In this document: positions 1 to 64,000 of the stretch, one piece after another
Position numbering within the stretch: the first letter of the stretch is position 1
How the letters are laid out: every line of letters begins with the position of its first letter
Assembly: GCA_022394775.1 (NCBI GenBank)
Contig: JAGFCB010000030.1
Span: 18,852-82,851, forward strand
Length of the DNA stretch: 64,000 nt
From: Candidatus Poribacteria bacterium
Lineage (GTDB): Bacteria > Poribacteria > WGA-4E > WGA-3G
Direction of reading: 5' to 3'
Notes under the pieces: model-generated
Databases searched by the model: none
The model's input: only the letters and a program-made list of their open reading frames with translations
What the model was told of the DNA's origin: nothing
Made by a program: the position numbers and the translations under genes

Positions 1-8409: not shown

Positions 8410-8692
8410 GCTTAACATTAAATAAGTATTGTATTTCACAAGATAGTATAGCCTTCAAATGTGTTCTATCTTCTTTGTCATGCCTGCGCGCGTTTCGGCT
8501 TGCACGAAGCACCTCGTCGCGGGCTATTTTTGTTGCACTCGGTTTCGTCCGAGGCGTGTTATCCATACCACTTTCTATTTCTCCAATCCTTATTTCCAGT
8601 GAGCTCCCCCTTGTGGGAGTTATTTCCAATCGTGATTGTGATTAGATAGGGACGGGTGTTTTTCATGTAATTCTGTAGGAAGGAGAATGAAT

Positions 8693-10153
8693 ATGCCGAA
8701 ATTAGTGGCAATTGGAGACAGTCTTACACAAGGAGTCCAGAGCGGCTCAGTTTTTAAAACCGGACTGTCTTTTCCAGCACTCATCGCTGAATCAATGGGA
8801 TCTAATGTGCCTAAAAACTTTCGAGTGCCAAGTTTTCCTGGAAGTGGTCTACCGTTCAATATTGAGTGCTTCCTTCGTTCAATGCGCCAGAAGCTTGGAC
8901 GCGATATTGAGGGTATAGAATGGGCAGAACTTCTGTATCATCTCAGCGGTTTTGTTGATGATATTGAAGATTTGTACGAGCGTGGTGCCGGATCAAAACC
9001 TGCCGCTTATACAGGTTTATACCATAATTTGGCAGTAGCTGGCTTCCGCGTCTACGATAGTTTTAAAGTTAACGCTAAATATTGTGTCTGCCAAATCATG
9101 GATAAGGAAGGTTGGATTCAAGATGATTTTCTCGGTCTCCCTTCCGCGCCGATGTACCGGATAGCCCAACGTGTGCTTAATCCAGGACAACGAAGGTACC
9201 AGAATTCCTGGACACAGATTGACAATCTGAAAGCTCTTAACAAGCCAGAGGATCCCGTGGAAAACCTCATACTGTTTTTAGGTGCAAACGATTGCCTCGG
9301 AACGCTTAAAGACCTTGAGATAAGAGACATGGCAGAAAACCCTCCTTCAGATCCACAAGAACGTAGGAAGCGGTACAATCTCACAAGTGCAGAGGTTTTT
9401 AGAGAAGATTATAGAAGGATGGTTGTGCAAATTTCAAGTGTGATCTCAGATACGACACGCGTGTTTGTAGGTAATGTCCCACATGTAACAATTGCCCCCA
9501 TTACGCAAGGTATTTCGGGAGACGATGATTCTGTGAATAATGATGGATATTTCCCTTACTATGGTCCCTTCTACGCAACGCAGGAGGCGTTCAATCCCCG
9601 CTGGGATCCACATTTAACCGGTACCGAAGCCCAAAGGATTGATAAGCGAATTGACGAATTTAACGCTATCATTGGAGAATTAATTCAGGAGCAGGGCGAG
9701 AGGTGGCAGGTTGTTGATATCTGTGCTTTACTTGACGATCTTGCTGTCAAGCGGAATTCGGAAACGGATTGTCCAACAGAAGTGCTGGAGAATTTTTTTC
9801 AAAGACGCAACAGGAGCGATCATCCGCTACTTGCTGCCAACCTTAATCCGACACCCAGCGTGCTACGTTTTGAAAGTTCTCAGCGGGGGCGTATCAGTGG
9901 CGGACTTTTCAGCCTTGACTGCTTCCATCCAACCACAATAGGCTACGGTCTCATTGCTGAAGAGTTCCTACGTGAGATGGAGAACGTTAACGTTGAGAAT
10001 GCAGATCCTACGCGTCTTAATTGGAGGCAAATTATTAAACGGGATAGTTTGATCCAGAATCCACCTGCGCTTTGGGACGACATCCTTGAGGTAGCCGACG
10101 CGCATCCCCGTTTGACCAGTCTCATCTATCGTATTTTGGAGAGTGTTACTTAA
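8693..10153 (+). CDS. SGNH/GDSL-family hydrolase (lipase/esterase-like)
   Basis: Block I AIGDSLTQG, block III LFLGANDCLG, block V DCFHPTTIGY. The ATG at 8693 is better spaced from AGGAAGGAG than the ATG at 8687. Confidence 0.8.
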   Translation: MPKLVAIGDSLTQGVQSGSVFKTGLSFPALIAESMGSNVPKNFRVPSFPGSGLPFNIECFLRSMRQKLGRDIEGIEWAELLYHLSGFVDDIEDLYERGAGSKPAAYTGLYHNLAVAGFRVYDSFKVNAKYCVCQIMDKEGWIQDDFLGLPSAPMYRIAQRVLNPGQRRYQNSWTQIDNLKALNKPEDPVENLILFLGANDCLGTLKDLEIRDMAENPPSDPQERRKRYNLTSAEVFREDYRRMVVQISSVISDTTRVFVGNVPHVTIAPITQGISGDDDSVNNDGYFPYYGPFYATQEAFNPRWDPHLTGTEAQRIDKRIDEFNAIIGELIQEQGERWQVVDICALLDDLAVKRNSETDCPTEVLENFFQRRNRSDHPLLAANLNPTPSVLRFESSQRGRISGGLFSLDCFHPTTIGYGLIAEEFLREMENVNVENADPTRLNWRQIIKRDSLIQNPPALWDDILEVADAHPRLTSLIYRILESVT

Positions 10154-10232
10154 CTAAACTTTATAGTAAAGTCCGAAAATATATGAACAGGGGTTGGGTT
10201 CCCCAACCCTAAACACAAGGAGAACATTTCTT

Positions 10233-10424
10233 ATGAAACCTAAAGTCAACTTTCTCGGCATCTGCTGCGTTGCCGTTGTTCTGCTGATCGGGCTGATAGG
10301 CTGCAGCGAAGACGCAATAGAAGAAGATCCGGTCAGCTTTGTGTCGGCGATCCCCCTACGGGCAGCACCATCCAACCAGACGCGACGATTATCGCGAGTT
10401 TTGATGGCACCCCTGACGGGATAA
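10233..10424 (+). CDS. lipoprotein signal peptide fragment, the 5' part of the frameshifted FGE-sulfatase gene
   Basis: MKPKVNFLGICCVAVVLLIGLIGC lipobox after AAGGAG. The frame turns non-protein-like after about 10350, while the adjacent frame continues sensibly into 10427..11383. Confidence 0.55.
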   Translation: MKPKVNFLGICCVAVVLLIGLIGCSEDAIEEDPVSFVSAIPLRAAPSNQTRRLSRVLMAPLTG

Positions 10425-10426
10425 AC

Positions 10427-11383
10427 GTGACAGGCGGAAAGTTCTCAGTCTCCGGTGCGAATGTGACGATAACGGGTCCGTTTACGGCAGGCGCGTTGAA
10501 CCTCACGCTCACGTGGTCAGACGGTGCAGAGGCACTCGTCTATAACGTTAAGGCAGCAGCGGGTGAAACTGCTGAGGGTAGGGATACACCGGCACCGCCG
10601 CCAGACGGCATGGTATTGATCCCTGCGGGTGAGTTTGATATGGGTAGCAACGATGCGGAGGCGCGTAACGATGAGCAGCCTGTCCGTCGGGTCTACGTAG
10701 ATGCGTTTTATATGGATGAAACCGAGGTGACCAACCTGCAATTCAAAGAGTTTCTACTTGAGAACCCACGCTGGCAAAAAGACCGAGTGAACGGAGGCAG
10801 GGGCAACCCAATAGCAGACGAGTGGTACCTCTCCAAATGGAAGGGGAACAACTATCCGAATGGTAAGGCGAACCATCCAGTCCGCAATGTAAGTTGGTAT
10901 GTGGCAATGGCATACGCGGAGTGGGCAGGTAAACGGCTCCCGACCGAAGCTGAATGGGAATACGCCGCACGCGGCGGCTTGAAGGGCAAAAAGTATCCCA
11001 ATGGGAATACGCTCACAGCACGGGATGCTAACTTCGACAACAATGCTGGTGGTATCACCCGTGTCGGTAGATATCCTGCGAATGGCTACGGACTATATGA
11101 CATGGCGGGCAATGTGCAGGAGTGGTGTCTTGATGAGTATGATGCGGAGTTCTATTTTACGTTTCCAAAGAATGGCGTGGCGCGTAACCCGGTGTCAGGA
11201 GCAAACAGTATTCAGTGGATATTAGACAATTATATACGACTTAACTCTCATCGCGTCCGGCGCGATGGTGATCACCACTTGCTTGCAAAATTCGCACGAG
11301 TCTCCGCTCGCCGGTCTCATTGGCCCAATGGGACAGGCACCGGTGCCCCCGGTTTTCGTTGTGTGAAGGATGTAACCGATTGA
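10427..11383 (+). CDS. formylglycine-generating-enzyme (FGE/SUMF1)-sulfatase domain protein, 3' part of an interrupted gene
   Basis: MVLIPAGEFDMGS, RVYVDAFYMDETEVTN, HPVRNVSWY, RLPTEAEWEYAARGG, YDMAGNVQEW, GFRCVKD. The same frame stays open and protein-like upstream to about 10343. Confidence 0.8.
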   Translation: MTGGKFSVSGANVTITGPFTAGALNLTLTWSDGAEALVYNVKAAAGETAEGRDTPAPPPDGMVLIPAGEFDMGSNDAEARNDEQPVRRVYVDAFYMDETEVTNLQFKEFLLENPRWQKDRVNGGRGNPIADEWYLSKWKGNNYPNGKANHPVRNVSWYVAMAYAEWAGKRLPTEAEWEYAARGGLKGKKYPNGNTLTARDANFDNNAGGITRVGRYPANGYGLYDMAGNVQEWCLDEYDAEFYFTFPKNGVARNPVSGANSIQWILDNYIRLNSHRVRRDGDHHLLAKFARVSARRSHWPNGTGTGAPGFRCVKDVTD

Positions 11384-11417
11384 ATTTTAACAACACTTAT
11401 AGGAGATTAAGAAAGAC

Positions 11418-12515
11418 ATGCTAAAAGCTTACCAACACTTCAGGAACCTCTTTTTTATCGTTTTCTTTTCTTTCCTTTTGGCATTTATAGGATGTGGTGC
11501 ACCCAGCAACCACATAAATCCATATTATCCACCTGGTCTACCTAAGCATCAGGAATCAGATGTTGAGATTCATACGCCAATCAACTACCGGATCATCCTG
11601 ATCGGAGATGCGGGTGATCCGGACAAGGACGAACCGGTTCTTAAAACACTCAGTGAATGGGCGAAAAAGCACGCTGAAAAAACCAGTATCGTTTTTTTAG
11701 GGGATAATATGTATGATCAAGGATTGACGCAAAAGGCGCGGCACGAGGCAGATGCCAAACTGGGGCCACAGTTAGCGGTCGTCGAAACAAGTCAAGCACA
11801 CGGATTGTTCATCCCCGGCAATCACGATTGGGAAGACAGCGGCAAAGATGGACAGATTACACTGATGGCACAAGAAGAATTTATCAAGAAACGCCTTGGG
11901 ACGCAGTCTCAACGTGGGCACCCCGTTTTTCTGCCCGAGTGTGGTAAGCCAGGGCCTAGGATGCTGGAACTTCCGACAAGCGCACCCGTCGTTCGACTTA
12001 TCGTCCTGGATACGCAGTGGTGGCTTCATAAACATCAAAAACCACGCAAAGATCCCGAGACAGTCATAGCGGACCTCAAAAACCAGTTAATGACCGAGCT
12101 GCCGGCTATTGTTGTCGGACACCATCCAGTAGAATCGTATGGGAAGCACGGCACGTCGAAATGGTCTCTGTTTAATCGCCAGGATCTCAATGGAAAGCAC
12201 TATAAGTCCATGATAAAGGAACTCAAAAAAGCGTTTTGGGTATCGGAAGCGGGCAAGACACCTCTGTTAATCTATGCTGCCGGACACGATCATTCTCTGC
12301 AAGTTTTGAGAGGACTCATTACCGATTATCTCCTTGTCAGTGGTGCTGGTTCAAAAAAGAAACTATCCGCGGTGGGAAAGGGGAACAATACGCTATTTGC
12401 ACATGAACATACCGGCTTCATGGTCATAGATTTTCTGGAAAATGGTAAAGTTTTGTTGCGCGTGGTTGAACCTGCCGATAAAGAAGTCGTGTTTCATCAC
12501 TGGCTGAAACAGTAA
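11418..12515 (+). CDS. calcineurin-like metallophosphoesterase lipoprotein
   Basis: Lipobox LAFIGCG. Motifs GDAGD, GDNMYD, GNHDW, GHHP and GHDH appear in the canonical order. Confidence 0.85.
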   Translation: MLKAYQHFRNLFFIVFFSFLLAFIGCGAPSNHINPYYPPGLPKHQESDVEIHTPINYRIILIGDAGDPDKDEPVLKTLSEWAKKHAEKTSIVFLGDNMYDQGLTQKARHEADAKLGPQLAVVETSQAHGLFIPGNHDWEDSGKDGQITLMAQEEFIKKRLGTQSQRGHPVFLPECGKPGPRMLELPTSAPVVRLIVLDTQWWLHKHQKPRKDPETVIADLKNQLMTELPAIVVGHHPVESYGKHGTSKWSLFNRQDLNGKHYKSMIKELKKAFWVSEAGKTPLLIYAAGHDHSLQVLRGLITDYLLVSGAGSKKKLSAVGKGNNTLFAHEHTGFMVIDFLENGKVLLRVVEPADKEVVFHHWLKQ

Positions 12516-12643
12516 TGTTTTCCGTGAAGTTCCTGAACCTACAGGGTTGCTTAACGAGTCGGCACCAGTCTTAGAAGGTTTCACCGGTTTTGGAGGCAGC
12601 CGCGCTGCACTTACCTATCTCATGCTGAATGCGAAAAAAAGGG

Positions 12644-12672
12644 TTGACAACCGCTGAAAAATCGGATAGAAT
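12644..12672 (+). promoter_or_regulatory. sigma70-type promoter (TTGACA-17-TAGAAT)
   Basis: TTGACA at 12644-12649 and TAGAAT at 12667-12672, upstream of the Rpn-like gene. Confidence 0.55.
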
Positions 12673-12739
12673 AAGGTGAAGATAAAAGGTATCTGAAACG
12701 CCTAATTTTTATCGGGAGATGTGTAACGGGTGAAATCTG

Positions 12740-13867
12740 ATGAATGCTTTTGACGAGGTACTCTCTTTCCTACAAGAACCCCTCGGCACCTTTCCGGACC
12801 GGAGTGCGAAATGGTTATTATCCAACACGGATAACCTCCAGGGACTCCTTGAAATCATCGGGAGCGATCTGGTTGATGCCCTTGATTTTAGCAAGGTCCA
12901 GCGCGTCAATACGACTTTTATAGCAGACAACCTCCGAGAACAAGAATCAGATCTGGTGTTCTTGTTGCCGTTCCGGGATGCCGATGAAACTGAGGTGATG
13001 ATCTACATCCTGCTGGAACATCAATCTACAGTGGACCCTGCGATGGGGTTTCGGTTGCTGTTTTATATGGTTCAGATATGGGACCAGCAGCGGCAGAAGT
13101 GGGTATCGGAGAACGTTCCGAAGAGAGAATGGCAGTTCCGTCCGATTATTCCTGTGGTTTTTTATACGGGTGAACAGGTCTGGCAGACGTTGCCTTCACT
13201 TGAGACGTTGATGGATGTTCCGGGACCGCTGGTCCGGTTTATTCCACGTTTTGAGACGCTTTTTCTCGGTGTCAAGGCTGAATCGGATGCGAACCTGTTG
13301 AAGACGGAACGTCCGTTCGGTTGGTTGATGACGCTCTTGAAACAGGAGATGGCTGATACAGATGTGTTTATCTCTGTGTTAGAGCGTTTGGGTGTGCATC
13401 TCGGCACGCTGAGTGATGCGGAACGTGCATCATGGAAACAAGCGATCTATTATCTTTATCTTTTTATATTTTATCGGCGTTCAGATGCGGAACGTGATGC
13501 GTTAGAGGCAATCGTATCTAAACATCGTAAGTCTTTGAGACTTTCAGAAGAGGAGGCAACCCTGATGCAGAGTCTGGCAGAACGTTACTTAGAACAAGGT
13601 ATTCAGCAAGGTATTGAACAAGGTATTGAACAAGGCATTGAACAAGGCATTGAACAAGGCATTGAACAAGGCATTGAACAAGGTGCGCGTCAAACAAGTA
13701 TTGAAAGCACGATCGCCATCCTCAACCAACGCTTCCCAAACTCCGATGTCACCGAAGTGCGTGCTATTCTTGAAGCCATTAGGGACATCGACCGTTTGAA
13801 GCATCTGAACCTCCAGGCTTCCATCGCTACTAGTTTAACGGATTTTCAAGAACACTTAGACAGATAG
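12740..13867 (+). CDS. Rpn/YhgA-like recombination-promoting nuclease (PD-(D/E)XK putative transposase) with a DUF4351-like tail
   Basis: ESDLVFLL...VMIYILLEHQSTVDPAMGFRLLFYM matches the RpnA/YhgA core. The C-terminus carries an (EQGI)n tract followed by a helical tail. Confidence 0.75.
   Translation: MNAFDEVLSFLQEPLGTFPDRSAKWLLSNTDNLQGLLEIIGSDLVDALDFSKVQRVNTTFIADNLREQESDLVFLLPFRDADETEVMIYILLEHQSTVDPAMGFRLLFYMVQIWDQQRQKWVSENVPKREWQFRPIIPVVFYTGEQVWQTLPSLETLMDVPGPLVRFIPRFETLFLGVKAESDANLLKTERPFGWLMTLLKQEMADTDVFISVLERLGVHLGTLSDAERASWKQAIYYLYLFIFYRRSDAERDALEAIVSKHRKSLRLSEEEATLMQSLAERYLEQGIQQGIEQGIEQGIEQGIEQGIEQGIEQGARQTSIESTIAILNQRFPNSDVTEVRAILEAIRDIDRLKHLNLQASIATSLTDFQEHLDR
13592..13687 (+). repeat. 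eight tandem 12-bp units (GAACAAGGYATT) encoding EQGI repeats inside the Rpn-like gene
   Basis: Units start at 13592, 13604, 13616, 13628, 13640, 13652, 13664 and 13676. They translate as EQGI QQGI EQGIx5 EQGA. Confidence 0.95.
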
Positions 13868-13930
13868 CTTGATAGAATTTACCCTTCAGATTTACAAGAG
13901 GATTTAAAAACATTTCCAAAGGAAAAACCC

Positions 13931-13985
13931 GAGGTGTGATGGTAAGTCGGCTTACTGCCGAATGCCATCACACCTCTTTTTCTTT
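13931..13985 (+). terminator. rho-independent terminator
   Basis: 12-bp stem GAGGTGTGATGG / CCATCACACCTC followed by TTTTTCTTTT. Confidence 0.75.
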
Positions 13986-14124
13986 TCGGGCAAAAAAATA
14001 TATGCAATTCGGTAGTGAATAGGGTATAATTATTAAGGAGTAGCCTACAGACCGATGCCGTTGAAGGCACAGATGCGGGTGTGAAACATTCCATACACAT
14101 AAGAAGGTTGGGGAAAGGAAAGAG

Positions 14125-15924
14125 ATGCTGAATCCTTCAGAGACAAAAGAGGGCGTATATACAAATCTGTCGCTAATGGATAAGATTCGGCGGAAGTACG
14201 ACTTAACGCCATCAATCACGCTTGTACTCGGATTGACAACGCTGTTTTTTGTTGTTTTCCTTATATATCCGCTCCTCTATGTCTTCAAAGAGGCGTTCTG
14301 GATTGAAAATAAATTCACACTTGCTTACTTCAAACTGATGGTAACCGATCCGAATATCCGCGAATTGGTTATCAATAGTTTCTATATTGGTATAATGGTC
14401 ACGATCATAACGAGCATCGTCAGCCTACCTCTGGCGTATTTCTTGACCCGGTATCGGTATCCCGGACGCAATATGTTACGCTCTGTTATCTTAATTCCGA
14501 TGATTATGCCACCGTTTGTCGGGGCTATTGGGATGAAGCAGTTTTTCGGGTTATATGGGAGCGTCAATATGCTTCTCGTTAAACTTGGACTGCTTGATAT
14601 GACGGAAACTATTGACTGGTTCGGTGGCGGCTTTTGGGGCGTGGTGATGTTGTCAACCTTGCACTTGTATCCGATAATGTATCTCAACATCGTTGCTGCA
14701 CTCGCAAACGTTGATCCGAGTCTGGAGGAAGCCGCCGAAAATATGGGAGCGTCCCGGTTCCAAGTTTTCCGTCAGATCACACTCCCATTGATGATGCCGG
14801 GTTATTTTGCGGGTGCGATTCTCGTCTTTATCTGGGCGTTCACCGATCTCGGTACACCTCTAATCTTTGAATACCGAGAGGTGGTTTCGGTCCGAATTTT
14901 CAACCAAGTGACTGAGGCGAACACGAATCCGATGGGCTACGCGCTGGTTGTCCTAATTATCGTCCTAACAGCACTCGCCTTTTACGTTTCCAAACGCTGG
15001 ACAGGCAGTAAGCACTATGAAATGCTGGGCAGGGGGCATGTAACATCCCGCGAAACGGATGCAAGATGGGGTATGCGTAGCATCATCTATCTTTTTATTG
15101 GCGGTTTGACGTTTATGGCACTCCTACCCCATATTAGTGTCATCCTTGTTTCGTTAACACCAGACATAAGCCAGTGGCGATTTAGCGTGTTCCCGCAATC
15201 CTGGACTTTCGCACATTACATTGAGACCTTCACCCATGACGATACACTACCGAGTATCTTTAACAGTCTGAAATACAGTATTTTCAGTACCCTGTTGGCA
15301 CTGCTTGTCGGTATCGTGGTATCGTATTTGTTAACCCGCAAGCGGCTCCCGTTCCAAAACTTATTGGATGCGGTGGCAATGTTGCCGTTAGCGTTACCCG
15401 GTGTCGCGATTGCGTTTGGGTATATGGGCAGCTTCGCAGATACGACACTGCTGCTACGGTATTTTCCTGATGGCCTCGTTTCTGTTATAGACCCTCGGAA
15501 GAACCCGACGTTCCTTCTGATAATCAGTTATGCGGTGCGACGGCTGCCGTATATGTTGCGTTCTATCTACGCCGGACTCCAGCAGACCAGCGTGAGTTAC
15601 GAAGAAGCATCACAAAACATGGGGGCGACACCGATCCGGACCCTGTATAAAATAACCTTGCCTTTGGTTGTCGCGAACATTCTCGCGGGTGCGATTCTGG
15701 TATTCTCATTCTCCATGTTAGAAGTTAGTGATAGTTTAATTTTGGCGATGAAAGACGATTACTATCCGATTACCAAAGCGATTTGGTCGCTCTCTCAACG
15801 TCCTGATCACGGCCCATATACGGCGAGTGCGCTCGGCGTGGTAGGGATGTTAATTTTAATTGCGTGTCTACTGGGTGCGGGTCGCGTGCTTGGCGGGAAG
15901 TTAGGCGAAATTTTCCGGATTTAG
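14125..15924 (+). CDS. fused two-domain ABC transporter permease (iron(III)/thiamine-type, FbpB/CysW-like)
   Basis: About 12 predicted TM segments and two EAA loops (EEAAENMGASRFQVFRQITLPL and YEEASQNMGATPIRTLYKITLPL). Confidence 0.8.
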   Translation: MLNPSETKEGVYTNLSLMDKIRRKYDLTPSITLVLGLTTLFFVVFLIYPLLYVFKEAFWIENKFTLAYFKLMVTDPNIRELVINSFYIGIMVTIITSIVSLPLAYFLTRYRYPGRNMLRSVILIPMIMPPFVGAIGMKQFFGLYGSVNMLLVKLGLLDMTETIDWFGGGFWGVVMLSTLHLYPIMYLNIVAALANVDPSLEEAAENMGASRFQVFRQITLPLMMPGYFAGAILVFIWAFTDLGTPLIFEYREVVSVRIFNQVTEANTNPMGYALVVLIIVLTALAFYVSKRWTGSKHYEMLGRGHVTSRETDARWGMRSIIYLFIGGLTFMALLPHISVILVSLTPDISQWRFSVFPQSWTFAHYIETFTHDDTLPSIFNSLKYSIFSTLLALLVGIVVSYLLTRKRLPFQNLLDAVAMLPLALPGVAIAFGYMGSFADTTLLLRYFPDGLVSVIDPRKNPTFLLIISYAVRRLPYMLRSIYAGLQQTSVSYEEASQNMGATPIRTLYKITLPLVVANILAGAILVFSFSMLEVSDSLILAMKDDYYPITKAIWSLSQRPDHGPYTASALGVVGMLILIACLLGAGRVLGGKLGEIFRI

Positions 15925-15985
15925 AAATATTCACGAGAGCAACTGCTCCTTAATAAATAGAAGCGTTTGAAAGTAAATTGATTGC

Positions 15986-16672
15986 ATGTTAAAATATGAA
16001 GAAATAAAACCTAAAGTATACATCGAAACCACAGTCGTTAGTTACTTAGTAGCGCGTCCCAGCACAGATGCGACCTTAGGTGCACGACAACGAGTTACAC
16101 AACAGTTCTGGGAAAACTACTCCGATACCTTTGAGTTTGTCGTGTCGGATGTAGTCATCACAGAAATTAGACAAGGCAATGAAATCGCAGCACAGCGTAG
16201 AATTGACGCGTTAGCAGGTCTTACAGTATTGGAACTGTCTCCAGAGGCAATTATACTTGCCATGGAATTGATAAATGCAGGTGCTGTTCCAAAGGAATCA
16301 CAAACGGATGCTCAACATATTGCTGTTGCCGTGGTAAATGGCATTGAGCATTTAACTTCTTGGAACTATAAACATATTGTGAACGAAACTAAGCGACAGC
16401 ATATTGATCAGGTTTGTCAAGCCGCTGGATATCAACCTACGATCCTCTGCACCCCTGCAGAATTAATTGAGGAAATGACAATGAAAGAGAAACCGCATCC
16501 ACCCATGGATCCCGTTCTTGAAGAATGCTACCGGATGAAAGCAGAATTCAACGCCCGGTTCAAAACTATGCAGGAACTTGTTGATTATTTGAAGGCAGAA
16601 AATATAAAGAACAAAGCGGAAGGTTGGAAATATATATCGCTACCGCCAGTCAAATCCCACAAACAAGACTAA
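15986..16672 (+). CDS. PIN-like (VapC-family) toxin domain fused in frame to a small partner-protein-like C-terminal domain
   Basis: VYIETTVVSY, DAQHIAVAVV and LTSWNYKHI are typical of one PIN-like subfamily. The C-terminal 60 aa (DPVLEECYRMKAEFNARFKTMQELVDYLK...ISLPP) resembles the small protein usually encoded next to it. Confidence 0.6.
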   Translation: MLKYEEIKPKVYIETTVVSYLVARPSTDATLGARQRVTQQFWENYSDTFEFVVSDVVITEIRQGNEIAAQRRIDALAGLTVLELSPEAIILAMELINAGAVPKESQTDAQHIAVAVVNGIEHLTSWNYKHIVNETKRQHIDQVCQAAGYQPTILCTPAELIEEMTMKEKPHPPMDPVLEECYRMKAEFNARFKTMQELVDYLKAENIKNKAEGWKYISLPPVKSHKQD

Positions 16673-16738
16673 TGTGTTTACGCTCTTGTCCCGTACAGAG
16701 AGTTATTGTTATTTTATAGGCAGGATATAGTAATGTAT

Positions 16739-16769
16739 GCAGGGCATTTGAAATTGCCCTGCTTTTTTG
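16739..16769 (+). terminator. rho-independent terminator
   Basis: GCAGGGCA-TTTGAAAT-TGCCCTGC followed by TTTTTTG. Confidence 0.75.
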
Positions 16770-16878
16770 TCCAATTGCTGCAATGATAAGAATATCAAGT
16801 GTTGTGTTTACCCCCAATGGAAACCTTTTTACCAGTGAAGGTGCTGACGCTATGATCATCCTATGGAAAAGGAATTGA
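16765..16878 (+). pseudogene. orphan WD40-repeat remnant
   Basis: Translates ...ISSVVFTPNGNLFTSEGADAMIILWKRN*, which is a terminal WD40 blade (x-F-[ST]-P-[DN]-G ... D-x-x-[IV]-x-[LF]-W). There is no start codon and no upstream blades. Confidence 0.45.
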
Positions 16879-16980
16879 TTTTCAGATATATTTACGGCAG
16901 CGAAATTCGCGCTGAAATGTAGATGAGTTCACGACGACACGGAGGACATTCATTAGGTAGTAAACAGAAAAAGTAAGTTT

Positions 16981-17080
16981 CAGGACTTACGCAAATTTAG
17001 CGCGCGATAGTAGATTTTTTAGTTTTAAACCCCCTAAGTCCCCCTTATCAGGGGGACTTTAAGAGGAAATGTATAAGTCC
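16981..17080. mobile_element. MITE/REP-like element, family with AGGACTTACGCA ends (copy 1, carries a nested hairpin module)
   Basis: CAGGACTTACGCA at 16981-16993 and GTATAAGTCC at 17071-17080. The interior holds the AAACCCCCTAAGTCCCCCTTATCAGGGGGACTTTAA module. Confidence 0.6.
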
Positions 17081-17131
17081 CAAGTTTAAAATCGCCAACG
17101 CTCAGCAATTGAATCTAAAGGGTACCTCGCT

Positions 17132-19072
17132 ATGAAAATAATCTTGATTTTATTTATTCTTTTAACTGTTTTTTCATTAAGCACTTTCGCTCAAGATTTT
17201 CCTTATACGAGTCTTGAAGGGCATACAAGTAGGGTCACTAAAATTGTTTTCAGCCCTGATGGGACGACGCTTGCGAGTGTGAGCGAAGATAGAACAATTC
17301 GCTTGTGGGATGTTGCTACAAGAACGCATAAATACACGCTCACAGGTCACAATTCTTATATTTATTCTGTAGCTTTTAGTCCAGACGGGTTGACACTTGC
17401 AAGTGGAAGCGAAAATGGTAGGATTCGTTTTTGGAATGTTATCACTGGGCAATACAAGGTAACACTTGAAGGACATAACAGCTCTGTCAGGAGTGTTGCG
17501 TTCAGTCCAGATGGAAACACACTCGCGAGTGGGAGTTCTGATCACACAATACGTCTATGGAATGCTACTACAGGCTTATACAAAGTAACACTTGAAGGAC
17601 ATTCTGAAACTATAAATAGTGTTGCGTTCAGTCCAGATGGTCAAACGCTCACGAGTGGAAGCTCTGATCGCACGATACGTCTGTGGAGTGCTACTACAGG
17701 TTTCCATAAGCAGACCCTCACGGGGCATACAAACAGTATTTATGATATTTCATTTATAGAGGAAGGTCAAACACTCGCGAGTAAGAGTAATGATGGCACA
17801 ATCCGTTTATGGGACACCGCCACGGGTCAACATAAAGAGGGGCTTTCAGTTAATTTGCGTGATGTTTCGATTAACTCAGATGGAACAATGCTTGCAGGTG
17901 TGTATTCAAGTCGTAATATTTCTTTGTGGGATATTGCGACTGAAAGTGAGATTACGTCCCTCACTGGTCATACGTCTGATATTTATGCTGTTACATTCAG
18001 TCCGAGTGGTAAAACATTAGCGAGTGGCGGTAGTGATCATACAGTTCGCTTGTGGGATCTCTCTACCCGCGTTAACATCATGCCGTCAACTATTGAATCT
18101 CCACCGATCGGTCAGCAATTTAAGATTGATATTAACATTGTTGGTGGGCAAGATGTTAGAGGGTATGAGGTCATTGTAGAATACGATCGCGATTCATTAA
18201 GTTATGTATCTCATGCTCACGGTGATTATTTTTCTGACAAGGTTTATAGGGGACCAATAATAAGAAAACTTGGAAGTGTGTCCTTTAGCAACGTCTCAAC
18301 TGCGGAGGCGGGCGAAGGTGATGGCACTCTTGCTACAATAACCTTCAAAGTTATTTCGCGTAAAGCGTCAACTATCAGTTTAACCGCAATCCTTTCTAAT
18401 AGTGATGGTGAAAGATTGCCTTATATAGCGATTTCGGGCAAGGTGATAGAACCTCCGTGGGATGTAAACGGTGATGGTTCTGTAGATATATTGGACTTGT
18501 CATTTGTCGCTGCGCGTTTCGGGGACGAAGGGCAAACTGAAGCGGATGTTAACAGCGATGGAGTCGTAGACATCAAAGACCTAATTACGGTTGCCAGTGG
18601 AATGGGTAGAGAAGCAGAGGCACCTTCCGGGCACCATCGCAGCAGCTTTAAGGAGTTACCATCAAGAGCGACGGTGCAACAGTGGCTCACTGAAGCGCAA
18701 CAACTAAACTTGACAGACTCAACATCACAAAGGGGTATTCTTTTCTTAGAATATCTATTAGCATCATTGACCCCAAAAGAGACTGCACTTCTAGCAAACT
18801 ATCCTAATCCGTTTAACCCAGAGACATGGATACCGTATCAGTTAGCGCAATCAGCAGATGTAACTATTTCCATTTATACAATAGACGGGACTATGATACG
18901 TACCCTTAACCTTGGACACAAACCATCTGGGGTTTATGAAAACAAAACTGTTGCTGCGTATTGGGATGGCAGAAATGAAACAGGTGAATCTGTCGCGAGT
19001 GGTGTCTATTTCTATACATTATCAACAGCAGGAAAATTCAAATCCACGCGGAAGATGCTAATCCTGAAATAA
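17132..19072 (+). CDS. secreted 7-bladed WD40 protein with cohesin-like, dockerin and T9SS/FlgD-Ig-like C-terminal domains
   Basis: Signal peptide, then seven GH...WD-type blades. A cohesin-like segment (GQQFKIDINIVGG...GDGTLATITFKV) and a dockerin pair (DVNGDGSVDILDL / DVNSDGVVDIKDL) follow. The tail is LLANYPNPFNPETWIPYQL...GVYFYTL. Confidence 0.85.
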   Translation: MKIILILFILLTVFSLSTFAQDFPYTSLEGHTSRVTKIVFSPDGTTLASVSEDRTIRLWDVATRTHKYTLTGHNSYIYSVAFSPDGLTLASGSENGRIRFWNVITGQYKVTLEGHNSSVRSVAFSPDGNTLASGSSDHTIRLWNATTGLYKVTLEGHSETINSVAFSPDGQTLTSGSSDRTIRLWSATTGFHKQTLTGHTNSIYDISFIEEGQTLASKSNDGTIRLWDTATGQHKEGLSVNLRDVSINSDGTMLAGVYSSRNISLWDIATESEITSLTGHTSDIYAVTFSPSGKTLASGGSDHTVRLWDLSTRVNIMPSTIESPPIGQQFKIDINIVGGQDVRGYEVIVEYDRDSLSYVSHAHGDYFSDKVYRGPIIRKLGSVSFSNVSTAEAGEGDGTLATITFKVISRKASTISLTAILSNSDGERLPYIAISGKVIEPPWDVNGDGSVDILDLSFVAARFGDEGQTEADVNSDGVVDIKDLITVASGMGREAEAPSGHHRSSFKELPSRATVQQWLTEAQQLNLTDSTSQRGILFLEYLLASLTPKETALLANYPNPFNPETWIPYQLAQSADVTISIYTIDGTMIRTLNLGHKPSGVYENKTVAAYWDGRNETGESVASGVYFYTLSTAGKFKSTRKMLILK

Positions 19073-19109
19073 TTGCTTCTTCTATTCTTCCTTTGGGAAC
19101 TAAGAACTT

Positions 19110-19697
19110 ATGGATATTTTACATAGCATTCGCGGTGCGTTGTTGGAAGCGCGGGATGTACTTGATCGGTTTATCCGAAATCCTGAGAATATCGCAACCA
19201 TCGCGGAGACAGCAGAGATGATGCAAGACGTATTTGAACGGCAAGGTAGGATCTTCACGTGTGGAAATGGTGGAAGTCTGTGCGACGCCGTCCATTTCGC
19301 TGAAGAATGCACCGGAAAGTTTCGGGCTGACCGGAGACCGCTACCGGCAATTGCCCTCAGCGATGCTGGCCATATCACTTGCACAGCGAACGATTTTGGA
19401 TTTGCCGAGATCTTCGCGCGTCCACTTTCAGCACTCGGACACCCTGATGATCTACTCGTAGTGCTTTCAACCAGCGGGAACTCTGAAAACGTTGTACGTG
19501 CAGCAGCGACAGCGAAATCACGTGGGATGCGGGTGTTTGGGCTGCTTGGTGGCGATGGCGGCAATCTTAAGCAACACTGCGATATATGCCTGATTGCTCC
19601 GGGCAATACAGCTGACCGCATACAGGAAATCCATATTAAAGTCTTGCACATTTTGATTGAACACGTCGAGCGGTTGATGTTTCCAGAGAATTATTGA
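19110..19697 (+). CDS. gmhA: D-sedoheptulose-7-phosphate isomerase (SIS domain)
   Basis: CGNGGSLCDAVHFAEE, LSTSGNSENV and IQEIHIKVLHIL match the GmhA pattern; 195 aa. Confidence 0.8.
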   Translation: MDILHSIRGALLEARDVLDRFIRNPENIATIAETAEMMQDVFERQGRIFTCGNGGSLCDAVHFAEECTGKFRADRRPLPAIALSDAGHITCTANDFGFAEIFARPLSALGHPDDLLVVLSTSGNSENVVRAAATAKSRGMRVFGLLGGDGGNLKQHCDICLIAPGNTADRIQEIHIKVLHILIEHVERLMFPENY

Positions 19698-19784
19698 CAG
19701 TGGCATCGTTTTTTGATACCGTTTAACGTAGATTTCTGAACGCCATTCTTAAAGTTTATATATAATAAATCTGGAGGATCATTC

Positions 19785-20066
19785 ATGGAAACATCAGAAA
19801 AGAATAAAGCGTATTGGCGGAAGAATCTGCAATACCTCGCTATTTTATTAGCGATTTGGTTTGTTACATCGTATCTCTGCTCAATTGTGTTTGTGGAACA
19901 ACTCGACAAGATTCAATTCTGGGGATACCGACTCGGTTTCTATTTCGCGCAACAGGCATCTATCTGGATTTTTGTTGAACTCATCTTTGTCTATGCGTGG
20001 CTGATGAACCGTTTGGAAAAGAAATACGCACAACCCGAAGATGAAGAGGGGGCAGAACAATCATGA
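19785..20066 (+). CDS. DUF4212 small membrane subunit of a sodium/solute symporter
   Basis: 93 aa with two TM segments, YWRKNL...GFYFAQQ. It overlaps the downstream symporter start by 4 nt, which is the canonical pairing. Confidence 0.75.
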
Positions 20067-20659
20067 GCGTACAAGCATGGACATTTGTGATGGTAGCACT
20101 CTCCTTCGCGTTGTATATCGGTGTCGCGCTCTGGTCGAAGGCACGGTCCACAGGGGAGTTCTATGTTGCAGGGAGCAACGTACATCCGGTCGTCAATGGT
20201 ATGGCGACAGCAGCAGACTGGATGAGTGCCGCCTCTTTCATCTCAATGGCAGGTCTTATTTCGTTTATGGGGCGTGACGGTTCCGTTTACCTGCTCGGAT
20301 GGACAGGTGGCTACGTGCTGCTGGCGTTGTTATTGGCACCCTATCTCCGCAAATTCGGGAAGTATACTGTCCCTGATTTCGTAGGCGATCGGTATTACTC
20401 GCAACTGGCTCGGATTGTCGCCGTGGTGTGTGCAATTTTTGTCTCATTTACTTACGTGGCGGGACAGATGCGGGGTGTTGGGATTGTCTTTTCCCGGTTT
20501 CTGAGTGTCAATGTTGAAACGGGTGTACTCATCGGTATGGGAATTGTGTTTTTTTATGCGGTGCTTGGTGGCATGAAAGGCATTACGTACACGCAGGTTG
20601 CCCAATACTGTGTGCTGATTTTTGCGTTTCTCGTGCCTGCTATTTTATCTCTATCCTGA
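20063..20659 (+). CDS. sodium/solute symporter (SSF, VC_2705/ActP-like), N-terminal part of an interrupted gene
   Basis: Polytopic SSF N-terminus. The frame ends at 20659, and the protein continues in the -1 frame from about 20645. Confidence 0.75.
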
Positions 20660-20688
20660 TTACAGGCAACGCTATCCCACAACTCGGA

Positions 20689-21759
20689 TTGATGGGAAAA
20701 GTGGCAGATGGCTCAGGGCTATATCTTCTGGATCGACTTAACGGCTTGAGCGAGGAACTCGGATTTAACTTATATACGGATGGAAGTAAAAGCACTATCG
20801 ATGTCTTTTTCATCACCGCGGCATTGATGTTAGGAACAGCAGGACTTCCACATGTGATTATCCGATTCTATACCGTGCGAAAAGTCTCTGAGGCACGGAT
20901 TTCAGCAGGATGGGCACTCTTGTTCATCGCGATTCTCTATACAACTGCACCGGCAGTGGCTGTGTTTGCCCGGACGAATCTTCTCAAAACCGTTAGATAT
21001 GAACAAAATGGTGAGTTAACAGATGTCAGATATGAGGATGTGCCGGAGTGGTTTAAAAATTGGGAGGCAACAGGGCTGATTGAATTTGACGATTTGAATA
21101 GCGATGGGAAGATACAGTACCGAGGACCGAAATCAGAGATACAAAATGAACTCGAAATTGATCCAGACATCATGGTATTAGCGAACCCTGAGATTGCGAA
21201 ACTCCCGAATTGGGTTGTCGGATTAGTGGCTGCTGGCGGATTGGCTGCTGCGTTGTCAACAGCTGCAGGTTTGCTATTGGTAATTTCCACGGCGGTCGCG
21301 CATGACTTGCTCAAAGGTAGCATCGCACCGGGATTGTCAGAGAAACAGGAGTTAGCTGCTGCGCGCATTGCAGCCGGTGTAGCCGTCTGTATCGCGGGGT
21401 ATTTCGGCATTAACCCACCCGGGTTTGTGGGGCAAGTCGTTGCATTTGCCTTCGGGCTTGCGGCAAGTTCCTTTTTCCCGGCGATTGTTATGGGCATCTT
21501 CTCCAAACGGATGAACAAAGCAGGGGCAGTCAGCGGTATGATTGTCGGTATCACCTTTACTGCGGCATATATTATCTACTTCAAATTTATTAGTCCGGAA
21601 CTTAATACATCAGAACACTGGTTATGGGGCATTTCACCTGAAGGGATCGGAACGCTCGGCATGGTGCTAAACTTTATTGTCTCGATCAGTGTGTCAGCCT
21701 TGACCGCACCGCCACCTGATGAGGTGAAGGCACTCGTTGAGGACATCCGGGTTCCATAA
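20689..21759 (+). CDS. sodium/solute symporter, C-terminal part of an interrupted gene
   Basis: Continuation of the SSF transporter (GLPHVIIRFYT motif). Its frame is open back to about 20645 ([14 protein letters not shown]). Confidence 0.75.
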   Translation: MMGKVADGSGLYLLDRLNGLSEELGFNLYTDGSKSTIDVFFITAALMLGTAGLPHVIIRFYTVRKVSEARISAGWALLFIAILYTTAPAVAVFARTNLLKTVRYEQNGELTDVRYEDVPEWFKNWEATGLIEFDDLNSDGKIQYRGPKSEIQNELEIDPDIMVLANPEIAKLPNWVVGLVAAGGLAAALSTAAGLLLVISTAVAHDLLKGSIAPGLSEKQELAAARIAAGVAVCIAGYFGINPPGFVGQVVAFAFGLAASSFFPAIVMGIFSKRMNKAGAVSGMIVGITFTAAYIIYFKFISPELNTSEHWLWGISPEGIGTLGMVLNFIVSISVSALTAPPPDEVKALVEDIRVP

Positions 21760-21801
21760 AAAACATTCGGCGTACTTTGGAGGCACACATAGAGGTATCT
21801 C

Positions 21802-23457
21802 ATGAGACACAAGTTGAAAACAACCATTTTTGTTCTTTCGCTTATTAGTATTGCTTTTGCAGCGAATGCCGCAAAGGTTGAAGACTTCATGCCAAAGGAG
21901 AGTGTTCTGTATGTGCAACTTCAGCATATAGACGAGGTCTACAATGAAATTGAGACTTCCGAAACTTGGCAGAAAGCACTTGCCTTGTTGCCAAGTGAGT
22001 CAGAGGGCATTCGACACGGGATCAGGATGGCAGAGGCTTTTCTGAGTACAGATCTGCTAAGCGTCCTTGGAACAATTGGGTATCAGACAGCATTAGCCGT
22101 TTGGTTAGACGAAACACGCGCTGTACAAGTTGGATTCGTTGCCCATTCGGGTGGGAATCTCAGCGAACTCCAACGGTTCACCAAAATTGCTGAGGGTGCT
22201 ATAGGCTTGAGTGGCACAACGACCTTACGCTTGGATGCGGGTGTGTACCAGCGGGTTCGCTACAATGTGCTGGAAATGGATCAGAATATTGCTAAGTATG
22301 GATTTGCCGGTGAGTTTCTCGTGCTTGGTGTAGGCGAAGGGGCTTTCGAGAAATTGATGGATACCTACGGGAAAGCCGCGCCATCTATCCGGGATAACGA
22401 GGTATTTGGCGGGATGCGAAAGAAAATGGGCTCAGGAGAAGCGGTCATATTTGCTGACATGGAACACGCGCTCTCCTTGGTAGAGATAGGCGATTTAGAT
22501 GAGTGGAGACGGACACGGTTTCCTATCTTTCAATCTGTATGCATCCGGCTTAATTTGATGGAACCCGGTCCTCTCTATCAAATGGCTGTGCGATTCAACC
22601 GTAATGCCCCAGATTTTTCAGAAAACGAGATCAGTTTGTTTCTGGAGAAAGGTAAGAAACTCGAAATTTTAAACGCGTTGTCCGGTGAAGAGGATATATT
22701 TGTTGCCGTAACCCCGAATGTCATGAAAGGCATCTGGGAAATCGTTCGTTCCGAGATGGAGAAAAATCTGACAGATACCCTCATCGAAGGCATCTCTTAT
22801 GTGGAGGGGCTTTTGAACCTTGATCTGGAAGATGATGTGATGACCGCGTTAACTGGAGAGCTTGCTTTGTCGGTCGCTGACTTATCTCAATTTGATCCAA
22901 CAGCCTTTGAGGCTCTCGAGATTAACGCTGATAATTCGTTTACAATAGATGCTGCTGCCGTAGAAACACACGGCGGTTTAATCTTCAAGCCTCAGAATCT
23001 TCTGAAATGGAATCAATTCACGAATAGTCTCTCTAACCTACAAAATATTTCCGTTTCTCAAACGGTTTATAATACAGCAACGCTGTCGGAGTTCGCGACA
23101 AATATCTATTATAGTGAGGTGGACGGTCGGTTTCTTTTGAGTTTTTCAGAAGAGCAGATGCACGCACTCGTAGATGGAGTAAAAGAGAAAAAGCGCCCCG
23201 CTTATTTGAAGCAAGTACCGGAAAACCCGATAGTATTTGCACACCTAAATTTAGCACGAGTTTTAGAAGCAACAGGGGAAGGAACACCGCCTGCTGACAA
23301 AGTCCTTGTCAGTTCCGAAGAAACAACACCATTGCTGGCATGGATTTCGGTAGAAGATAGTGAGGTATTGCTTGAAGTCGTACTATCAATAGAAGATACA
23401 CCACTTGAAGTCATCGCGAAACTTGTTCCGTTCTACGTTTGGTCTATGGAAAATTAG
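21802..23457 (+). CDS. secreted hypothetical protein, possibly DUF3352-like
   Basis: Signal peptide; FMPKESVLYVQL near the N-terminus and DLEDDVMTALTGELALSV resemble DUF3352 landmarks as I recall them. Confidence 0.6.
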   Translation: MRHKLKTTIFVLSLISIAFAANAAKVEDFMPKESVLYVQLQHIDEVYNEIETSETWQKALALLPSESEGIRHGIRMAEAFLSTDLLSVLGTIGYQTALAVWLDETRAVQVGFVAHSGGNLSELQRFTKIAEGAIGLSGTTTLRLDAGVYQRVRYNVLEMDQNIAKYGFAGEFLVLGVGEGAFEKLMDTYGKAAPSIRDNEVFGGMRKKMGSGEAVIFADMEHALSLVEIGDLDEWRRTRFPIFQSVCIRLNLMEPGPLYQMAVRFNRNAPDFSENEISLFLEKGKKLEILNALSGEEDIFVAVTPNVMKGIWEIVRSEMEKNLTDTLIEGISYVEGLLNLDLEDDVMTALTGELALSVADLSQFDPTAFEALEINADNSFTIDAAAVETHGGLIFKPQNLLKWNQFTNSLSNLQNISVSQTVYNTATLSEFATNIYYSEVDGRFLLSFSEEQMHALVDGVKEKKRPAYLKQVPENPIVFAHLNLARVLEATGEGTPPADKVLVSSEETTPLLAWISVEDSEVLLEVVLSIEDTPLEVIAKLVPFYVWSMEN

Positions 23458-23498
23458 TAGACTTTAGCCTTATAGTTCAACTAATTAAGGGGGTAACG

Positions 23499-24680
23499 AT
23501 GTTAATTCAGAAACGACTTATACAGACTGTAAAAACAAAGCGATGGTTTTGGATAACAACAGTGGTTGCTACGGTGTTGCTCGGTTTTGGAATTAGCCAG
23601 CTGCTGCAATTTCAGGAGGCGACAGCAGAATCAGAAAAGGAAGTCCTTCCGCAACTCACTGCGGAACTTGATACGCTTAAAGCAGAATATAACGCACAGC
23701 AAGCAAGGTGGCAATCGAATTTACTCGCGCAGGTCGCGCCAACTTTAACGGACGAGCCAACCGCTGTAAAACGTCAATTTGTCGATTTCCTTGAAGAAAT
23801 TGGGAGTCCGGGGACGGATGCGCTTGTCTTCATGCTGCAGGATCCATCGAGAAGTATACGCAGAAAGGCAGTTGAAGCGTTAGGTGAAATCGGTGAAGAT
23901 GCGCGGAAAGCCGGTAAGAATTATGATACTGCGGCGATCGCTTTGACGACAGCACTCAAAGACGATTCCCCTGAGGTTTTCCGTGAGGCAGTTCAAGAAT
24001 TAGATGATGTCGCCCCGACATCTGCGAAGTCTCTTGCCTTTGTTGTTCCTGCACTCATTGAGGTCAGGCGTAGAGGTTCATCAAATACGCGTGACGACAT
24101 CATTGATGCTTTAGGACGGATCGGCGAGGCACTCGCAAAAAATGGACAAGAGACTGACACCATCCGCGATGCTTTAATTCTGAGTATGGATGACGATTCA
24201 ACAAAAGTCCGAACAAACGTGATAGTTGAGTTGTCTGATATACGAGCGGCTTCCCCTGAGACGTTCGCCGCGTTGATACCTGCCCTGTCAGATGATGCTA
24301 AGTCGGTACGGGCACGTGCTGAAGACGTGTTGATTAAGCTCGGTAAAAGCCGTGCTGCGAGTATCACACCGATGTTAGTAGATGCACTGACGAACAATCC
24401 ATCAGCCGCTACGCGTGGACACATCGTTGATGTGCTTGGTGCGATCGGTGAGGCACTCGTAAAGAAGGGTGAATCCGATGCGATGGTTGTAAAACCGCTC
24501 CTTGTGGCACTGACGGATACCGACTCGGATGTTCGACGGAACGCCGCTGACGAATTAGGTGAGATGCGCACGCAATCCCCCGATGCGGTAACCGCATTGA
24601 CCCATGCACTGGAGGATAGTTCTAAAAACGTTCGTAGTGCTGCGCAAAAGGCGATCCGACGCATTGAGGCAGCGAAATAA
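23499..24680 (+). CDS. membrane-anchored HEAT-repeat (PBS-lyase type) protein
   Basis: An N-terminal TM helix, then about 8 repeats of the form D-x-S-x-x-VR-x-x-A-x-x-ALG-x-IG. The ATG at 23499 follows AAGGGGG. Confidence 0.8.
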   Translation: MLIQKRLIQTVKTKRWFWITTVVATVLLGFGISQLLQFQEATAESEKEVLPQLTAELDTLKAEYNAQQARWQSNLLAQVAPTLTDEPTAVKRQFVDFLEEIGSPGTDALVFMLQDPSRSIRRKAVEALGEIGEDARKAGKNYDTAAIALTTALKDDSPEVFREAVQELDDVAPTSAKSLAFVVPALIEVRRRGSSNTRDDIIDALGRIGEALAKNGQETDTIRDALILSMDDDSTKVRTNVIVELSDIRAASPETFAALIPALSDDAKSVRARAEDVLIKLGKSRAASITPMLVDALTNNPSAATRGHIVDVLGAIGEALVKKGESDAMVVKPLLVALTDTDSDVRRNAADELGEMRTQSPDAVTALTHALEDSSKNVRSAAQKAIRRIEAAK

Positions 24681-24971
24681 GGTATCGCGTAAATGTTGTA
24701 GAAGTGAGCACCAATTTTTCCGCCTATTTGTCGAAGAATAGGTTTTTATGCGTCTAATACTATTAATAAGTATTTTATAGTAGTATATGCTGGAATGTTG
24801 CTGCCCAGAATGTGAAACATAAATTGTTAAGCAATTTGTTAAACTTATTTGTGGTTGATGCGTCTTAATTAGCGATAAAGAGAAAATATAAAACAAATTA
24901 TCGAAAAGACACCACAAAATGTACGGCTTGCGTGGGGACCAAATCTCCGCCGACACAAGAGCAATTACACT

Positions 24972-26759
24972 ATGCAACAGATACAGAATACAGCTTCGGT
25001 TGTTGAGGTGATGCGCCAAGCATCTCTCATCTCGGAGCAAGTCTATACAGATATCGTCGCAGAATTAAAAGAAACTGATGCCTCCGAAGCAGCTGTGCTT
25101 TCCAAGCATGGCGTGCCGTCCGACCTTCTTGCGCTTGCTACAAAGAGTGTAGAGTCTGGAACACCTCTTGTCCAATTGGAGGGGGTTAATCCTGAAGACA
25201 ACACACTTGAAAAAATATCCGCGGGGTTCGCATATCGTAGCAAAATTGTTCCCATTGAATTAAACAACGATGAACTTACCGTAGCAATGGCGGATGCCTT
25301 AGATGTCGTTCTTATTGACGAGATTGAACTCATCACCAATTGTCGAGTGATCCCAGTTCTTGCTGGTGAGGCAGATATCGATGAAGCGATTATCCGTCTC
25401 TATGGACGCACAGCTGAGAGCCTTCTCAGTGCTGGTATCAAGGGACCTGTCGGGGCAACTGAGACCCTTGAACGTGAGACCATTGAGGACTTCGGGATCG
25501 ATGAGAAAGACCTTAGTCAAGATCCGACAGTTATCCACGCCGTTGACCAGATGATCATTGATGCGGTTCGGATGGGGGCAAGTGATATCCATATTGAACC
25601 TTATCCAACGCAGCTTAAGATCCGGTTTCGTGTTGACGGCGTGTTAGAAGACCAACCGCAGCCGCCTGCCTATTTGCAATCGGCGATCACGTCCCGTATC
25701 AAGATTATGGCTGATATGGATGTCGCCGAGCGTAGACGTCCACAGGACGGAAAGATCAGCAGGCAAATTGGGAGTGTCGGAAACAGGCAAATAGACCTTC
25801 GTGTTTCTACTGTCCCGACTGTTGCAACCCCGCATGGCGAAAGCGTTGTTCTCCGTATCCTTGATCGGCAGTCTATTGACTTTGGACTTGCAGAACTCGG
25901 CTTAACCGAAGACAACCTCGAACTTTTTGAGCGCATGATTCGTAAACCGCACGGCATTATCCTTGCCACCGGTCCAACGGGTAGCGGGAAAACGACATCA
26001 CTTTACGCTTGTCTAAAAGAGATTAACTCGCCTGACGTTAAAATCATTACCCTTGAAGATCCAGTTGAATATGAGTTAGAAGGTATCAACCAAATCCAAG
26101 TCAATCCGGATATTGATTTCACTTTCGCCATTGGGCTACGCCACATCCTGCGTCAGGACCCAGATAAAGTCTTGGTAGGTGAGATTCGTGACTACGAAAC
26201 CGCAGAGATGGCGGTTCACACCTCACTGACGGGACACCTTGTCTTTAGCACACTTCACACAAACGATGCTCCCGGCGCTATCGCGCGACTTATTGAGATG
26301 AATGTTGAACCTTATCTCGTCGCTTCGACGGTGGAAGGGATCATTGCCCAAAGACTTGCTCGCCGTGTTTGCCAAGCGTGTTGTGAGATGTATTCGCCCG
26401 ACGGAGATGAATTGATGGGGCTTATAGGGAACGGTAATAACGGTAATGGACACAAGGTTACCATCCCCCAAGACCTTGAAATTCCGCGAGCGGTCGTCGG
26501 AAGCGGGTGCAAAGAGTGTCGAGGCAGAGGGTACAGGGGGAGAATTGGCATTTTTGAAGTTTTGTTCATGACTGATGAAATCCGTTCAAAAGCACTTGAA
26601 CAGGCATCAACAAATGAGATTCGCCGTCTGGCAGTCCAATTGGGCATGAAAGGCTTACGTGAAGACGGGTGGCGCAAAGTTACTGCCGGATTTACAACAG
26701 TTGACGAAGTCCTGCGATTGACGCAAGAAGATGAATTCGATTTCGGGGAAGTTGTTTAA
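24972..26759 (+). CDS. gspE: type II secretion / type IV pilus assembly ATPase
   Basis: T2SSE_N-type N-domain, Walker A GPTGSGKTT, Asp/His boxes, and a tetracysteine CQAC...CKEC motif followed by GYRGRIGIFEV. Confidence 0.92.
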   Translation: MQQIQNTASVVEVMRQASLISEQVYTDIVAELKETDASEAAVLSKHGVPSDLLALATKSVESGTPLVQLEGVNPEDNTLEKISAGFAYRSKIVPIELNNDELTVAMADALDVVLIDEIELITNCRVIPVLAGEADIDEAIIRLYGRTAESLLSAGIKGPVGATETLERETIEDFGIDEKDLSQDPTVIHAVDQMIIDAVRMGASDIHIEPYPTQLKIRFRVDGVLEDQPQPPAYLQSAITSRIKIMADMDVAERRRPQDGKISRQIGSVGNRQIDLRVSTVPTVATPHGESVVLRILDRQSIDFGLAELGLTEDNLELFERMIRKPHGIILATGPTGSGKTTSLYACLKEINSPDVKIITLEDPVEYELEGINQIQVNPDIDFTFAIGLRHILRQDPDKVLVGEIRDYETAEMAVHTSLTGHLVFSTLHTNDAPGAIARLIEMNVEPYLVASTVEGIIAQRLARRVCQACCEMYSPDGDELMGLIGNGNNGNGHKVTIPQDLEIPRAVVGSGCKECRGRGYRGRIGIFEVLFMTDEIRSKALEQASTNEIRRLAVQLGMKGLREDGWRKVTAGFTTVDEVLRLTQEDEFDFGEVV

Positions 26760-26782
26760 GTCTCTTTTTATGGAGAGTTTCA

Positions 26783-27568
26783 ATGAAGTTAATCGCGATT
26801 GGCAGTGCGATTTTACTCTTTACACTCTCGGCATCCGCGGGTACATTTCTGGAAGATTTTGATAATAACTTCGGTGTATGGCAAGAACTTCTCATGGCTG
26901 ATGCGGTGCCGGGTTCTTGGGAGATCGTTGCGGGTGAACTTCACGCGGTAAGTCCAGATGGCTGGACCCGTTTCCTCACGGTTGGCGATGAGACGTGGCG
27001 AGATTACACCTTTGAATTTGATGTCAAACCGCTTGATAATCGAGGTCCCAGCAATATTGTTATTACCGCCCGCATCAAAGGGAGTTGGGGTGTATGGTGC
27101 CTCATCGGCGATTTGCCATTTGTTGACAACATCTCCGAAGTTAAGTTTGCTGCTGGCAATTTTCGGGACCCAAATACGTTCTTATTTTCGCATAGCAAAC
27201 GCTTTCGATTTTTGAAATTAAACAGATGGTCGAAGCTAAAGTTGGAAGTAAAAAAAGACATCCTAAACTTTTGGATTAATGGAAATCTGGTTATTGGACC
27301 TGTGCAACTACCAAACCGTAGAAGTTTTGAGCGTTTTGATGCTATCAGAAAAGAGCATGCCGCTAAAGAAGGGCGGGAATTGGCAGCACTGCAGCTGAAC
27401 GGGCTTCAAGACTTTTTGACAGGCGCCGCGGGCTTAGGGCTCGCAAATCAAACAGCGAGATTCGACAATGTAGTGATCACCGGCGACAGTATCCCGAACA
27501 GGGATGGGTTGTTAGTAAACCCCAGGACGAAACTGACTACGATGTGGGGCAACCTAAAGCGTTTTTAG
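26783..27568 (+). CDS. secreted LamG/DUF1080-like jelly-roll protein with a conserved C-terminal tail, embedded between gspE and gspF
   Basis: Signal peptide MKLIAIGSAILLFTLSASA; W...SWEIVAGELH...WRDYTFEFDVK resembles the DUF1080 layout. Ends ...VNPRTKLTTMWGNLKRF. Confidence 0.7.
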   Translation: MKLIAIGSAILLFTLSASAGTFLEDFDNNFGVWQELLMADAVPGSWEIVAGELHAVSPDGWTRFLTVGDETWRDYTFEFDVKPLDNRGPSNIVITARIKGSWGVWCLIGDLPFVDNISEVKFAAGNFRDPNTFLFSHSKRFRFLKLNRWSKLKLEVKKDILNFWINGNLVIGPVQLPNRRSFERFDAIRKEHAAKEGRELAALQLNGLQDFLTGAAGLGLANQTARFDNVVITGDSIPNRDGLLVNPRTKLTTMWGNLKRF

Positions 27569-27606
27569 TCTATACTTATGGTTCTATATTGTGACGGGGG
27601 TTGATT

Positions 27607-28833
27607 GTGCCGTTATTCCGATATGAAGCACTCACACATAGTGGCGGTAGTGTGAAAAACACACTGGAAGCAGACTCTAAAGCCGAGCTCATCTCTCGGT
27701 TACGGCAGATGGGTTATTGGCCCACGGATATTGTTGAGGAGACAGAGGAAGATGCCTCAAACGATGTTCGCAAATGGCTTAAAATCGGCAGTGGCGGTGT
27801 TAAAGCGGCAGACGTTGAGTTCTTCACGTATCAATTGGCGACGCTGGTGAATGCTCACGTCCCACTACCTCGTGCTTTAGAGGTCACTCTCAGTCAGATC
27901 CAGAACCCAGCACTCAACCGTATCGTCTCTCAAGTGAAATATGATGTTGAACACGGTGCAACTTTTAACGATGCGCTGACACAACACCCAAAGGCATTTT
28001 CCGACCTCTATATTAATATGGTAAAAGCCGGAGAGAGTGGTGGTGTCTTGGGTTTAGTCCTCGAGCGGCTTGCCGAATTTGCGGAACGCCAAAGACTTCT
28101 AAAAAACGATGTTATCTCAGCACTTTTTTATCCTATTATTCTGTTGACGCTCAGCGTTTCAGCTGTAGCGGTACTCATGATTCTTGTAATACCAAAATTC
28201 ACGGCGATGTTCAATGATCTCGGGGTCGCATTGCCGATGCCAACACGCATCCTCATTGGTGCAACCGATGCCTTCCAAACCTACTGGTGGGTCGGGCTAC
28301 TCGCCATCATCTTAGGTGTGGCTGGGCTAAGGCAATATCTCCGGCTCGAAGCAGGCAAAGTCTGGTTTGACCGGTTGAAACTCAAAATACCACTTATCGG
28401 ACCAATAATCAGCACGTTTGCGATTGTCCGTTTTACGCGAACGATGGCAACACTTTTGGAAAATGGCGTACGGATGCTGCCTGCCCTCCAGGTCGTCAAA
28501 GATACGATAGGCAACAAGGTATACAGCAACGTGATCGCCGAAGCGGAAGTAGAGGTTGAGCAAGGTTCTACGCTCTCTCGCGAGCTGAGCAAAAGTAAGG
28601 ATTTTCCTGAGTTCGTCACGCACATGGTGGCTGTTGGCGAGGAGTCAGGTGAACCTGTCCACATGCTCGGTAAACTTTCAGAATACTATGATGTAGAAAT
28701 AAAAAAGAGCCTCGAACGGCTAACCAGCTCGATCGGTCCTCTTGTCATTCTACTGATGGGAGTGATTATCGGTTTCATCGCAGTAGCGATGATTCTTCCG
28801 ATCTTCGAGGCGAATCAATTACTAAGCGGTTAA
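27607..28833 (+). CDS. gspF: type II secretion inner-membrane platform protein
   Basis: PLFRYEAL start, two T2SSF repeats and three TM segments. The GTG at 27607 is better spaced from the GGGGG run than the TTG at 27601. Confidence 0.9.
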   Translation: MPLFRYEALTHSGGSVKNTLEADSKAELISRLRQMGYWPTDIVEETEEDASNDVRKWLKIGSGGVKAADVEFFTYQLATLVNAHVPLPRALEVTLSQIQNPALNRIVSQVKYDVEHGATFNDALTQHPKAFSDLYINMVKAGESGGVLGLVLERLAEFAERQRLLKNDVISALFYPIILLTLSVSAVAVLMILVIPKFTAMFNDLGVALPMPTRILIGATDAFQTYWWVGLLAIILGVAGLRQYLRLEAGKVWFDRLKLKIPLIGPIISTFAIVRFTRTMATLLENGVRMLPALQVVKDTIGNKVYSNVIAEAEVEVEQGSTLSRELSKSKDFPEFVTHMVAVGEESGEPVHMLGKLSEYYDVEIKKSLERLTSSIGPLVILLMGVIIGFIAVAMILPIFEANQLLSG

Positions 28834-28895
28834 TATGTATCTTAGGTGCAAAACGCGCCTTACGATGTTATATAATAACACAGGAGTAGACTTAA

Positions 28896-29351
28896 ATGTT
28901 CAAGCAACTAAAATCCGATGAATCCGGATTAACGCTAATTGAACTGACGATTGTTATTGTTATTTTGGGGATTTTAGCAGCCTTTATTGCCCCGCGGGTC
29001 ATGAATGCCCCGCAAAAAGCAAATGTTGCGAAGGCTCAAACAGAGATTGGCGGTCTGAAAACGGCATTAGAACAATATAATTTGGCAACAGGCGAATATC
29101 CGACAACCGAACAAGGATTAAACGCCTTGTGGCGTGCGCCGAGTCCTGCGCCAGCAAACTGGGATGGTCCGTATATCGGTAGCCCGAATTTTGTAGATCC
29201 GTGGGGTAATGCCTACGTCTATCGCCATCCGGGTACCCATTATGGTTACGACTATGATCTTTATTCAATGGGTAAAGATGGTAAGGTTGGGGGTACCGAG
29301 TTGGATGCGGACATCACGAATTGGGTTGAAGAATCAACCGCAGTGTATTAA
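28896..29351 (+). CDS. gspG: major pseudopilin
   Basis: Prepilin leader ...ESG/LTLIELTIVIVILGILAA. The GspG signature is present: KAQTEI..L..AL..Y, DGPYI, DPWGNAYVY, YSMGKDGKVGG. Confidence 0.9.
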   Translation: MFKQLKSDESGLTLIELTIVIVILGILAAFIAPRVMNAPQKANVAKAQTEIGGLKTALEQYNLATGEYPTTEQGLNALWRAPSPAPANWDGPYIGSPNFVDPWGNAYVYRHPGTHYGYDYDLYSMGKDGKVGGTELDADITNWVEESTAVY

Positions 29352-29357
29352 AAAACA

Positions 29358-30059
29358 GTGAAACAGACGACAAGTAGGCGAGGTGTTTTCATCTCGCCTA
29401 TTTCTCAACCCCAAAGTGGTTTCACGATCACTGAATTATTGCTCGTTTTGGTGCTAATCGGCATATTATCTGCGATTTCCATGCCGACGCTGAAGGGATT
29501 CGCGACAACGCGTCGATTAAAAGCATCAGCCTCTACAATCCGCAATCTCCTCACATTCGCGCGGGATATGGCAATCACCGATCAAACGGCACATTTGGTT
29601 GTCTTTGATATTGACAACGGTCAGTGCTGGCTTGCTTCCAGTGAAACATTTAACCCAAGTACGCCACTCTCATCAGCACTTACCGCCCGAAATTCTACAG
29701 TAGGCACAGCAGCACAAAATAATACGAACGTAACCCCGCAGGCAACAACAAATTCTGTTGAACAAGGGATGTCGGGGCGTGCGAGTGGTATTTTGGGCGT
29801 GCCGCATCCGATGGAGCCGGGGGTTACATTAGCAGCACTGGAGACGAATCGCAATGGTCAGACTGTTCAAAATGATTCGGGCGTAGGGTACATCTATTTT
29901 TCACCGAGTGCATCCTCAGAGGCGGCACTTGTGTACCTTCAAAACACACGAAATCAGGTCATGACTGTTTCTGTTGAAGCTGCGAGCGGTCGCGTTATTG
30001 TGCGACAACTTACATCTGAAGAAATTGAAACATTAGGCTTTACAACTTCACAAAATTAA
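29358..30059 (+). CDS. minor pseudopilin, GspH-like by position and N-terminal pattern
   Basis: QSG/FTITELLLVLVLIGILSAI prepilin N-terminus, then LKASASTIRNLLTFARDMAI. GTG start. Confidence 0.7.
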   Translation: MKQTTSRRGVFISPISQPQSGFTITELLLVLVLIGILSAISMPTLKGFATTRRLKASASTIRNLLTFARDMAITDQTAHLVVFDIDNGQCWLASSETFNPSTPLSSALTARNSTVGTAAQNNTNVTPQATTNSVEQGMSGRASGILGVPHPMEPGVTLAALETNRNGQTVQNDSGVGYIYFSPSASSEAALVYLQNTRNQVMTVSVEAASGRVIVRQLTSEEIETLGFTTSQN

Positions 30060-30091
30060 CTTGCTAATATCTCCGAGCAGAGATTAAAAGT

Positions 30092-30529
30092 ATGAAACTA
30101 CTAATTAAACACTCGGTATCAAGAGAAAAAAACGGTTTTACGCTCGTTGAGATACTGGTAACATTAGCAATTTTGGCGGCGGTACTCCCTGCGCTTTTAC
30201 ACGTCTTTGCGTCTGCTGCACGGAATCAAGGGCTTTCAGACAACACGACCACGGCACTTTACCTTCTTAAATTTCGGATGTCAGAAATTGAAATGGCGGG
30301 TTATCCGGATGTAGGTGAGGACACAGGCGAATTCGGTAATAGTACCCGCTACCGCTGGAGTTCTATCGTTGAAGACGTAGAATCTGAAGAAGTTGAAAAT
30401 ATCCGACAGGTTCAAGTAACCGTTACGTGGCAGCATAGAAACCGAGAACGTTCTATGTCTATGAACACCTATATCGCTGACCGACAAAATGCGCAAACGC
30501 AGCAAGGACAACAGTCTGGTGGTCGATAA
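30092..30529 (+). CDS. minor pseudopilin, GspI-like
   Basis: KNG/FTLVEILVTLAIL. Small size and the RYRW...IRQVQVTVTWQ pattern are typical of GspI. Confidence 0.7.
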   Translation: MKLLIKHSVSREKNGFTLVEILVTLAILAAVLPALLHVFASAARNQGLSDNTTTALYLLKFRMSEIEMAGYPDVGEDTGEFGNSTRYRWSSIVEDVESEEVENIRQVQVTVTWQHRNRERSMSMNTYIADRQNAQTQQGQQSGGR

Positions 30530-31480
30530 TTGTTTCGCAGCGTTTCAATGGATACCGTAGACATGAAAATTGAAAAAACATCCCCTCAGGCAACGAATGA
30601 AAGTGGGTTAACACTCATTGAAATGCTCATGGCAGTTAGCATCCTGGTTATTATCGGCGGGTCAGCGTATTTCGCTTTCAAGTCGGCTGTGGATGCCTAC
30701 CACCAGACAGAAGAAAAAATATTGGCTGCGCAAAGGTGTCGTTTTGCGATGGATCGCCTCGTAACCGACTTGGGGAACATACAAGTCTCACCTCAAGAAC
30801 CAGAGCTGGCACTCTACACGCAAGATGGACCCAGCCAGTTAGGCGATAGGGATATGCTCAGTTTTGTCACGCTCGTGAAGACAGATCCCGATCCTTTTAT
30901 GGAGCAGCTTTCAAGTTTCCAATCTCAAAATGCTTCACAAGTGCCTTTGCCACTTTTAAGCGACGTTCAACGTGTGGCGTACTTTGTCGCTGCAGAACCG
31001 GCCGCCGGTGAATCCATTCTGAATTCAGATAATTTCCGAGGTGCTTCTACAGAAAATATAGGTGCCGAAGAGAATAGTAGATATGCCCTCTTTCGCGTTA
31101 CCACCACAACTCTCGATCCAGAAGTTGTTATCGGTCCGTTCTTGCAAGGTGGAACGCCCCCAGAGACAGATGAAAACGGTGAACCGATTTACGTTGATGT
31201 CGCAACGCTCATTACGGGACTTGCTAATTTTGATCTGCAGTATTTTGACGGCGAGGCGGAAGTGTGGAACGCCTCTTGGGATGACCCTGAAAGTGTTCCA
31301 AGTGCTATCCAAATCCTAATAACTGTCCAAGGAGAAACACAGAAAGCTGCAAGTACAAATACCACCCAGTTTGCGTCCCAAAATCAACCAGTGATGCCAT
31401 CAAATAGTATGACACAATCAACGATGGTGTATCTCCCAGCAAGTGCAACGGCTGGTGGCGGTGCGGAGGGTGCCCCTTAA
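30530..31480 (+). CDS. minor pseudopilin, GspJ-like
   Basis: ESG/LTLIEMLMAVSILVIIGG prepilin N-terminus, then ...RFAMDRLVTDLGN. The start is uncertain (TTG 30530, ATG 30548 or ATG 30563). Confidence 0.65.
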   Translation: MFRSVSMDTVDMKIEKTSPQATNESGLTLIEMLMAVSILVIIGGSAYFAFKSAVDAYHQTEEKILAAQRCRFAMDRLVTDLGNIQVSPQEPELALYTQDGPSQLGDRDMLSFVTLVKTDPDPFMEQLSSFQSQNASQVPLPLLSDVQRVAYFVAAEPAAGESILNSDNFRGASTENIGAEENSRYALFRVTTTTLDPEVVIGPFLQGGTPPETDENGEPIYVDVATLITGLANFDLQYFDGEAEVWNASWDDPESVPSAIQILITVQGETQKAASTNTTQFASQNQPVMPSNSMTQSTMVYLPASATAGGGAEGAP

Positions 31481-31492
31481 GAGGGTCGATAG

Positions 31493-33022
31493 ATGATGCT
31501 ATTTACAAACAGGTTTACCTATCCATTCTACAAGGAAGAGCGTGGATTATCCCTCGTTTCAACGCTCTGGATACTCACGATTCTCTCTATTTTGGCGGCA
31601 CAACTGCTTTATTCGATCCATATAGAACAGCGGACCCAACGGAATTTCTTGGATAGAGGGAAGTATCACTACGCTGCAAAGGCAGGATTTGAGTGGACAC
31701 TCGCTGTCATGCGAACGGACCAGACCCCTTTCGATTCGCTTGGTGAGAGTTGGGCAGCACCTATCACGGGGCAAGTTGCAGATGGGATTCAGACAGGAAA
31801 ATTCCTAAACTATAACGTGGCAATCACGGATGAAGCCTCGAAGGTTAATATCAATGCCGCGGATGTTGGACTTATCAGTAATTTGCTGGCACAGGTGGGG
31901 GCTTCACCGGATGATGCCCAGACAGAGGAACTTGCTAACGCCATCGTAGAAGGGCAGCCGTATCGGACAGTTCGAGATCTCGCCAGAGCAGTAGGGATGA
32001 CATCTGAGTTCCTTTATGGCCCCCAACAAATGGCGGCACCTACACAGGGCGTTGCGAATACACAAAGCACTACAGGCACAGCCCCAGGGCTTTCAACGGC
32101 GGGTCTTGGAAATCTACAGAACACGTCAGTAGATCCACAACCAGGGCTTGTGGATTTGGCGACCATATATTCGATTGATACAAGCACCGATTCCAATGGA
32201 GAACCGCTTATTAACGTCAATACAGCGGACACACAGCAGTTGACACAAATTGAAACGCAACTCGGTCAAGTCTTTTCAGAAGCTGAGGCGGAATCACTGA
32301 TTCAGCAGCGTGAGTTTGACAAATTCGCTGCCCTTATGGACGTGCAAGCAGTATCTGATGATCTCTTTAACAATATCCGAGACAAAATTATCGCTGAAAA
32401 TCCGAGTGGCGAGACAAGAGAAAATAACGAAGAAGACGACGATGACGGACAAATTAATATCAATACTGCTGATGTTGAGACCTTGGAATCTCTGGATGGT
32501 GTTGACCGCGGTATTGCCGATCGTATTATTGATCATCGGAACTCGCAAGGTTTTTTTCAGAACATAGATGCTATTAAAGATGTCAAAATATTAACACAGC
32601 AAGAATTCATCGGTATTGTTGATAAAATAACGCTTAAAGATGGAGATACGCGCAGCGGACTTGTTAATATAAACACCGCTTCGCCGGAAGTCTTAGCACT
32701 GCTACCGGGGATGGACCTGGAAAAAGCACGGGCAATCGTTGAACGCCGTGAACAAGATGCGCCAGACGATTCACCGATACAGAATTATACTGACGAAGAA
32801 ATACAGGGAAATCCGTTCACCAGTATCTCACAACTGTCAGAGATGGAAGAGATCAACTTTGAGACGTTCCGTGAAGTTGCCGATTCGGTAACCTACCGCT
32901 CGCACGGTTATCGTATTGAGGCAAACGGTGTTGATGCTGCAGGTAGAATTGTTTCGACCTGTATCGGTATTATTGATCGGACGGGTGACCAAGTCATCGT
33001 CCAATATTGGCGACAGAATTAG
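31493..33022 (+). CDS. gspK: minor pseudopilin GspK-like with three helix-hairpin-helix modules
   Basis: RG/LSLVSTLWILTIL lacks Glu+5, as GspK does. There are repeated INxNTA motifs (INVNTADTQQL, ININTADVETL, VNINTASPEVL). Confidence 0.75.
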   Translation: MMLFTNRFTYPFYKEERGLSLVSTLWILTILSILAAQLLYSIHIEQRTQRNFLDRGKYHYAAKAGFEWTLAVMRTDQTPFDSLGESWAAPITGQVADGIQTGKFLNYNVAITDEASKVNINAADVGLISNLLAQVGASPDDAQTEELANAIVEGQPYRTVRDLARAVGMTSEFLYGPQQMAAPTQGVANTQSTTGTAPGLSTAGLGNLQNTSVDPQPGLVDLATIYSIDTSTDSNGEPLINVNTADTQQLTQIETQLGQVFSEAEAESLIQQREFDKFAALMDVQAVSDDLFNNIRDKIIAENPSGETRENNEEDDDDGQININTADVETLESLDGVDRGIADRIIDHRNSQGFFQNIDAIKDVKILTQQEFIGIVDKITLKDGDTRSGLVNINTASPEVLALLPGMDLEKARAIVERREQDAPDDSPIQNYTDEEIQGNPFTSISQLSEMEEINFETFREVADSVTYRSHGYRIEANGVDAAGRIVSTCIGIIDRTGDQVIVQYWRQN

Positions 33023-33125
33023 AGGAATAGCTTTCAGCGATCAGTAAAGAACGGCGTTTTGTTTGGGTATTTCCGCAAGCGTATCAAAAACCTCTTCTGC
33101 CTGATTGCTAACTGCTGACGAAAAA

Positions 33126-34910
33126 ATGGCAAAAAAACGAGTTGTGGCGATAGATATCGGCACGCATACAGCGAAAATGGTTCAGTTTGAACAGTCATCC
33201 GGGACTTTGCGTCTCACCAATGCGGGAGTCGTTACATACACAGACAAGGATGATAAGCAACAGGTGACTGAATCGATAAGACACCTTTGGGCATCCTTAG
33301 GCAGTCCGGCACAGAAAGGAAATCTGCTTTCGCTATTCGATAGGAGTGACCTTGAGGTTGTGCTGGCGCTGCCGAGATCTCTGGTAAGCACAAAACGTTT
33401 AGCCAACTTACCAACCGCAGCCGATGATCAACTCGCGAATATCGTTGCAATTGCGGCGGAATCGGAACTCCCATTTCAAATTGAAGAAGCAATTTTTACC
33501 TACCATGATGTGAGACGAACGCCGGATGCCACTTCGGTAGAGTTGATATCCACCCGACATGCGTCCGTCGCAAGTTATCTGGATTTTCTTGAACAGATCG
33601 GTGTGTCCGCATCTGCGGTCACGCCTTCAATGATCGCTATTGCCGGAACAGCGGCAAATAGCGGATGTACCCAGCCTACATTTGTTGTTGACATTGGTGC
33701 CTCACAAACCGATTTTTGTTTCATTGAGGGTGGTGCCCTGCGTTTTTCTCGGAGTTTCCGTTTGGGTGGTGACAAGCTCACTGAACATATCAGCGAAGAA
33801 TTGAATGTTAATAGTGAAACGGCAGAAGAAGAAAAACGACATATTCCGGCGGATGAAGCACCTACATCTGCGTGGACAGCTCAATTGGTTGGCGAGTTAC
33901 GGCGTTCTATTGCTGCTGCGACTGCACATCGGGCATCGGATGGTTTTGATGCTGCGGAAGAAACCGATGGTGTTGAAAGTGCCAGGTTGTCCGAAACCGA
34001 GACGGAGCTCTGGTTGTGTGGTGGTGGGGCACGTGTTCCTGAGCTTGCAGCTGTTTTAGAAGAAGGACTTGACATTCCGACATCCTTTTGGAATCCGCTT
34101 CGTGCTATCGAGCAACAGCCAAATATTAAAATTGATCCTCAAGACGCAGAGATCAAAACCATACTTGAGGAGTGGGGAGATACCCTTGCGGTTCCATTAG
34201 GCGTAGGATTTAGTACTTTAGATTCGACGCTCCAACCTTCCTTGTTGCCACAAGAGGCTGCCGCGACGTTGACGCAAACGACACGGCAACGCCAAATTTT
34301 TGCTACAGCGGGGTTGGGTGTTTTGATTGTTGGTGGTATCCTCTTTGGTAGTTATACGCTTCAACGTTCACAAAAGCATAGAACAGAAATGGTTGATGCA
34401 CGCCTTGCGAGTTATGCGCAACCCGTGGCAGCCGCGCAAGCACAGCTTGGGCGTGAATTGGCACTCACAGAGATGTTAGCGCATAATGTGTCCCCGCTTG
34501 ATATTTTGCATGCTCTTAGTGAAATGTTTAGCGATAGAACGCAAGTCGCTTGGACCAATTTCAATATTATCAACCTTCATGAACCTCAGACGGCAAGAAT
34601 TACTTTTAATTTGGAAGGTGCGTCCCATAACGCTATAAATACACTTTTGCGCGCGCTTGACCGATCTGGAGTCTTTACAAATGTTCGGCCCGGTGAGGTT
34701 ACGACAATTTCTCAAAATAGAAAACAGATCTTCCAAGTACAGGTGCGGTGTAACTTAACAGCGTCCGCGGTTCGGGCATTCGCTAAGAAACGCTATCCGA
34801 TGCCTCAGCCTCAGATTGATAAAACGGCAGAGGTGGCAGAATTACAAATTGCGTCGCCTTCGTCTAACACCCTTGAATTTGAAAATAAAAAACCCGAGAA
34901 AGAGGAATAA
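33126..34910 (+). CDS. PilM-like actin-fold ATPase domain fused to a TM plus PilN-like domain (functional GspL equivalent)
   Basis: VVAIDIGTHTAKMV and VVDIGASQTDF phosphate motifs, LCGGGA, then a TM helix IFATAGLGVLIVGGILF and a periplasmic domain. I prefer the ATG at 33126 to the TTG at 33105. Confidence 0.7.
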   Translation: MAKKRVVAIDIGTHTAKMVQFEQSSGTLRLTNAGVVTYTDKDDKQQVTESIRHLWASLGSPAQKGNLLSLFDRSDLEVVLALPRSLVSTKRLANLPTAADDQLANIVAIAAESELPFQIEEAIFTYHDVRRTPDATSVELISTRHASVASYLDFLEQIGVSASAVTPSMIAIAGTAANSGCTQPTFVVDIGASQTDFCFIEGGALRFSRSFRLGGDKLTEHISEELNVNSETAEEEKRHIPADEAPTSAWTAQLVGELRRSIAAATAHRASDGFDAAEETDGVESARLSETETELWLCGGGARVPELAAVLEEGLDIPTSFWNPLRAIEQQPNIKIDPQDAEIKTILEEWGDTLAVPLGVGFSTLDSTLQPSLLPQEAAATLTQTTRQRQIFATAGLGVLIVGGILFGSYTLQRSQKHRTEMVDARLASYAQPVAAAQAQLGRELALTEMLAHNVSPLDILHALSEMFSDRTQVAWTNFNIINLHEPQTARITFNLEGASHNAINTLLRALDRSGVFTNVRPGEVTTISQNRKQIFQVQVRCNLTASAVRAFAKKRYPMPQPQIDKTAEVAELQIASPSSNTLEFENKKPEKEE

Positions 34911-34912
34911 AA

Positions 34913-34998
34913 CAGGACTTACGCAGCCCCCACTGCAGGCGGGGTTTCAAACCCCGCCTGCGTAAGATGTCCGTTATCATAGAAAAATGCGTAAGTCG
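34913..34998. mobile_element. MITE/REP-like element, AGGACTTACGCA family (copy 2) inside the T2SS operon
   Basis: CAGGACTTACGCA ... TGCGTAAGTCG ends. The internal perfect hairpin is GCAGGCGGGGTTT-CA-AACCCCGCCTGC. It begins 3 nt after the stop codon of the preceding gene. Confidence 0.7.
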
Positions 34999-35110
34999 AA
35001 TAAAATATAAGTTTCGGTCAGTACGGTTTTCAACCGTCTGCTCGTAAAGATAGGCTTCAGATGTTTTAACGCTTTAGCCTACACAGATAGGATTTATAGA
35101 GGTTGGCTTT

Positions 35111-36355
35111 ATGGAACTGGATCTCCAATTAACACCCAGGAGCCGAGTTTTACTGGGCATTTTAGGTGCTGTACTTCTGCTTCTAATCGCGGTACGGGGT
35201 GTCCCTACCATCTATCACTTATTTGTAAATCAGGGTGCCAAAGTTAAACAAGAACAGTTGATAAAAACTGAGAATTTGGTGCATGCTGCAGAGGTACTTA
35301 AACCGATTGAGCCCGAGATTTACAAAGCTACTGGGTTGGCACAAGAAGACCAACCTGCGCAAACAGGTGCTCAGGGTGCAGCGACCCTCTTTGACACCGA
35401 ACTGCCGGAGACGGTCATTCGGGCACGCGTGGATGCGCTCATAAAACGTGCCGGTATCCAACAGAATTACCAACTCCTGACGAAGCCCGGTTCCGGAAAA
35501 CAGACTCAAAAATTGACAATACAAAATCGGGAGAGGCTGGTTCTCTATCTCTATTTCAAGCATATAGAAACAGAGGAAACGGAGCTTGCGGAGATAGCAG
35601 AACAGGCGGCTGAAGCTGAGACATTCGACATGTTGATGGATGCGTGGCTGTCAGAGGATACAGAATCCGAGACTGATGAAAAAATGGACGAGACAGACGC
35701 GGCGGTATCTGATGCGGAACCCCCTATAGAGGTGTCAGAATCTGCGGAGTGGAGATTCGCCTCGCTCCCCGAGACAATACCTATCCGACTCCGAGTTCAA
35801 CTCGCTGCATATCTGAAAAACATGGTGATGCAACAGCTCCGCGGCGCGACAGATTTCAGACAAGGCTTCTTTGAAGCCCAAATTCACAAAGTTAAAACTG
35901 CTGCTACGCCGGGTATCTTTGGTATCGGTGCTAAACCCGCTACGGTTGAAATCCAGTTACGAAGAAAGAGTGGGCTTCTGGATCTTCTGACCCAAACTGA
36001 GGATGAATATGCTCAGGAAGGCCCCACTCCAGGTGAACTTCAAGCGGCATTGGTCGAGTATATCGGAGAGATTCAGTCGCAAACCGCAATCCTTTTGGAG
36101 CAGCTTGCGTTGGCACCATCGACTTATGAGACGCGGCTTTACACCGTGGAAATGAAATTCAAAACAGATCTTGAAAAACTCGTTAACTTAAACCATCTCA
36201 TTGAAACAAACGCTAAATGGCTAACCGTCCGCGATTTACGAATCTCTGCGAATAAACAAGCATCGCGTTCCGAATCACAACGCGGTCGGAATCGCGAAGG
36301 CGCTGAAGGATCAGACTTGAATGTTGAAATCCTTCTCCTCGCTCAAATATTTTAA
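35111..36355 (+). CDS. bitopic membrane protein in the GspM/PilO position, with an acidic low-complexity insert
   Basis: N-terminal TM helix VLLGILGAVLLLLIAV and an E/D-rich segment. I recognise no family motif, so the assignment rests on position only. Confidence 0.6.
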   Translation: MELDLQLTPRSRVLLGILGAVLLLLIAVRGVPTIYHLFVNQGAKVKQEQLIKTENLVHAAEVLKPIEPEIYKATGLAQEDQPAQTGAQGAATLFDTELPETVIRARVDALIKRAGIQQNYQLLTKPGSGKQTQKLTIQNRERLVLYLYFKHIETEETELAEIAEQAAEAETFDMLMDAWLSEDTESETDEKMDETDAAVSDAEPPIEVSESAEWRFASLPETIPIRLRVQLAAYLKNMVMQQLRGATDFRQGFFEAQIHKVKTAATPGIFGIGAKPATVEIQLRRKSGLLDLLTQTEDEYAQEGPTPGELQAALVEYIGEIQSQTAILLEQLALAPSTYETRLYTVEMKFKTDLEKLVNLNHLIETNAKWLTVRDLRISANKQASRSESQRGRNREGAEGSDLNVEILLLAQIF

Positions 36356-36493
36356 ATTTACCGAGACCGGTGGATCGGTTTCAGGTCTTAAAAAACTGCC
36401 TAAATCTTGTTGAGGCTCTATGGCATTCATACCTTAGAAGCTTCTGGTAAGGTTTGCGGGAAAACGTGATTAAATCAAAAAGGATCGGATGTT

Positions 36494-44220: not shown

Positions 44221-46251
44221 ATGTTCACTGCCAATTTTGAAAAACCTGCTCACCTAATTTTTTCCGCGCTGTTTTTTGGATTAACAAGTTTGGTTGCGGT
44301 TTTCGCTGAAGAGAGTCCCCCCCCTGTAGAATTGGAAAAGATTGTTGTGACACCGGGGCGTTTTACGATTTATGAGGGTGCATCAGCCAGAATTTCCCTA
44401 TCTAAGCAGGAGATTGAACGTTTTCCGTTGATTGATAATGATGTGATGCGCGCGGGGCATGTTTTTCCGGGTGTGCTCTCAAGCGACTATAGTGCGCGAT
44501 TCAGTGTGCGAGGCGGTGAGAAAGACGATATTTCGGTTAGATTGGATGGCATGGAACTCTATAATCCATATCACCTTCAGGATTTCGGCGGTGCTGTTTC
44601 ACTCATTGGACTCGAACTTATTCAAGACACACAGTTGTTGATGGGTGGATTCCCTGCTGAATATGGAGAAAAGATGTCTGGTGTTTTCGACATCCAGACG
44701 AGATCTCCAAATACCGAAGAATTCTCGGCGAATTTTGGAATAGACCTCATTAACGCGACAGCTACTTTTGAGGGGCCGCTCTCTGAAAAGGGTGGATGGC
44801 TCTTATCAGCTCGCCGCGGGTATATTGATCTGATTCTCGCCCTCATGGATATTGATGAAAATTATAATCCTCAGTACGCTGATGTCTATGGTAAATTTAT
44901 ATATCAAGTTACATCTGAAGATACCGTTACGTTTAATGGACTGTACGGGTGGGATAAGAATCGAATTCGGGTAGATGATGTAGATAATAATTTGGATTCA
45001 CGGTATGGCAATTCAACAGCGTGGGCAAAGTGGCGGCGGACATTTGGCAAATCACATTGGACCGATTTCTTCGTTTTCGCTGGAACGTCGAACCAAGATA
45101 GAATGACAGGGAAAGCCGATTTTGATAATCGAGATTTCCGGTTCTTGGGGTCAAAGGCAGAGTTCACAGCTCACCTTTTTGATAAACATACATTCCGCGG
45201 TGGTGTTAGGTGGCAATGGTCAACTGCCCAATATCAATACGATGTTCAGGAACGACAAGCAGGTGTAAACATTTATAAATCTATCCTTGCGGATGTTGAC
45301 GATAGCGGAAATGAATTCACTGCTTTTCTGCAAGATGAATGGCAACTCCATTCCCGACTCGCCCTGAATGTCGGGGGACGTTATGTCTACCAACTGTATC
45401 GTGAAGAAGGTATCCAGCGTTATGAAATAGGACCGAGAATTGCGCTTGCGATAAAACCGACAGACCACCTCGTGCTACGAAGTGCTTGGGGCATTTATCA
45501 CCAACCGGTTAGTTTGATGGGAATTCCGGTAGAGGACGGTATTGAAACAGTAGGTAGCGCGGAGAAAGCAGTGCACTACATTATTGGTGCTGAATATACA
45601 CCTGCCGATAATTTCTTGATGCGTGTAGAGGGCTACTACAATACATTTGATAATCTTGTTGGACGCCTTCGTGAATTTGGGCGGCAGAATCAAGTATTCG
45701 CCCCACCCGAATCTGGGAATGCAAGGGGGCTTGATGTATTCATGACCCATGCAGTCTCAGGGCGTTTAACATGGACAGTCGGCTACGCTTACGGCGTTGC
45801 TAAAGAGATCACTGGTGGCACAAATATTTTCCGCCAGTATGACCGACGGCACTCCTTTGCTATTAGCAGTAACTATCGGTTCGCCCCGATGTGGCATCTC
45901 TATCTCAGTTGGCGTTTCCACACCGGTGAACCGAGAACACCACTTATTCACACGGAAGTCCGGGGACCGAATGGCAGTGTTATCGCTTGTGACCGGCAAT
46001 TCGGGGATGTTCACTCCGCGCGGATGCCTGCATATCATAGTCTCGATTTTCGTATTACAAAGCGAAACTCTTATCGGCGGTGGGAGCTGTCGTGGTACTT
46101 CCAAATTTTGAACTTATATAACCGTAAGAATTTGGATCAGTATGCCTTTAGTGAAGTAGTCAATGAAGAAACTGGTGCCATTGAGTGCACGGTTGAGGAA
46201 GAACCCCTATTTCCAGTCGTTCCGACCTTAGGTGTTACAATGAGTTTCTAA
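44221..46251 (+). CDS. TonB-dependent outer-membrane receptor
   Basis: Signal peptide, a plug region (VVTPGRFTIYE..., RGGEKDDISVRLDGMELYNPYH), a long beta-barrel and a terminal ...LGVTMSF. Confidence 0.85.
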   Translation: MFTANFEKPAHLIFSALFFGLTSLVAVFAEESPPPVELEKIVVTPGRFTIYEGASARISLSKQEIERFPLIDNDVMRAGHVFPGVLSSDYSARFSVRGGEKDDISVRLDGMELYNPYHLQDFGGAVSLIGLELIQDTQLLMGGFPAEYGEKMSGVFDIQTRSPNTEEFSANFGIDLINATATFEGPLSEKGGWLLSARRGYIDLILALMDIDENYNPQYADVYGKFIYQVTSEDTVTFNGLYGWDKNRIRVDDVDNNLDSRYGNSTAWAKWRRTFGKSHWTDFFVFAGTSNQDRMTGKADFDNRDFRFLGSKAEFTAHLFDKHTFRGGVRWQWSTAQYQYDVQERQAGVNIYKSILADVDDSGNEFTAFLQDEWQLHSRLALNVGGRYVYQLYREEGIQRYEIGPRIALAIKPTDHLVLRSAWGIYHQPVSLMGIPVEDGIETVGSAEKAVHYIIGAEYTPADNFLMRVEGYYNTFDNLVGRLREFGRQNQVFAPPESGNARGLDVFMTHAVSGRLTWTVGYAYGVAKEITGGTNIFRQYDRRHSFAISSNYRFAPMWHLYLSWRFHTGEPRTPLIHTEVRGPNGSVIACDRQFGDVHSARMPAYHSLDFRITKRNSYRRWELSWYFQILNLYNRKNLDQYAFSEVVNEETGAIECTVEEEPLFPVVPTLGVTMSF

Positions 46252-46375
46252 CGACGCGCAATTACTTTTCTATAAGAGCAACTTGTACTTGTCCTTTCCG
46301 TGTGAAGCTGTGTTCGCAAATCCCAACTATTTTTTCAAGTTTCATAATCCTCATTGATTTACGAGAAAATAAAAG

Positions 46376-46819
46376 ATGTTCAAGTATATAAGAAAAATCC
46401 TAAAAAAGATACGGCAGCGGTATATAAGGAATTTGCAGGGACGGAATTTACCGAAGGCTGCCCCAAGCGTGTCGGAAGCGATTCTTCCGTTGGACGCGGA
46501 CACGTACACGATTACGCCGAACCAACTCAAAGAGATGATGGACGAAGATAAGTCGTTTGTTTTACTGGATGTGCGAGAGAAATGGGAGTATGAAATGGTT
46601 CACCTTGAAGGCGCGATATTGATCCCTTTGGGTGAGCTGCCGAAACGGTTTAGAGAAGTTACGCCAGCGGTTGAGATTATCGTGTATTGCCACTGGGGGA
46701 TGCGAAGTCTTGACGCGGCATTTCTTTTACAACAACTCGGTTTTAAATCGGTGAAGAGTTTAGTTGGTGGTATTGATCGGTGGGCGCAGGAAATTGATAC
46801 AGGGATCCTTCGGTATTAG
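46376..46819 (+). CDS. rhodanese-domain sulfurtransferase
   Basis: FVLLDVREKWEYEMVHLEGAILIP, active-site loop YCHWGMRS, and GGIDRW. Confidence 0.85.
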   Translation: MFKYIRKILKKIRQRYIRNLQGRNLPKAAPSVSEAILPLDADTYTITPNQLKEMMDEDKSFVLLDVREKWEYEMVHLEGAILIPLGELPKRFREVTPAVEIIVYCHWGMRSLDAAFLLQQLGFKSVKSLVGGIDRWAQEIDTGILRY

Positions 46820-46827
46820 TTCAGAGC

Positions 46828-46890
46828 AGTAATTTGTGTTCTTTAAACCCCCTAAATCCCCCTTATCAGGGGGACTTTAATGAGAAATAT
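46828..46890. repeat. GC-hairpin repeat module (copy 2 of the AAACCCCCTAA-TCCCCCTTATCAGGGGGACTTTAA element)
   Basis: Near-identical to 17008-17072, with the core hairpin TCCCCC-TTATCA-GGGGGA. Confidence 0.8.
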
Positions 46891-46896
46891 TTCCGG

Positions 46897-48288
46897 CTAC
46901 GGTTCGGTTTTGAAATCTTGGCTCTGGAGTTCATATTTCTGCATCCGATGTTGAAGTTTACGGCGCGAAATGCCGAGCAGTTTCGCAGCTTGAATCTGGT
47001 TCCCGTTGCTTTTTGTCAGCGCACTGCACACATATTCCTTAATAATATCATCAAGCGAAACCCCTTCCTCTGGGATATCGAATTCAACGTCGCTTGTTGG
47101 CAGCGATGTATCTACAATCTCCGGCGGTAATTCGTCTTTATCTATCACCTCATTTTCCGAAAGTACAAAGATCCGGCGCAGGTAATTTTCTAATTGCCGA
47201 ATATTGCCGGGCCATTGATAACGTCGAAGGGCAGACATCGCTTGTGGCGTAACCTGCTTTGGTAAGGCTTCCGTGTATTCGCTGCTGAATTTTTGGATGA
47301 GGAAATTCACGAGCAGTGGGATATCTTCTGGATGTTCCCGGAGCGGTGGTACGTGAAGTGGAATCACATTCAGCCGAAAATAGAGATCGTCTCGGAATGC
47401 TCCATCTCGAACAGCCTGAATGAGATCCTTGTTTGTAGCGGCAATTACACAAACATCAACTTTAATGCTCCGGGTGCCGCCAACTCGGCGTATCTCACGT
47501 TCTTCGAGGACTTGCAAGAGTTTGCTTTGTGTCTGTGTCGGCAGGTCTCCAATCTCATCAAGAAAGAGTATCCCTTCGTTTGCGACTTCAAAGAGCCCTT
47601 TCTTTTGCTGCGAAGCATCTGTGAATGCTCCTTTTTCGTGCCCAAAGAGTTCACTTTCAATTAAAGTATCAGGAATCGCGCCACAGTTAACAGCGATGAA
47701 AGGTTTATCTTTTCTAAGTCCGTGTTCATGGAGTGCGCGTGCAACCAAACTTTTTCCAGACCCTGTTTCCCCAGTGATGAGTACTTGCGTGACACCCCGG
47801 TGCAAGATCCGAGCCATCTTTTTGAAAAGCTCCTGCATCTGCTCACTATCACCTACAATTTCATCAATCTGAATTTCAGGGGTAGGATCATCGGTTTCGC
47901 TTTCAGGTTCTCCGAGTGCGCCGCGCGTCTGGAGGGCATGCTTTACTTCTCGTTTTAGTACATCAATCTGAATCGGTTTTTCGAGGTAGTAGAACGCGCC
48001 TTCGTGTGCCACCAGATTGACAGCATCATTCAATTCTGCATAGGCTGTCATGATAAGGACAGGCAGATCTGGGTCGGTCCGCTTTATTTCTCGAAGTAGA
48101 TCCCGACCTTCAAATCGCGAAGACATCCACATGTCGCTAATAACGAGATCGAACATCTGGTTCTCTAAACTTTCGAGTGCGGCGGTGCTGTCTTCAACAC
48201 TTTCAACCGTATATCCCTCACGTTTTAAAATGCGCTGTAAAATCGTCAGTTGTGCTTGGTCGTCGTCTACAATCAGTATTGATGCCAT
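46897..48288 (-). CDS. sigma54-dependent response regulator (NtrC family bacterial enhancer-binding protein)
   Basis: Receiver domain (ILIVDDD...DLVISDMWM). AAA+ domain with GETGSGKS and the sigma54-contact loop GHEKGAFTDA. C-terminal Fis-type HTH AAKLLGISRRKL. Start at MASILIV. Confidence 0.9.
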   Translation of the reverse strand: MASILIVDDDQAQLTILQRILKREGYTVESVEDSTAALESLENQMFDLVISDMWMSSRFEGRDLLREIKRTDPDLPVLIMTAYAELNDAVNLVAHEGAFYYLEKPIQIDVLKREVKHALQTRGALGEPESETDDPTPEIQIDEIVGDSEQMQELFKKMARILHRGVTQVLITGETGSGKSLVARALHEHGLRKDKPFIAVNCGAIPDTLIESELFGHEKGAFTDASQQKKGLFEVANEGILFLDEIGDLPTQTQSKLLQVLEEREIRRVGGTRSIKVDVCVIAATNKDLIQAVRDGAFRDDLYFRLNVIPLHVPPLREHPEDIPLLVNFLIQKFSSEYTEALPKQVTPQAMSALRRYQWPGNIRQLENYLRRIFVLSENEVIDKDELPPEIVDTSLPTSDVEFDIPEEGVSLDDIIKEYVCSALTKSNGNQIQAAKLLGISRRKLQHRMQKYELQSQDFKTEP

Positions 48289-48325
48289 CGTCTCGGTTCT
48301 CCTTATTTTCCAAAAGTTTATAGAA

Positions 48326-48390
48326 CAGGACTTACGCAGTTTTCCATGATAACGGACGTATGACACCCTGCAGAGGGCTGCGTAAGTCCT
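48326..48390. mobile_element. MITE/REP-like element, AGGACTTACGCA family (copy 3) between the kinase and regulator genes
   Basis: CAGGACTTACGCA at 48326-48338 and TGCGTAAGTCCT at 48379-48390 form perfect 12-bp inverted ends. The interior is the reverse complement of part of copy 2. Confidence 0.75.
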
Positions 48391-50080
48391 ATAGAAGTTT
48401 ATCGTCATTCAGTGGAAAGCTGATTTTAAAAGCGGTTCCCATTCCCATTTGACTTCTGACTTCAATCTTGCCTTTATGCGCCGTAATGATCTGGTGTGAA
48501 ACTGCAAGCCCGAGTCCTATGCCCCCGGTAGCATCTTTCGTCGTAAAATACGCGTCGTAAATCTGTTCCTGAATTTCTTCAGGGATGCCGATGCCGGTGT
48601 CTCTAACTTCGATGACTGCCTGCTCTGTTTTTCGATCGACTTCCTCAAGTAAGGTAGTAATGTAGATGCTGCCGCCCTTGGGCATAGCTTGGATGCTGTT
48701 TTGCACAAAGTTGAAAAGGGTCTGTCGTACTAAGGCTGCATCTAATGGAACATCCGGCAGATTTTCATCATAATTTTTGATGACCTGTACCTTAGCTTCT
48801 TCAGTAATGAGAGCGAATTCCACTAATACCTGATCTACAAGGACCTTAAGGTTTACGGGTTCTCTATTTAATTTTCTGGGTCGATTTAGCGTGAGGAACT
48901 CTTCTGAAATTTCTTTCAATTCCTCTATTTTGTTGTCAACGATTTCTAAAAGTTCTTTTGCCTCTTCAATATCATCGGAACTCACCTTTGGTTGTGAGAA
49001 TACAGACTTTAGGTATTGAGCAGTCATCCCGATGGAGTTAAGAGGGTTCCGAATTTCGTGTGCGATCCCCGCGGCGAATTGTCCTAAGGCGTCAATCCGT
49101 TTTGAGTGAGCATCTCGCAATTGCCAGAGCATCCGGACGAGATTATGGGTCGCCTTTCCGATTTCATCCGAAGAGTAATCCTGCTCAAGGGATAGATTGT
49201 CGGTTTCCGCGCTCTGAATAATACGCGTCATGCGTTCTAACGGTCTCATAATCAAGTGATTTGTCGTCAGATCAATCAGAATTACGAGGAGTGCCCCAAC
49301 AATCACGATAAGTATCGCGTGCATAAGCAAAGCGGATCGGATTGATTTGTCAATATCTGGCACATTAAAAAGCACTTGAATATATCCGACCTGTGTTTTT
49401 TGGATCGATAACGTATCATTCTCCTTCCATAAGGTATAGAGATTCACGCGTTCCTTATCCGTGATCCACCATCGCTGTCCTTTTTCTTGGACTGTTACGA
49501 TGGCATCCATGACATAGATATTTTGTGCGACAAGGATTTTCCAGAGCGGAAAAGGAATACTACCATTGTTCAAAGTGGTTTCGTAATCAACATCAGGCGG
49601 TTCTATTTGTTTAGGTGTTGCCAAGGAAACAAGATATTTAATAACAATAGCAGTTGCATTCTGCCCTTCTACTGTGTCTACAGTTGCCCCTTTCGTCTCA
49701 ATTTGTGCCAGATCTGATGCATCGAGATTAATGTTAGCAGTATCTTCTCGGGACAACAAGCTGGAGCGAATACGCGTATCATCCAAGGAAACATGAATAT
49801 CTAACACATCTTGCATATCAGGGCGCTCTCGCTTGAGTTCATCAAGTACCCTATCGAGCTGAGCGGCATCAAATACTTTTGACGTTTCGAGTTCAGTCAC
49901 AACAGCACGGAGTATGGTGTTTTCAGCCATTTTTTTTAGTTCAGCCCCTCGCTCAGCCCCCAAAGCGTGGAGGGCATTCATCTCGCGCCGTACTCGGAGA
50001 CTATCAAAAAAGTAAAACGCCACGAGGATTGCTATGACAGAAAGGTTGATAACAAGGGAATACTTCCATTGGAGTCGCAT
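48389..50080 (-). CDS. sensor histidine kinase (TM, extracytoplasmic domain, HAMP, HisKA, HATPase)
   Basis: H-box AHEIRNPLNSI, N-box FNFVQNSIQA, and G-boxes RDTGIGI and GGIGLGLAVS. Confidence 0.9.
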   Translation of the reverse strand: MRLQWKYSLVINLSVIAILVAFYFFDSLRVRREMNALHALGAERGAELKKMAENTILRAVVTELETSKVFDAAQLDRVLDELKRERPDMQDVLDIHVSLDDTRIRSSLLSREDTANINLDASDLAQIETKGATVDTVEGQNATAIVIKYLVSLATPKQIEPPDVDYETTLNNGSIPFPLWKILVAQNIYVMDAIVTVQEKGQRWWITDKERVNLYTLWKENDTLSIQKTQVGYIQVLFNVPDIDKSIRSALLMHAILIVIVGALLVILIDLTTNHLIMRPLERMTRIIQSAETDNLSLEQDYSSDEIGKATHNLVRMLWQLRDAHSKRIDALGQFAAGIAHEIRNPLNSIGMTAQYLKSVFSQPKVSSDDIEEAKELLEIVDNKIEELKEISEEFLTLNRPRKLNREPVNLKVLVDQVLVEFALITEEAKVQVIKNYDENLPDVPLDAALVRQTLFNFVQNSIQAMPKGGSIYITTLLEEVDRKTEQAVIEVRDTGIGIPEEIQEQIYDAYFTTKDATGGIGLGLAVSHQIITAHKGKIEVRSQMGMGTAFKISFPLNDDKLL

Positions 50081-50081
50081 T

Positions 50082-51623
50082 TTAACTCATAACCCGCTGC
50101 ACTGCTTTTTTCCACTGCGCGAGTTTCAGATTCCGTTGGTTTGTGTCAATTTGCGGTGAAAAGACGCGAGCTGCAGAAACTTCGTCTTCAGATGTGGCTT
50201 GTGCAGATCGATATGCTTCCAGTTCAGCAACGTCATTCCAGATTCCGGTTGTCATACCTGCGAGGTAGGCAGCACCGAGTCCAGTGGACTCAATTTGTGC
50301 TGGACGTTCTACATCTATCCCCAGAATATCGGCTTGGAATTGCATAAGAAAATCATTAGTGGTTGCGCCACCGTCAACACGCAAACGATCAATTGCTATC
50401 TCTGCATCTGTTAACATCGCAGTGACGACATCAGCAGATTGATAAGCGATTGACTCCAAGGTGGCACGGACAATCTGTGCGCGGGTACTCCCTCGCGTTA
50501 ATCCAAGGATAGCACCGCGCGCCTCTGCATCCCAATAAGGTGCGCCAAGTCCAGTAAACGCAGGCACAACCATAACTCCCCCTGCGTCTGGAATACCGGC
50601 GGCGATTTCTTGCGTTTCCATAGCTGTCTCAATAATCTGAACACCGTCTCGCAGCCATTGGATAGCAGCACCGGCAACAAATACGCTGCCTTCCAACGCG
50701 TAAACAGGGTTTTCGTCTAAACTACAAGCAAGTGTTGTCAGAAGGCCTGTCTCGGTCTCGATTTTTTCTTGACCCGTATTTAGCATGAGGAAACAACCTG
50801 TCCCGTAGGTATTTTTCGCCATGCCGGGTTTGGTGCACAATTGCCCAAAAAGGGCTGCTTGCTGATCGCCTGCGATACCAGCGATTGGTATTCCATCGAG
50901 GCAAATATTTTTCCCAAAAGTTTCGAGCCAAAAATTGCGGTAGAAACTCGCTGTCCCGAAGTTGTTCGCTGAAGGGTAGACTTCAGGCAATATAGCTCTT
51001 GGAACGTTGAAGGTTTCCAAAAGCGTATCATCCCATGAGAGGGTGTTGATATTAAAGAGCAGCGTGCGCGATGCGTTTGTATAGTCGGTTTTATGTACAG
51101 CACCATCGGTTAATTTCCACAGGAGCCACGTATCCACAGTTCCAAAGGCGAGTTCGCCGCGTTCGGCTTGTTGCCGTGCCCCGCTAACGTTATCCAGGAT
51201 CCACGCTACCTTTGTCGCGGAAAAATAGGCATCTAAAACAAGCCCTGTCTTTGTCTTTACCTCTTTGGCAACGCCCTGCTTCTCAAGCGCAGTACACATA
51301 TCTGCTGTCCGCCGACACTGCCATACAATTGCCGGGTAGATCGGTTCTCCTGTTTGCCGATCCCAGACGAGAGTTGTTTCGCGTTGATTGGTGATTCCGA
51401 GTGCTATAATGTTTGGTGCTTTATCTCCAAAAAGTGCATCTATTGCTTGTAGTGTAGCGTTCCAAATCTCATCTGGATTGTGTTCTACCCACCCTGGATG
51501 TGGGTAATATTGCGTGAATTCTTGGTATCCTCGCGCAACGGTGTTGCCTTGTAAGTCAACGAGAAGCGTAGTAGTCCCTGTTGTCCCTTGGTCAATCGCG
51601 AGGATACAAGCGGTATTCGACAT
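50082..51623 (-). CDS. glpK: glycerol kinase
   Basis: ILAIDQGTTGTT, ITNQRETTLVWD and FGTVDTWLLWKLT...HKTDYTNASRTLLFNI match the canonical GlpK pattern. Start at MSNTAC. Confidence 0.92.
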   Translation of the reverse strand: MSNTACILAIDQGTTGTTTLLVDLQGNTVARGYQEFTQYYPHPGWVEHNPDEIWNATLQAIDALFGDKAPNIIALGITNQRETTLVWDRQTGEPIYPAIVWQCRRTADMCTALEKQGVAKEVKTKTGLVLDAYFSATKVAWILDNVSGARQQAERGELAFGTVDTWLLWKLTDGAVHKTDYTNASRTLLFNINTLSWDDTLLETFNVPRAILPEVYPSANNFGTASFYRNFWLETFGKNICLDGIPIAGIAGDQQAALFGQLCTKPGMAKNTYGTGCFLMLNTGQEKIETETGLLTTLACSLDENPVYALEGSVFVAGAAIQWLRDGVQIIETAMETQEIAAGIPDAGGVMVVPAFTGLGAPYWDAEARGAILGLTRGSTRAQIVRATLESIAYQSADVVTAMLTDAEIAIDRLRVDGGATTNDFLMQFQADILGIDVERPAQIESTGLGAAYLAGMTTGIWNDVAELEAYRSAQATSEDEVSAARVFSPQIDTNQRNLKLAQWKKAVQRVMS

Positions 51624-51738
51624 ACTGTGGATATGACTCCTATTCGTTTTATTTAAGGATAACATGGATTAAAAAAAAATATCAATTGAAAATCAGGGCT
51701 TGGCTAACGAAAAGATTTGAAATTGTTATCAATTCAGG

Positions 51739-51768
51739 TTGACATCAGATGCATCAGGCTGCTATAAT
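51739..51768 (+). promoter_or_regulatory. sigma70-type promoter (TTGACA-18-TATAAT)
   Basis: TTGACA at 51739-51744 and TATAAT at 51763-51768, upstream of the S55-like peptidase gene. Confidence 0.6.
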
Positions 51769-52027
51769 ATCCTATTATGTCTTGACAGTATTGAACAATG
51801 CTAATTACATAGAGTCGTTTCCGTTTTCCTTGCGTATACTAACAAATTTGCCACCTTTTAATTGGAAGAATTAAGGCTCGTAGATCACAGTTATTGAGCG
51901 AAATTTGAGATTTGAAAAAAGGCTACAGGTAAAAAACTGGATGGCTCTATATCTCAATCAATGTACAATTGAGATTATTATAGCGAACATAAAACAGGTT
52001 TCTGATAGTTCAGAGAGGAGTGACGTT

Positions 52028-53914
52028 GTGAAAAAGGTTTGGCTTTGCGCGTTGATAGTGTTTTGCTTGGCTACATATCACAGCCATGCGCAAATTAAGT
52101 GGGACGCTGAGAAGTTTATGCCGTTGTCCGATGTGGAACCGGGTATGACGGGAAAAGGCTACACAGTATTTTCAGGAATAACGGTGGAACCCTTTGATTT
52201 TGAAGTTGTGAGTATTGAATACAACTATTACCCAGGCTGGCATGTGGTATGGTGTGAAGGCCTCAGCGACAACTTTAAACGTACCGGTCCTGCAGGTGGT
52301 ATGAGTGGTAGCCCGATATATATTGATGGACGGCTTATGGGTGCCCTCTCGCTTGGGTTTATTAATCAGCGTGCCCATTCCAATCTTTTTGGTGTTACAC
52401 CGATTGAATTGATGGTTAAAGTGGCACAACGTGGGATGGAACCCAATTTAGCCTACCAAGGTACCCAACTCTTTAACCTTGGCACTGCAGCTGCATCGCA
52501 GGAATCTGGTTTGGATATGGGACCGTCCCTACTTCGGGATGGTAAAGTTGCAGAGATCCCTCGCAATTTTGATCAAGTATGGTTTAACAGCATTTCCGAT
52601 TCACCCTCCCGCACGAGACCTGCCCAGTTGTCTATACCTATGGCGCACCCGCCGCTGAGTCCTGAACTTATGAAGTTTGTCAAGCCGGTTTTTGACAAAT
52701 ACAATTATACACCGGTTCAGGCTGCAGGTGGAGGCGGTCGGATTAAAAAATCACCCGTTGAGGAGGGACAAATCATCGGGACGGAAGCCGTACGTGGTGA
52801 CATTTCGCTTTTTGGGTATGGGACGATTACTTATGTCGATGGGAATGAGTTAGTTGCTTATGGACATCCTGCTGGTGCAGCGGAAGGCCACGTCAATTTG
52901 CCCCTTTCTGGTGGCTATGTCCATTTTATTTATCCGAGCCGATCCCGTTCGTCCAAAATCGCGGCACCGACACAACCGATCGGCACCTTAGTCCAAAACC
53001 GAGAGCCTGCAATCGCGGGTCTTATTGGAAAGCACCCCAGTTATATTCCAGTCAATCTCAGTGTCCAAACGACTAATGGGAAACAGCACGCAAGGTCCTA
53101 TGAGGTGATAAGGGACCGTGGAATATCGGGTATCTATGTGGGAATAGGAACCTCCCTCATCCTTGACGCGCTTGAGTTCTATTTCCACGACCACACGGTC
53201 AATATGAACGCGACTGTCACCTTGAAAGAACATCCGGATCTAAAAACCCAAGAATTGACGTATAAAAACGTTTTTTCCTCCGGCGGTTCACCAGCGTTTG
53301 GTATTATGCAAACGTTAGCTCTCCCCATGTCGATGTTGGATAATAATCCTTACACAAGGGTCCAGGTCGAGGGCGTTGCGCTTGACATAAAAGTTGAAGA
53401 TAAACGGCGCACAGCGAGGGTTCAAAGCCTACAAGTAGATAAACTCCGCTATCGCCCGGGTGATACTGTTGCTGTAGAAGTAACTTTGCAGCCCTACCTC
53501 GAAGCACCGATAGTCCAGACGGCAACGATTACAATTCCGAACGATGCCCCAGATGGACTTGTTATGCTCCTCGCTTCCAACGGAGGTTTTTACGAATCCT
53601 GGCAGCGTTCCCGCGCGCCTTTCAATTTTCGATACAAAGACATCAACCAGTTAGTAGAACTTTTGAAACGCGGGGAAAACAATTCCGACATTATTCTTGC
53701 GCTGTCTGTGCCCCAACCGGGTCTCACCGTTCAGGGTCAAGAATTCTCGAATTTGCCACCCTCAGTCATGTCTGTAATGAATACCGCCAAACAGGTGGTC
53801 GGTAATACGGGATACACTTCAGGGACAGCCTTACACGTTGACAAGATGTCCACAGATTATGTTGTCTCCGGTAGTGGGATTATTCGTTTTGTTATTGATA
53901 GGAATGCCGAGTAG
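52028..53914 (+). CDS. secreted SpoIVB-type (S55-like) serine peptidase domain protein
   Basis: GGMSGSPIYIDGRLMGALS resembles the S55 catalytic-serine segment. The GTG at 52028 follows GAGGAG and yields the signal peptide VKKVWLCALIVFCLATYHSHA. Confidence 0.65.
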   Translation: MKKVWLCALIVFCLATYHSHAQIKWDAEKFMPLSDVEPGMTGKGYTVFSGITVEPFDFEVVSIEYNYYPGWHVVWCEGLSDNFKRTGPAGGMSGSPIYIDGRLMGALSLGFINQRAHSNLFGVTPIELMVKVAQRGMEPNLAYQGTQLFNLGTAAASQESGLDMGPSLLRDGKVAEIPRNFDQVWFNSISDSPSRTRPAQLSIPMAHPPLSPELMKFVKPVFDKYNYTPVQAAGGGGRIKKSPVEEGQIIGTEAVRGDISLFGYGTITYVDGNELVAYGHPAGAAEGHVNLPLSGGYVHFIYPSRSRSSKIAAPTQPIGTLVQNREPAIAGLIGKHPSYIPVNLSVQTTNGKQHARSYEVIRDRGISGIYVGIGTSLILDALEFYFHDHTVNMNATVTLKEHPDLKTQELTYKNVFSSGGSPAFGIMQTLALPMSMLDNNPYTRVQVEGVALDIKVEDKRRTARVQSLQVDKLRYRPGDTVAVEVTLQPYLEAPIVQTATITIPNDAPDGLVMLLASNGGFYESWQRSRAPFNFRYKDINQLVELLKRGENNSDIILALSVPQPGLTVQGQEFSNLPPSVMSVMNTAKQVVGNTGYTSGTALHVDKMSTDYVVSGSGIIRFVIDRNAE

Positions 53915-54065
53915 CAAATAAACCGCTCCTTACAATAACCGGATGGGATAGCGTCCGTAGATCCAATCCTGTATTTCGGTGAATGCTAAATCAAAATTCA
54001 TAAATTTGGCGACTTGCACGTAATTTTAAGTTCCGCCTAAACAACCCTATAGGAGGGTATTTTCA

Positions 54066-56207
54066 ATGCGCCGTGTCATCTCCTTTTGGAGTTTAATTTT
54101 AACCATCCTTATTTTCGCGGGTGTCGCATCTGCAGTAAAAACTTCATTGTGGGAGCAGCAGCATCATGCGGATTTCGAGTCTGGTAAGCCTAAAAACCTT
54201 TCACTGACAAGCACTGGAGACGTTATGTTGTCTCTAAAAATTGATGACTTCACGAAAATGAAGGAGACGCAAGTCTGGGCGCTTGCTGAGGATTCAGCAG
54301 GCAACCTCTATGCTGGTACCGGCAACGAAGGTAAAATCTACAAAATTAGTGCTGGTGCCGATACTGCTGAGCTTTACTATAATTCACCTGAAGTCACGAT
54401 TTACAGTCTTGCGATCGGCCCCGACGATGCCCTCTACGCAGGTACAGGCCCTGACGGATTGATTTACAAAATCACAGATGCGACGACACCGCCTACGACG
54501 CTTCTCAATGAAGGCGACAAATATGTCTGGGCATTGCAATTCGACGATGCCGGCAATCTGTATGCGGCAACTGGCACTGATGGAAAAATTTACAAGATCA
54601 CACCTGAGGGTGAATCAAGTGTTCTTTTTGATGCCGAAGAAAAAAATATTATGACTCTCCTTCTGCACGAAAATAATTTCTATGCGGGAAGCGGTGACAA
54701 CGGTATTATCTACCATATTATGGACGACGGCACTGCAAAGGTTATTTATCAAGCGAAAGAAAAAGAAATCCGTGCCCTTGAAATGGATAGTGAAGGTAAT
54801 CTGTACACTGCAGCTGTTACATCTCAACCCGCCGAACCTTCAAGAGGTCGGCGCGGTGCGAGCAACGGACCGCCTACACCGAGTGGTCCTCCGCCTCCCG
54901 GTGGTGGCCCGCCTCAAGAAAATAAATCCAATATCTACAAAATTCGACCAGATGGAACGGCTGTGTCAATTTGGAATTCGCCGGAACCTCTTATTTTAGC
55001 AATCGTTCTGGAAAGCGAATCCCAAATTCTTGTGGGTACCGGAAATGAAGGAAAAATCTATCAGGTGAATCCGATGACTGGCGACTCTACTGCCATTGGA
55101 AAATGCTCAGCCGATCAGGTCGTCGCGATACATCAACAAGAGGTAGATGGGAAAACCAAAACCCTCTTGGCAACCGGAAATCCGGGTAAACTCTTTACGC
55201 TTACAACCGACTACGTGGAAGATGGAACGCTTGAATCGAAGGTTCACGATGCAAAAAGTCTGTCCCGCTGGGGCAAACTTTCTTGGGAAGGTGAGATGGA
55301 AGAAGGCACCGCGATCGCTTTCTCAACGCGGACCGGTAATACTAAAAAGCCTGATGACACTTGGAATGACTGGTCGGAAGAACTTACGACCGCAGAAGGT
55401 TCCCAAGTGCCGAATGGAGAGGCACAGTATATCCAGTGGCGTGCTAAGTTCACGACCAGCGATGCAGCAAAAACACCTGTCCTGAAAAAGGTTACGCTCG
55501 CTTCTGTGCAGGCTAATGTTGAGCCTCGTTTTACGAGTATTAATGTAGATGATGGAAGTAGCAGTGGCAATCAAGAAACGCGGCGTCGTTCTGGCGGGAA
55601 TTTACCCCCTCCAGGTGCGCGCGGCGGAAGTGGCGGTGGATCCAGTAGTGGAAACGACGCGCCCTCTAAAACATGGAAGGTTAGTTGGAAGGTTGAGGAC
55701 GCGAATGACGATACACTTCAGTACACACTCTACTATAAAGCGATTTCTGAAGAAAATTGGCGGCTGCTAAAAAAAGAGCTAACCAAAGCCGAATTTGAGT
55801 GGGATATCACTACTGTCGCAGATGGGCGATATCAGGTGAAAGTTGTCGCTACTGACAAACTAAGCAATCCAGTCGGTTGGGCAAAATCTGCGGATAAGAT
55901 GAGTATGCCGTTCGATGTAGATAATACGCAACCTGCTGTCGGCGACATTCAAGTCACACCTAATGGTAATGGCACTTACAAAATCGCTTGTGAAGTTACG
56001 GATATGGCTACGCCTATCCAGAAAGCCGTCTATAAAATTGACAACGATGAGAACTGGAAGGCTATCTTCCCCGATGACGGTATCTTCGATTCCAAAAACG
56101 AGCAACTCTTATTAGAAACCGATGAGTTGCCCGAAGGTGCACACTCTATTACTATTCGAGTAACAGATAGGGCACAGAATACGGCAACCGGTGGCGTAGG
56201 TTTCTAA
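54066..56207 (+). CDS. secreted repeat protein (putative beta-propeller) with Pro/Gly-rich linkers and C-terminal Ig/FN3-like modules
   Basis: Signal peptide and six or more repeats of the form G-N-L-Y-A-G-T-G-x-x-G-K-I-Y-K-I. Low-complexity segments PPTPSGPPPPGGGPP and GGSGGGSSSGN are present. Confidence 0.7.
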   Translation: MRRVISFWSLILTILIFAGVASAVKTSLWEQQHHADFESGKPKNLSLTSTGDVMLSLKIDDFTKMKETQVWALAEDSAGNLYAGTGNEGKIYKISAGADTAELYYNSPEVTIYSLAIGPDDALYAGTGPDGLIYKITDATTPPTTLLNEGDKYVWALQFDDAGNLYAATGTDGKIYKITPEGESSVLFDAEEKNIMTLLLHENNFYAGSGDNGIIYHIMDDGTAKVIYQAKEKEIRALEMDSEGNLYTAAVTSQPAEPSRGRRGASNGPPTPSGPPPPGGGPPQENKSNIYKIRPDGTAVSIWNSPEPLILAIVLESESQILVGTGNEGKIYQVNPMTGDSTAIGKCSADQVVAIHQQEVDGKTKTLLATGNPGKLFTLTTDYVEDGTLESKVHDAKSLSRWGKLSWEGEMEEGTAIAFSTRTGNTKKPDDTWNDWSEELTTAEGSQVPNGEAQYIQWRAKFTTSDAAKTPVLKKVTLASVQANVEPRFTSINVDDGSSSGNQETRRRSGGNLPPPGARGGSGGGSSSGNDAPSKTWKVSWKVEDANDDTLQYTLYYKAISEENWRLLKKELTKAEFEWDITTVADGRYQVKVVATDKLSNPVGWAKSADKMSMPFDVDNTQPAVGDIQVTPNGNGTYKIACEVTDMATPIQKAVYKIDNDENWKAIFPDDGIFDSKNEQLLLETDELPEGAHSITIRVTDRAQNTATGGVGF

Positions 56208-56225
56208 ATCAGTATAGTCAATTAG

Positions 56226-56257
56226 AGGGCGGGTTCAAAAACCCGCCCTATTTTTTT
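56226..56257. terminator. bidirectional rho-independent terminator between convergent genes
   Basis: AGGGCGGGTT-CAAA-AACCCGCCCT followed by an A and then a T7 run. It overlaps the bioA stop codon. Confidence 0.75.
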
Positions 56258-57612
56258 GTGACTGTCTCAATTGATGTATAAACGATGTCTAATAGGGTGT
56301 CTAACTCTGAAATCGTGATTTGCAAGGGTGGCATCAGCACAATAGTATTCACAAGGGGTCGGAGTATTGCTCCATGTGCGAGTGCCTCTTTACAGACCCG
56401 GATACCCACCTTTTCTTCAAACGGATAGGGTGTGTTTGTGTCTGGGTTTTTCATGAGTTCCACGCCAGCGGCGAAACCACACACCCGCACATCGCCAACG
56501 TGCGGCAGGGCATAAAAATCCTGAAGCCGATTCCTGAAATGATCAATAGTAGGTTGAAGTCGAGATAGGAGGTTCTCACGCTCGAAGATAGCGATATTTT
56601 CTAATGCGACAGCGCATGCTAACGGATTTCCTGTAAATGTATGACCGTGGAAGAAAGTTTTGAGGTCTCTGTATTCACCGAGGAAGGCGTTGTAAATGTC
56701 GTCAGTCGTTAACGTTGCTGCAAGTGGGAGATAGCCGGCTGCGAGTCCCTTTGCCGTGCATAAAATATCGGGTGTAACGTCCTCGTGCTCACATGCCCAC
56801 ATTTTGCCGGTGCGTCCAAATCCAGTCATAACTTCATCGGCGATGAGAAGCGTATCCCACTGTTTTGCGAGCGTGCTAAGCTCCTTGAGAAACCCCTTTG
56901 GTGCAACAAGCATCCCGCCTGCGCCTTGGATTAAGGGTTCTAAAATAATACCAGCAATCTGTCCAGCATTTTCGGAGAGTGCGGCTTCTACGGCGTTAAG
57001 CCAATGGATTATCGTTGAAGCGTTGTTTCCAGATGTGTCAGTATGATGCGAGGAATGATAAGTTTCAGTTGTAGATACACGCACGCCCTTGAAAAGGAGG
57101 GAGCCGAAGGTGGTGTGAAAACTATCGATACCGCCGACACTCATAGCCCCTATCGTGTCTCCGTGGTATGCCTTATCGAAATGAACAAATAGTTTTCGTT
57201 GCGATTCGTCTTTGTGTTGCCAGTACTGATACGCCATCTTCAAGGCGATTTCGACAGCGGTTGAACCGTTATCGGAGTAAAACACCTTGTTAAGTCCGGC
57301 TGGCGTAATTTCTACCAATTTTTGTGCAAGTTGAATCGCAGGAATGTTGCTGTAGCCAAGGAGCGTAGTGTGTGCGATTTTATCCAGCTGCGTCTTAAGC
57401 GCTGTGTTCAGTTGCGGGTGATTGTGTCCGTGGACATTCGTCCACATAGAGGCGGTTCCGTCAAGGTACCGATTTCCGTCGGTAGCAATGAGGTAGCATC
57501 CCTCCCCGCGTTCAATAATGACAGGATCTTCCGCCAACCAATCCTGCATTTGCGTGAATGGATGCCAGAGGTAGCGCTTATCCCAAGCGACAAGCGTCTC
57601 TTTATCCAACAT
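56248..57612 (-). CDS. bioA: adenosylmethionine-8-amino-7-oxononanoate aminotransferase
   Basis: WHPFTQMQDW, DGTASMWTNVHGHNHP, ADEVMTGFGRTG, and the PLP lysine in CTAKGLAAGYLPL. Confidence 0.85.
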   Translation of the reverse strand: MLDKETLVAWDKRYLWHPFTQMQDWLAEDPVIIERGEGCYLIATDGNRYLDGTASMWTNVHGHNHPQLNTALKTQLDKIAHTTLLGYSNIPAIQLAQKLVEITPAGLNKVFYSDNGSTAVEIALKMAYQYWQHKDESQRKLFVHFDKAYHGDTIGAMSVGGIDSFHTTFGSLLFKGVRVSTTETYHSSHHTDTSGNNASTIIHWLNAVEAALSENAGQIAGIILEPLIQGAGGMLVAPKGFLKELSTLAKQWDTLLIADEVMTGFGRTGKMWACEHEDVTPDILCTAKGLAAGYLPLAATLTTDDIYNAFLGEYRDLKTFFHGHTFTGNPLACAVALENIAIFERENLLSRLQPTIDHFRNRLQDFYALPHVGDVRVCGFAAGVELMKNPDTNTPYPFEEKVGIRVCKEALAHGAILRPLVNTIVLMPPLQITISELDTLLDIVYTSIETVTKK

Positions 57613-57632
57613 GAGACTTACCCGCTATTATT

Positions 57633-57690
57633 CAGGACCTACGCACGCACCGCAGGCGGGGTTTCAAACCCCGCCTGTAGTATAAGTCCT
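57633..57690. mobile_element. MITE/REP-like element, AGGACTTACGCA family (copy 4, slightly degenerate)
   Basis: CAGGACCTACGCA ... GTATAAGTCCT ends and the same internal hairpin GCAGGCGGGGTTTCAAACCCCGCCTG as copy 2. Confidence 0.7.
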
Positions 57691-57753
57691 ATTATTGTAA
57701 AGACGATATTTTTGAGTATCCACTGGACTTTGGGCATAGCGAACTGTTGAAAC

Positions 57754-59040
57754 CTATCCCTTGAGTTTCGCGTAGTGAACTGTCGGTTCCAAGATAAGTT
57801 TTTCGTATGTCCCTGTCTTCGGTACGATAATTTCAAGGACCCTGTTCCGATAAGTTGTATGGAAATCCTCAGGCTGTGCTTGAATAGGAAAGATACTTGT
57901 AAAACCGTTAGGGAAGGAACTCGTCCGTCCGACGACCTGTTCAAACCGTGGGTCTTCCATTTGTCCAGTTTTAGGGTTCACAGGCAGCTGCGTCTGAACC
58001 GTCACGGTAGTTTCAGGTGCTGATGTAGCGTCTATAGAATATGGGGAACTTAAACAGACCTCATAGTCATAGTGCGGCATTCTATCGGGAAGATCATAGG
58101 TTTCTTTGGCAGCAGAATTCGGCACCCATCGTGGGAATTCAATCTCGATGCGGTAGTGGTCCGCCATTTCTGAGACCTGATTGATCATTCCGTAGCGCCG
58201 GTACCGCTCCTTTATATCATCGGAATAAATCGCGCCATCCGTTTCTACGGAGCCGGGCATTGTTGTCCGATGTGCTGCAGGCGTAACAACAAGGGCAGAA
58301 CGTAAGCCGATTAGCAGCGGCGTTGCTACAAGTGATGCAAACCAACCGTAGAACGCTGCTCCGTAGCGCGGTTGTTCTGTTGTTGCGCTAAATTCACCTT
58401 TAAATCGGTAGATACCTTCGGTTATAGCGATGACGACTCCGAGAAAGATCATCAAGTTGCCTCTACTTGAAAAGAGGTCAGGAGCTTGTCCTTGGAATCC
58501 GAGAAAGAAAAGGATGAGCGGATAGAGGGTTAGGTTGATTAGGCTGTTGATCCCCGTAGATACGGCGGCACTAAAGATGCGCGGGTTCCCCGCCATCTCT
58601 TCAAGCCGTGTTTTAAAACTCGCTGAGAACGCGCCAAGGATAGGTTGCCCAAGCATCACTAATAAATTGTATGGTGTCCGTAGTCTTGAGTCTGGTGCCT
58701 CTGGTATTTGTACAAATTCTTCGGGAATACCTTGTTGTTTTCCTTGCTTGGTTTTCCCTGCTGCGTCTGTGCCATCGTCCGCAGCCTCAGGTTTAACAAA
58801 AGTCTCAAAAAACTTGCTGTTTATTTCAATATACGATTCCCATTCACTTGGAACGTCACTTTGCATAAAGATCGCTTCAACCGGACACGCGGGTACGCAC
58901 GCTGCGCAGTCAATACACACATCTGGGTCAATGTAAAGCTGCTTTTCGCCTTCGGTGGTATGTATGCAGTCCACCGGACAGACTTCAACGCATGCGGTGT
59001 CCATTACATCAACACACGGTTCACAAATTATATAAGCCAT
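57754..59040 (-). CDS. ferredoxin domain fused to a membrane region and an Hsp20/alpha-crystallin-like C-terminal domain
   Basis: N-terminus MAYIICEPCVDVMDTACVEVCPVDCIH...DPDVCIDCAACVPACPVEAIF, followed by about 4 hydrophobic segments. The C-terminus has YRIEIEFPRWVP ... YRNRVLEIIVPK. Confidence 0.7.
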   Translation of the reverse strand: MAYIICEPCVDVMDTACVEVCPVDCIHTTEGEKQLYIDPDVCIDCAACVPACPVEAIFMQSDVPSEWESYIEINSKFFETFVKPEAADDGTDAAGKTKQGKQQGIPEEFVQIPEAPDSRLRTPYNLLVMLGQPILGAFSASFKTRLEEMAGNPRIFSAAVSTGINSLINLTLYPLILFFLGFQGQAPDLFSSRGNLMIFLGVVIAITEGIYRFKGEFSATTEQPRYGAAFYGWFASLVATPLLIGLRSALVVTPAAHRTTMPGSVETDGAIYSDDIKERYRRYGMINQVSEMADHYRIEIEFPRWVPNSAAKETYDLPDRMPHYDYEVCLSSPYSIDATSAPETTVTVQTQLPVNPKTGQMEDPRFEQVVGRTSSFPNGFTSIFPIQAQPEDFHTTYRNRVLEIIVPKTGTYEKLILEPTVHYAKLKG

Positions 59041-59125
59041 TTTGCCCTCCTTTTTGTAAATGCTTCACTGTTAAGTATACCACAATTTTGTGTTGATGGC
59101 AAGCAAATATTCCTGTTTTCTCAGT

Positions 59126-59154
59126 TTGACAAGTAGGCAAATCGTGCCTATAAT
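59126..59154 (+). promoter_or_regulatory. consensus sigma70 promoter (TTGACA-17-TATAAT)
   Basis: TTGACA at 59126-59131 and TATAAT at 59149-59154, upstream of truD. Confidence 0.65.
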
Positions 59155-59186
59155 AGTATGGCACCCCAGATGCATAGGGAGATCAA

Positions 59187-60284
59187 ATGTTTAAAGAACC
59201 TGAAGATTTTATCGTTGAAGAACTACCGCTTTATGAACCCTCTGGAACAGGAACGCATACCTATTTTGCTATTCGGAAACGAAATTTTGGCACCTTGGAG
59301 GCTATTAACCGAATTGCCCGGGAACTACAAGTGTCAACACGCAATTTCGGTTATGCGGGATTAAAGGATAAGTATGCGGTTACAATACAAGTATTGTCTG
59401 TTGACGGTGTAGCACCGGAACAGGTTTTGGAAATTGAACAGCGGGATATTGAAGTTTTGTGGGCAGAAAGGCATGCACATAAATTGCGAGTAGGACACCT
59501 TCGCGGCAACCGTTTTGCGCTAATGCTGCGCGATATTCCTCATGACAGGTTGTCTTTGGTTAAAACGGTGATGGCGGGGTTGGTAACTGAAGGTGTACCG
59601 AATCGGTTTGGTGCGCAACGGTTTGGGAGGAAAAATGATTCACATCTGATCGGAAAGGCGTTGCTGAAAGCAGAATGGGAAACGGTCCTGAATTATATGC
59701 TCACAGCGGACCCACTGCAAGTAGACGATGTCGCGCGGCGTATGCGACGAGAATTAGCGCGGAAGCCTGTCGACAGGGTGATAACCACTATCCCACATCG
59801 GTTACGTAAGTTATATCTGTCAGCGTATCAAGCGCATCTCTTCAACAGCATCTTGGAGAAACGGATGCCGCATTTAGGTAAACTTATTGAGGGCGACATT
59901 GCCGTGAAACATAGCAACGGTGCGCCCTTTCTTGTTCCGAACCCAACGATTGAACAACCGCGTGCCGATACGTTCGAGATTAGTCCTTCGGGACCAATCT
60001 TCGGTTACAAGATGCGAATGCCGACTGGCGATGCACTGACTTTGGAGACGTCGCTTCTGACAGATGAAGGGGTACGTTTTGAACAGTTTCGTAAAGTCGT
60101 GGGAATTCGGTTACCCGGAACGCGTCGCCCTTTGCGGATGCCGATACAATTGCATGAAGTATCTGCTACTGACAGTGATTTGGGGGTGCGTTTGCGTTTT
60201 ACGCTTCCTGCCGGTGGATATGCGACAGTGGTAGTGGAGGAACTCTTGGCAGGAATACAGTCTTCGGGGAGGGTTAGGTTTTAA
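59187..60284 (+). CDS. truD: tRNA pseudouridine(13) synthase
   Basis: PEDFIVEE...GTGTHTYF...FGYAGLKDKYAVTIQ (catalytic Asp in the KDK context) and NRFGAQRFG; 365 aa. Confidence 0.85.
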   Translation: MFKEPEDFIVEELPLYEPSGTGTHTYFAIRKRNFGTLEAINRIARELQVSTRNFGYAGLKDKYAVTIQVLSVDGVAPEQVLEIEQRDIEVLWAERHAHKLRVGHLRGNRFALMLRDIPHDRLSLVKTVMAGLVTEGVPNRFGAQRFGRKNDSHLIGKALLKAEWETVLNYMLTADPLQVDDVARRMRRELARKPVDRVITTIPHRLRKLYLSAYQAHLFNSILEKRMPHLGKLIEGDIAVKHSNGAPFLVPNPTIEQPRADTFEISPSGPIFGYKMRMPTGDALTLETSLLTDEGVRFEQFRKVVGIRLPGTRRPLRMPIQLHEVSATDSDLGVRLRFTLPAGGYATVVVEELLAGIQSSGRVRF

Positions 60285-60332
60285 GTTTTATTTTCGATGC
60301 TATTCCGGCGCGAGAAATTAATTTTAATGGTT

Positions 60333-61976
60333 TTAGTCTTCTTGAGTTGCTTGTCTGGATTTTCGGAATCTGTAAAACGTCCAAGCCCCCGATGCGAGTA
60401 ACACAACTAATAGCACAACAAGACCGATATTGAAGAGATAGCGATTCCGATTGAGGTGTAACAACCGTTGGTTTGCCAATTGGGCGGCAGGTGTCCCCTT
60501 TTGTGCCTTTGTTTTTACCTCTTCCCAATACTTTTTTGCGAGAGCAACCTGACCGAGCTGTTCCGCCAGTTTCGCTGTAACTACCAGATAAGTAACATCC
60601 TGAACATTTTGTCGCTCTAAAGCATCGGCAAACGAACTGAGGAGTAAAACTGTTAGATCTTGCGACATTTTCGGGAAATCGGTTGTGTTCTCAATCCCGT
60701 TCTGGAAAGCGGTGACAGCCCCTTGGTGATTATTTCGGTCAAACTCAATTTGCGACACCTCAAACCATGTTCGTTTAATGAGTTGAATCGGTTGTGCAAT
60801 ATCACTATAACCGTCAAAGGTGAAGGTTTCCGAACCGTAATTTAGGTTTCCCTGTTTCGCGTAGAGTGTATAGGTTTCACCGAGTGTCAATGTATTTGGA
60901 TCTTTCCACTCATCAAAACGAAAAATTCCATTTGCCCCCACAGTCTGTTGGTGCGCTGTTCCATCAATCCAAACGATAGTGCCGGCAGCCGATTCACTGG
61001 GAACCGCTGTAATCATGCCATGAACAGCAATAGGATCAAGTACCCAACTCAAGTAAACAGACTCGCCGAGTGTTAATTGCAGATCAACAGTCTTAGATGC
61101 GGGGATGATGTACCCGGTTTTCTTCACAGATATTATGGAGGTGCCTTGTTGGAGGTTCTCGGTGACCAGTTTCGGCGTGTTTCCGACTTCTGAATCGTTA
61201 ATAGAAATTTGTGCGCCTTCGGGAAGTGTTGTGATCTTAAGTGCTGAACTTAGTTTCAGCAGAGCGGCTTCGACATCGCCAGTTGGGGCAAGAATCCCGT
61301 CCACAAAATTGGGATTTGTTCGTAACAATTCATAGGTTTCGAGAATACTTAGCTGCCGATTATCGTCTGAATCGGTTGTATCTGCAGTGAGAGCAGCGTG
61401 GATTTCCTTGAGGAGTGCTGTGGTATCTGCTTTTTCTGCTGATTGAATTACATTCAGTGCAGCAGTGCCGAGCGTCTCTCGGTTGGCATAGTAAGCACTT
61501 AAGTTTGTATCCTCTGTATAACCATCGACAATAACAAGGGTGCGTTGTCTTTCAGTGTTCCTAAACCATTCATTGAGGGTGGCATCTCGAATACCATCTT
61601 CATCTCCTTGCGTCAACAGGTGCATCGTGGGTGCACCTCTCGGTTTGGTGACCATCCCATGATATAAAAAGATTAAAGTGTCTTGTGCCTGCGTCTGCCC
61701 ACCAATTTCTTGGAGTACCGCTTGGATTTCTTCGGTTGTTGCCTGCTCGCCTTGAAGGTGATAGATTTGCGCACTGGGTACTTTTCCACGCGATGTTAGG
61801 AGTTCGGTGAGCGAAGTCAGTAGTTCATGTGCCCGATCATCCGGCGTTGCGTCTACAAGCAACCAATAGGTCCCAGAATCCTCTGAGGATGCTGGTGACG
61901 AGGCGGTAATAATAGACACCATACAGATAAAAATGAATGTGAAAATGGAATTTCGTTGTGACATGTTGCTATCCAC
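60333..61976 (-). CDS. membrane-anchored protein with degenerate caspase-like, PEGA and carboxypeptidase-regulatory-like domains
   Basis: Signal peptide. LIFLYHGM / LVIVDGY resembles the caspase His/Cys segments but lacks the Cys. PEGA motif ITTLPEGAQISINDSEVGNTP, and a C-terminal TM helix. Confidence 0.6.
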   Translation of the reverse strand: MDSNMSQRNSIFTFIFICMVSIITASSPASSEDSGTYWLLVDATPDDRAHELLTSLTELLTSRGKVPSAQIYHLQGEQATTEEIQAVLQEIGGQTQAQDTLIFLYHGMVTKPRGAPTMHLLTQGDEDGIRDATLNEWFRNTERQRTLVIVDGYTEDTNLSAYYANRETLGTAALNVIQSAEKADTTALLKEIHAALTADTTDSDDNRQLSILETYELLRTNPNFVDGILAPTGDVEAALLKLSSALKITTLPEGAQISINDSEVGNTPKLVTENLQQGTSIISVKKTGYIIPASKTVDLQLTLGESVYLSWVLDPIAVHGMITAVPSESAAGTIVWIDGTAHQQTVGANGIFRFDEWKDPNTLTLGETYTLYAKQGNLNYGSETFTFDGYSDIAQPIQLIKRTWFEVSQIEFDRNNHQGAVTAFQNGIENTTDFPKMSQDLTVLLLSSFADALERQNVQDVTYLVVTAKLAEQLGQVALAKKYWEEVKTKAQKGTPAAQLANQRLLHLNRNRYLFNIGLVVLLVVLLASGAWTFYRFRKSRQATQED

Positions 61977-62347
61977 GACCTATTTTTCAAAACATTTTAA
62001 CAGAGCAGTTTAGCATAAAACCCAAATATTTGCAAGAAAATGAACCAGTTTAGGGGTCAAAATGTCTAAACTTTTAACAAAGAATAGCGTCAAAATACAT
62101 AAGTAAGGTATTTTGGTGTTGCTTACAAATTAAACTTGATCGTAAAAAAATTGGGCGAATGTCTCCGATTTGAAGGGTTCTTAGAAGTCGGATAGCACCA
62201 GACGAAATTAGAGAGAGTCATAGACTTTCATAATAATTTGTATAATAATACGGTTTTGGTGAAGTTTATAATTTCTCAAAACTGACTATCAGAAAGTGTT
62301 GAACCGGCACAAGGTGTATATGCTGGGAAGCATCTGTAAGCGTCGGA

Positions 62348-63766
62348 ATGGACAAGGAGATCTTAATGATTGATGGGAAAATAAAGTTAACTGTTTTATC
62401 AAGACTCACGGCTTCGTCAAAGGCACGGCATAAAGATTTCCAAAACGTGCTTTTAAAAACCGTTCTTATTCTTCAATTTGCAGTCGTTTTTTGTATCGGA
62501 GCACAAGAACCTGCTGGCGAAGTTGACTTATCACAACCTTTAACCCTTGAAGAGTGTATCCAGATAGGTTTAGAAAAATCAACAAGCATGCGGAATGCGC
62601 GTTTGAATCTCGCGATGCAAGAACTACGGGTAAAAAATGCGCGCGCCCGGTATTTTCCAGAAATTTTTTCAAACGGCAGCTACGATTTTTCTGATCGTGT
62701 TGAATTCGGTTTTGAACCTGAAAACTATAATTTGGGGTTACGCGGACAGTATACAATTTGGGACAACGGGCAGCGCGAAGGAAGTTTCGCGCAAGCGAAA
62801 GAGAGCCTGAGTGCTACTGTCAGCCGAAATCAGCGGACTACACAAGACTTAATCCTTGACATCACAGTAGCTTACTACGATGTGTTGAAAAGGCAGGAAC
62901 TCGTCAAAGTCAGTGAACAGATTCTTTCAAGATCACAGGAAAACACACAGCGGACAAGGGATTACGTAGCGGCAGGCACCCTTATCCCGGCGGATGTAGC
63001 GACAGCCGAGCTCCGCGAGGCAAACGATCAGTTATCACTCCTGAACAATAGTAATTCACTTCAAATAGCACACGCGACGCTGCCGCGGCTCCTCGGCTTG
63101 GATCCTGGCATACTACTTACAGTTTCTATCGATGAGTCCTATCAATTGTATCAGGAACGCGGAACGATTGAACGCATAGAGATGTCGGTTGAAGAAGCTA
63201 TCCAGATAGCCCTTAACAGTCGTCCAGAGTTTCAAGAGCGACAAGCGCAAATAAAATCACAAGAATGGAGTTTAACTTTGGCGCGGTTACAGCGCTGGCC
63301 CCGTCTGAACGCAGATGTTGATTACAGTGTCAACCTTGATGACTACCTCCGTGAGCGTGAGAATTTCTCTGATTTCCGAACCTGGAGTGCAGGCGTATCG
63401 CTGAATTTCACGCTTTTTGATGGCGGTGTCTTAGGAAATCGTGTGAAAGAACTGAAAATGCAGTTAGAACAGACCCGTGAAAATGCGAGTGACTTGGAAC
63501 GAAGTGTCGCCCTCGCTGTTCGGCAAAACTATCTAAATCTTAAACGAAGTGAAGCCGCCGTTGATATTTCTAAAAAACAGGTTATCAATGCCCAGCTGAG
63601 TTTAGATGTCATTCAGGGACGCTTTGATGTGGGTAAAGCGATTTTGCTTGAATTGCTTGATGCCCAAACGAGTTATGCGCAAGCCTTGACGAATGAAGTC
63701 AATGCGTTTTACGACTACAAAATTGCGCAAACCCGTCTACAGGATGCGATGGGAGTTTTACAATAG
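62348..63766 (+). CDS. TolC-family outer-membrane efflux protein
   Basis: Two OEP repeats; LTLEECIQIGLEKSTSMRNARLNL is a typical N-terminus. The start may be an internal Met. Confidence 0.8.
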   Translation: MDKEILMIDGKIKLTVLSRLTASSKARHKDFQNVLLKTVLILQFAVVFCIGAQEPAGEVDLSQPLTLEECIQIGLEKSTSMRNARLNLAMQELRVKNARARYFPEIFSNGSYDFSDRVEFGFEPENYNLGLRGQYTIWDNGQREGSFAQAKESLSATVSRNQRTTQDLILDITVAYYDVLKRQELVKVSEQILSRSQENTQRTRDYVAAGTLIPADVATAELREANDQLSLLNNSNSLQIAHATLPRLLGLDPGILLTVSIDESYQLYQERGTIERIEMSVEEAIQIALNSRPEFQERQAQIKSQEWSLTLARLQRWPRLNADVDYSVNLDDYLRERENFSDFRTWSAGVSLNFTLFDGGVLGNRVKELKMQLEQTRENASDLERSVALAVRQNYLNLKRSEAAVDISKKQVINAQLSLDVIQGRFDVGKAILLELLDAQTSYAQALTNEVNAFYDYKIAQTRLQDAMGVLQ

Positions 63767-63767
63767 T

Positions 63768-64000: not shown

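Follow-up and report, generated by a model that had tools for sequence, protein, structure and literature searches.

The window analysed here is a stretch of 64,000 nt from the genome of a sponge-symbiont member of the Poribacteria (GCA_022394775.1, contig JAGFCB010000030.1, positions 18,852-82,851, forward strand). It contains four short repeats (Table 1). Each consists of a short non-coding interior bounded by 13-bp terminal inverted repeats, YAGGACTTACGCA, and is flanked by a perfect 5-bp target-site duplication. When up to two mismatches are allowed, the 12-mer AGGACTTACGCA occurs 10 times in the window where 3.7 occurrences are expected, and none of 100 shuffles gave 10 or more. A preliminary description of this DNA had placed four copies of a dispersed, non-autonomous, MITE-like family at these positions; the boundaries given here are refined by one base at either side.

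Table 1. Positions of the elements in the window and interior modules
Feature	Position	Strand	Duplication (left; right)	Sequence
MITE copy 1	16981-17082	.	AGTTT (16976-16980; 17083-17087)	
MITE copy 2	34913-35000	.	TAAAA (34908-34912; 35001-35005)	
MITE copy 3	48326-48391	.	TAGAA (48321-48325; 48392-48396)	
MITE copy 4	57633-57691	.	TTATT (57628-57632; 57692-57696)	
Decayed family-3-like relic, boundaries approximate, terminal repeats not recognisable	~46812-46895	.		GCAGTAATTT...AAACCCCCTAAATCCCCCTTATCAGGGGGACTTTAATGAG
Interior module hp1				GCAGGCGGGGTTTCAAACCCCGCCTGC
Interior module hp3				AAAGTCCCCCTGATAAGGGGGATTTAGGGGG
Interior module, 22-nt				GGGTTTTTGCTTGGGTATTTCT
Interior module, roughly 36-nt unit				GAATCAACGGTATGAATGCCTTATGGGCATTC

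Copy 1 belongs to family 3 in reverse orientation, as judged from its interior, and has the hairpin module AAGTCCCCCTTATCAGGGGGACTT inside. Its left end is CAGGACTTACGCA and its right end is a degenerate TGTATAAGTCCCA with three mismatches. Copy 2 (88 bp; e36_C90_53765_53850 in the genome-wide set) represents family 1 at full length; it has two mismatches in the right end, and its duplication takes in the stop codon (TAA) of the plus-strand gene upstream (33105-34910). Copy 3 (66 bp) also belongs to family 1 and lies in reverse orientation; its central hairpin has been deleted, and its 12-bp inverted ends are perfect, as previously described. It has inserted directly after the last sense codon of a minus-strand kinase-like gene, in front of the stop codon, and the gene now uses the terminal TAG of the element itself as its stop. 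Copy 4, another family-1 element (59 bp), lacks the GTCCGTTATCATGGAAAAA module and has degenerate ends (AGGACCTACGCA and TAGTATAAGTCCT). The segments that had been reported as shared are found: GCAGGCGGGGTTTCAAACCCCGCCTG in copies 2 and 4, and GTCCGTTATCAT(A/G)GAAAA, in opposite orientations, in copies 2 and 3. The interiors had been called mosaic on this account. This is correct insofar as the modules are separate repeat families; copies 2 to 4, however, are one family present in both orientations and with internal deletions.

In the whole genome the 12-mer AGGACTTACGCA occurs 286 times, while its reversed control occurs once. Joining inverted ends located no more than 500 bp apart gives 187 pairs, and thus at least 187 elements, which are 43-372 bp long (length modes near 90, 111, 120, and 134 bp) with inverted ends of 12-13 bp. 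The preliminary description had not noted target-site duplications but had named them as something to look for. Of the 187 pairs, 104 have a duplication of exactly 5 bp and 11 have one of 6 bp. When partners are shuffled, exact 5-bp matches number 1.4 on average and 6 at most. A perfect duplication is lacking in 67 of the 187 pairs, which may have decayed, recombined with other copies, or been formed by wrongly joining neighbouring elements. In the target logo, which is symmetric, W stands at -2, T1, T5, and +2. Clustering of the interiors gives families of 77, 19, 14, 9, 7, and fewer copies, found at unrelated loci and on different contigs. The same interior and length recur at unrelated loci (e.g., 52 copies of 86-92 bp and 19 copies of 119-121 bp). 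Copies 2, 3, and 4 of the window are in one family of about 90 bp, from which copies 3 and 4 have internal deletions, and copy 1 is in a second family. The hundreds of copies have consistent boundaries, and in total some 190-300 copies make up about 0.4% of the DNA of the genome.

Comparison with the closest relative, G044, shows filled and empty sites. The site of copy 3 is empty in G044, with a single TAGAA and flanks 96-97% identical, and so is the site of copy 4, with a single TTATT and flanks about 92-96% identical. The reverse is also found: two elements of G044 (duplications TTGAG and TTTTA) are located at sites that are empty in the present genome. At the site of copy 2, G044 has a family-1 element in the opposite orientation. 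Copy 1 is within a 3.2-kb segment (15931-19110) that is missing from G044. Insertions of this kind are younger than the split from G044 (flanks 90-97% identical). Family 1 is nevertheless old given its low pairwise identity, about 80% with a maximum of 95.6%. The earlier characterisation as active or recently active is thus borne out only in part: there are insertions after this split, but members of the family are only about 80% identical, and no transposase is found here.

These elements have what is expected of prokaryotic MITEs: small size (typically some 50-500 bp), no coding sequence, inverted ends, a duplication of fixed length, and dispersed copies with a common interior, to which are added ends in common with a transposase-coding insertion sequence (see below) and insertion polymorphism. 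Each check that had been proposed for the MITE-like reading (genome-wide counting, target-site duplications, orthologous loci, and a full-length element) bears it out. We consider it very likely, with a probability of roughly 0.9, that the four repeats are real non-coding MITEs of this genome with exact ends of the ISPlag1 group (IS701-like).

The transposase-bearing element with the same ends is found in congeneric genomes. In the genome G040, an insertion sequence of 1089 bp (L001) has these ends and a 338-aa ORF for a DDE transposase. Against NCBIfam NF049921 (IS701_2, "IS701 family transposase"; cut-off 250), the ORF reaches 392.7 bits, and it also matches Pfam DDE_Tnp_1 and DDE_5. At 10 further loci of relatives (11 in total), homologues that are 48-100% identical exist between copies of this same 12-mer 1076-1100 bp apart. 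The genome G019 has 41 copies of the insertion sequence. The 20 copies that were read differ by 0-1 base, and their duplications are 5 bp in nine and 6 bp in six. In the genome studied here, a 94%-complete MAG in 331 contigs, no transposase or remnant of the ISPlag1 group is detected (best tblastn E-value 0.09), so mobilisation in this lineage is not attributable to a resident enzyme. Copies of the insertion sequence may have been lost from such an assembly. Earlier, a full-length element with a transposase or a REP-associated tyrosine transposase (RAYT) had been named as something to look for; the probable partner is a DDE transposase of the ISPlag1 (IS701-like) group and not a RAYT.

According to Christiansen et al. 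(2008, PMC2464740), ISPlag1 of Planktothrix agardhii CYA126/8 is 1306 bp long, has the end CAGGACTTACGCAAGCACGCTATATATAG and inverted repeats of 29-48 bp, and encodes an IS701-like transposase of 337 aa in which the motif CAIRWKIEEFHREIK is found. Its published inverted repeat begins with the identical terminal 13-mer CAGGACTTACGCA, and 17 nt, AGGACTTACGCAAGCAC, are common to it and the insertion sequence of G040. Both have one transposase ORF, of 337-338 aa, and the C-terminal motif C-x2-RWKIE-x-FHRE-x-K is near-identical (CNWRWKIEPFHREAK in the transposase P0001). Planktothrix genes annotated as "IS701-like element ISPlag1 family transposase" match P0001 with 56.6% identity across 99% of the length of P0001. 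In this motif P0001 has C-x2-R-x3-E-x6-K, where IS4-type enzymes have Y-(2)-R-(3)-E-(6)-K. The poribacterial insertion sequences differ from ISPlag1 in that they are shorter (1076-1100 bp), their ends are conserved for only about 13 bp, and the host phylum is another one; the window elements are amplified MITE families with unrelated interiors rather than deletion remnants.

The classic IS701 family has a 4-bp duplication, a length of 1400-1550 bp, and ends of the form ---YACT-Y--YR (De Palmenaer et al. 2008, PMC2266710). With a duplication of 5-6 bp, a length of 1076-1100 bp, and an end consensus that shares only ACT, the poribacterial insertion sequences fall outside it and are a distinct subgroup. 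ISAba11 of Acinetobacter baumannii, which is IS701-related, resembles them in its small size, its inverted repeats of 13 bp, its 5-6-bp duplication, and a transposase of the same broad superfamily. Its duplication was reportedly given as 5 bp by Rieck et al. A statement in PMC7519801, citing Rieck et al. 2012, gives it as 6 bp. The ISAba11 group is marked by close similarity to the ISAba11 transposase and by an HHEK signature. With P0001 only 27% identical to that transposase (E-value 1e-21), the poribacterial elements are placed outside this group. Another insertion sequence, from an A. baumannii plasmid, has the same AGGACTTACGCA ends and a transposase 49% identical to P0001. Therefore, "ISPlag1-type" is a more suitable name than "ISAba11-type". 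By their description, Nezha and other cyanobacterial MITEs (Zhou et al. 2008, reviewed in PMC3184786) are also similar. They are small, have terminal inverted repeats and direct repeats, have ends matching an insertion sequence that is missing from the host, and show filled and empty sites between related species. Among cyanobacteria, Nostoc, Okeania, Trichodesmium, and others commonly have MITE-sized elements with exactly the ends reported here, and such elements, with unrelated interiors, occur in other phyla too. The interiors of the cyanobacterial ones are unrelated to those of Poribacteria.

We infer that the MITEs were moved by an ISPlag1-type transposase, with a cut-and-paste chemistry suggested by analogy with IS4/IS701-type DDE enzymes. 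The MITE ends would be the binding and cleavage sites of this enzyme, supplied in trans by the 1.09-kb insertion sequences with identical ends. The transposase would excise the MITE, or copy it, and then integrate it by staggered cuts 5 bp (occasionally 6 bp) apart, leaving the flanking duplication. The preferred target is AT-rich and roughly symmetric, W-N-[W-N-N-N-W]-N-W. The population may have been seeded while the insertion sequence was resident or visiting. As no cognate transposase is detectable in the genome, the present 190-300 copies are probably an orphaned population in slow decay. Their confinement to spacers would follow from selection that purges insertions in genes, not from a demonstrated host function.

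It is extremely unlikely that the elements are instead REP-type palindromes (BIME-like) spread by RAYT. Their interiors do have strong GC-rich hairpins, the hairpin modules are also found alone and in tandem arrays, and five Y1-transposase genes, two of them RAYT-like, exist in the genome. However, REP elements with RAYT are palindromes of 20-40 bp that lack a target duplication and cluster near a Y1 transposase gene. Inverted ends of 13 bp and target duplications of 5 bp, both seen here, are not products of Y1 transposition, and in relatives it is a DDE transposase gene that is bordered by the same ends. The RAYT-like genes (C58 and C226) are bordered by a different hairpin of GTAG type, CCCCGTAGGGGC, and, except for ins22-like matches near C58, none of the modules searched, AGGACTTACGCA ends included, is found within 700 bp of them. 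For the bounded element this reading is largely refuted by its duplications and terminal repeats, and the label "REP-like" that had been used does not fit; for the hairpins nested in the interiors, spread by RAYT may yet hold. That each copy is an in-situ deletion remnant of a full-length insertion sequence, never transposed as a small unit, is very unlikely. ISPlag1 provides a precedent with its 197-bp remnants in Planktothrix (PMC2464740), 24 nt are common to the left arm of family 2 and the end of the L011-type insertion sequence, and the genome has two short remnants of insertion-sequence ends (C309:116664-116773 and C145:24239-24300). This reading is contradicted by the family structure: independent deletions would not give the same length and the same interior, foreign to the insertion sequence, at dozens of unrelated loci, and apart from the ends nothing in the interiors resembles the body of the insertion sequence.

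We also regard it as very improbable that the copies are immobile spacer signals (terminators, mRNA-stabilising hairpins, or regulator sites) maintained by selection. They fold well (z from -3.6 to -6.6), a gene 3' end is within 10 nt at 31 of 135 ends, and one base pair in the stem of the family-1 hairpin shows covariation, being A-U in 32 copies, U-A in 17, and A-A or U-U in none. Yet an immobile signal would not account for the clean filled and empty sites, with duplication of a single 5-mer, that close relatives show reciprocally. The hairpins are not followed by a T-run as intrinsic terminators would be, and a terminator scan gives only the background level. Tandem, divergent, and convergent spacers contain 109, 41, and 13 elements, as predicted by spacer length (65/22/13%), and both orientations are present. 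Individual copies may have been secondarily co-opted.

The interior hairpin modules (Table 1) are independent repeat families, nested inside one another. Each of them has 17-83 copies for which the nearest MITE end is over 200 bp away, and tandem arrays exist. There is one direct case of presence and absence. The decayed relic near 46857 is also found in G044, where its hp3 hairpin contains an additional nested block of 88 nt that the present genome lacks. Small dispersed repeats (SDRs) were reportedly found nested in cyanobacterial MITEs by Elhai et al. in 2008. Like the interior modules, SDRs are tiny hairpin modules, alone or nested, with no obvious terminal repeats or target duplications, although their sequences are unrelated to the poribacterial ones. 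As a tentative idea, which we hold to be possible rather than likely, the modules are a second tier of ultra-small mobile units that move by themselves without terminal repeats or target duplication and prefer the hairpins of other repeats. Part of these observations could also stem from MITE ends that have decayed or from copies that have recombined. The MITEs themselves are selfish DNA of an ordinary kind, but they are unusually numerous and composed of nested smaller repeats. If a second tier of mobile units does exist, MITE interiors would not be passive filler, and the modules would resemble the small dispersed repeats of Cyanobacteria.

The four repeat stretches of the window are present as the preliminary description has them, and are here called copies 1 to 4. 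Their common terminus, the 12-mer AGGACTTACGCA, occurs 10 times in the window at up to two mismatches; the expected number is 3.7, and 10 was not attained in any of 100 shuffles. In the assembly (5.9 Mb, 331 contigs, 47% G+C) the exact 12-mer is found 286 times and the same letters backwards once. Extended by one base outward on each side, the end is a 13-bp inverted repeat, YAGGACTTACGCA ... TGCGTAAGTCCTR. Immediately outside these ends all four copies have a perfect 5-bp direct repeat, i.e., a target-site duplication.

Elements were defined genome-wide by pairing each plus-strand terminus with the next minus-strand terminus at most 500 bp away, allowing at most two mismatches in total. The 187 elements so obtained are 43-372 bp long and together make up 21.5 kb (0.36% of the assembly). 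Another 159 termini stayed unpaired, mainly because the opposite end is more decayed. Since copies 1 and 4 are themselves of the unpaired kind, the true number of elements is nearer 300. The duplication is exactly 5 bp long in 104 of the 187 elements, while 11 elements have one of 6 bp and 4 have one of 4 bp; when left and right flanks are shuffled among elements, exact 5-mers occur 1.4 times on average and six times at most. The target is AT-rich and roughly symmetric, with A/T at 95, 92, 89, and 90% of reconstructed empty sites at positions -2, T1, T5, and +2.

Elements and associated features in the window and on other contigs (Cnn) of the same genome, G000, compared with the closest relative found, G044
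Feature	Position	Assignment or content	Duplicated 5-mer	State in G044
Copy 1	16981-17082	family 3	AGTTT	within missing segment
Segment holding copy 1	15931-19110	3.2 kb		missing (63 bp there)
WD40-like gene in that segment	17132-19072	646 aa		within missing segment
Copy 2	34913-35000	full family-1 element	TAAAA	site occupied
Copy 2 site	34908-35005	family-1 element in both genomes	TAAAA	opposite orientation, differing internal modules
Relic	46812-46895	decayed family-3-like element, hp3 hairpin		88-nt block at about 46857, not in G000
Landing-site spacer	48300-48400	holds copy 3
Copy 3	48326-48391	family 1, other orientation, hairpin deleted	TAGAA	missing
Junction of copy 3 with kinase-like gene	48389-48396	gene on minus strand		same protein end (...LL*)
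G044 element	about 51972	family 1, 112 bp	TTGAG	present; empty site in G000
Copy 4	57633-57691	family 1 without the GTCCGTTATCAT module	TTATT	missing
G044 element	about 60290	family 1, 90 bp	TTTTA	present; empty site in G000
Extra DNA	4052-4232	179 bp		missing
RAYT-like Y1 gene	C58:3341-3685	flanked by GTAG-type hairpins
RAYT-like Y1 gene	C226:5033-5332	flanked by GTAG-type hairpins
Example of independent repeat families	C154:6600-7550	interior modules
Variant-ended hp3 element	C124:about 7250	hp3 module

The main families that emerge when the interiors are clustered are family 1 (77 members, core of 86-92 bp), family 2 (19 members, 119-121 bp), and family 3 (14 members, 83-101 bp), the last organised around AAAGTCCCCCTGATAAGGGGGATTTAGGGGG. 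The family-1 core consists, in order, of the end, GCCCC, the hairpin GCAGGCGGGGTTTSAAACCCCGCCTGC, a variable stretch, GTCCGTTATCATGGAAAAA, and the other end. In longer versions (110-113 and 132-135 bp) the hairpin is enlarged by about 22 or 45 bases, and several families related to family 3 carry an additional nested block. The opposite orientation described for copies 2 and 3 and the mosaic interiors described for all four are both seen, and are accounted for by the direction in which each family member lies together with deletions inside it. Among the 52 core copies of family 1, the median pairwise identity is 80% (maximum 95.6%). One stem pair of their hairpin covaries, being A-U in 32 copies and U-A in 17, with no A-A or U-U.

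Evidence for mobility comes from the orthologous region of G044 (flanks 88-97% identical), which was aligned to the whole window. G000 is also syntenic with MAGs titled 'Candidatus Poribacteria bacterium', at 83-89% nucleotide identity. Copies 3 and 4 are missing from this relative, which has a single TAGAA or TTATT in their place and otherwise collinear flanks. Two other family-1 elements are present in the relative at sites that are empty in the window. Filled and empty sites in both directions indicate that the family transposed after the two species split. The copy 2 site, filled in both genomes with the same duplication, suggests a hot spot for insertion, inversion of the DNA between the ends, or replacement. 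The spacer that receives copy 3 is a repeated landing site. At its orthologous loci in three other relatives (L019, L025, and L029, from G005, G019, and G008), a family-3 half-element is found in G005 and an unrelated insert of about 155 bp in G019 and G008. In the extra DNA near the start of the window, about 30 bp (TTTGACGCTTCTTCRAGAAAATATT) are directly duplicated, and there is also a 'CCGAACCGCAAGGAA' repeat copy ending at a start codon.

No cognate transposase had been visible in the window, and a full-length element carrying a transposase was to be sought. Such an element, with the same ends, exists in relatives, and none is detected in G000. In the related genome G040, an inverted pair of termini 1089 bp apart (insertion sequence L001) encloses a single ORF, P0001, of 338 aa. 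It matches Pfam DDE_Tnp_1 and DDE_5 and scores 392.7 bits against NCBIfam NF049921 'IS701 family transposase' (cut-off 250). Of the 41 genomes searched (G000 and 40 relatives), 25 have homologues at 48-100% identity, and at the fetched loci these are bounded by the same 12-mer, inverted, 1076-1100 bp apart. G019, a member of the same genus, carries the insertion sequence 41 times, and the 20 copies that were read differ by at most one base. Nine of these have 5-bp and six have 6-bp duplications, which is the length spectrum of the MITEs.

The distribution of the insertion sequence is patchy. Many intact copies are found in G019, G046, G024, and G029, and none is detectable in G000, G044, G043, G018, G023, G004, and G016, several of which are assemblies of one to three contigs. 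In G000, long inverted pairs of termini are only chance pairs without duplications, the ORFs adjoining the 159 unpaired termini are all ordinary host genes, and self-BLAST finds no insertion-sequence-sized repeats of high identity. Protein search of this genome for the transposase gives no match, and tblastn with 12 transposase variants gives a best E of 0.09. Its contig ends that fall inside elements lie within MITEs, none within insertion sequences. The genomes with no detectable transposase, counted without G043, nevertheless have 11-156 termini per strand. Since near-complete genomes have many MITEs and no transposase, orphaned MITE populations are common in the genus.

The insertion sequence resembles ISPlag1 of Planktothrix agardhii, whose terminal inverted repeat is CAGGACTTACGCAAGCACGCTATATATAG, whose 337-aa IS701-like transposase contains the motif CAIRWKIEEFHREIK, and of which 197-bp remnants exist (Christiansen et al. 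2008, PMC2464740). The counterpart of this motif in P0001 is CNWRWKIEPFHREAK. Planktothrix plasmid genes that carry the annotation 'IS701-like element ISPlag1 family transposase' share 56.6% identity with P0001 across 99% of its length. The same TAGGACTTACGCA ends bound an A. baumannii plasmid insertion sequence with a 49% identical transposase, whereas the transposase of ISAba11 proper is only 27% identical. A 62% identical homologue on a Nodularia plasmid has no recognisable AGGACTTACGCA ends close to the gene. The poribacterial/ISPlag1 group departs from the classic description of IS701, with its 4-bp duplication and length of 1400-1550 bp (PMC2266710).

One genome per prokaryotic species was scanned for two exact ends 60-90 bp apart. 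Among the matches listed, such pairs are mainly from Cyanobacteria, with others from Candidatus Poribacteria, Undibacterium and other Burkholderiales, Gammaproteobacteria, Chloroflexota, Acidobacteriota, and others. Cross-phylum horizontal transfer of whole MITEs was considered and rejected: of 83 same-ended elements elsewhere among the matches listed, only those in Poribacteria have interiors that match the G000 families. It follows that MITEs with these ends arose many times.

The interpretation as a dispersed, MITE-type non-autonomous family is thus supported. REP elements spread by a RAYT, the other enzyme that the preliminary description had named as a possible partner, are rejected for the bounded element, which has duplications and terminal repeats; the RAYT-like genes are bounded by other, GTAG-type hairpins. 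G000 has two such Y1 transposase genes, and with their hairpins (CCCCGTAGGGGC...) they are a separate REP system. Three further Y1 genes in this genome resemble IS200/IS605 TnpA, and after the one on C78 comes a possible TnpB-type ORF. That the copies are in-situ remnants of full-length insertion sequences is likewise rejected, because they share interiors that are not derived from the insertion sequence.

Fixed, non-mobile functional hairpins are contradicted by the empty sites in the relative, and we see no sign of a host role for the MITEs. Elements are found in both orientations. They occupy 109 tandem, 41 divergent, and 13 convergent spacers, in proportion to spacer length (65, 22, and 13%). 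On this distribution and the absence of a T-run after the element hairpins, the reading as terminators is rejected. Many elements adjoin gene 3' ends, a pattern consistent with AT-rich targets and with selective loss of insertions into genes. For example, copy 3 entered a kinase-like gene precisely at the boundary of its final sense codon and its TAA stop, and the gene, whose protein is unchanged, now terminates at the TAG of the element's end.

Each of the interior modules also forms a repeat family by itself. The 22-nt GGGTTTTTGCTTGGGTATTTCT has 133 copies in the genome (83 of them more than 200 bp from any terminus), the hairpin modules hp3 and hp1 have 103 (45) and 91 (20), and the GAATGCCTTATGGGCATTC unit has 46 (17). 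Modules occur inside the hairpins of several unrelated repeats and also in tandem arrays. No terminal repeats or duplications of their own are seen, and it is less likely than not that they are independently mobile mini-elements. The hp3 module on C124 and several hp3 copies far from any terminus are bounded by a variant end, TTAGGACAGACGCA or TAGGAAACCGACGCA, with AACGTGAGTTTGATAAATACT before it; these copies possibly represent a sister family of MITEs whose ends have diverged.

In our search of the full-text literature, no publication joins Poribacteria with miniature inverted-repeat elements. The family is an ordinary kind of element. Insertion-sequence-derived MITEs are a familiar phenomenon and the group concerned already has a name, so the result mainly annotates an abundant class of poribacterial repeats (about 0.4% of the genome, hundreds of copies). 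In poribacterial MAGs these MITEs explain many of the contig breaks and many hairpins in spacers, and their hairpins should not be taken for terminators or regulatory sites. Their insertion polymorphisms are usable as markers of strain and species history. Note also that one 13-bp end has been kept around transposases diverged to 48% identity, and that it occurs from Cyanobacteria to Acinetobacter.

Follow-up and report, generated by a model that had tools for sequence, protein, structure and literature searches.

[quoted passage not shown] In the Xps system of Xanthomonas the genes run in the order xpsE, F, G, H, I, J, K, L, M, C, D; the prepilin peptidase is encoded at another site, pilotin and GspA/B are lacking, and xpsE and xpsF form separate transcription units (PMC11981180). 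The related platform of type IVa pilus (T4aP) machines is built from PilM, PilN, PilO and PilP. By established correspondence, GspL takes the place of PilM and PilN together, GspM that of PilO, and the HR domain of GspC that of PilP (PMC4471445). Two further points of reference lie outside the Proteobacteria. The Amuc_1098-Amuc_1102 cluster of Akkermansia muciniphila has been linked to pili-like structures (PMC5332112), its function being putative, and 'atypical T2SS' have been described from Chlamydiae and Bacteroidetes, the former without minor pseudopilins or GspL/M and the latter branching with T4aP, in a study in which GspC is mandatory in the final TXSScan T2SS model (Denise et al. 2019, PMC6668835). 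No description of the Poribacteria system analysed here was found in the searchable literature.

The window, that is, the whole stretch of DNA analysed, comprises 64,000 nucleotides from the genome of a sponge-symbiont Candidatus Poribacteria bacterium, the assembly of which has 331 contigs, totals 5.9 Mb and is 93.8% complete. An open reading frame listing combined with Pfam and NCBIfam scans identified eleven co-oriented genes. Their coordinates were exactly those given by an earlier sequence-only reading of this DNA, and the gene order and all six peculiarities listed in that reading were present in the sequence. The genes are as follows.

24972..26759, + strand: gspE-type assembly ATPase, 595 aa, with MshEN N-domain, T2SSE core and CxxC...CxxC (PF00437, 424 bits)
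26783..27568, + strand: signal-peptide DUF1080/3-keto-disaccharide-hydrolase (LamG-like) protein, 261 aa, ending in KLTTMWGNLKRF (PF06439, 27.2 bits, cut-off 26.8)
27601..28833, + strand: gspF inner-membrane platform protein (PF00482 twice; GspF 394.7 bits, higher than PilC at 327)
28896..29351, + strand: gspG major pseudopilin, site G/LTLIE (TIGR01710, 148.7 bits, cut-off 88.85; PF08334)
29358..30059, + strand: gspH-like minor pseudopilin, site G/FTITE (N_methyl; TIGR01708, 41.8 bits, below the cut-off of 80)
30092..30529, + strand: gspI minor pseudopilin, site G/FTLVE (TIGR01707, 42.7 bits versus a cut-off of 44.35)
30530..31480, + strand: gspJ-like minor pseudopilin, 316 aa, site G/LTLIE (N_methyl; gspJ weak, 24 versus 64.85 bits)
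31493..33022, + strand: gspK tip pseudopilin, 509 aa, without Glu5 and with three HhH repeats (NF037980 GspK, 101.7 bits)
33105..34910, + strand: GspL equivalent, 601 aa, with a PilM-type actin-fold domain, a TM helix and a PilN-like periplasmic domain
35111..36355, + strand: GspM equivalent, 414 aa, with an N-terminal TM helix, a long helical/acidic region and a C-terminal PilO/GspM fold
36494..39418, + strand: gspD secretin, 974 aa, with a signal peptide, an N0-like start, six Secretin_N modules and the secretin core

The order E-F-G-H-I-J-K-L-M-D was unvarying in 76 of 76 Candidatus Poribacteria loci and in nine retrieved regions, and the L gene was present in all 31 relatives searched, which cover eight genera and four families. 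A search for related loci with an alignment of L returned Poribacteria only. On metagenomic contigs, a 31%-identical L homologue was found in the same operon, together with an M that bears an HHH_3 segment, a C-slot gene of 267 aa and a secretin of 972 aa, and a second distant L relative stands after a T2SSG...T2SSJ-T2SSK set. Since these distant relatives of L sit in like operons, the operon design is wider than one genus, its occurrence outside the phylum being based on the two metagenomic contexts.

A tblastn search with all window proteins showed that E, F, L, M and D are without paralogues, and a Pfam T2SSE search of the genome returned one ATPase. With a single T2SSE-family ATPase, GspF, secretin and PilM, there is therefore no PilT and no second system; neither PilT nor a second ATPase was detected by tblastn or the T2SSE model in the 94%-complete genome. 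By these searches the cluster is the genome's sole type IV filament machine. The reading that we consider likely is that the region encodes a single, real but divergent T2SS of this genome, which would pass Sec-exported folded proteins through GspD.

The Xps system offers the nearest match in layout: gene order is the same, the secretin is last, the peptidase lies outside the cluster, GspN, pilotin and GspA/B are missing, E and F are separable, and a GspC-type gene stands between M and D in one Poribacteria family (f3) and in the distant metagenomic relative. The differences from Xps lie in the parts themselves. The Poribacteria L holds a full PilM-type cytoplasmic domain where Xps has a reduced GspL domain, the length of M is two to three times that of its counterpart, K has three HhH repeats, and in the window's genus the GspC-type gene is off the operon and present in five or six copies. 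As in the Chlamydial and Bacteroidetes systems, the locus is non-proteobacterial and is classed poorly or generically by standard models. In contrast to the Chlamydia system, though, the operon has the full set of minor pseudopilins together with L and M, and unlike the Bacteroidetes system its secretin and pseudopilins are of GspD and GspG type.

The pseudopilin genes were of T2SS type. GspG passed the NCBI equivalog cut-off for its own family and gave only 27 of 400 bits on the PilA model, and no PilA-type major pilin was found. It is followed by H, I, J and K in that order, four prepilin-motif genes with gspH, gspI, gspJ and GspK as their best models, and the motif G/(F/L)T(L/I)xE is shared by G, H, I and J. 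Note that H, I, J and K all remained below their NCBIfam equivalog cut-offs, as did the ATPase, F and M. For K, the GspK score of 101.7 bits lay under a cut-off of 130, while T2SSK gave 74.9 and HHH_3 109 bits.

The K protein did pass one model of another kind, that of the ComEA HhH region (69.3 bits versus a cut-off of 53.1). It could be that the cluster builds a DNA-uptake pseudopilus, in which the HhH repeats on K, and on M in other families, pass DNA to ComEC. M proteins of other families of Poribacteria, like that of the distant lineage, carry an HHH_3-type segment, the genome encodes ComEC, and the cluster is the only filament machine available for such a role. We regard competence as very improbable nonetheless. 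Of 14 control genomes, 10 also encode ComEC, the gene is unlinked to the cluster, the window's own M has no HhH segment, and the G to K set, its order and the secretin are all T2SS-type. The T2SSK domain presumably belongs to the same HhH superfamily as the ComEA HhH region, so that cross-matches are expected.

The secretin is of T2SS type too. It passed the GspD equivalog model TIGR02517 (388.4 bits, cut-off 351.35) and failed that of PilQ (190 bits versus a cut-off of 284), its ten best PDB matches were all GspD, and tblastn detected no second secretin in the genome. Fragment scans placed Secretin_N modules at residues ~152-208, 218-314, 321-414, 419-504, 513-600 and 607-692, ahead of a core at 770-945. 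The sequence-only reading had counted about six N-type modules, and the N0-like start plus six mapped modules bear this out. The Xps secretin has three N modules by Pfam architecture. The six-module neck and the long periplasmic parts of L and M would fit a machine that bridges a greater distance than its proteobacterial counterpart.

The L-slot protein had been read as a PilM-like domain joined to a TM helix and a PilN-like domain in the place of GspL, and each of these parts was recovered: PilM_2 at residues 16-343 (90 bits), a TM helix at ~398-416 and a weak PilN match at 500-547 (20 bits). T2SSL gave 20.5 bits, below its cut-off of 25.5. A profile of ten L homologues matched the PilM structures of Myxococcus, Pseudomonas and Thermus with E-values of 3e-29 to 1e-21, and no GspL structure was matched at E ≤ 1 with the same profile. 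The L domain is therefore a full PilM-type actin fold, and by profile comparison the L-slot protein is PilM-type and not a canonical GspL.

In the adjacent GspM slot, the larger protein with an E/D-rich insert was likewise as described: D or E accounts for 23 of the 60 residues at positions 151-210, and there is one N-terminal TM helix. Its assignment is based on a weak NCBIfam match and a fold search. The GspM_XpsM model matched residues 295-412 weakly (E = 1.3e-4, 21.7 bits versus a cut-off of 60). The AF2 model of M (pLDDT 65) has a long helix, an alpha/beta unit into which the disordered acidic insert intrudes, and an alpha-beta-beta unit at the C-terminus, and its best folds were Amuc_1100 and then PilO, both weak (E 0.009-0.5). 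No GspM or PilO match was obtained when the M profile was compared with PDB sequences; a weak match to the ComEA HhH region (E = 0.2) came from families other than the window's. The possibility that a GspC/HR domain is concealed within the long M was rejected, as the model is made of helices and ferredoxin-like alpha/beta units without a beta-sandwich and BLAST of the GspC-type proteins against M found nothing.

The ATPase was less easily placed. Its NCBIfam scores for PilB (561.5 bits) and GspE (559.4 bits) were nearly equal, each below its cut-off. By raw score its best solved relatives were PilB of Geobacter and Myxococcus; the higher PilB scores are partly an effect of longer constructs, and identity over the core ranged from 48 to 52% with labelled GspE and from 43 to 49% with labelled PilB. 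An unrooted maximum-likelihood tree combined ten Poribacteria-type sequences with eleven labelled references, the latter drawn from PDB alignments and from annotated plasmid or chromosome records. In this tree the Poribacteria-type ATPases grouped together with full support, and their clade, that of GspE and that of PilB met in a polytomy; the branch of the Aeromonas sequence was very long and the Comamonas 'gspE' was unplaced. As the tree has no outgroup, it makes no choice between T2SS and T4aP affinity.

These last three proteins raise the possibility that the cluster builds a surface fibre, T4P-like or resembling the 'pili-like' Amuc_1098-1102 apparatus of Akkermansia, rather than secreting proteins. 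PilM structures were the only ones matched by L, which also scored 115.5 bits on the Amuc_1101 family model (NF045709), the best fold of M was Amuc_1100, and the top-scoring solved relatives of the ATPase were PilB. The Akkermansia cluster (PMC5332112; NF045709, NF042912) is also similar in composition, with a ~600-aa PilM-like protein, a PilO-like partner and a secretin. However, the Amuc family cut-offs were widely missed, as L reached its 115.5 bits against 650 and the secretin 63.3 against 750 on NF042912, the Amuc_1098 family model, and the Akkermansia cluster consists, as described, of five genes with no adjoining E-F-G-K set. A fibre is further opposed by the lack of PilT or any second ATPase and of a PilA-type pilin, by the GspG and GspD assignments above, by the presence of a GspK-type tip subunit, and, for the ATPase, by the part that construct length has in the PilB scores and by a core identity of 48-52% to GspE against 43-49% to PilB. 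We consider a fibre builder unlikely.

The likely T2SS reading must also be set against the earlier suggestion of a T2SS/type IV pilus hybrid. This suggestion holds in so far as L is PilM-type and the ATPase is as near to PilB as to GspE; the remaining parts are T2SS-type, with GspG and GspD over their equivalog cut-offs, K without Glu5, GspF scoring above PilC, and no PilT or PilA. Compared with the PilM-PilN-PilO-PilP platform of Myxococcus, Pseudomonas and Thermus (PMC4471445), L aligns over ~345 positions with PilM (E = 3e-29), the C-terminus of M has a PilO fold, and the HR proteins discussed below match PilP as well as GspC. The locus departs from T4aP in that PilM and PilN form one chain, that PilT, PilA and a PilQ-type secretin with AMIN domains are missing, and that the pseudopilins are of the GspG-K series. 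The word 'hybrid' is an overstatement, because PilM plus PilN is a known GspL equivalent. With its PilM domain, TM helix and PilN-like domain in one chain, and a PilO/GspM-fold partner, the locus has the GspL/GspM architecture although the family scores lie below cut-offs; such a fusion and its partner therefore represent the platform of a T2SS in an older form of sequence.

The sequence-only reading had noted that no GspC, GspN or prepilin peptidase gene lies in or beside the cluster. For the window this is correct, but GspC-type genes and a peptidase are encoded elsewhere in the genome; GspN was not found anywhere in it. The GspC-type genes were recognised from a 280-aa gene that stands between M and D in family f3 and whose product combines a TM helix with a small beta domain and the motif FYxxIIDNNLFRPLG. 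The window's genome has five or six unlinked genes of this type: five are intact and lie on other contigs, one of these being split across two contig ends, and there is a remnant as well. A profile of seven such sequences gave Legionella LspC (GspC) as its sole significant PDB match (E = 4.4e-4). In the AF2 model, in which the beta domain has a pLDDT above 90, the five best folds were PilP or GspC/PulC HR domains, with a TM-score of 0.71-0.73 on 3oss_C and 6hcg_e. Pfam T2SSC (PF11356) matched four of the GspC-type genes and one further locus, one match being over the gathering score (27.9 versus 27 bits), while the Pfam PilP model found nothing in the genome. These small TM-anchored GspC/PilP-type HR proteins are most likely the link to the secretin N0 ring; it is solely from the position of the homologue in the sister family that we infer any pairing of the unlinked proteins with this machine. 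As for canonical components that the sequence-only reading might have overlooked, GspC homologues thus exist, though unlinked, and GspM is weakly recognisable; L remains non-canonical.

A genome search for pilD/gspO had been proposed, and it returned a prepilin peptidase with both A24 domains on another contig.

C211:4342-5130: prepilin peptidase (A24_N_bact 110.8 bits; Peptidase_A24 59.8 bits)

On contig C211 this gene stands behind those for a histidine kinase and a sigma-54 response regulator and a GspG-like gene.

The remaining two peculiarities, the secreted-protein gene splitting E and F and the repeat inside the operon, were both present but proved to be lineage-specific insertions rather than peculiarities of the system. 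The LamG-like gene is separated from E by 23 nt and from F by 32 nt, and its DUF1080 family is, we take it, a member of the concanavalin/LamG-like superfamily. An insertion at this place was found in only 17 loci, all of the same genus, three of which have two copies; it was missing from the closest relative, whose L is 95% identical, and from every other family. By distribution, then, the gene is a polymorphic accessory insertion. The second feature is situated in the L-M spacer.

34913..34998, no strand assigned: 86-bp dispersed repeat with a 10-bp terminal inverted stem and a 13-bp GC hairpin

The GC hairpin of 12-13 bp reported earlier was recovered as one of 13 bp lying inside the 10-bp outer stem, with a predicted RNA folding energy of -53 kcal/mol (z -5.3). 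Copies of at least 75 nt numbered 56 on 42 contigs, with 81 more that are partial, and in congeners without the repeat the L-M spacer is 28-51 nt. Its role as an intrinsic terminator was rejected, as there is no T-run and a terminator scan gave no + strand match. From its copies, the 86-bp element is a mobile repeat that has come to lie in the L-M spacer, and transcription probably reads through it. The oddest local features of the operon, the E-F gene and the repeat, are on this comparative evidence recent insertions that lie outside the system's design. In other lineages the operon is broken at other places, for example by a restriction-modification pair between K and L or by a lipoprotein gene between J and K, and it evidently tolerates interruption.

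Two insertions that break the operon, together with an unlinked GspC, might also be taken to mean that it is a decaying remnant. This is scarcely credible, as all eleven frames are open and full length and the components are 63-94% identical to intact orthologues in congeners. Moreover, the E-F insertion is common to 17 other species with intact operons, xpsE and xpsF are separate transcription units in Xanthomonas anyway (PMC11981180), and the repeat is without a T-run.

If the operon is a working T2SS, the accessory genes inside or adjoining it are likely to encode its cargo. Two further signal-peptide genes directly follow gspD.

39530..41428, + strand: two signal-peptide genes, 241 and 292 aa, with a shared C-terminal tail, KLAVTWATLKQ and KLATTWGSIKQTR

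The E-F gene carries a comparable tail, KL(A/T/V)T(M/V/L)WGxLK(R/G)(F/L/Y), in every one of the 17 loci. In the genome, ~165 open reading frames combine a signal peptide with a C-terminal tail of the form ...KLxTTWGxIKxx. Homologous tail-bearing genes occur downstream of gspD in 30 of the 76 loci (directly after it in 12), and they do so also in a distant clade in which L is only 42-44% identical. With ~165 tail genes per genome some adjacency to the operon is expected; the recurrence after gspD, including in the distant clade, supports a cargo link, short of proof. It is on position alone that the E-F gene and the two genes after gspD are taken as likely cargo.

A bolder version can be drawn from the same data. 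The locus could be a distinct early-branching T2SS with a PilM/PilN/PilO-grade platform, shared by Poribacteria and at least one more uncultured lineage, in which, within the window's genus, the five or six freed GspC paralogues act as interchangeable cargo or secretin couplers for the ~165 tail-bearing signal-peptide proteins and the KLxTTWGxIK tail is a linear sorting tag. This we hold to be unlikely, and a linear sorting tag is not known from any T2SS. Three of the ~165 tail proteins are encoded within the operon or abut it.

On the likely reading, a divergent T2SS, homology with studied T2SSs suggests how the machine would operate. A short GspG pseudopilus with a GspH-I-J-K tip would drive folded, Sec-exported proteins through the GspD channel, with GspF as the base for pseudopilus assembly and the one GspE-type ATPase as the source of power. 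The cytoplasmic PilM-type domain of L would tether this ATPase at the membrane, and its PilN-like periplasmic domain would partner the PilO/GspM-fold domain of M. The unlinked peptidase would cleave the prepilins, and the GspC/PilP-type HR proteins, which in the window's genus are encoded off the operon, would bridge to the secretin N0 ring.

Taken together, the locus is a conserved Xps-like T2SS in which the platform is of PilM/N/O grade, the secretin neck is elongated and GspC is unlinked and multiplied. Its conserved true deviations are the PilM/PilN-type L, the long M, the HhH-rich K, the N0 plus six N modules of the secretin, and an ATPase equidistant from GspE and PilB. A phylum-wide T2SS with a PilM/PilN/PilO-like platform would provide a concrete intermediate for the proposed descent of T2SSs from type IVa pilus machines. 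Systems like this will be misclassed by standard annotation, which returns "PilM" or "hypothetical", and by any model in which GspC has to be linked. For the biology of sponge symbionts, the analysis pinpoints the one machine of this kind for export across the envelope in Poribacteria, and the operon-linked LamG-like proteins are the first candidates for export by it into the sponge matrix.

Directly upstream of gspE, the window carries a gene for a 551-aa signal-peptide protein together with one for a TM-anchored HEAT-repeat protein (21802-24680), and this gene pair was found to be syntenic with the operon genus-wide, a synteny that does not extend to the other families. At 20063-21759, a VC_2705-type sodium/solute symporter is divided between two ORFs. 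The two products, of 198 and 356 aa, match positions 2-189 and 209-547 of the model, respectively, which suggests that the split reflects a frameshift or an assembly error.

The operon itself varies across the Poribacteria. In the clade whose L protein, the PilM/PilN-type GspL equivalent, is 42-45% identical to that of the window (loci L081-L083, L087-L092, L095-L097 and L100-L101), the operon is closed by two tandem full-length secretin genes encoding ~1000 aa each, and both products show ~60% identity to the window's GspD. Elsewhere, foreign genes interrupt the gene order:
L019 (G026), 7628-9435 of the oriented locus: DNA methyltransferase and putative restriction enzyme, in the K-L interval
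L021, 7071-7925: acidic, repeat-rich lipoprotein, in the J-K interval

The periplasmic part of M, the GspM equivalent, contains a ComEA-like HhH segment (HHH_3) in other Poribacteria families and in a distant lineage (alignment A2, columns ~100-155; L112 11658-12866), and this segment is absent from M of the window's genus.

On another contig of the same genome, genes for a histidine kinase, a sigma-54 response regulator, a GspG-like pseudopilin and a prepilin peptidase lie consecutively (C211:208-5130). A second orphan GspG-like gene was located at C269:13568-14047, and both orphan proteins carry Gln, not Glu, at position +5.

Small TM-anchored GspC/PilP-type HR-domain proteins form a dispersed family in this genome, sharing the motif FYxxIIDNNLFRPLGW, and the surroundings of their genes bear no relation to secretion. 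The family is represented on these contigs:
C29:1386-1868, (-): gene
C290:946-1515, (+): gene
C315:1110-1964, (-): gene
C301:4999-5478, (+): gene
C113 end and C231 start: gene
C249:18385-18573: family locus
C17:53471-54007: remnant

The dispersed 86-bp repeat family has further partial copies in the window at 48329-48357 and 57633-57681.

Genome-wide, ~165 ORFs carry both an N-terminal signal peptide and a common C-terminal tail of consensus (V/P)(E/D)P..KL(A/T)TTWGx(I/L)K, followed by 1-4 residues and the stop. Most encode 210-350 aa and frequently lie in tandem arrays, and a few encode 700-1600 aa. Three lie in the window:
26783-27568: LamG-like gene between E and F
39530-40255: gene after gspD
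40550-41428: gene after gspD

No TM segment was found C-terminal to the tail in these ORFs, and in this respect the tail differs from exosortase- or sortase-type signals.
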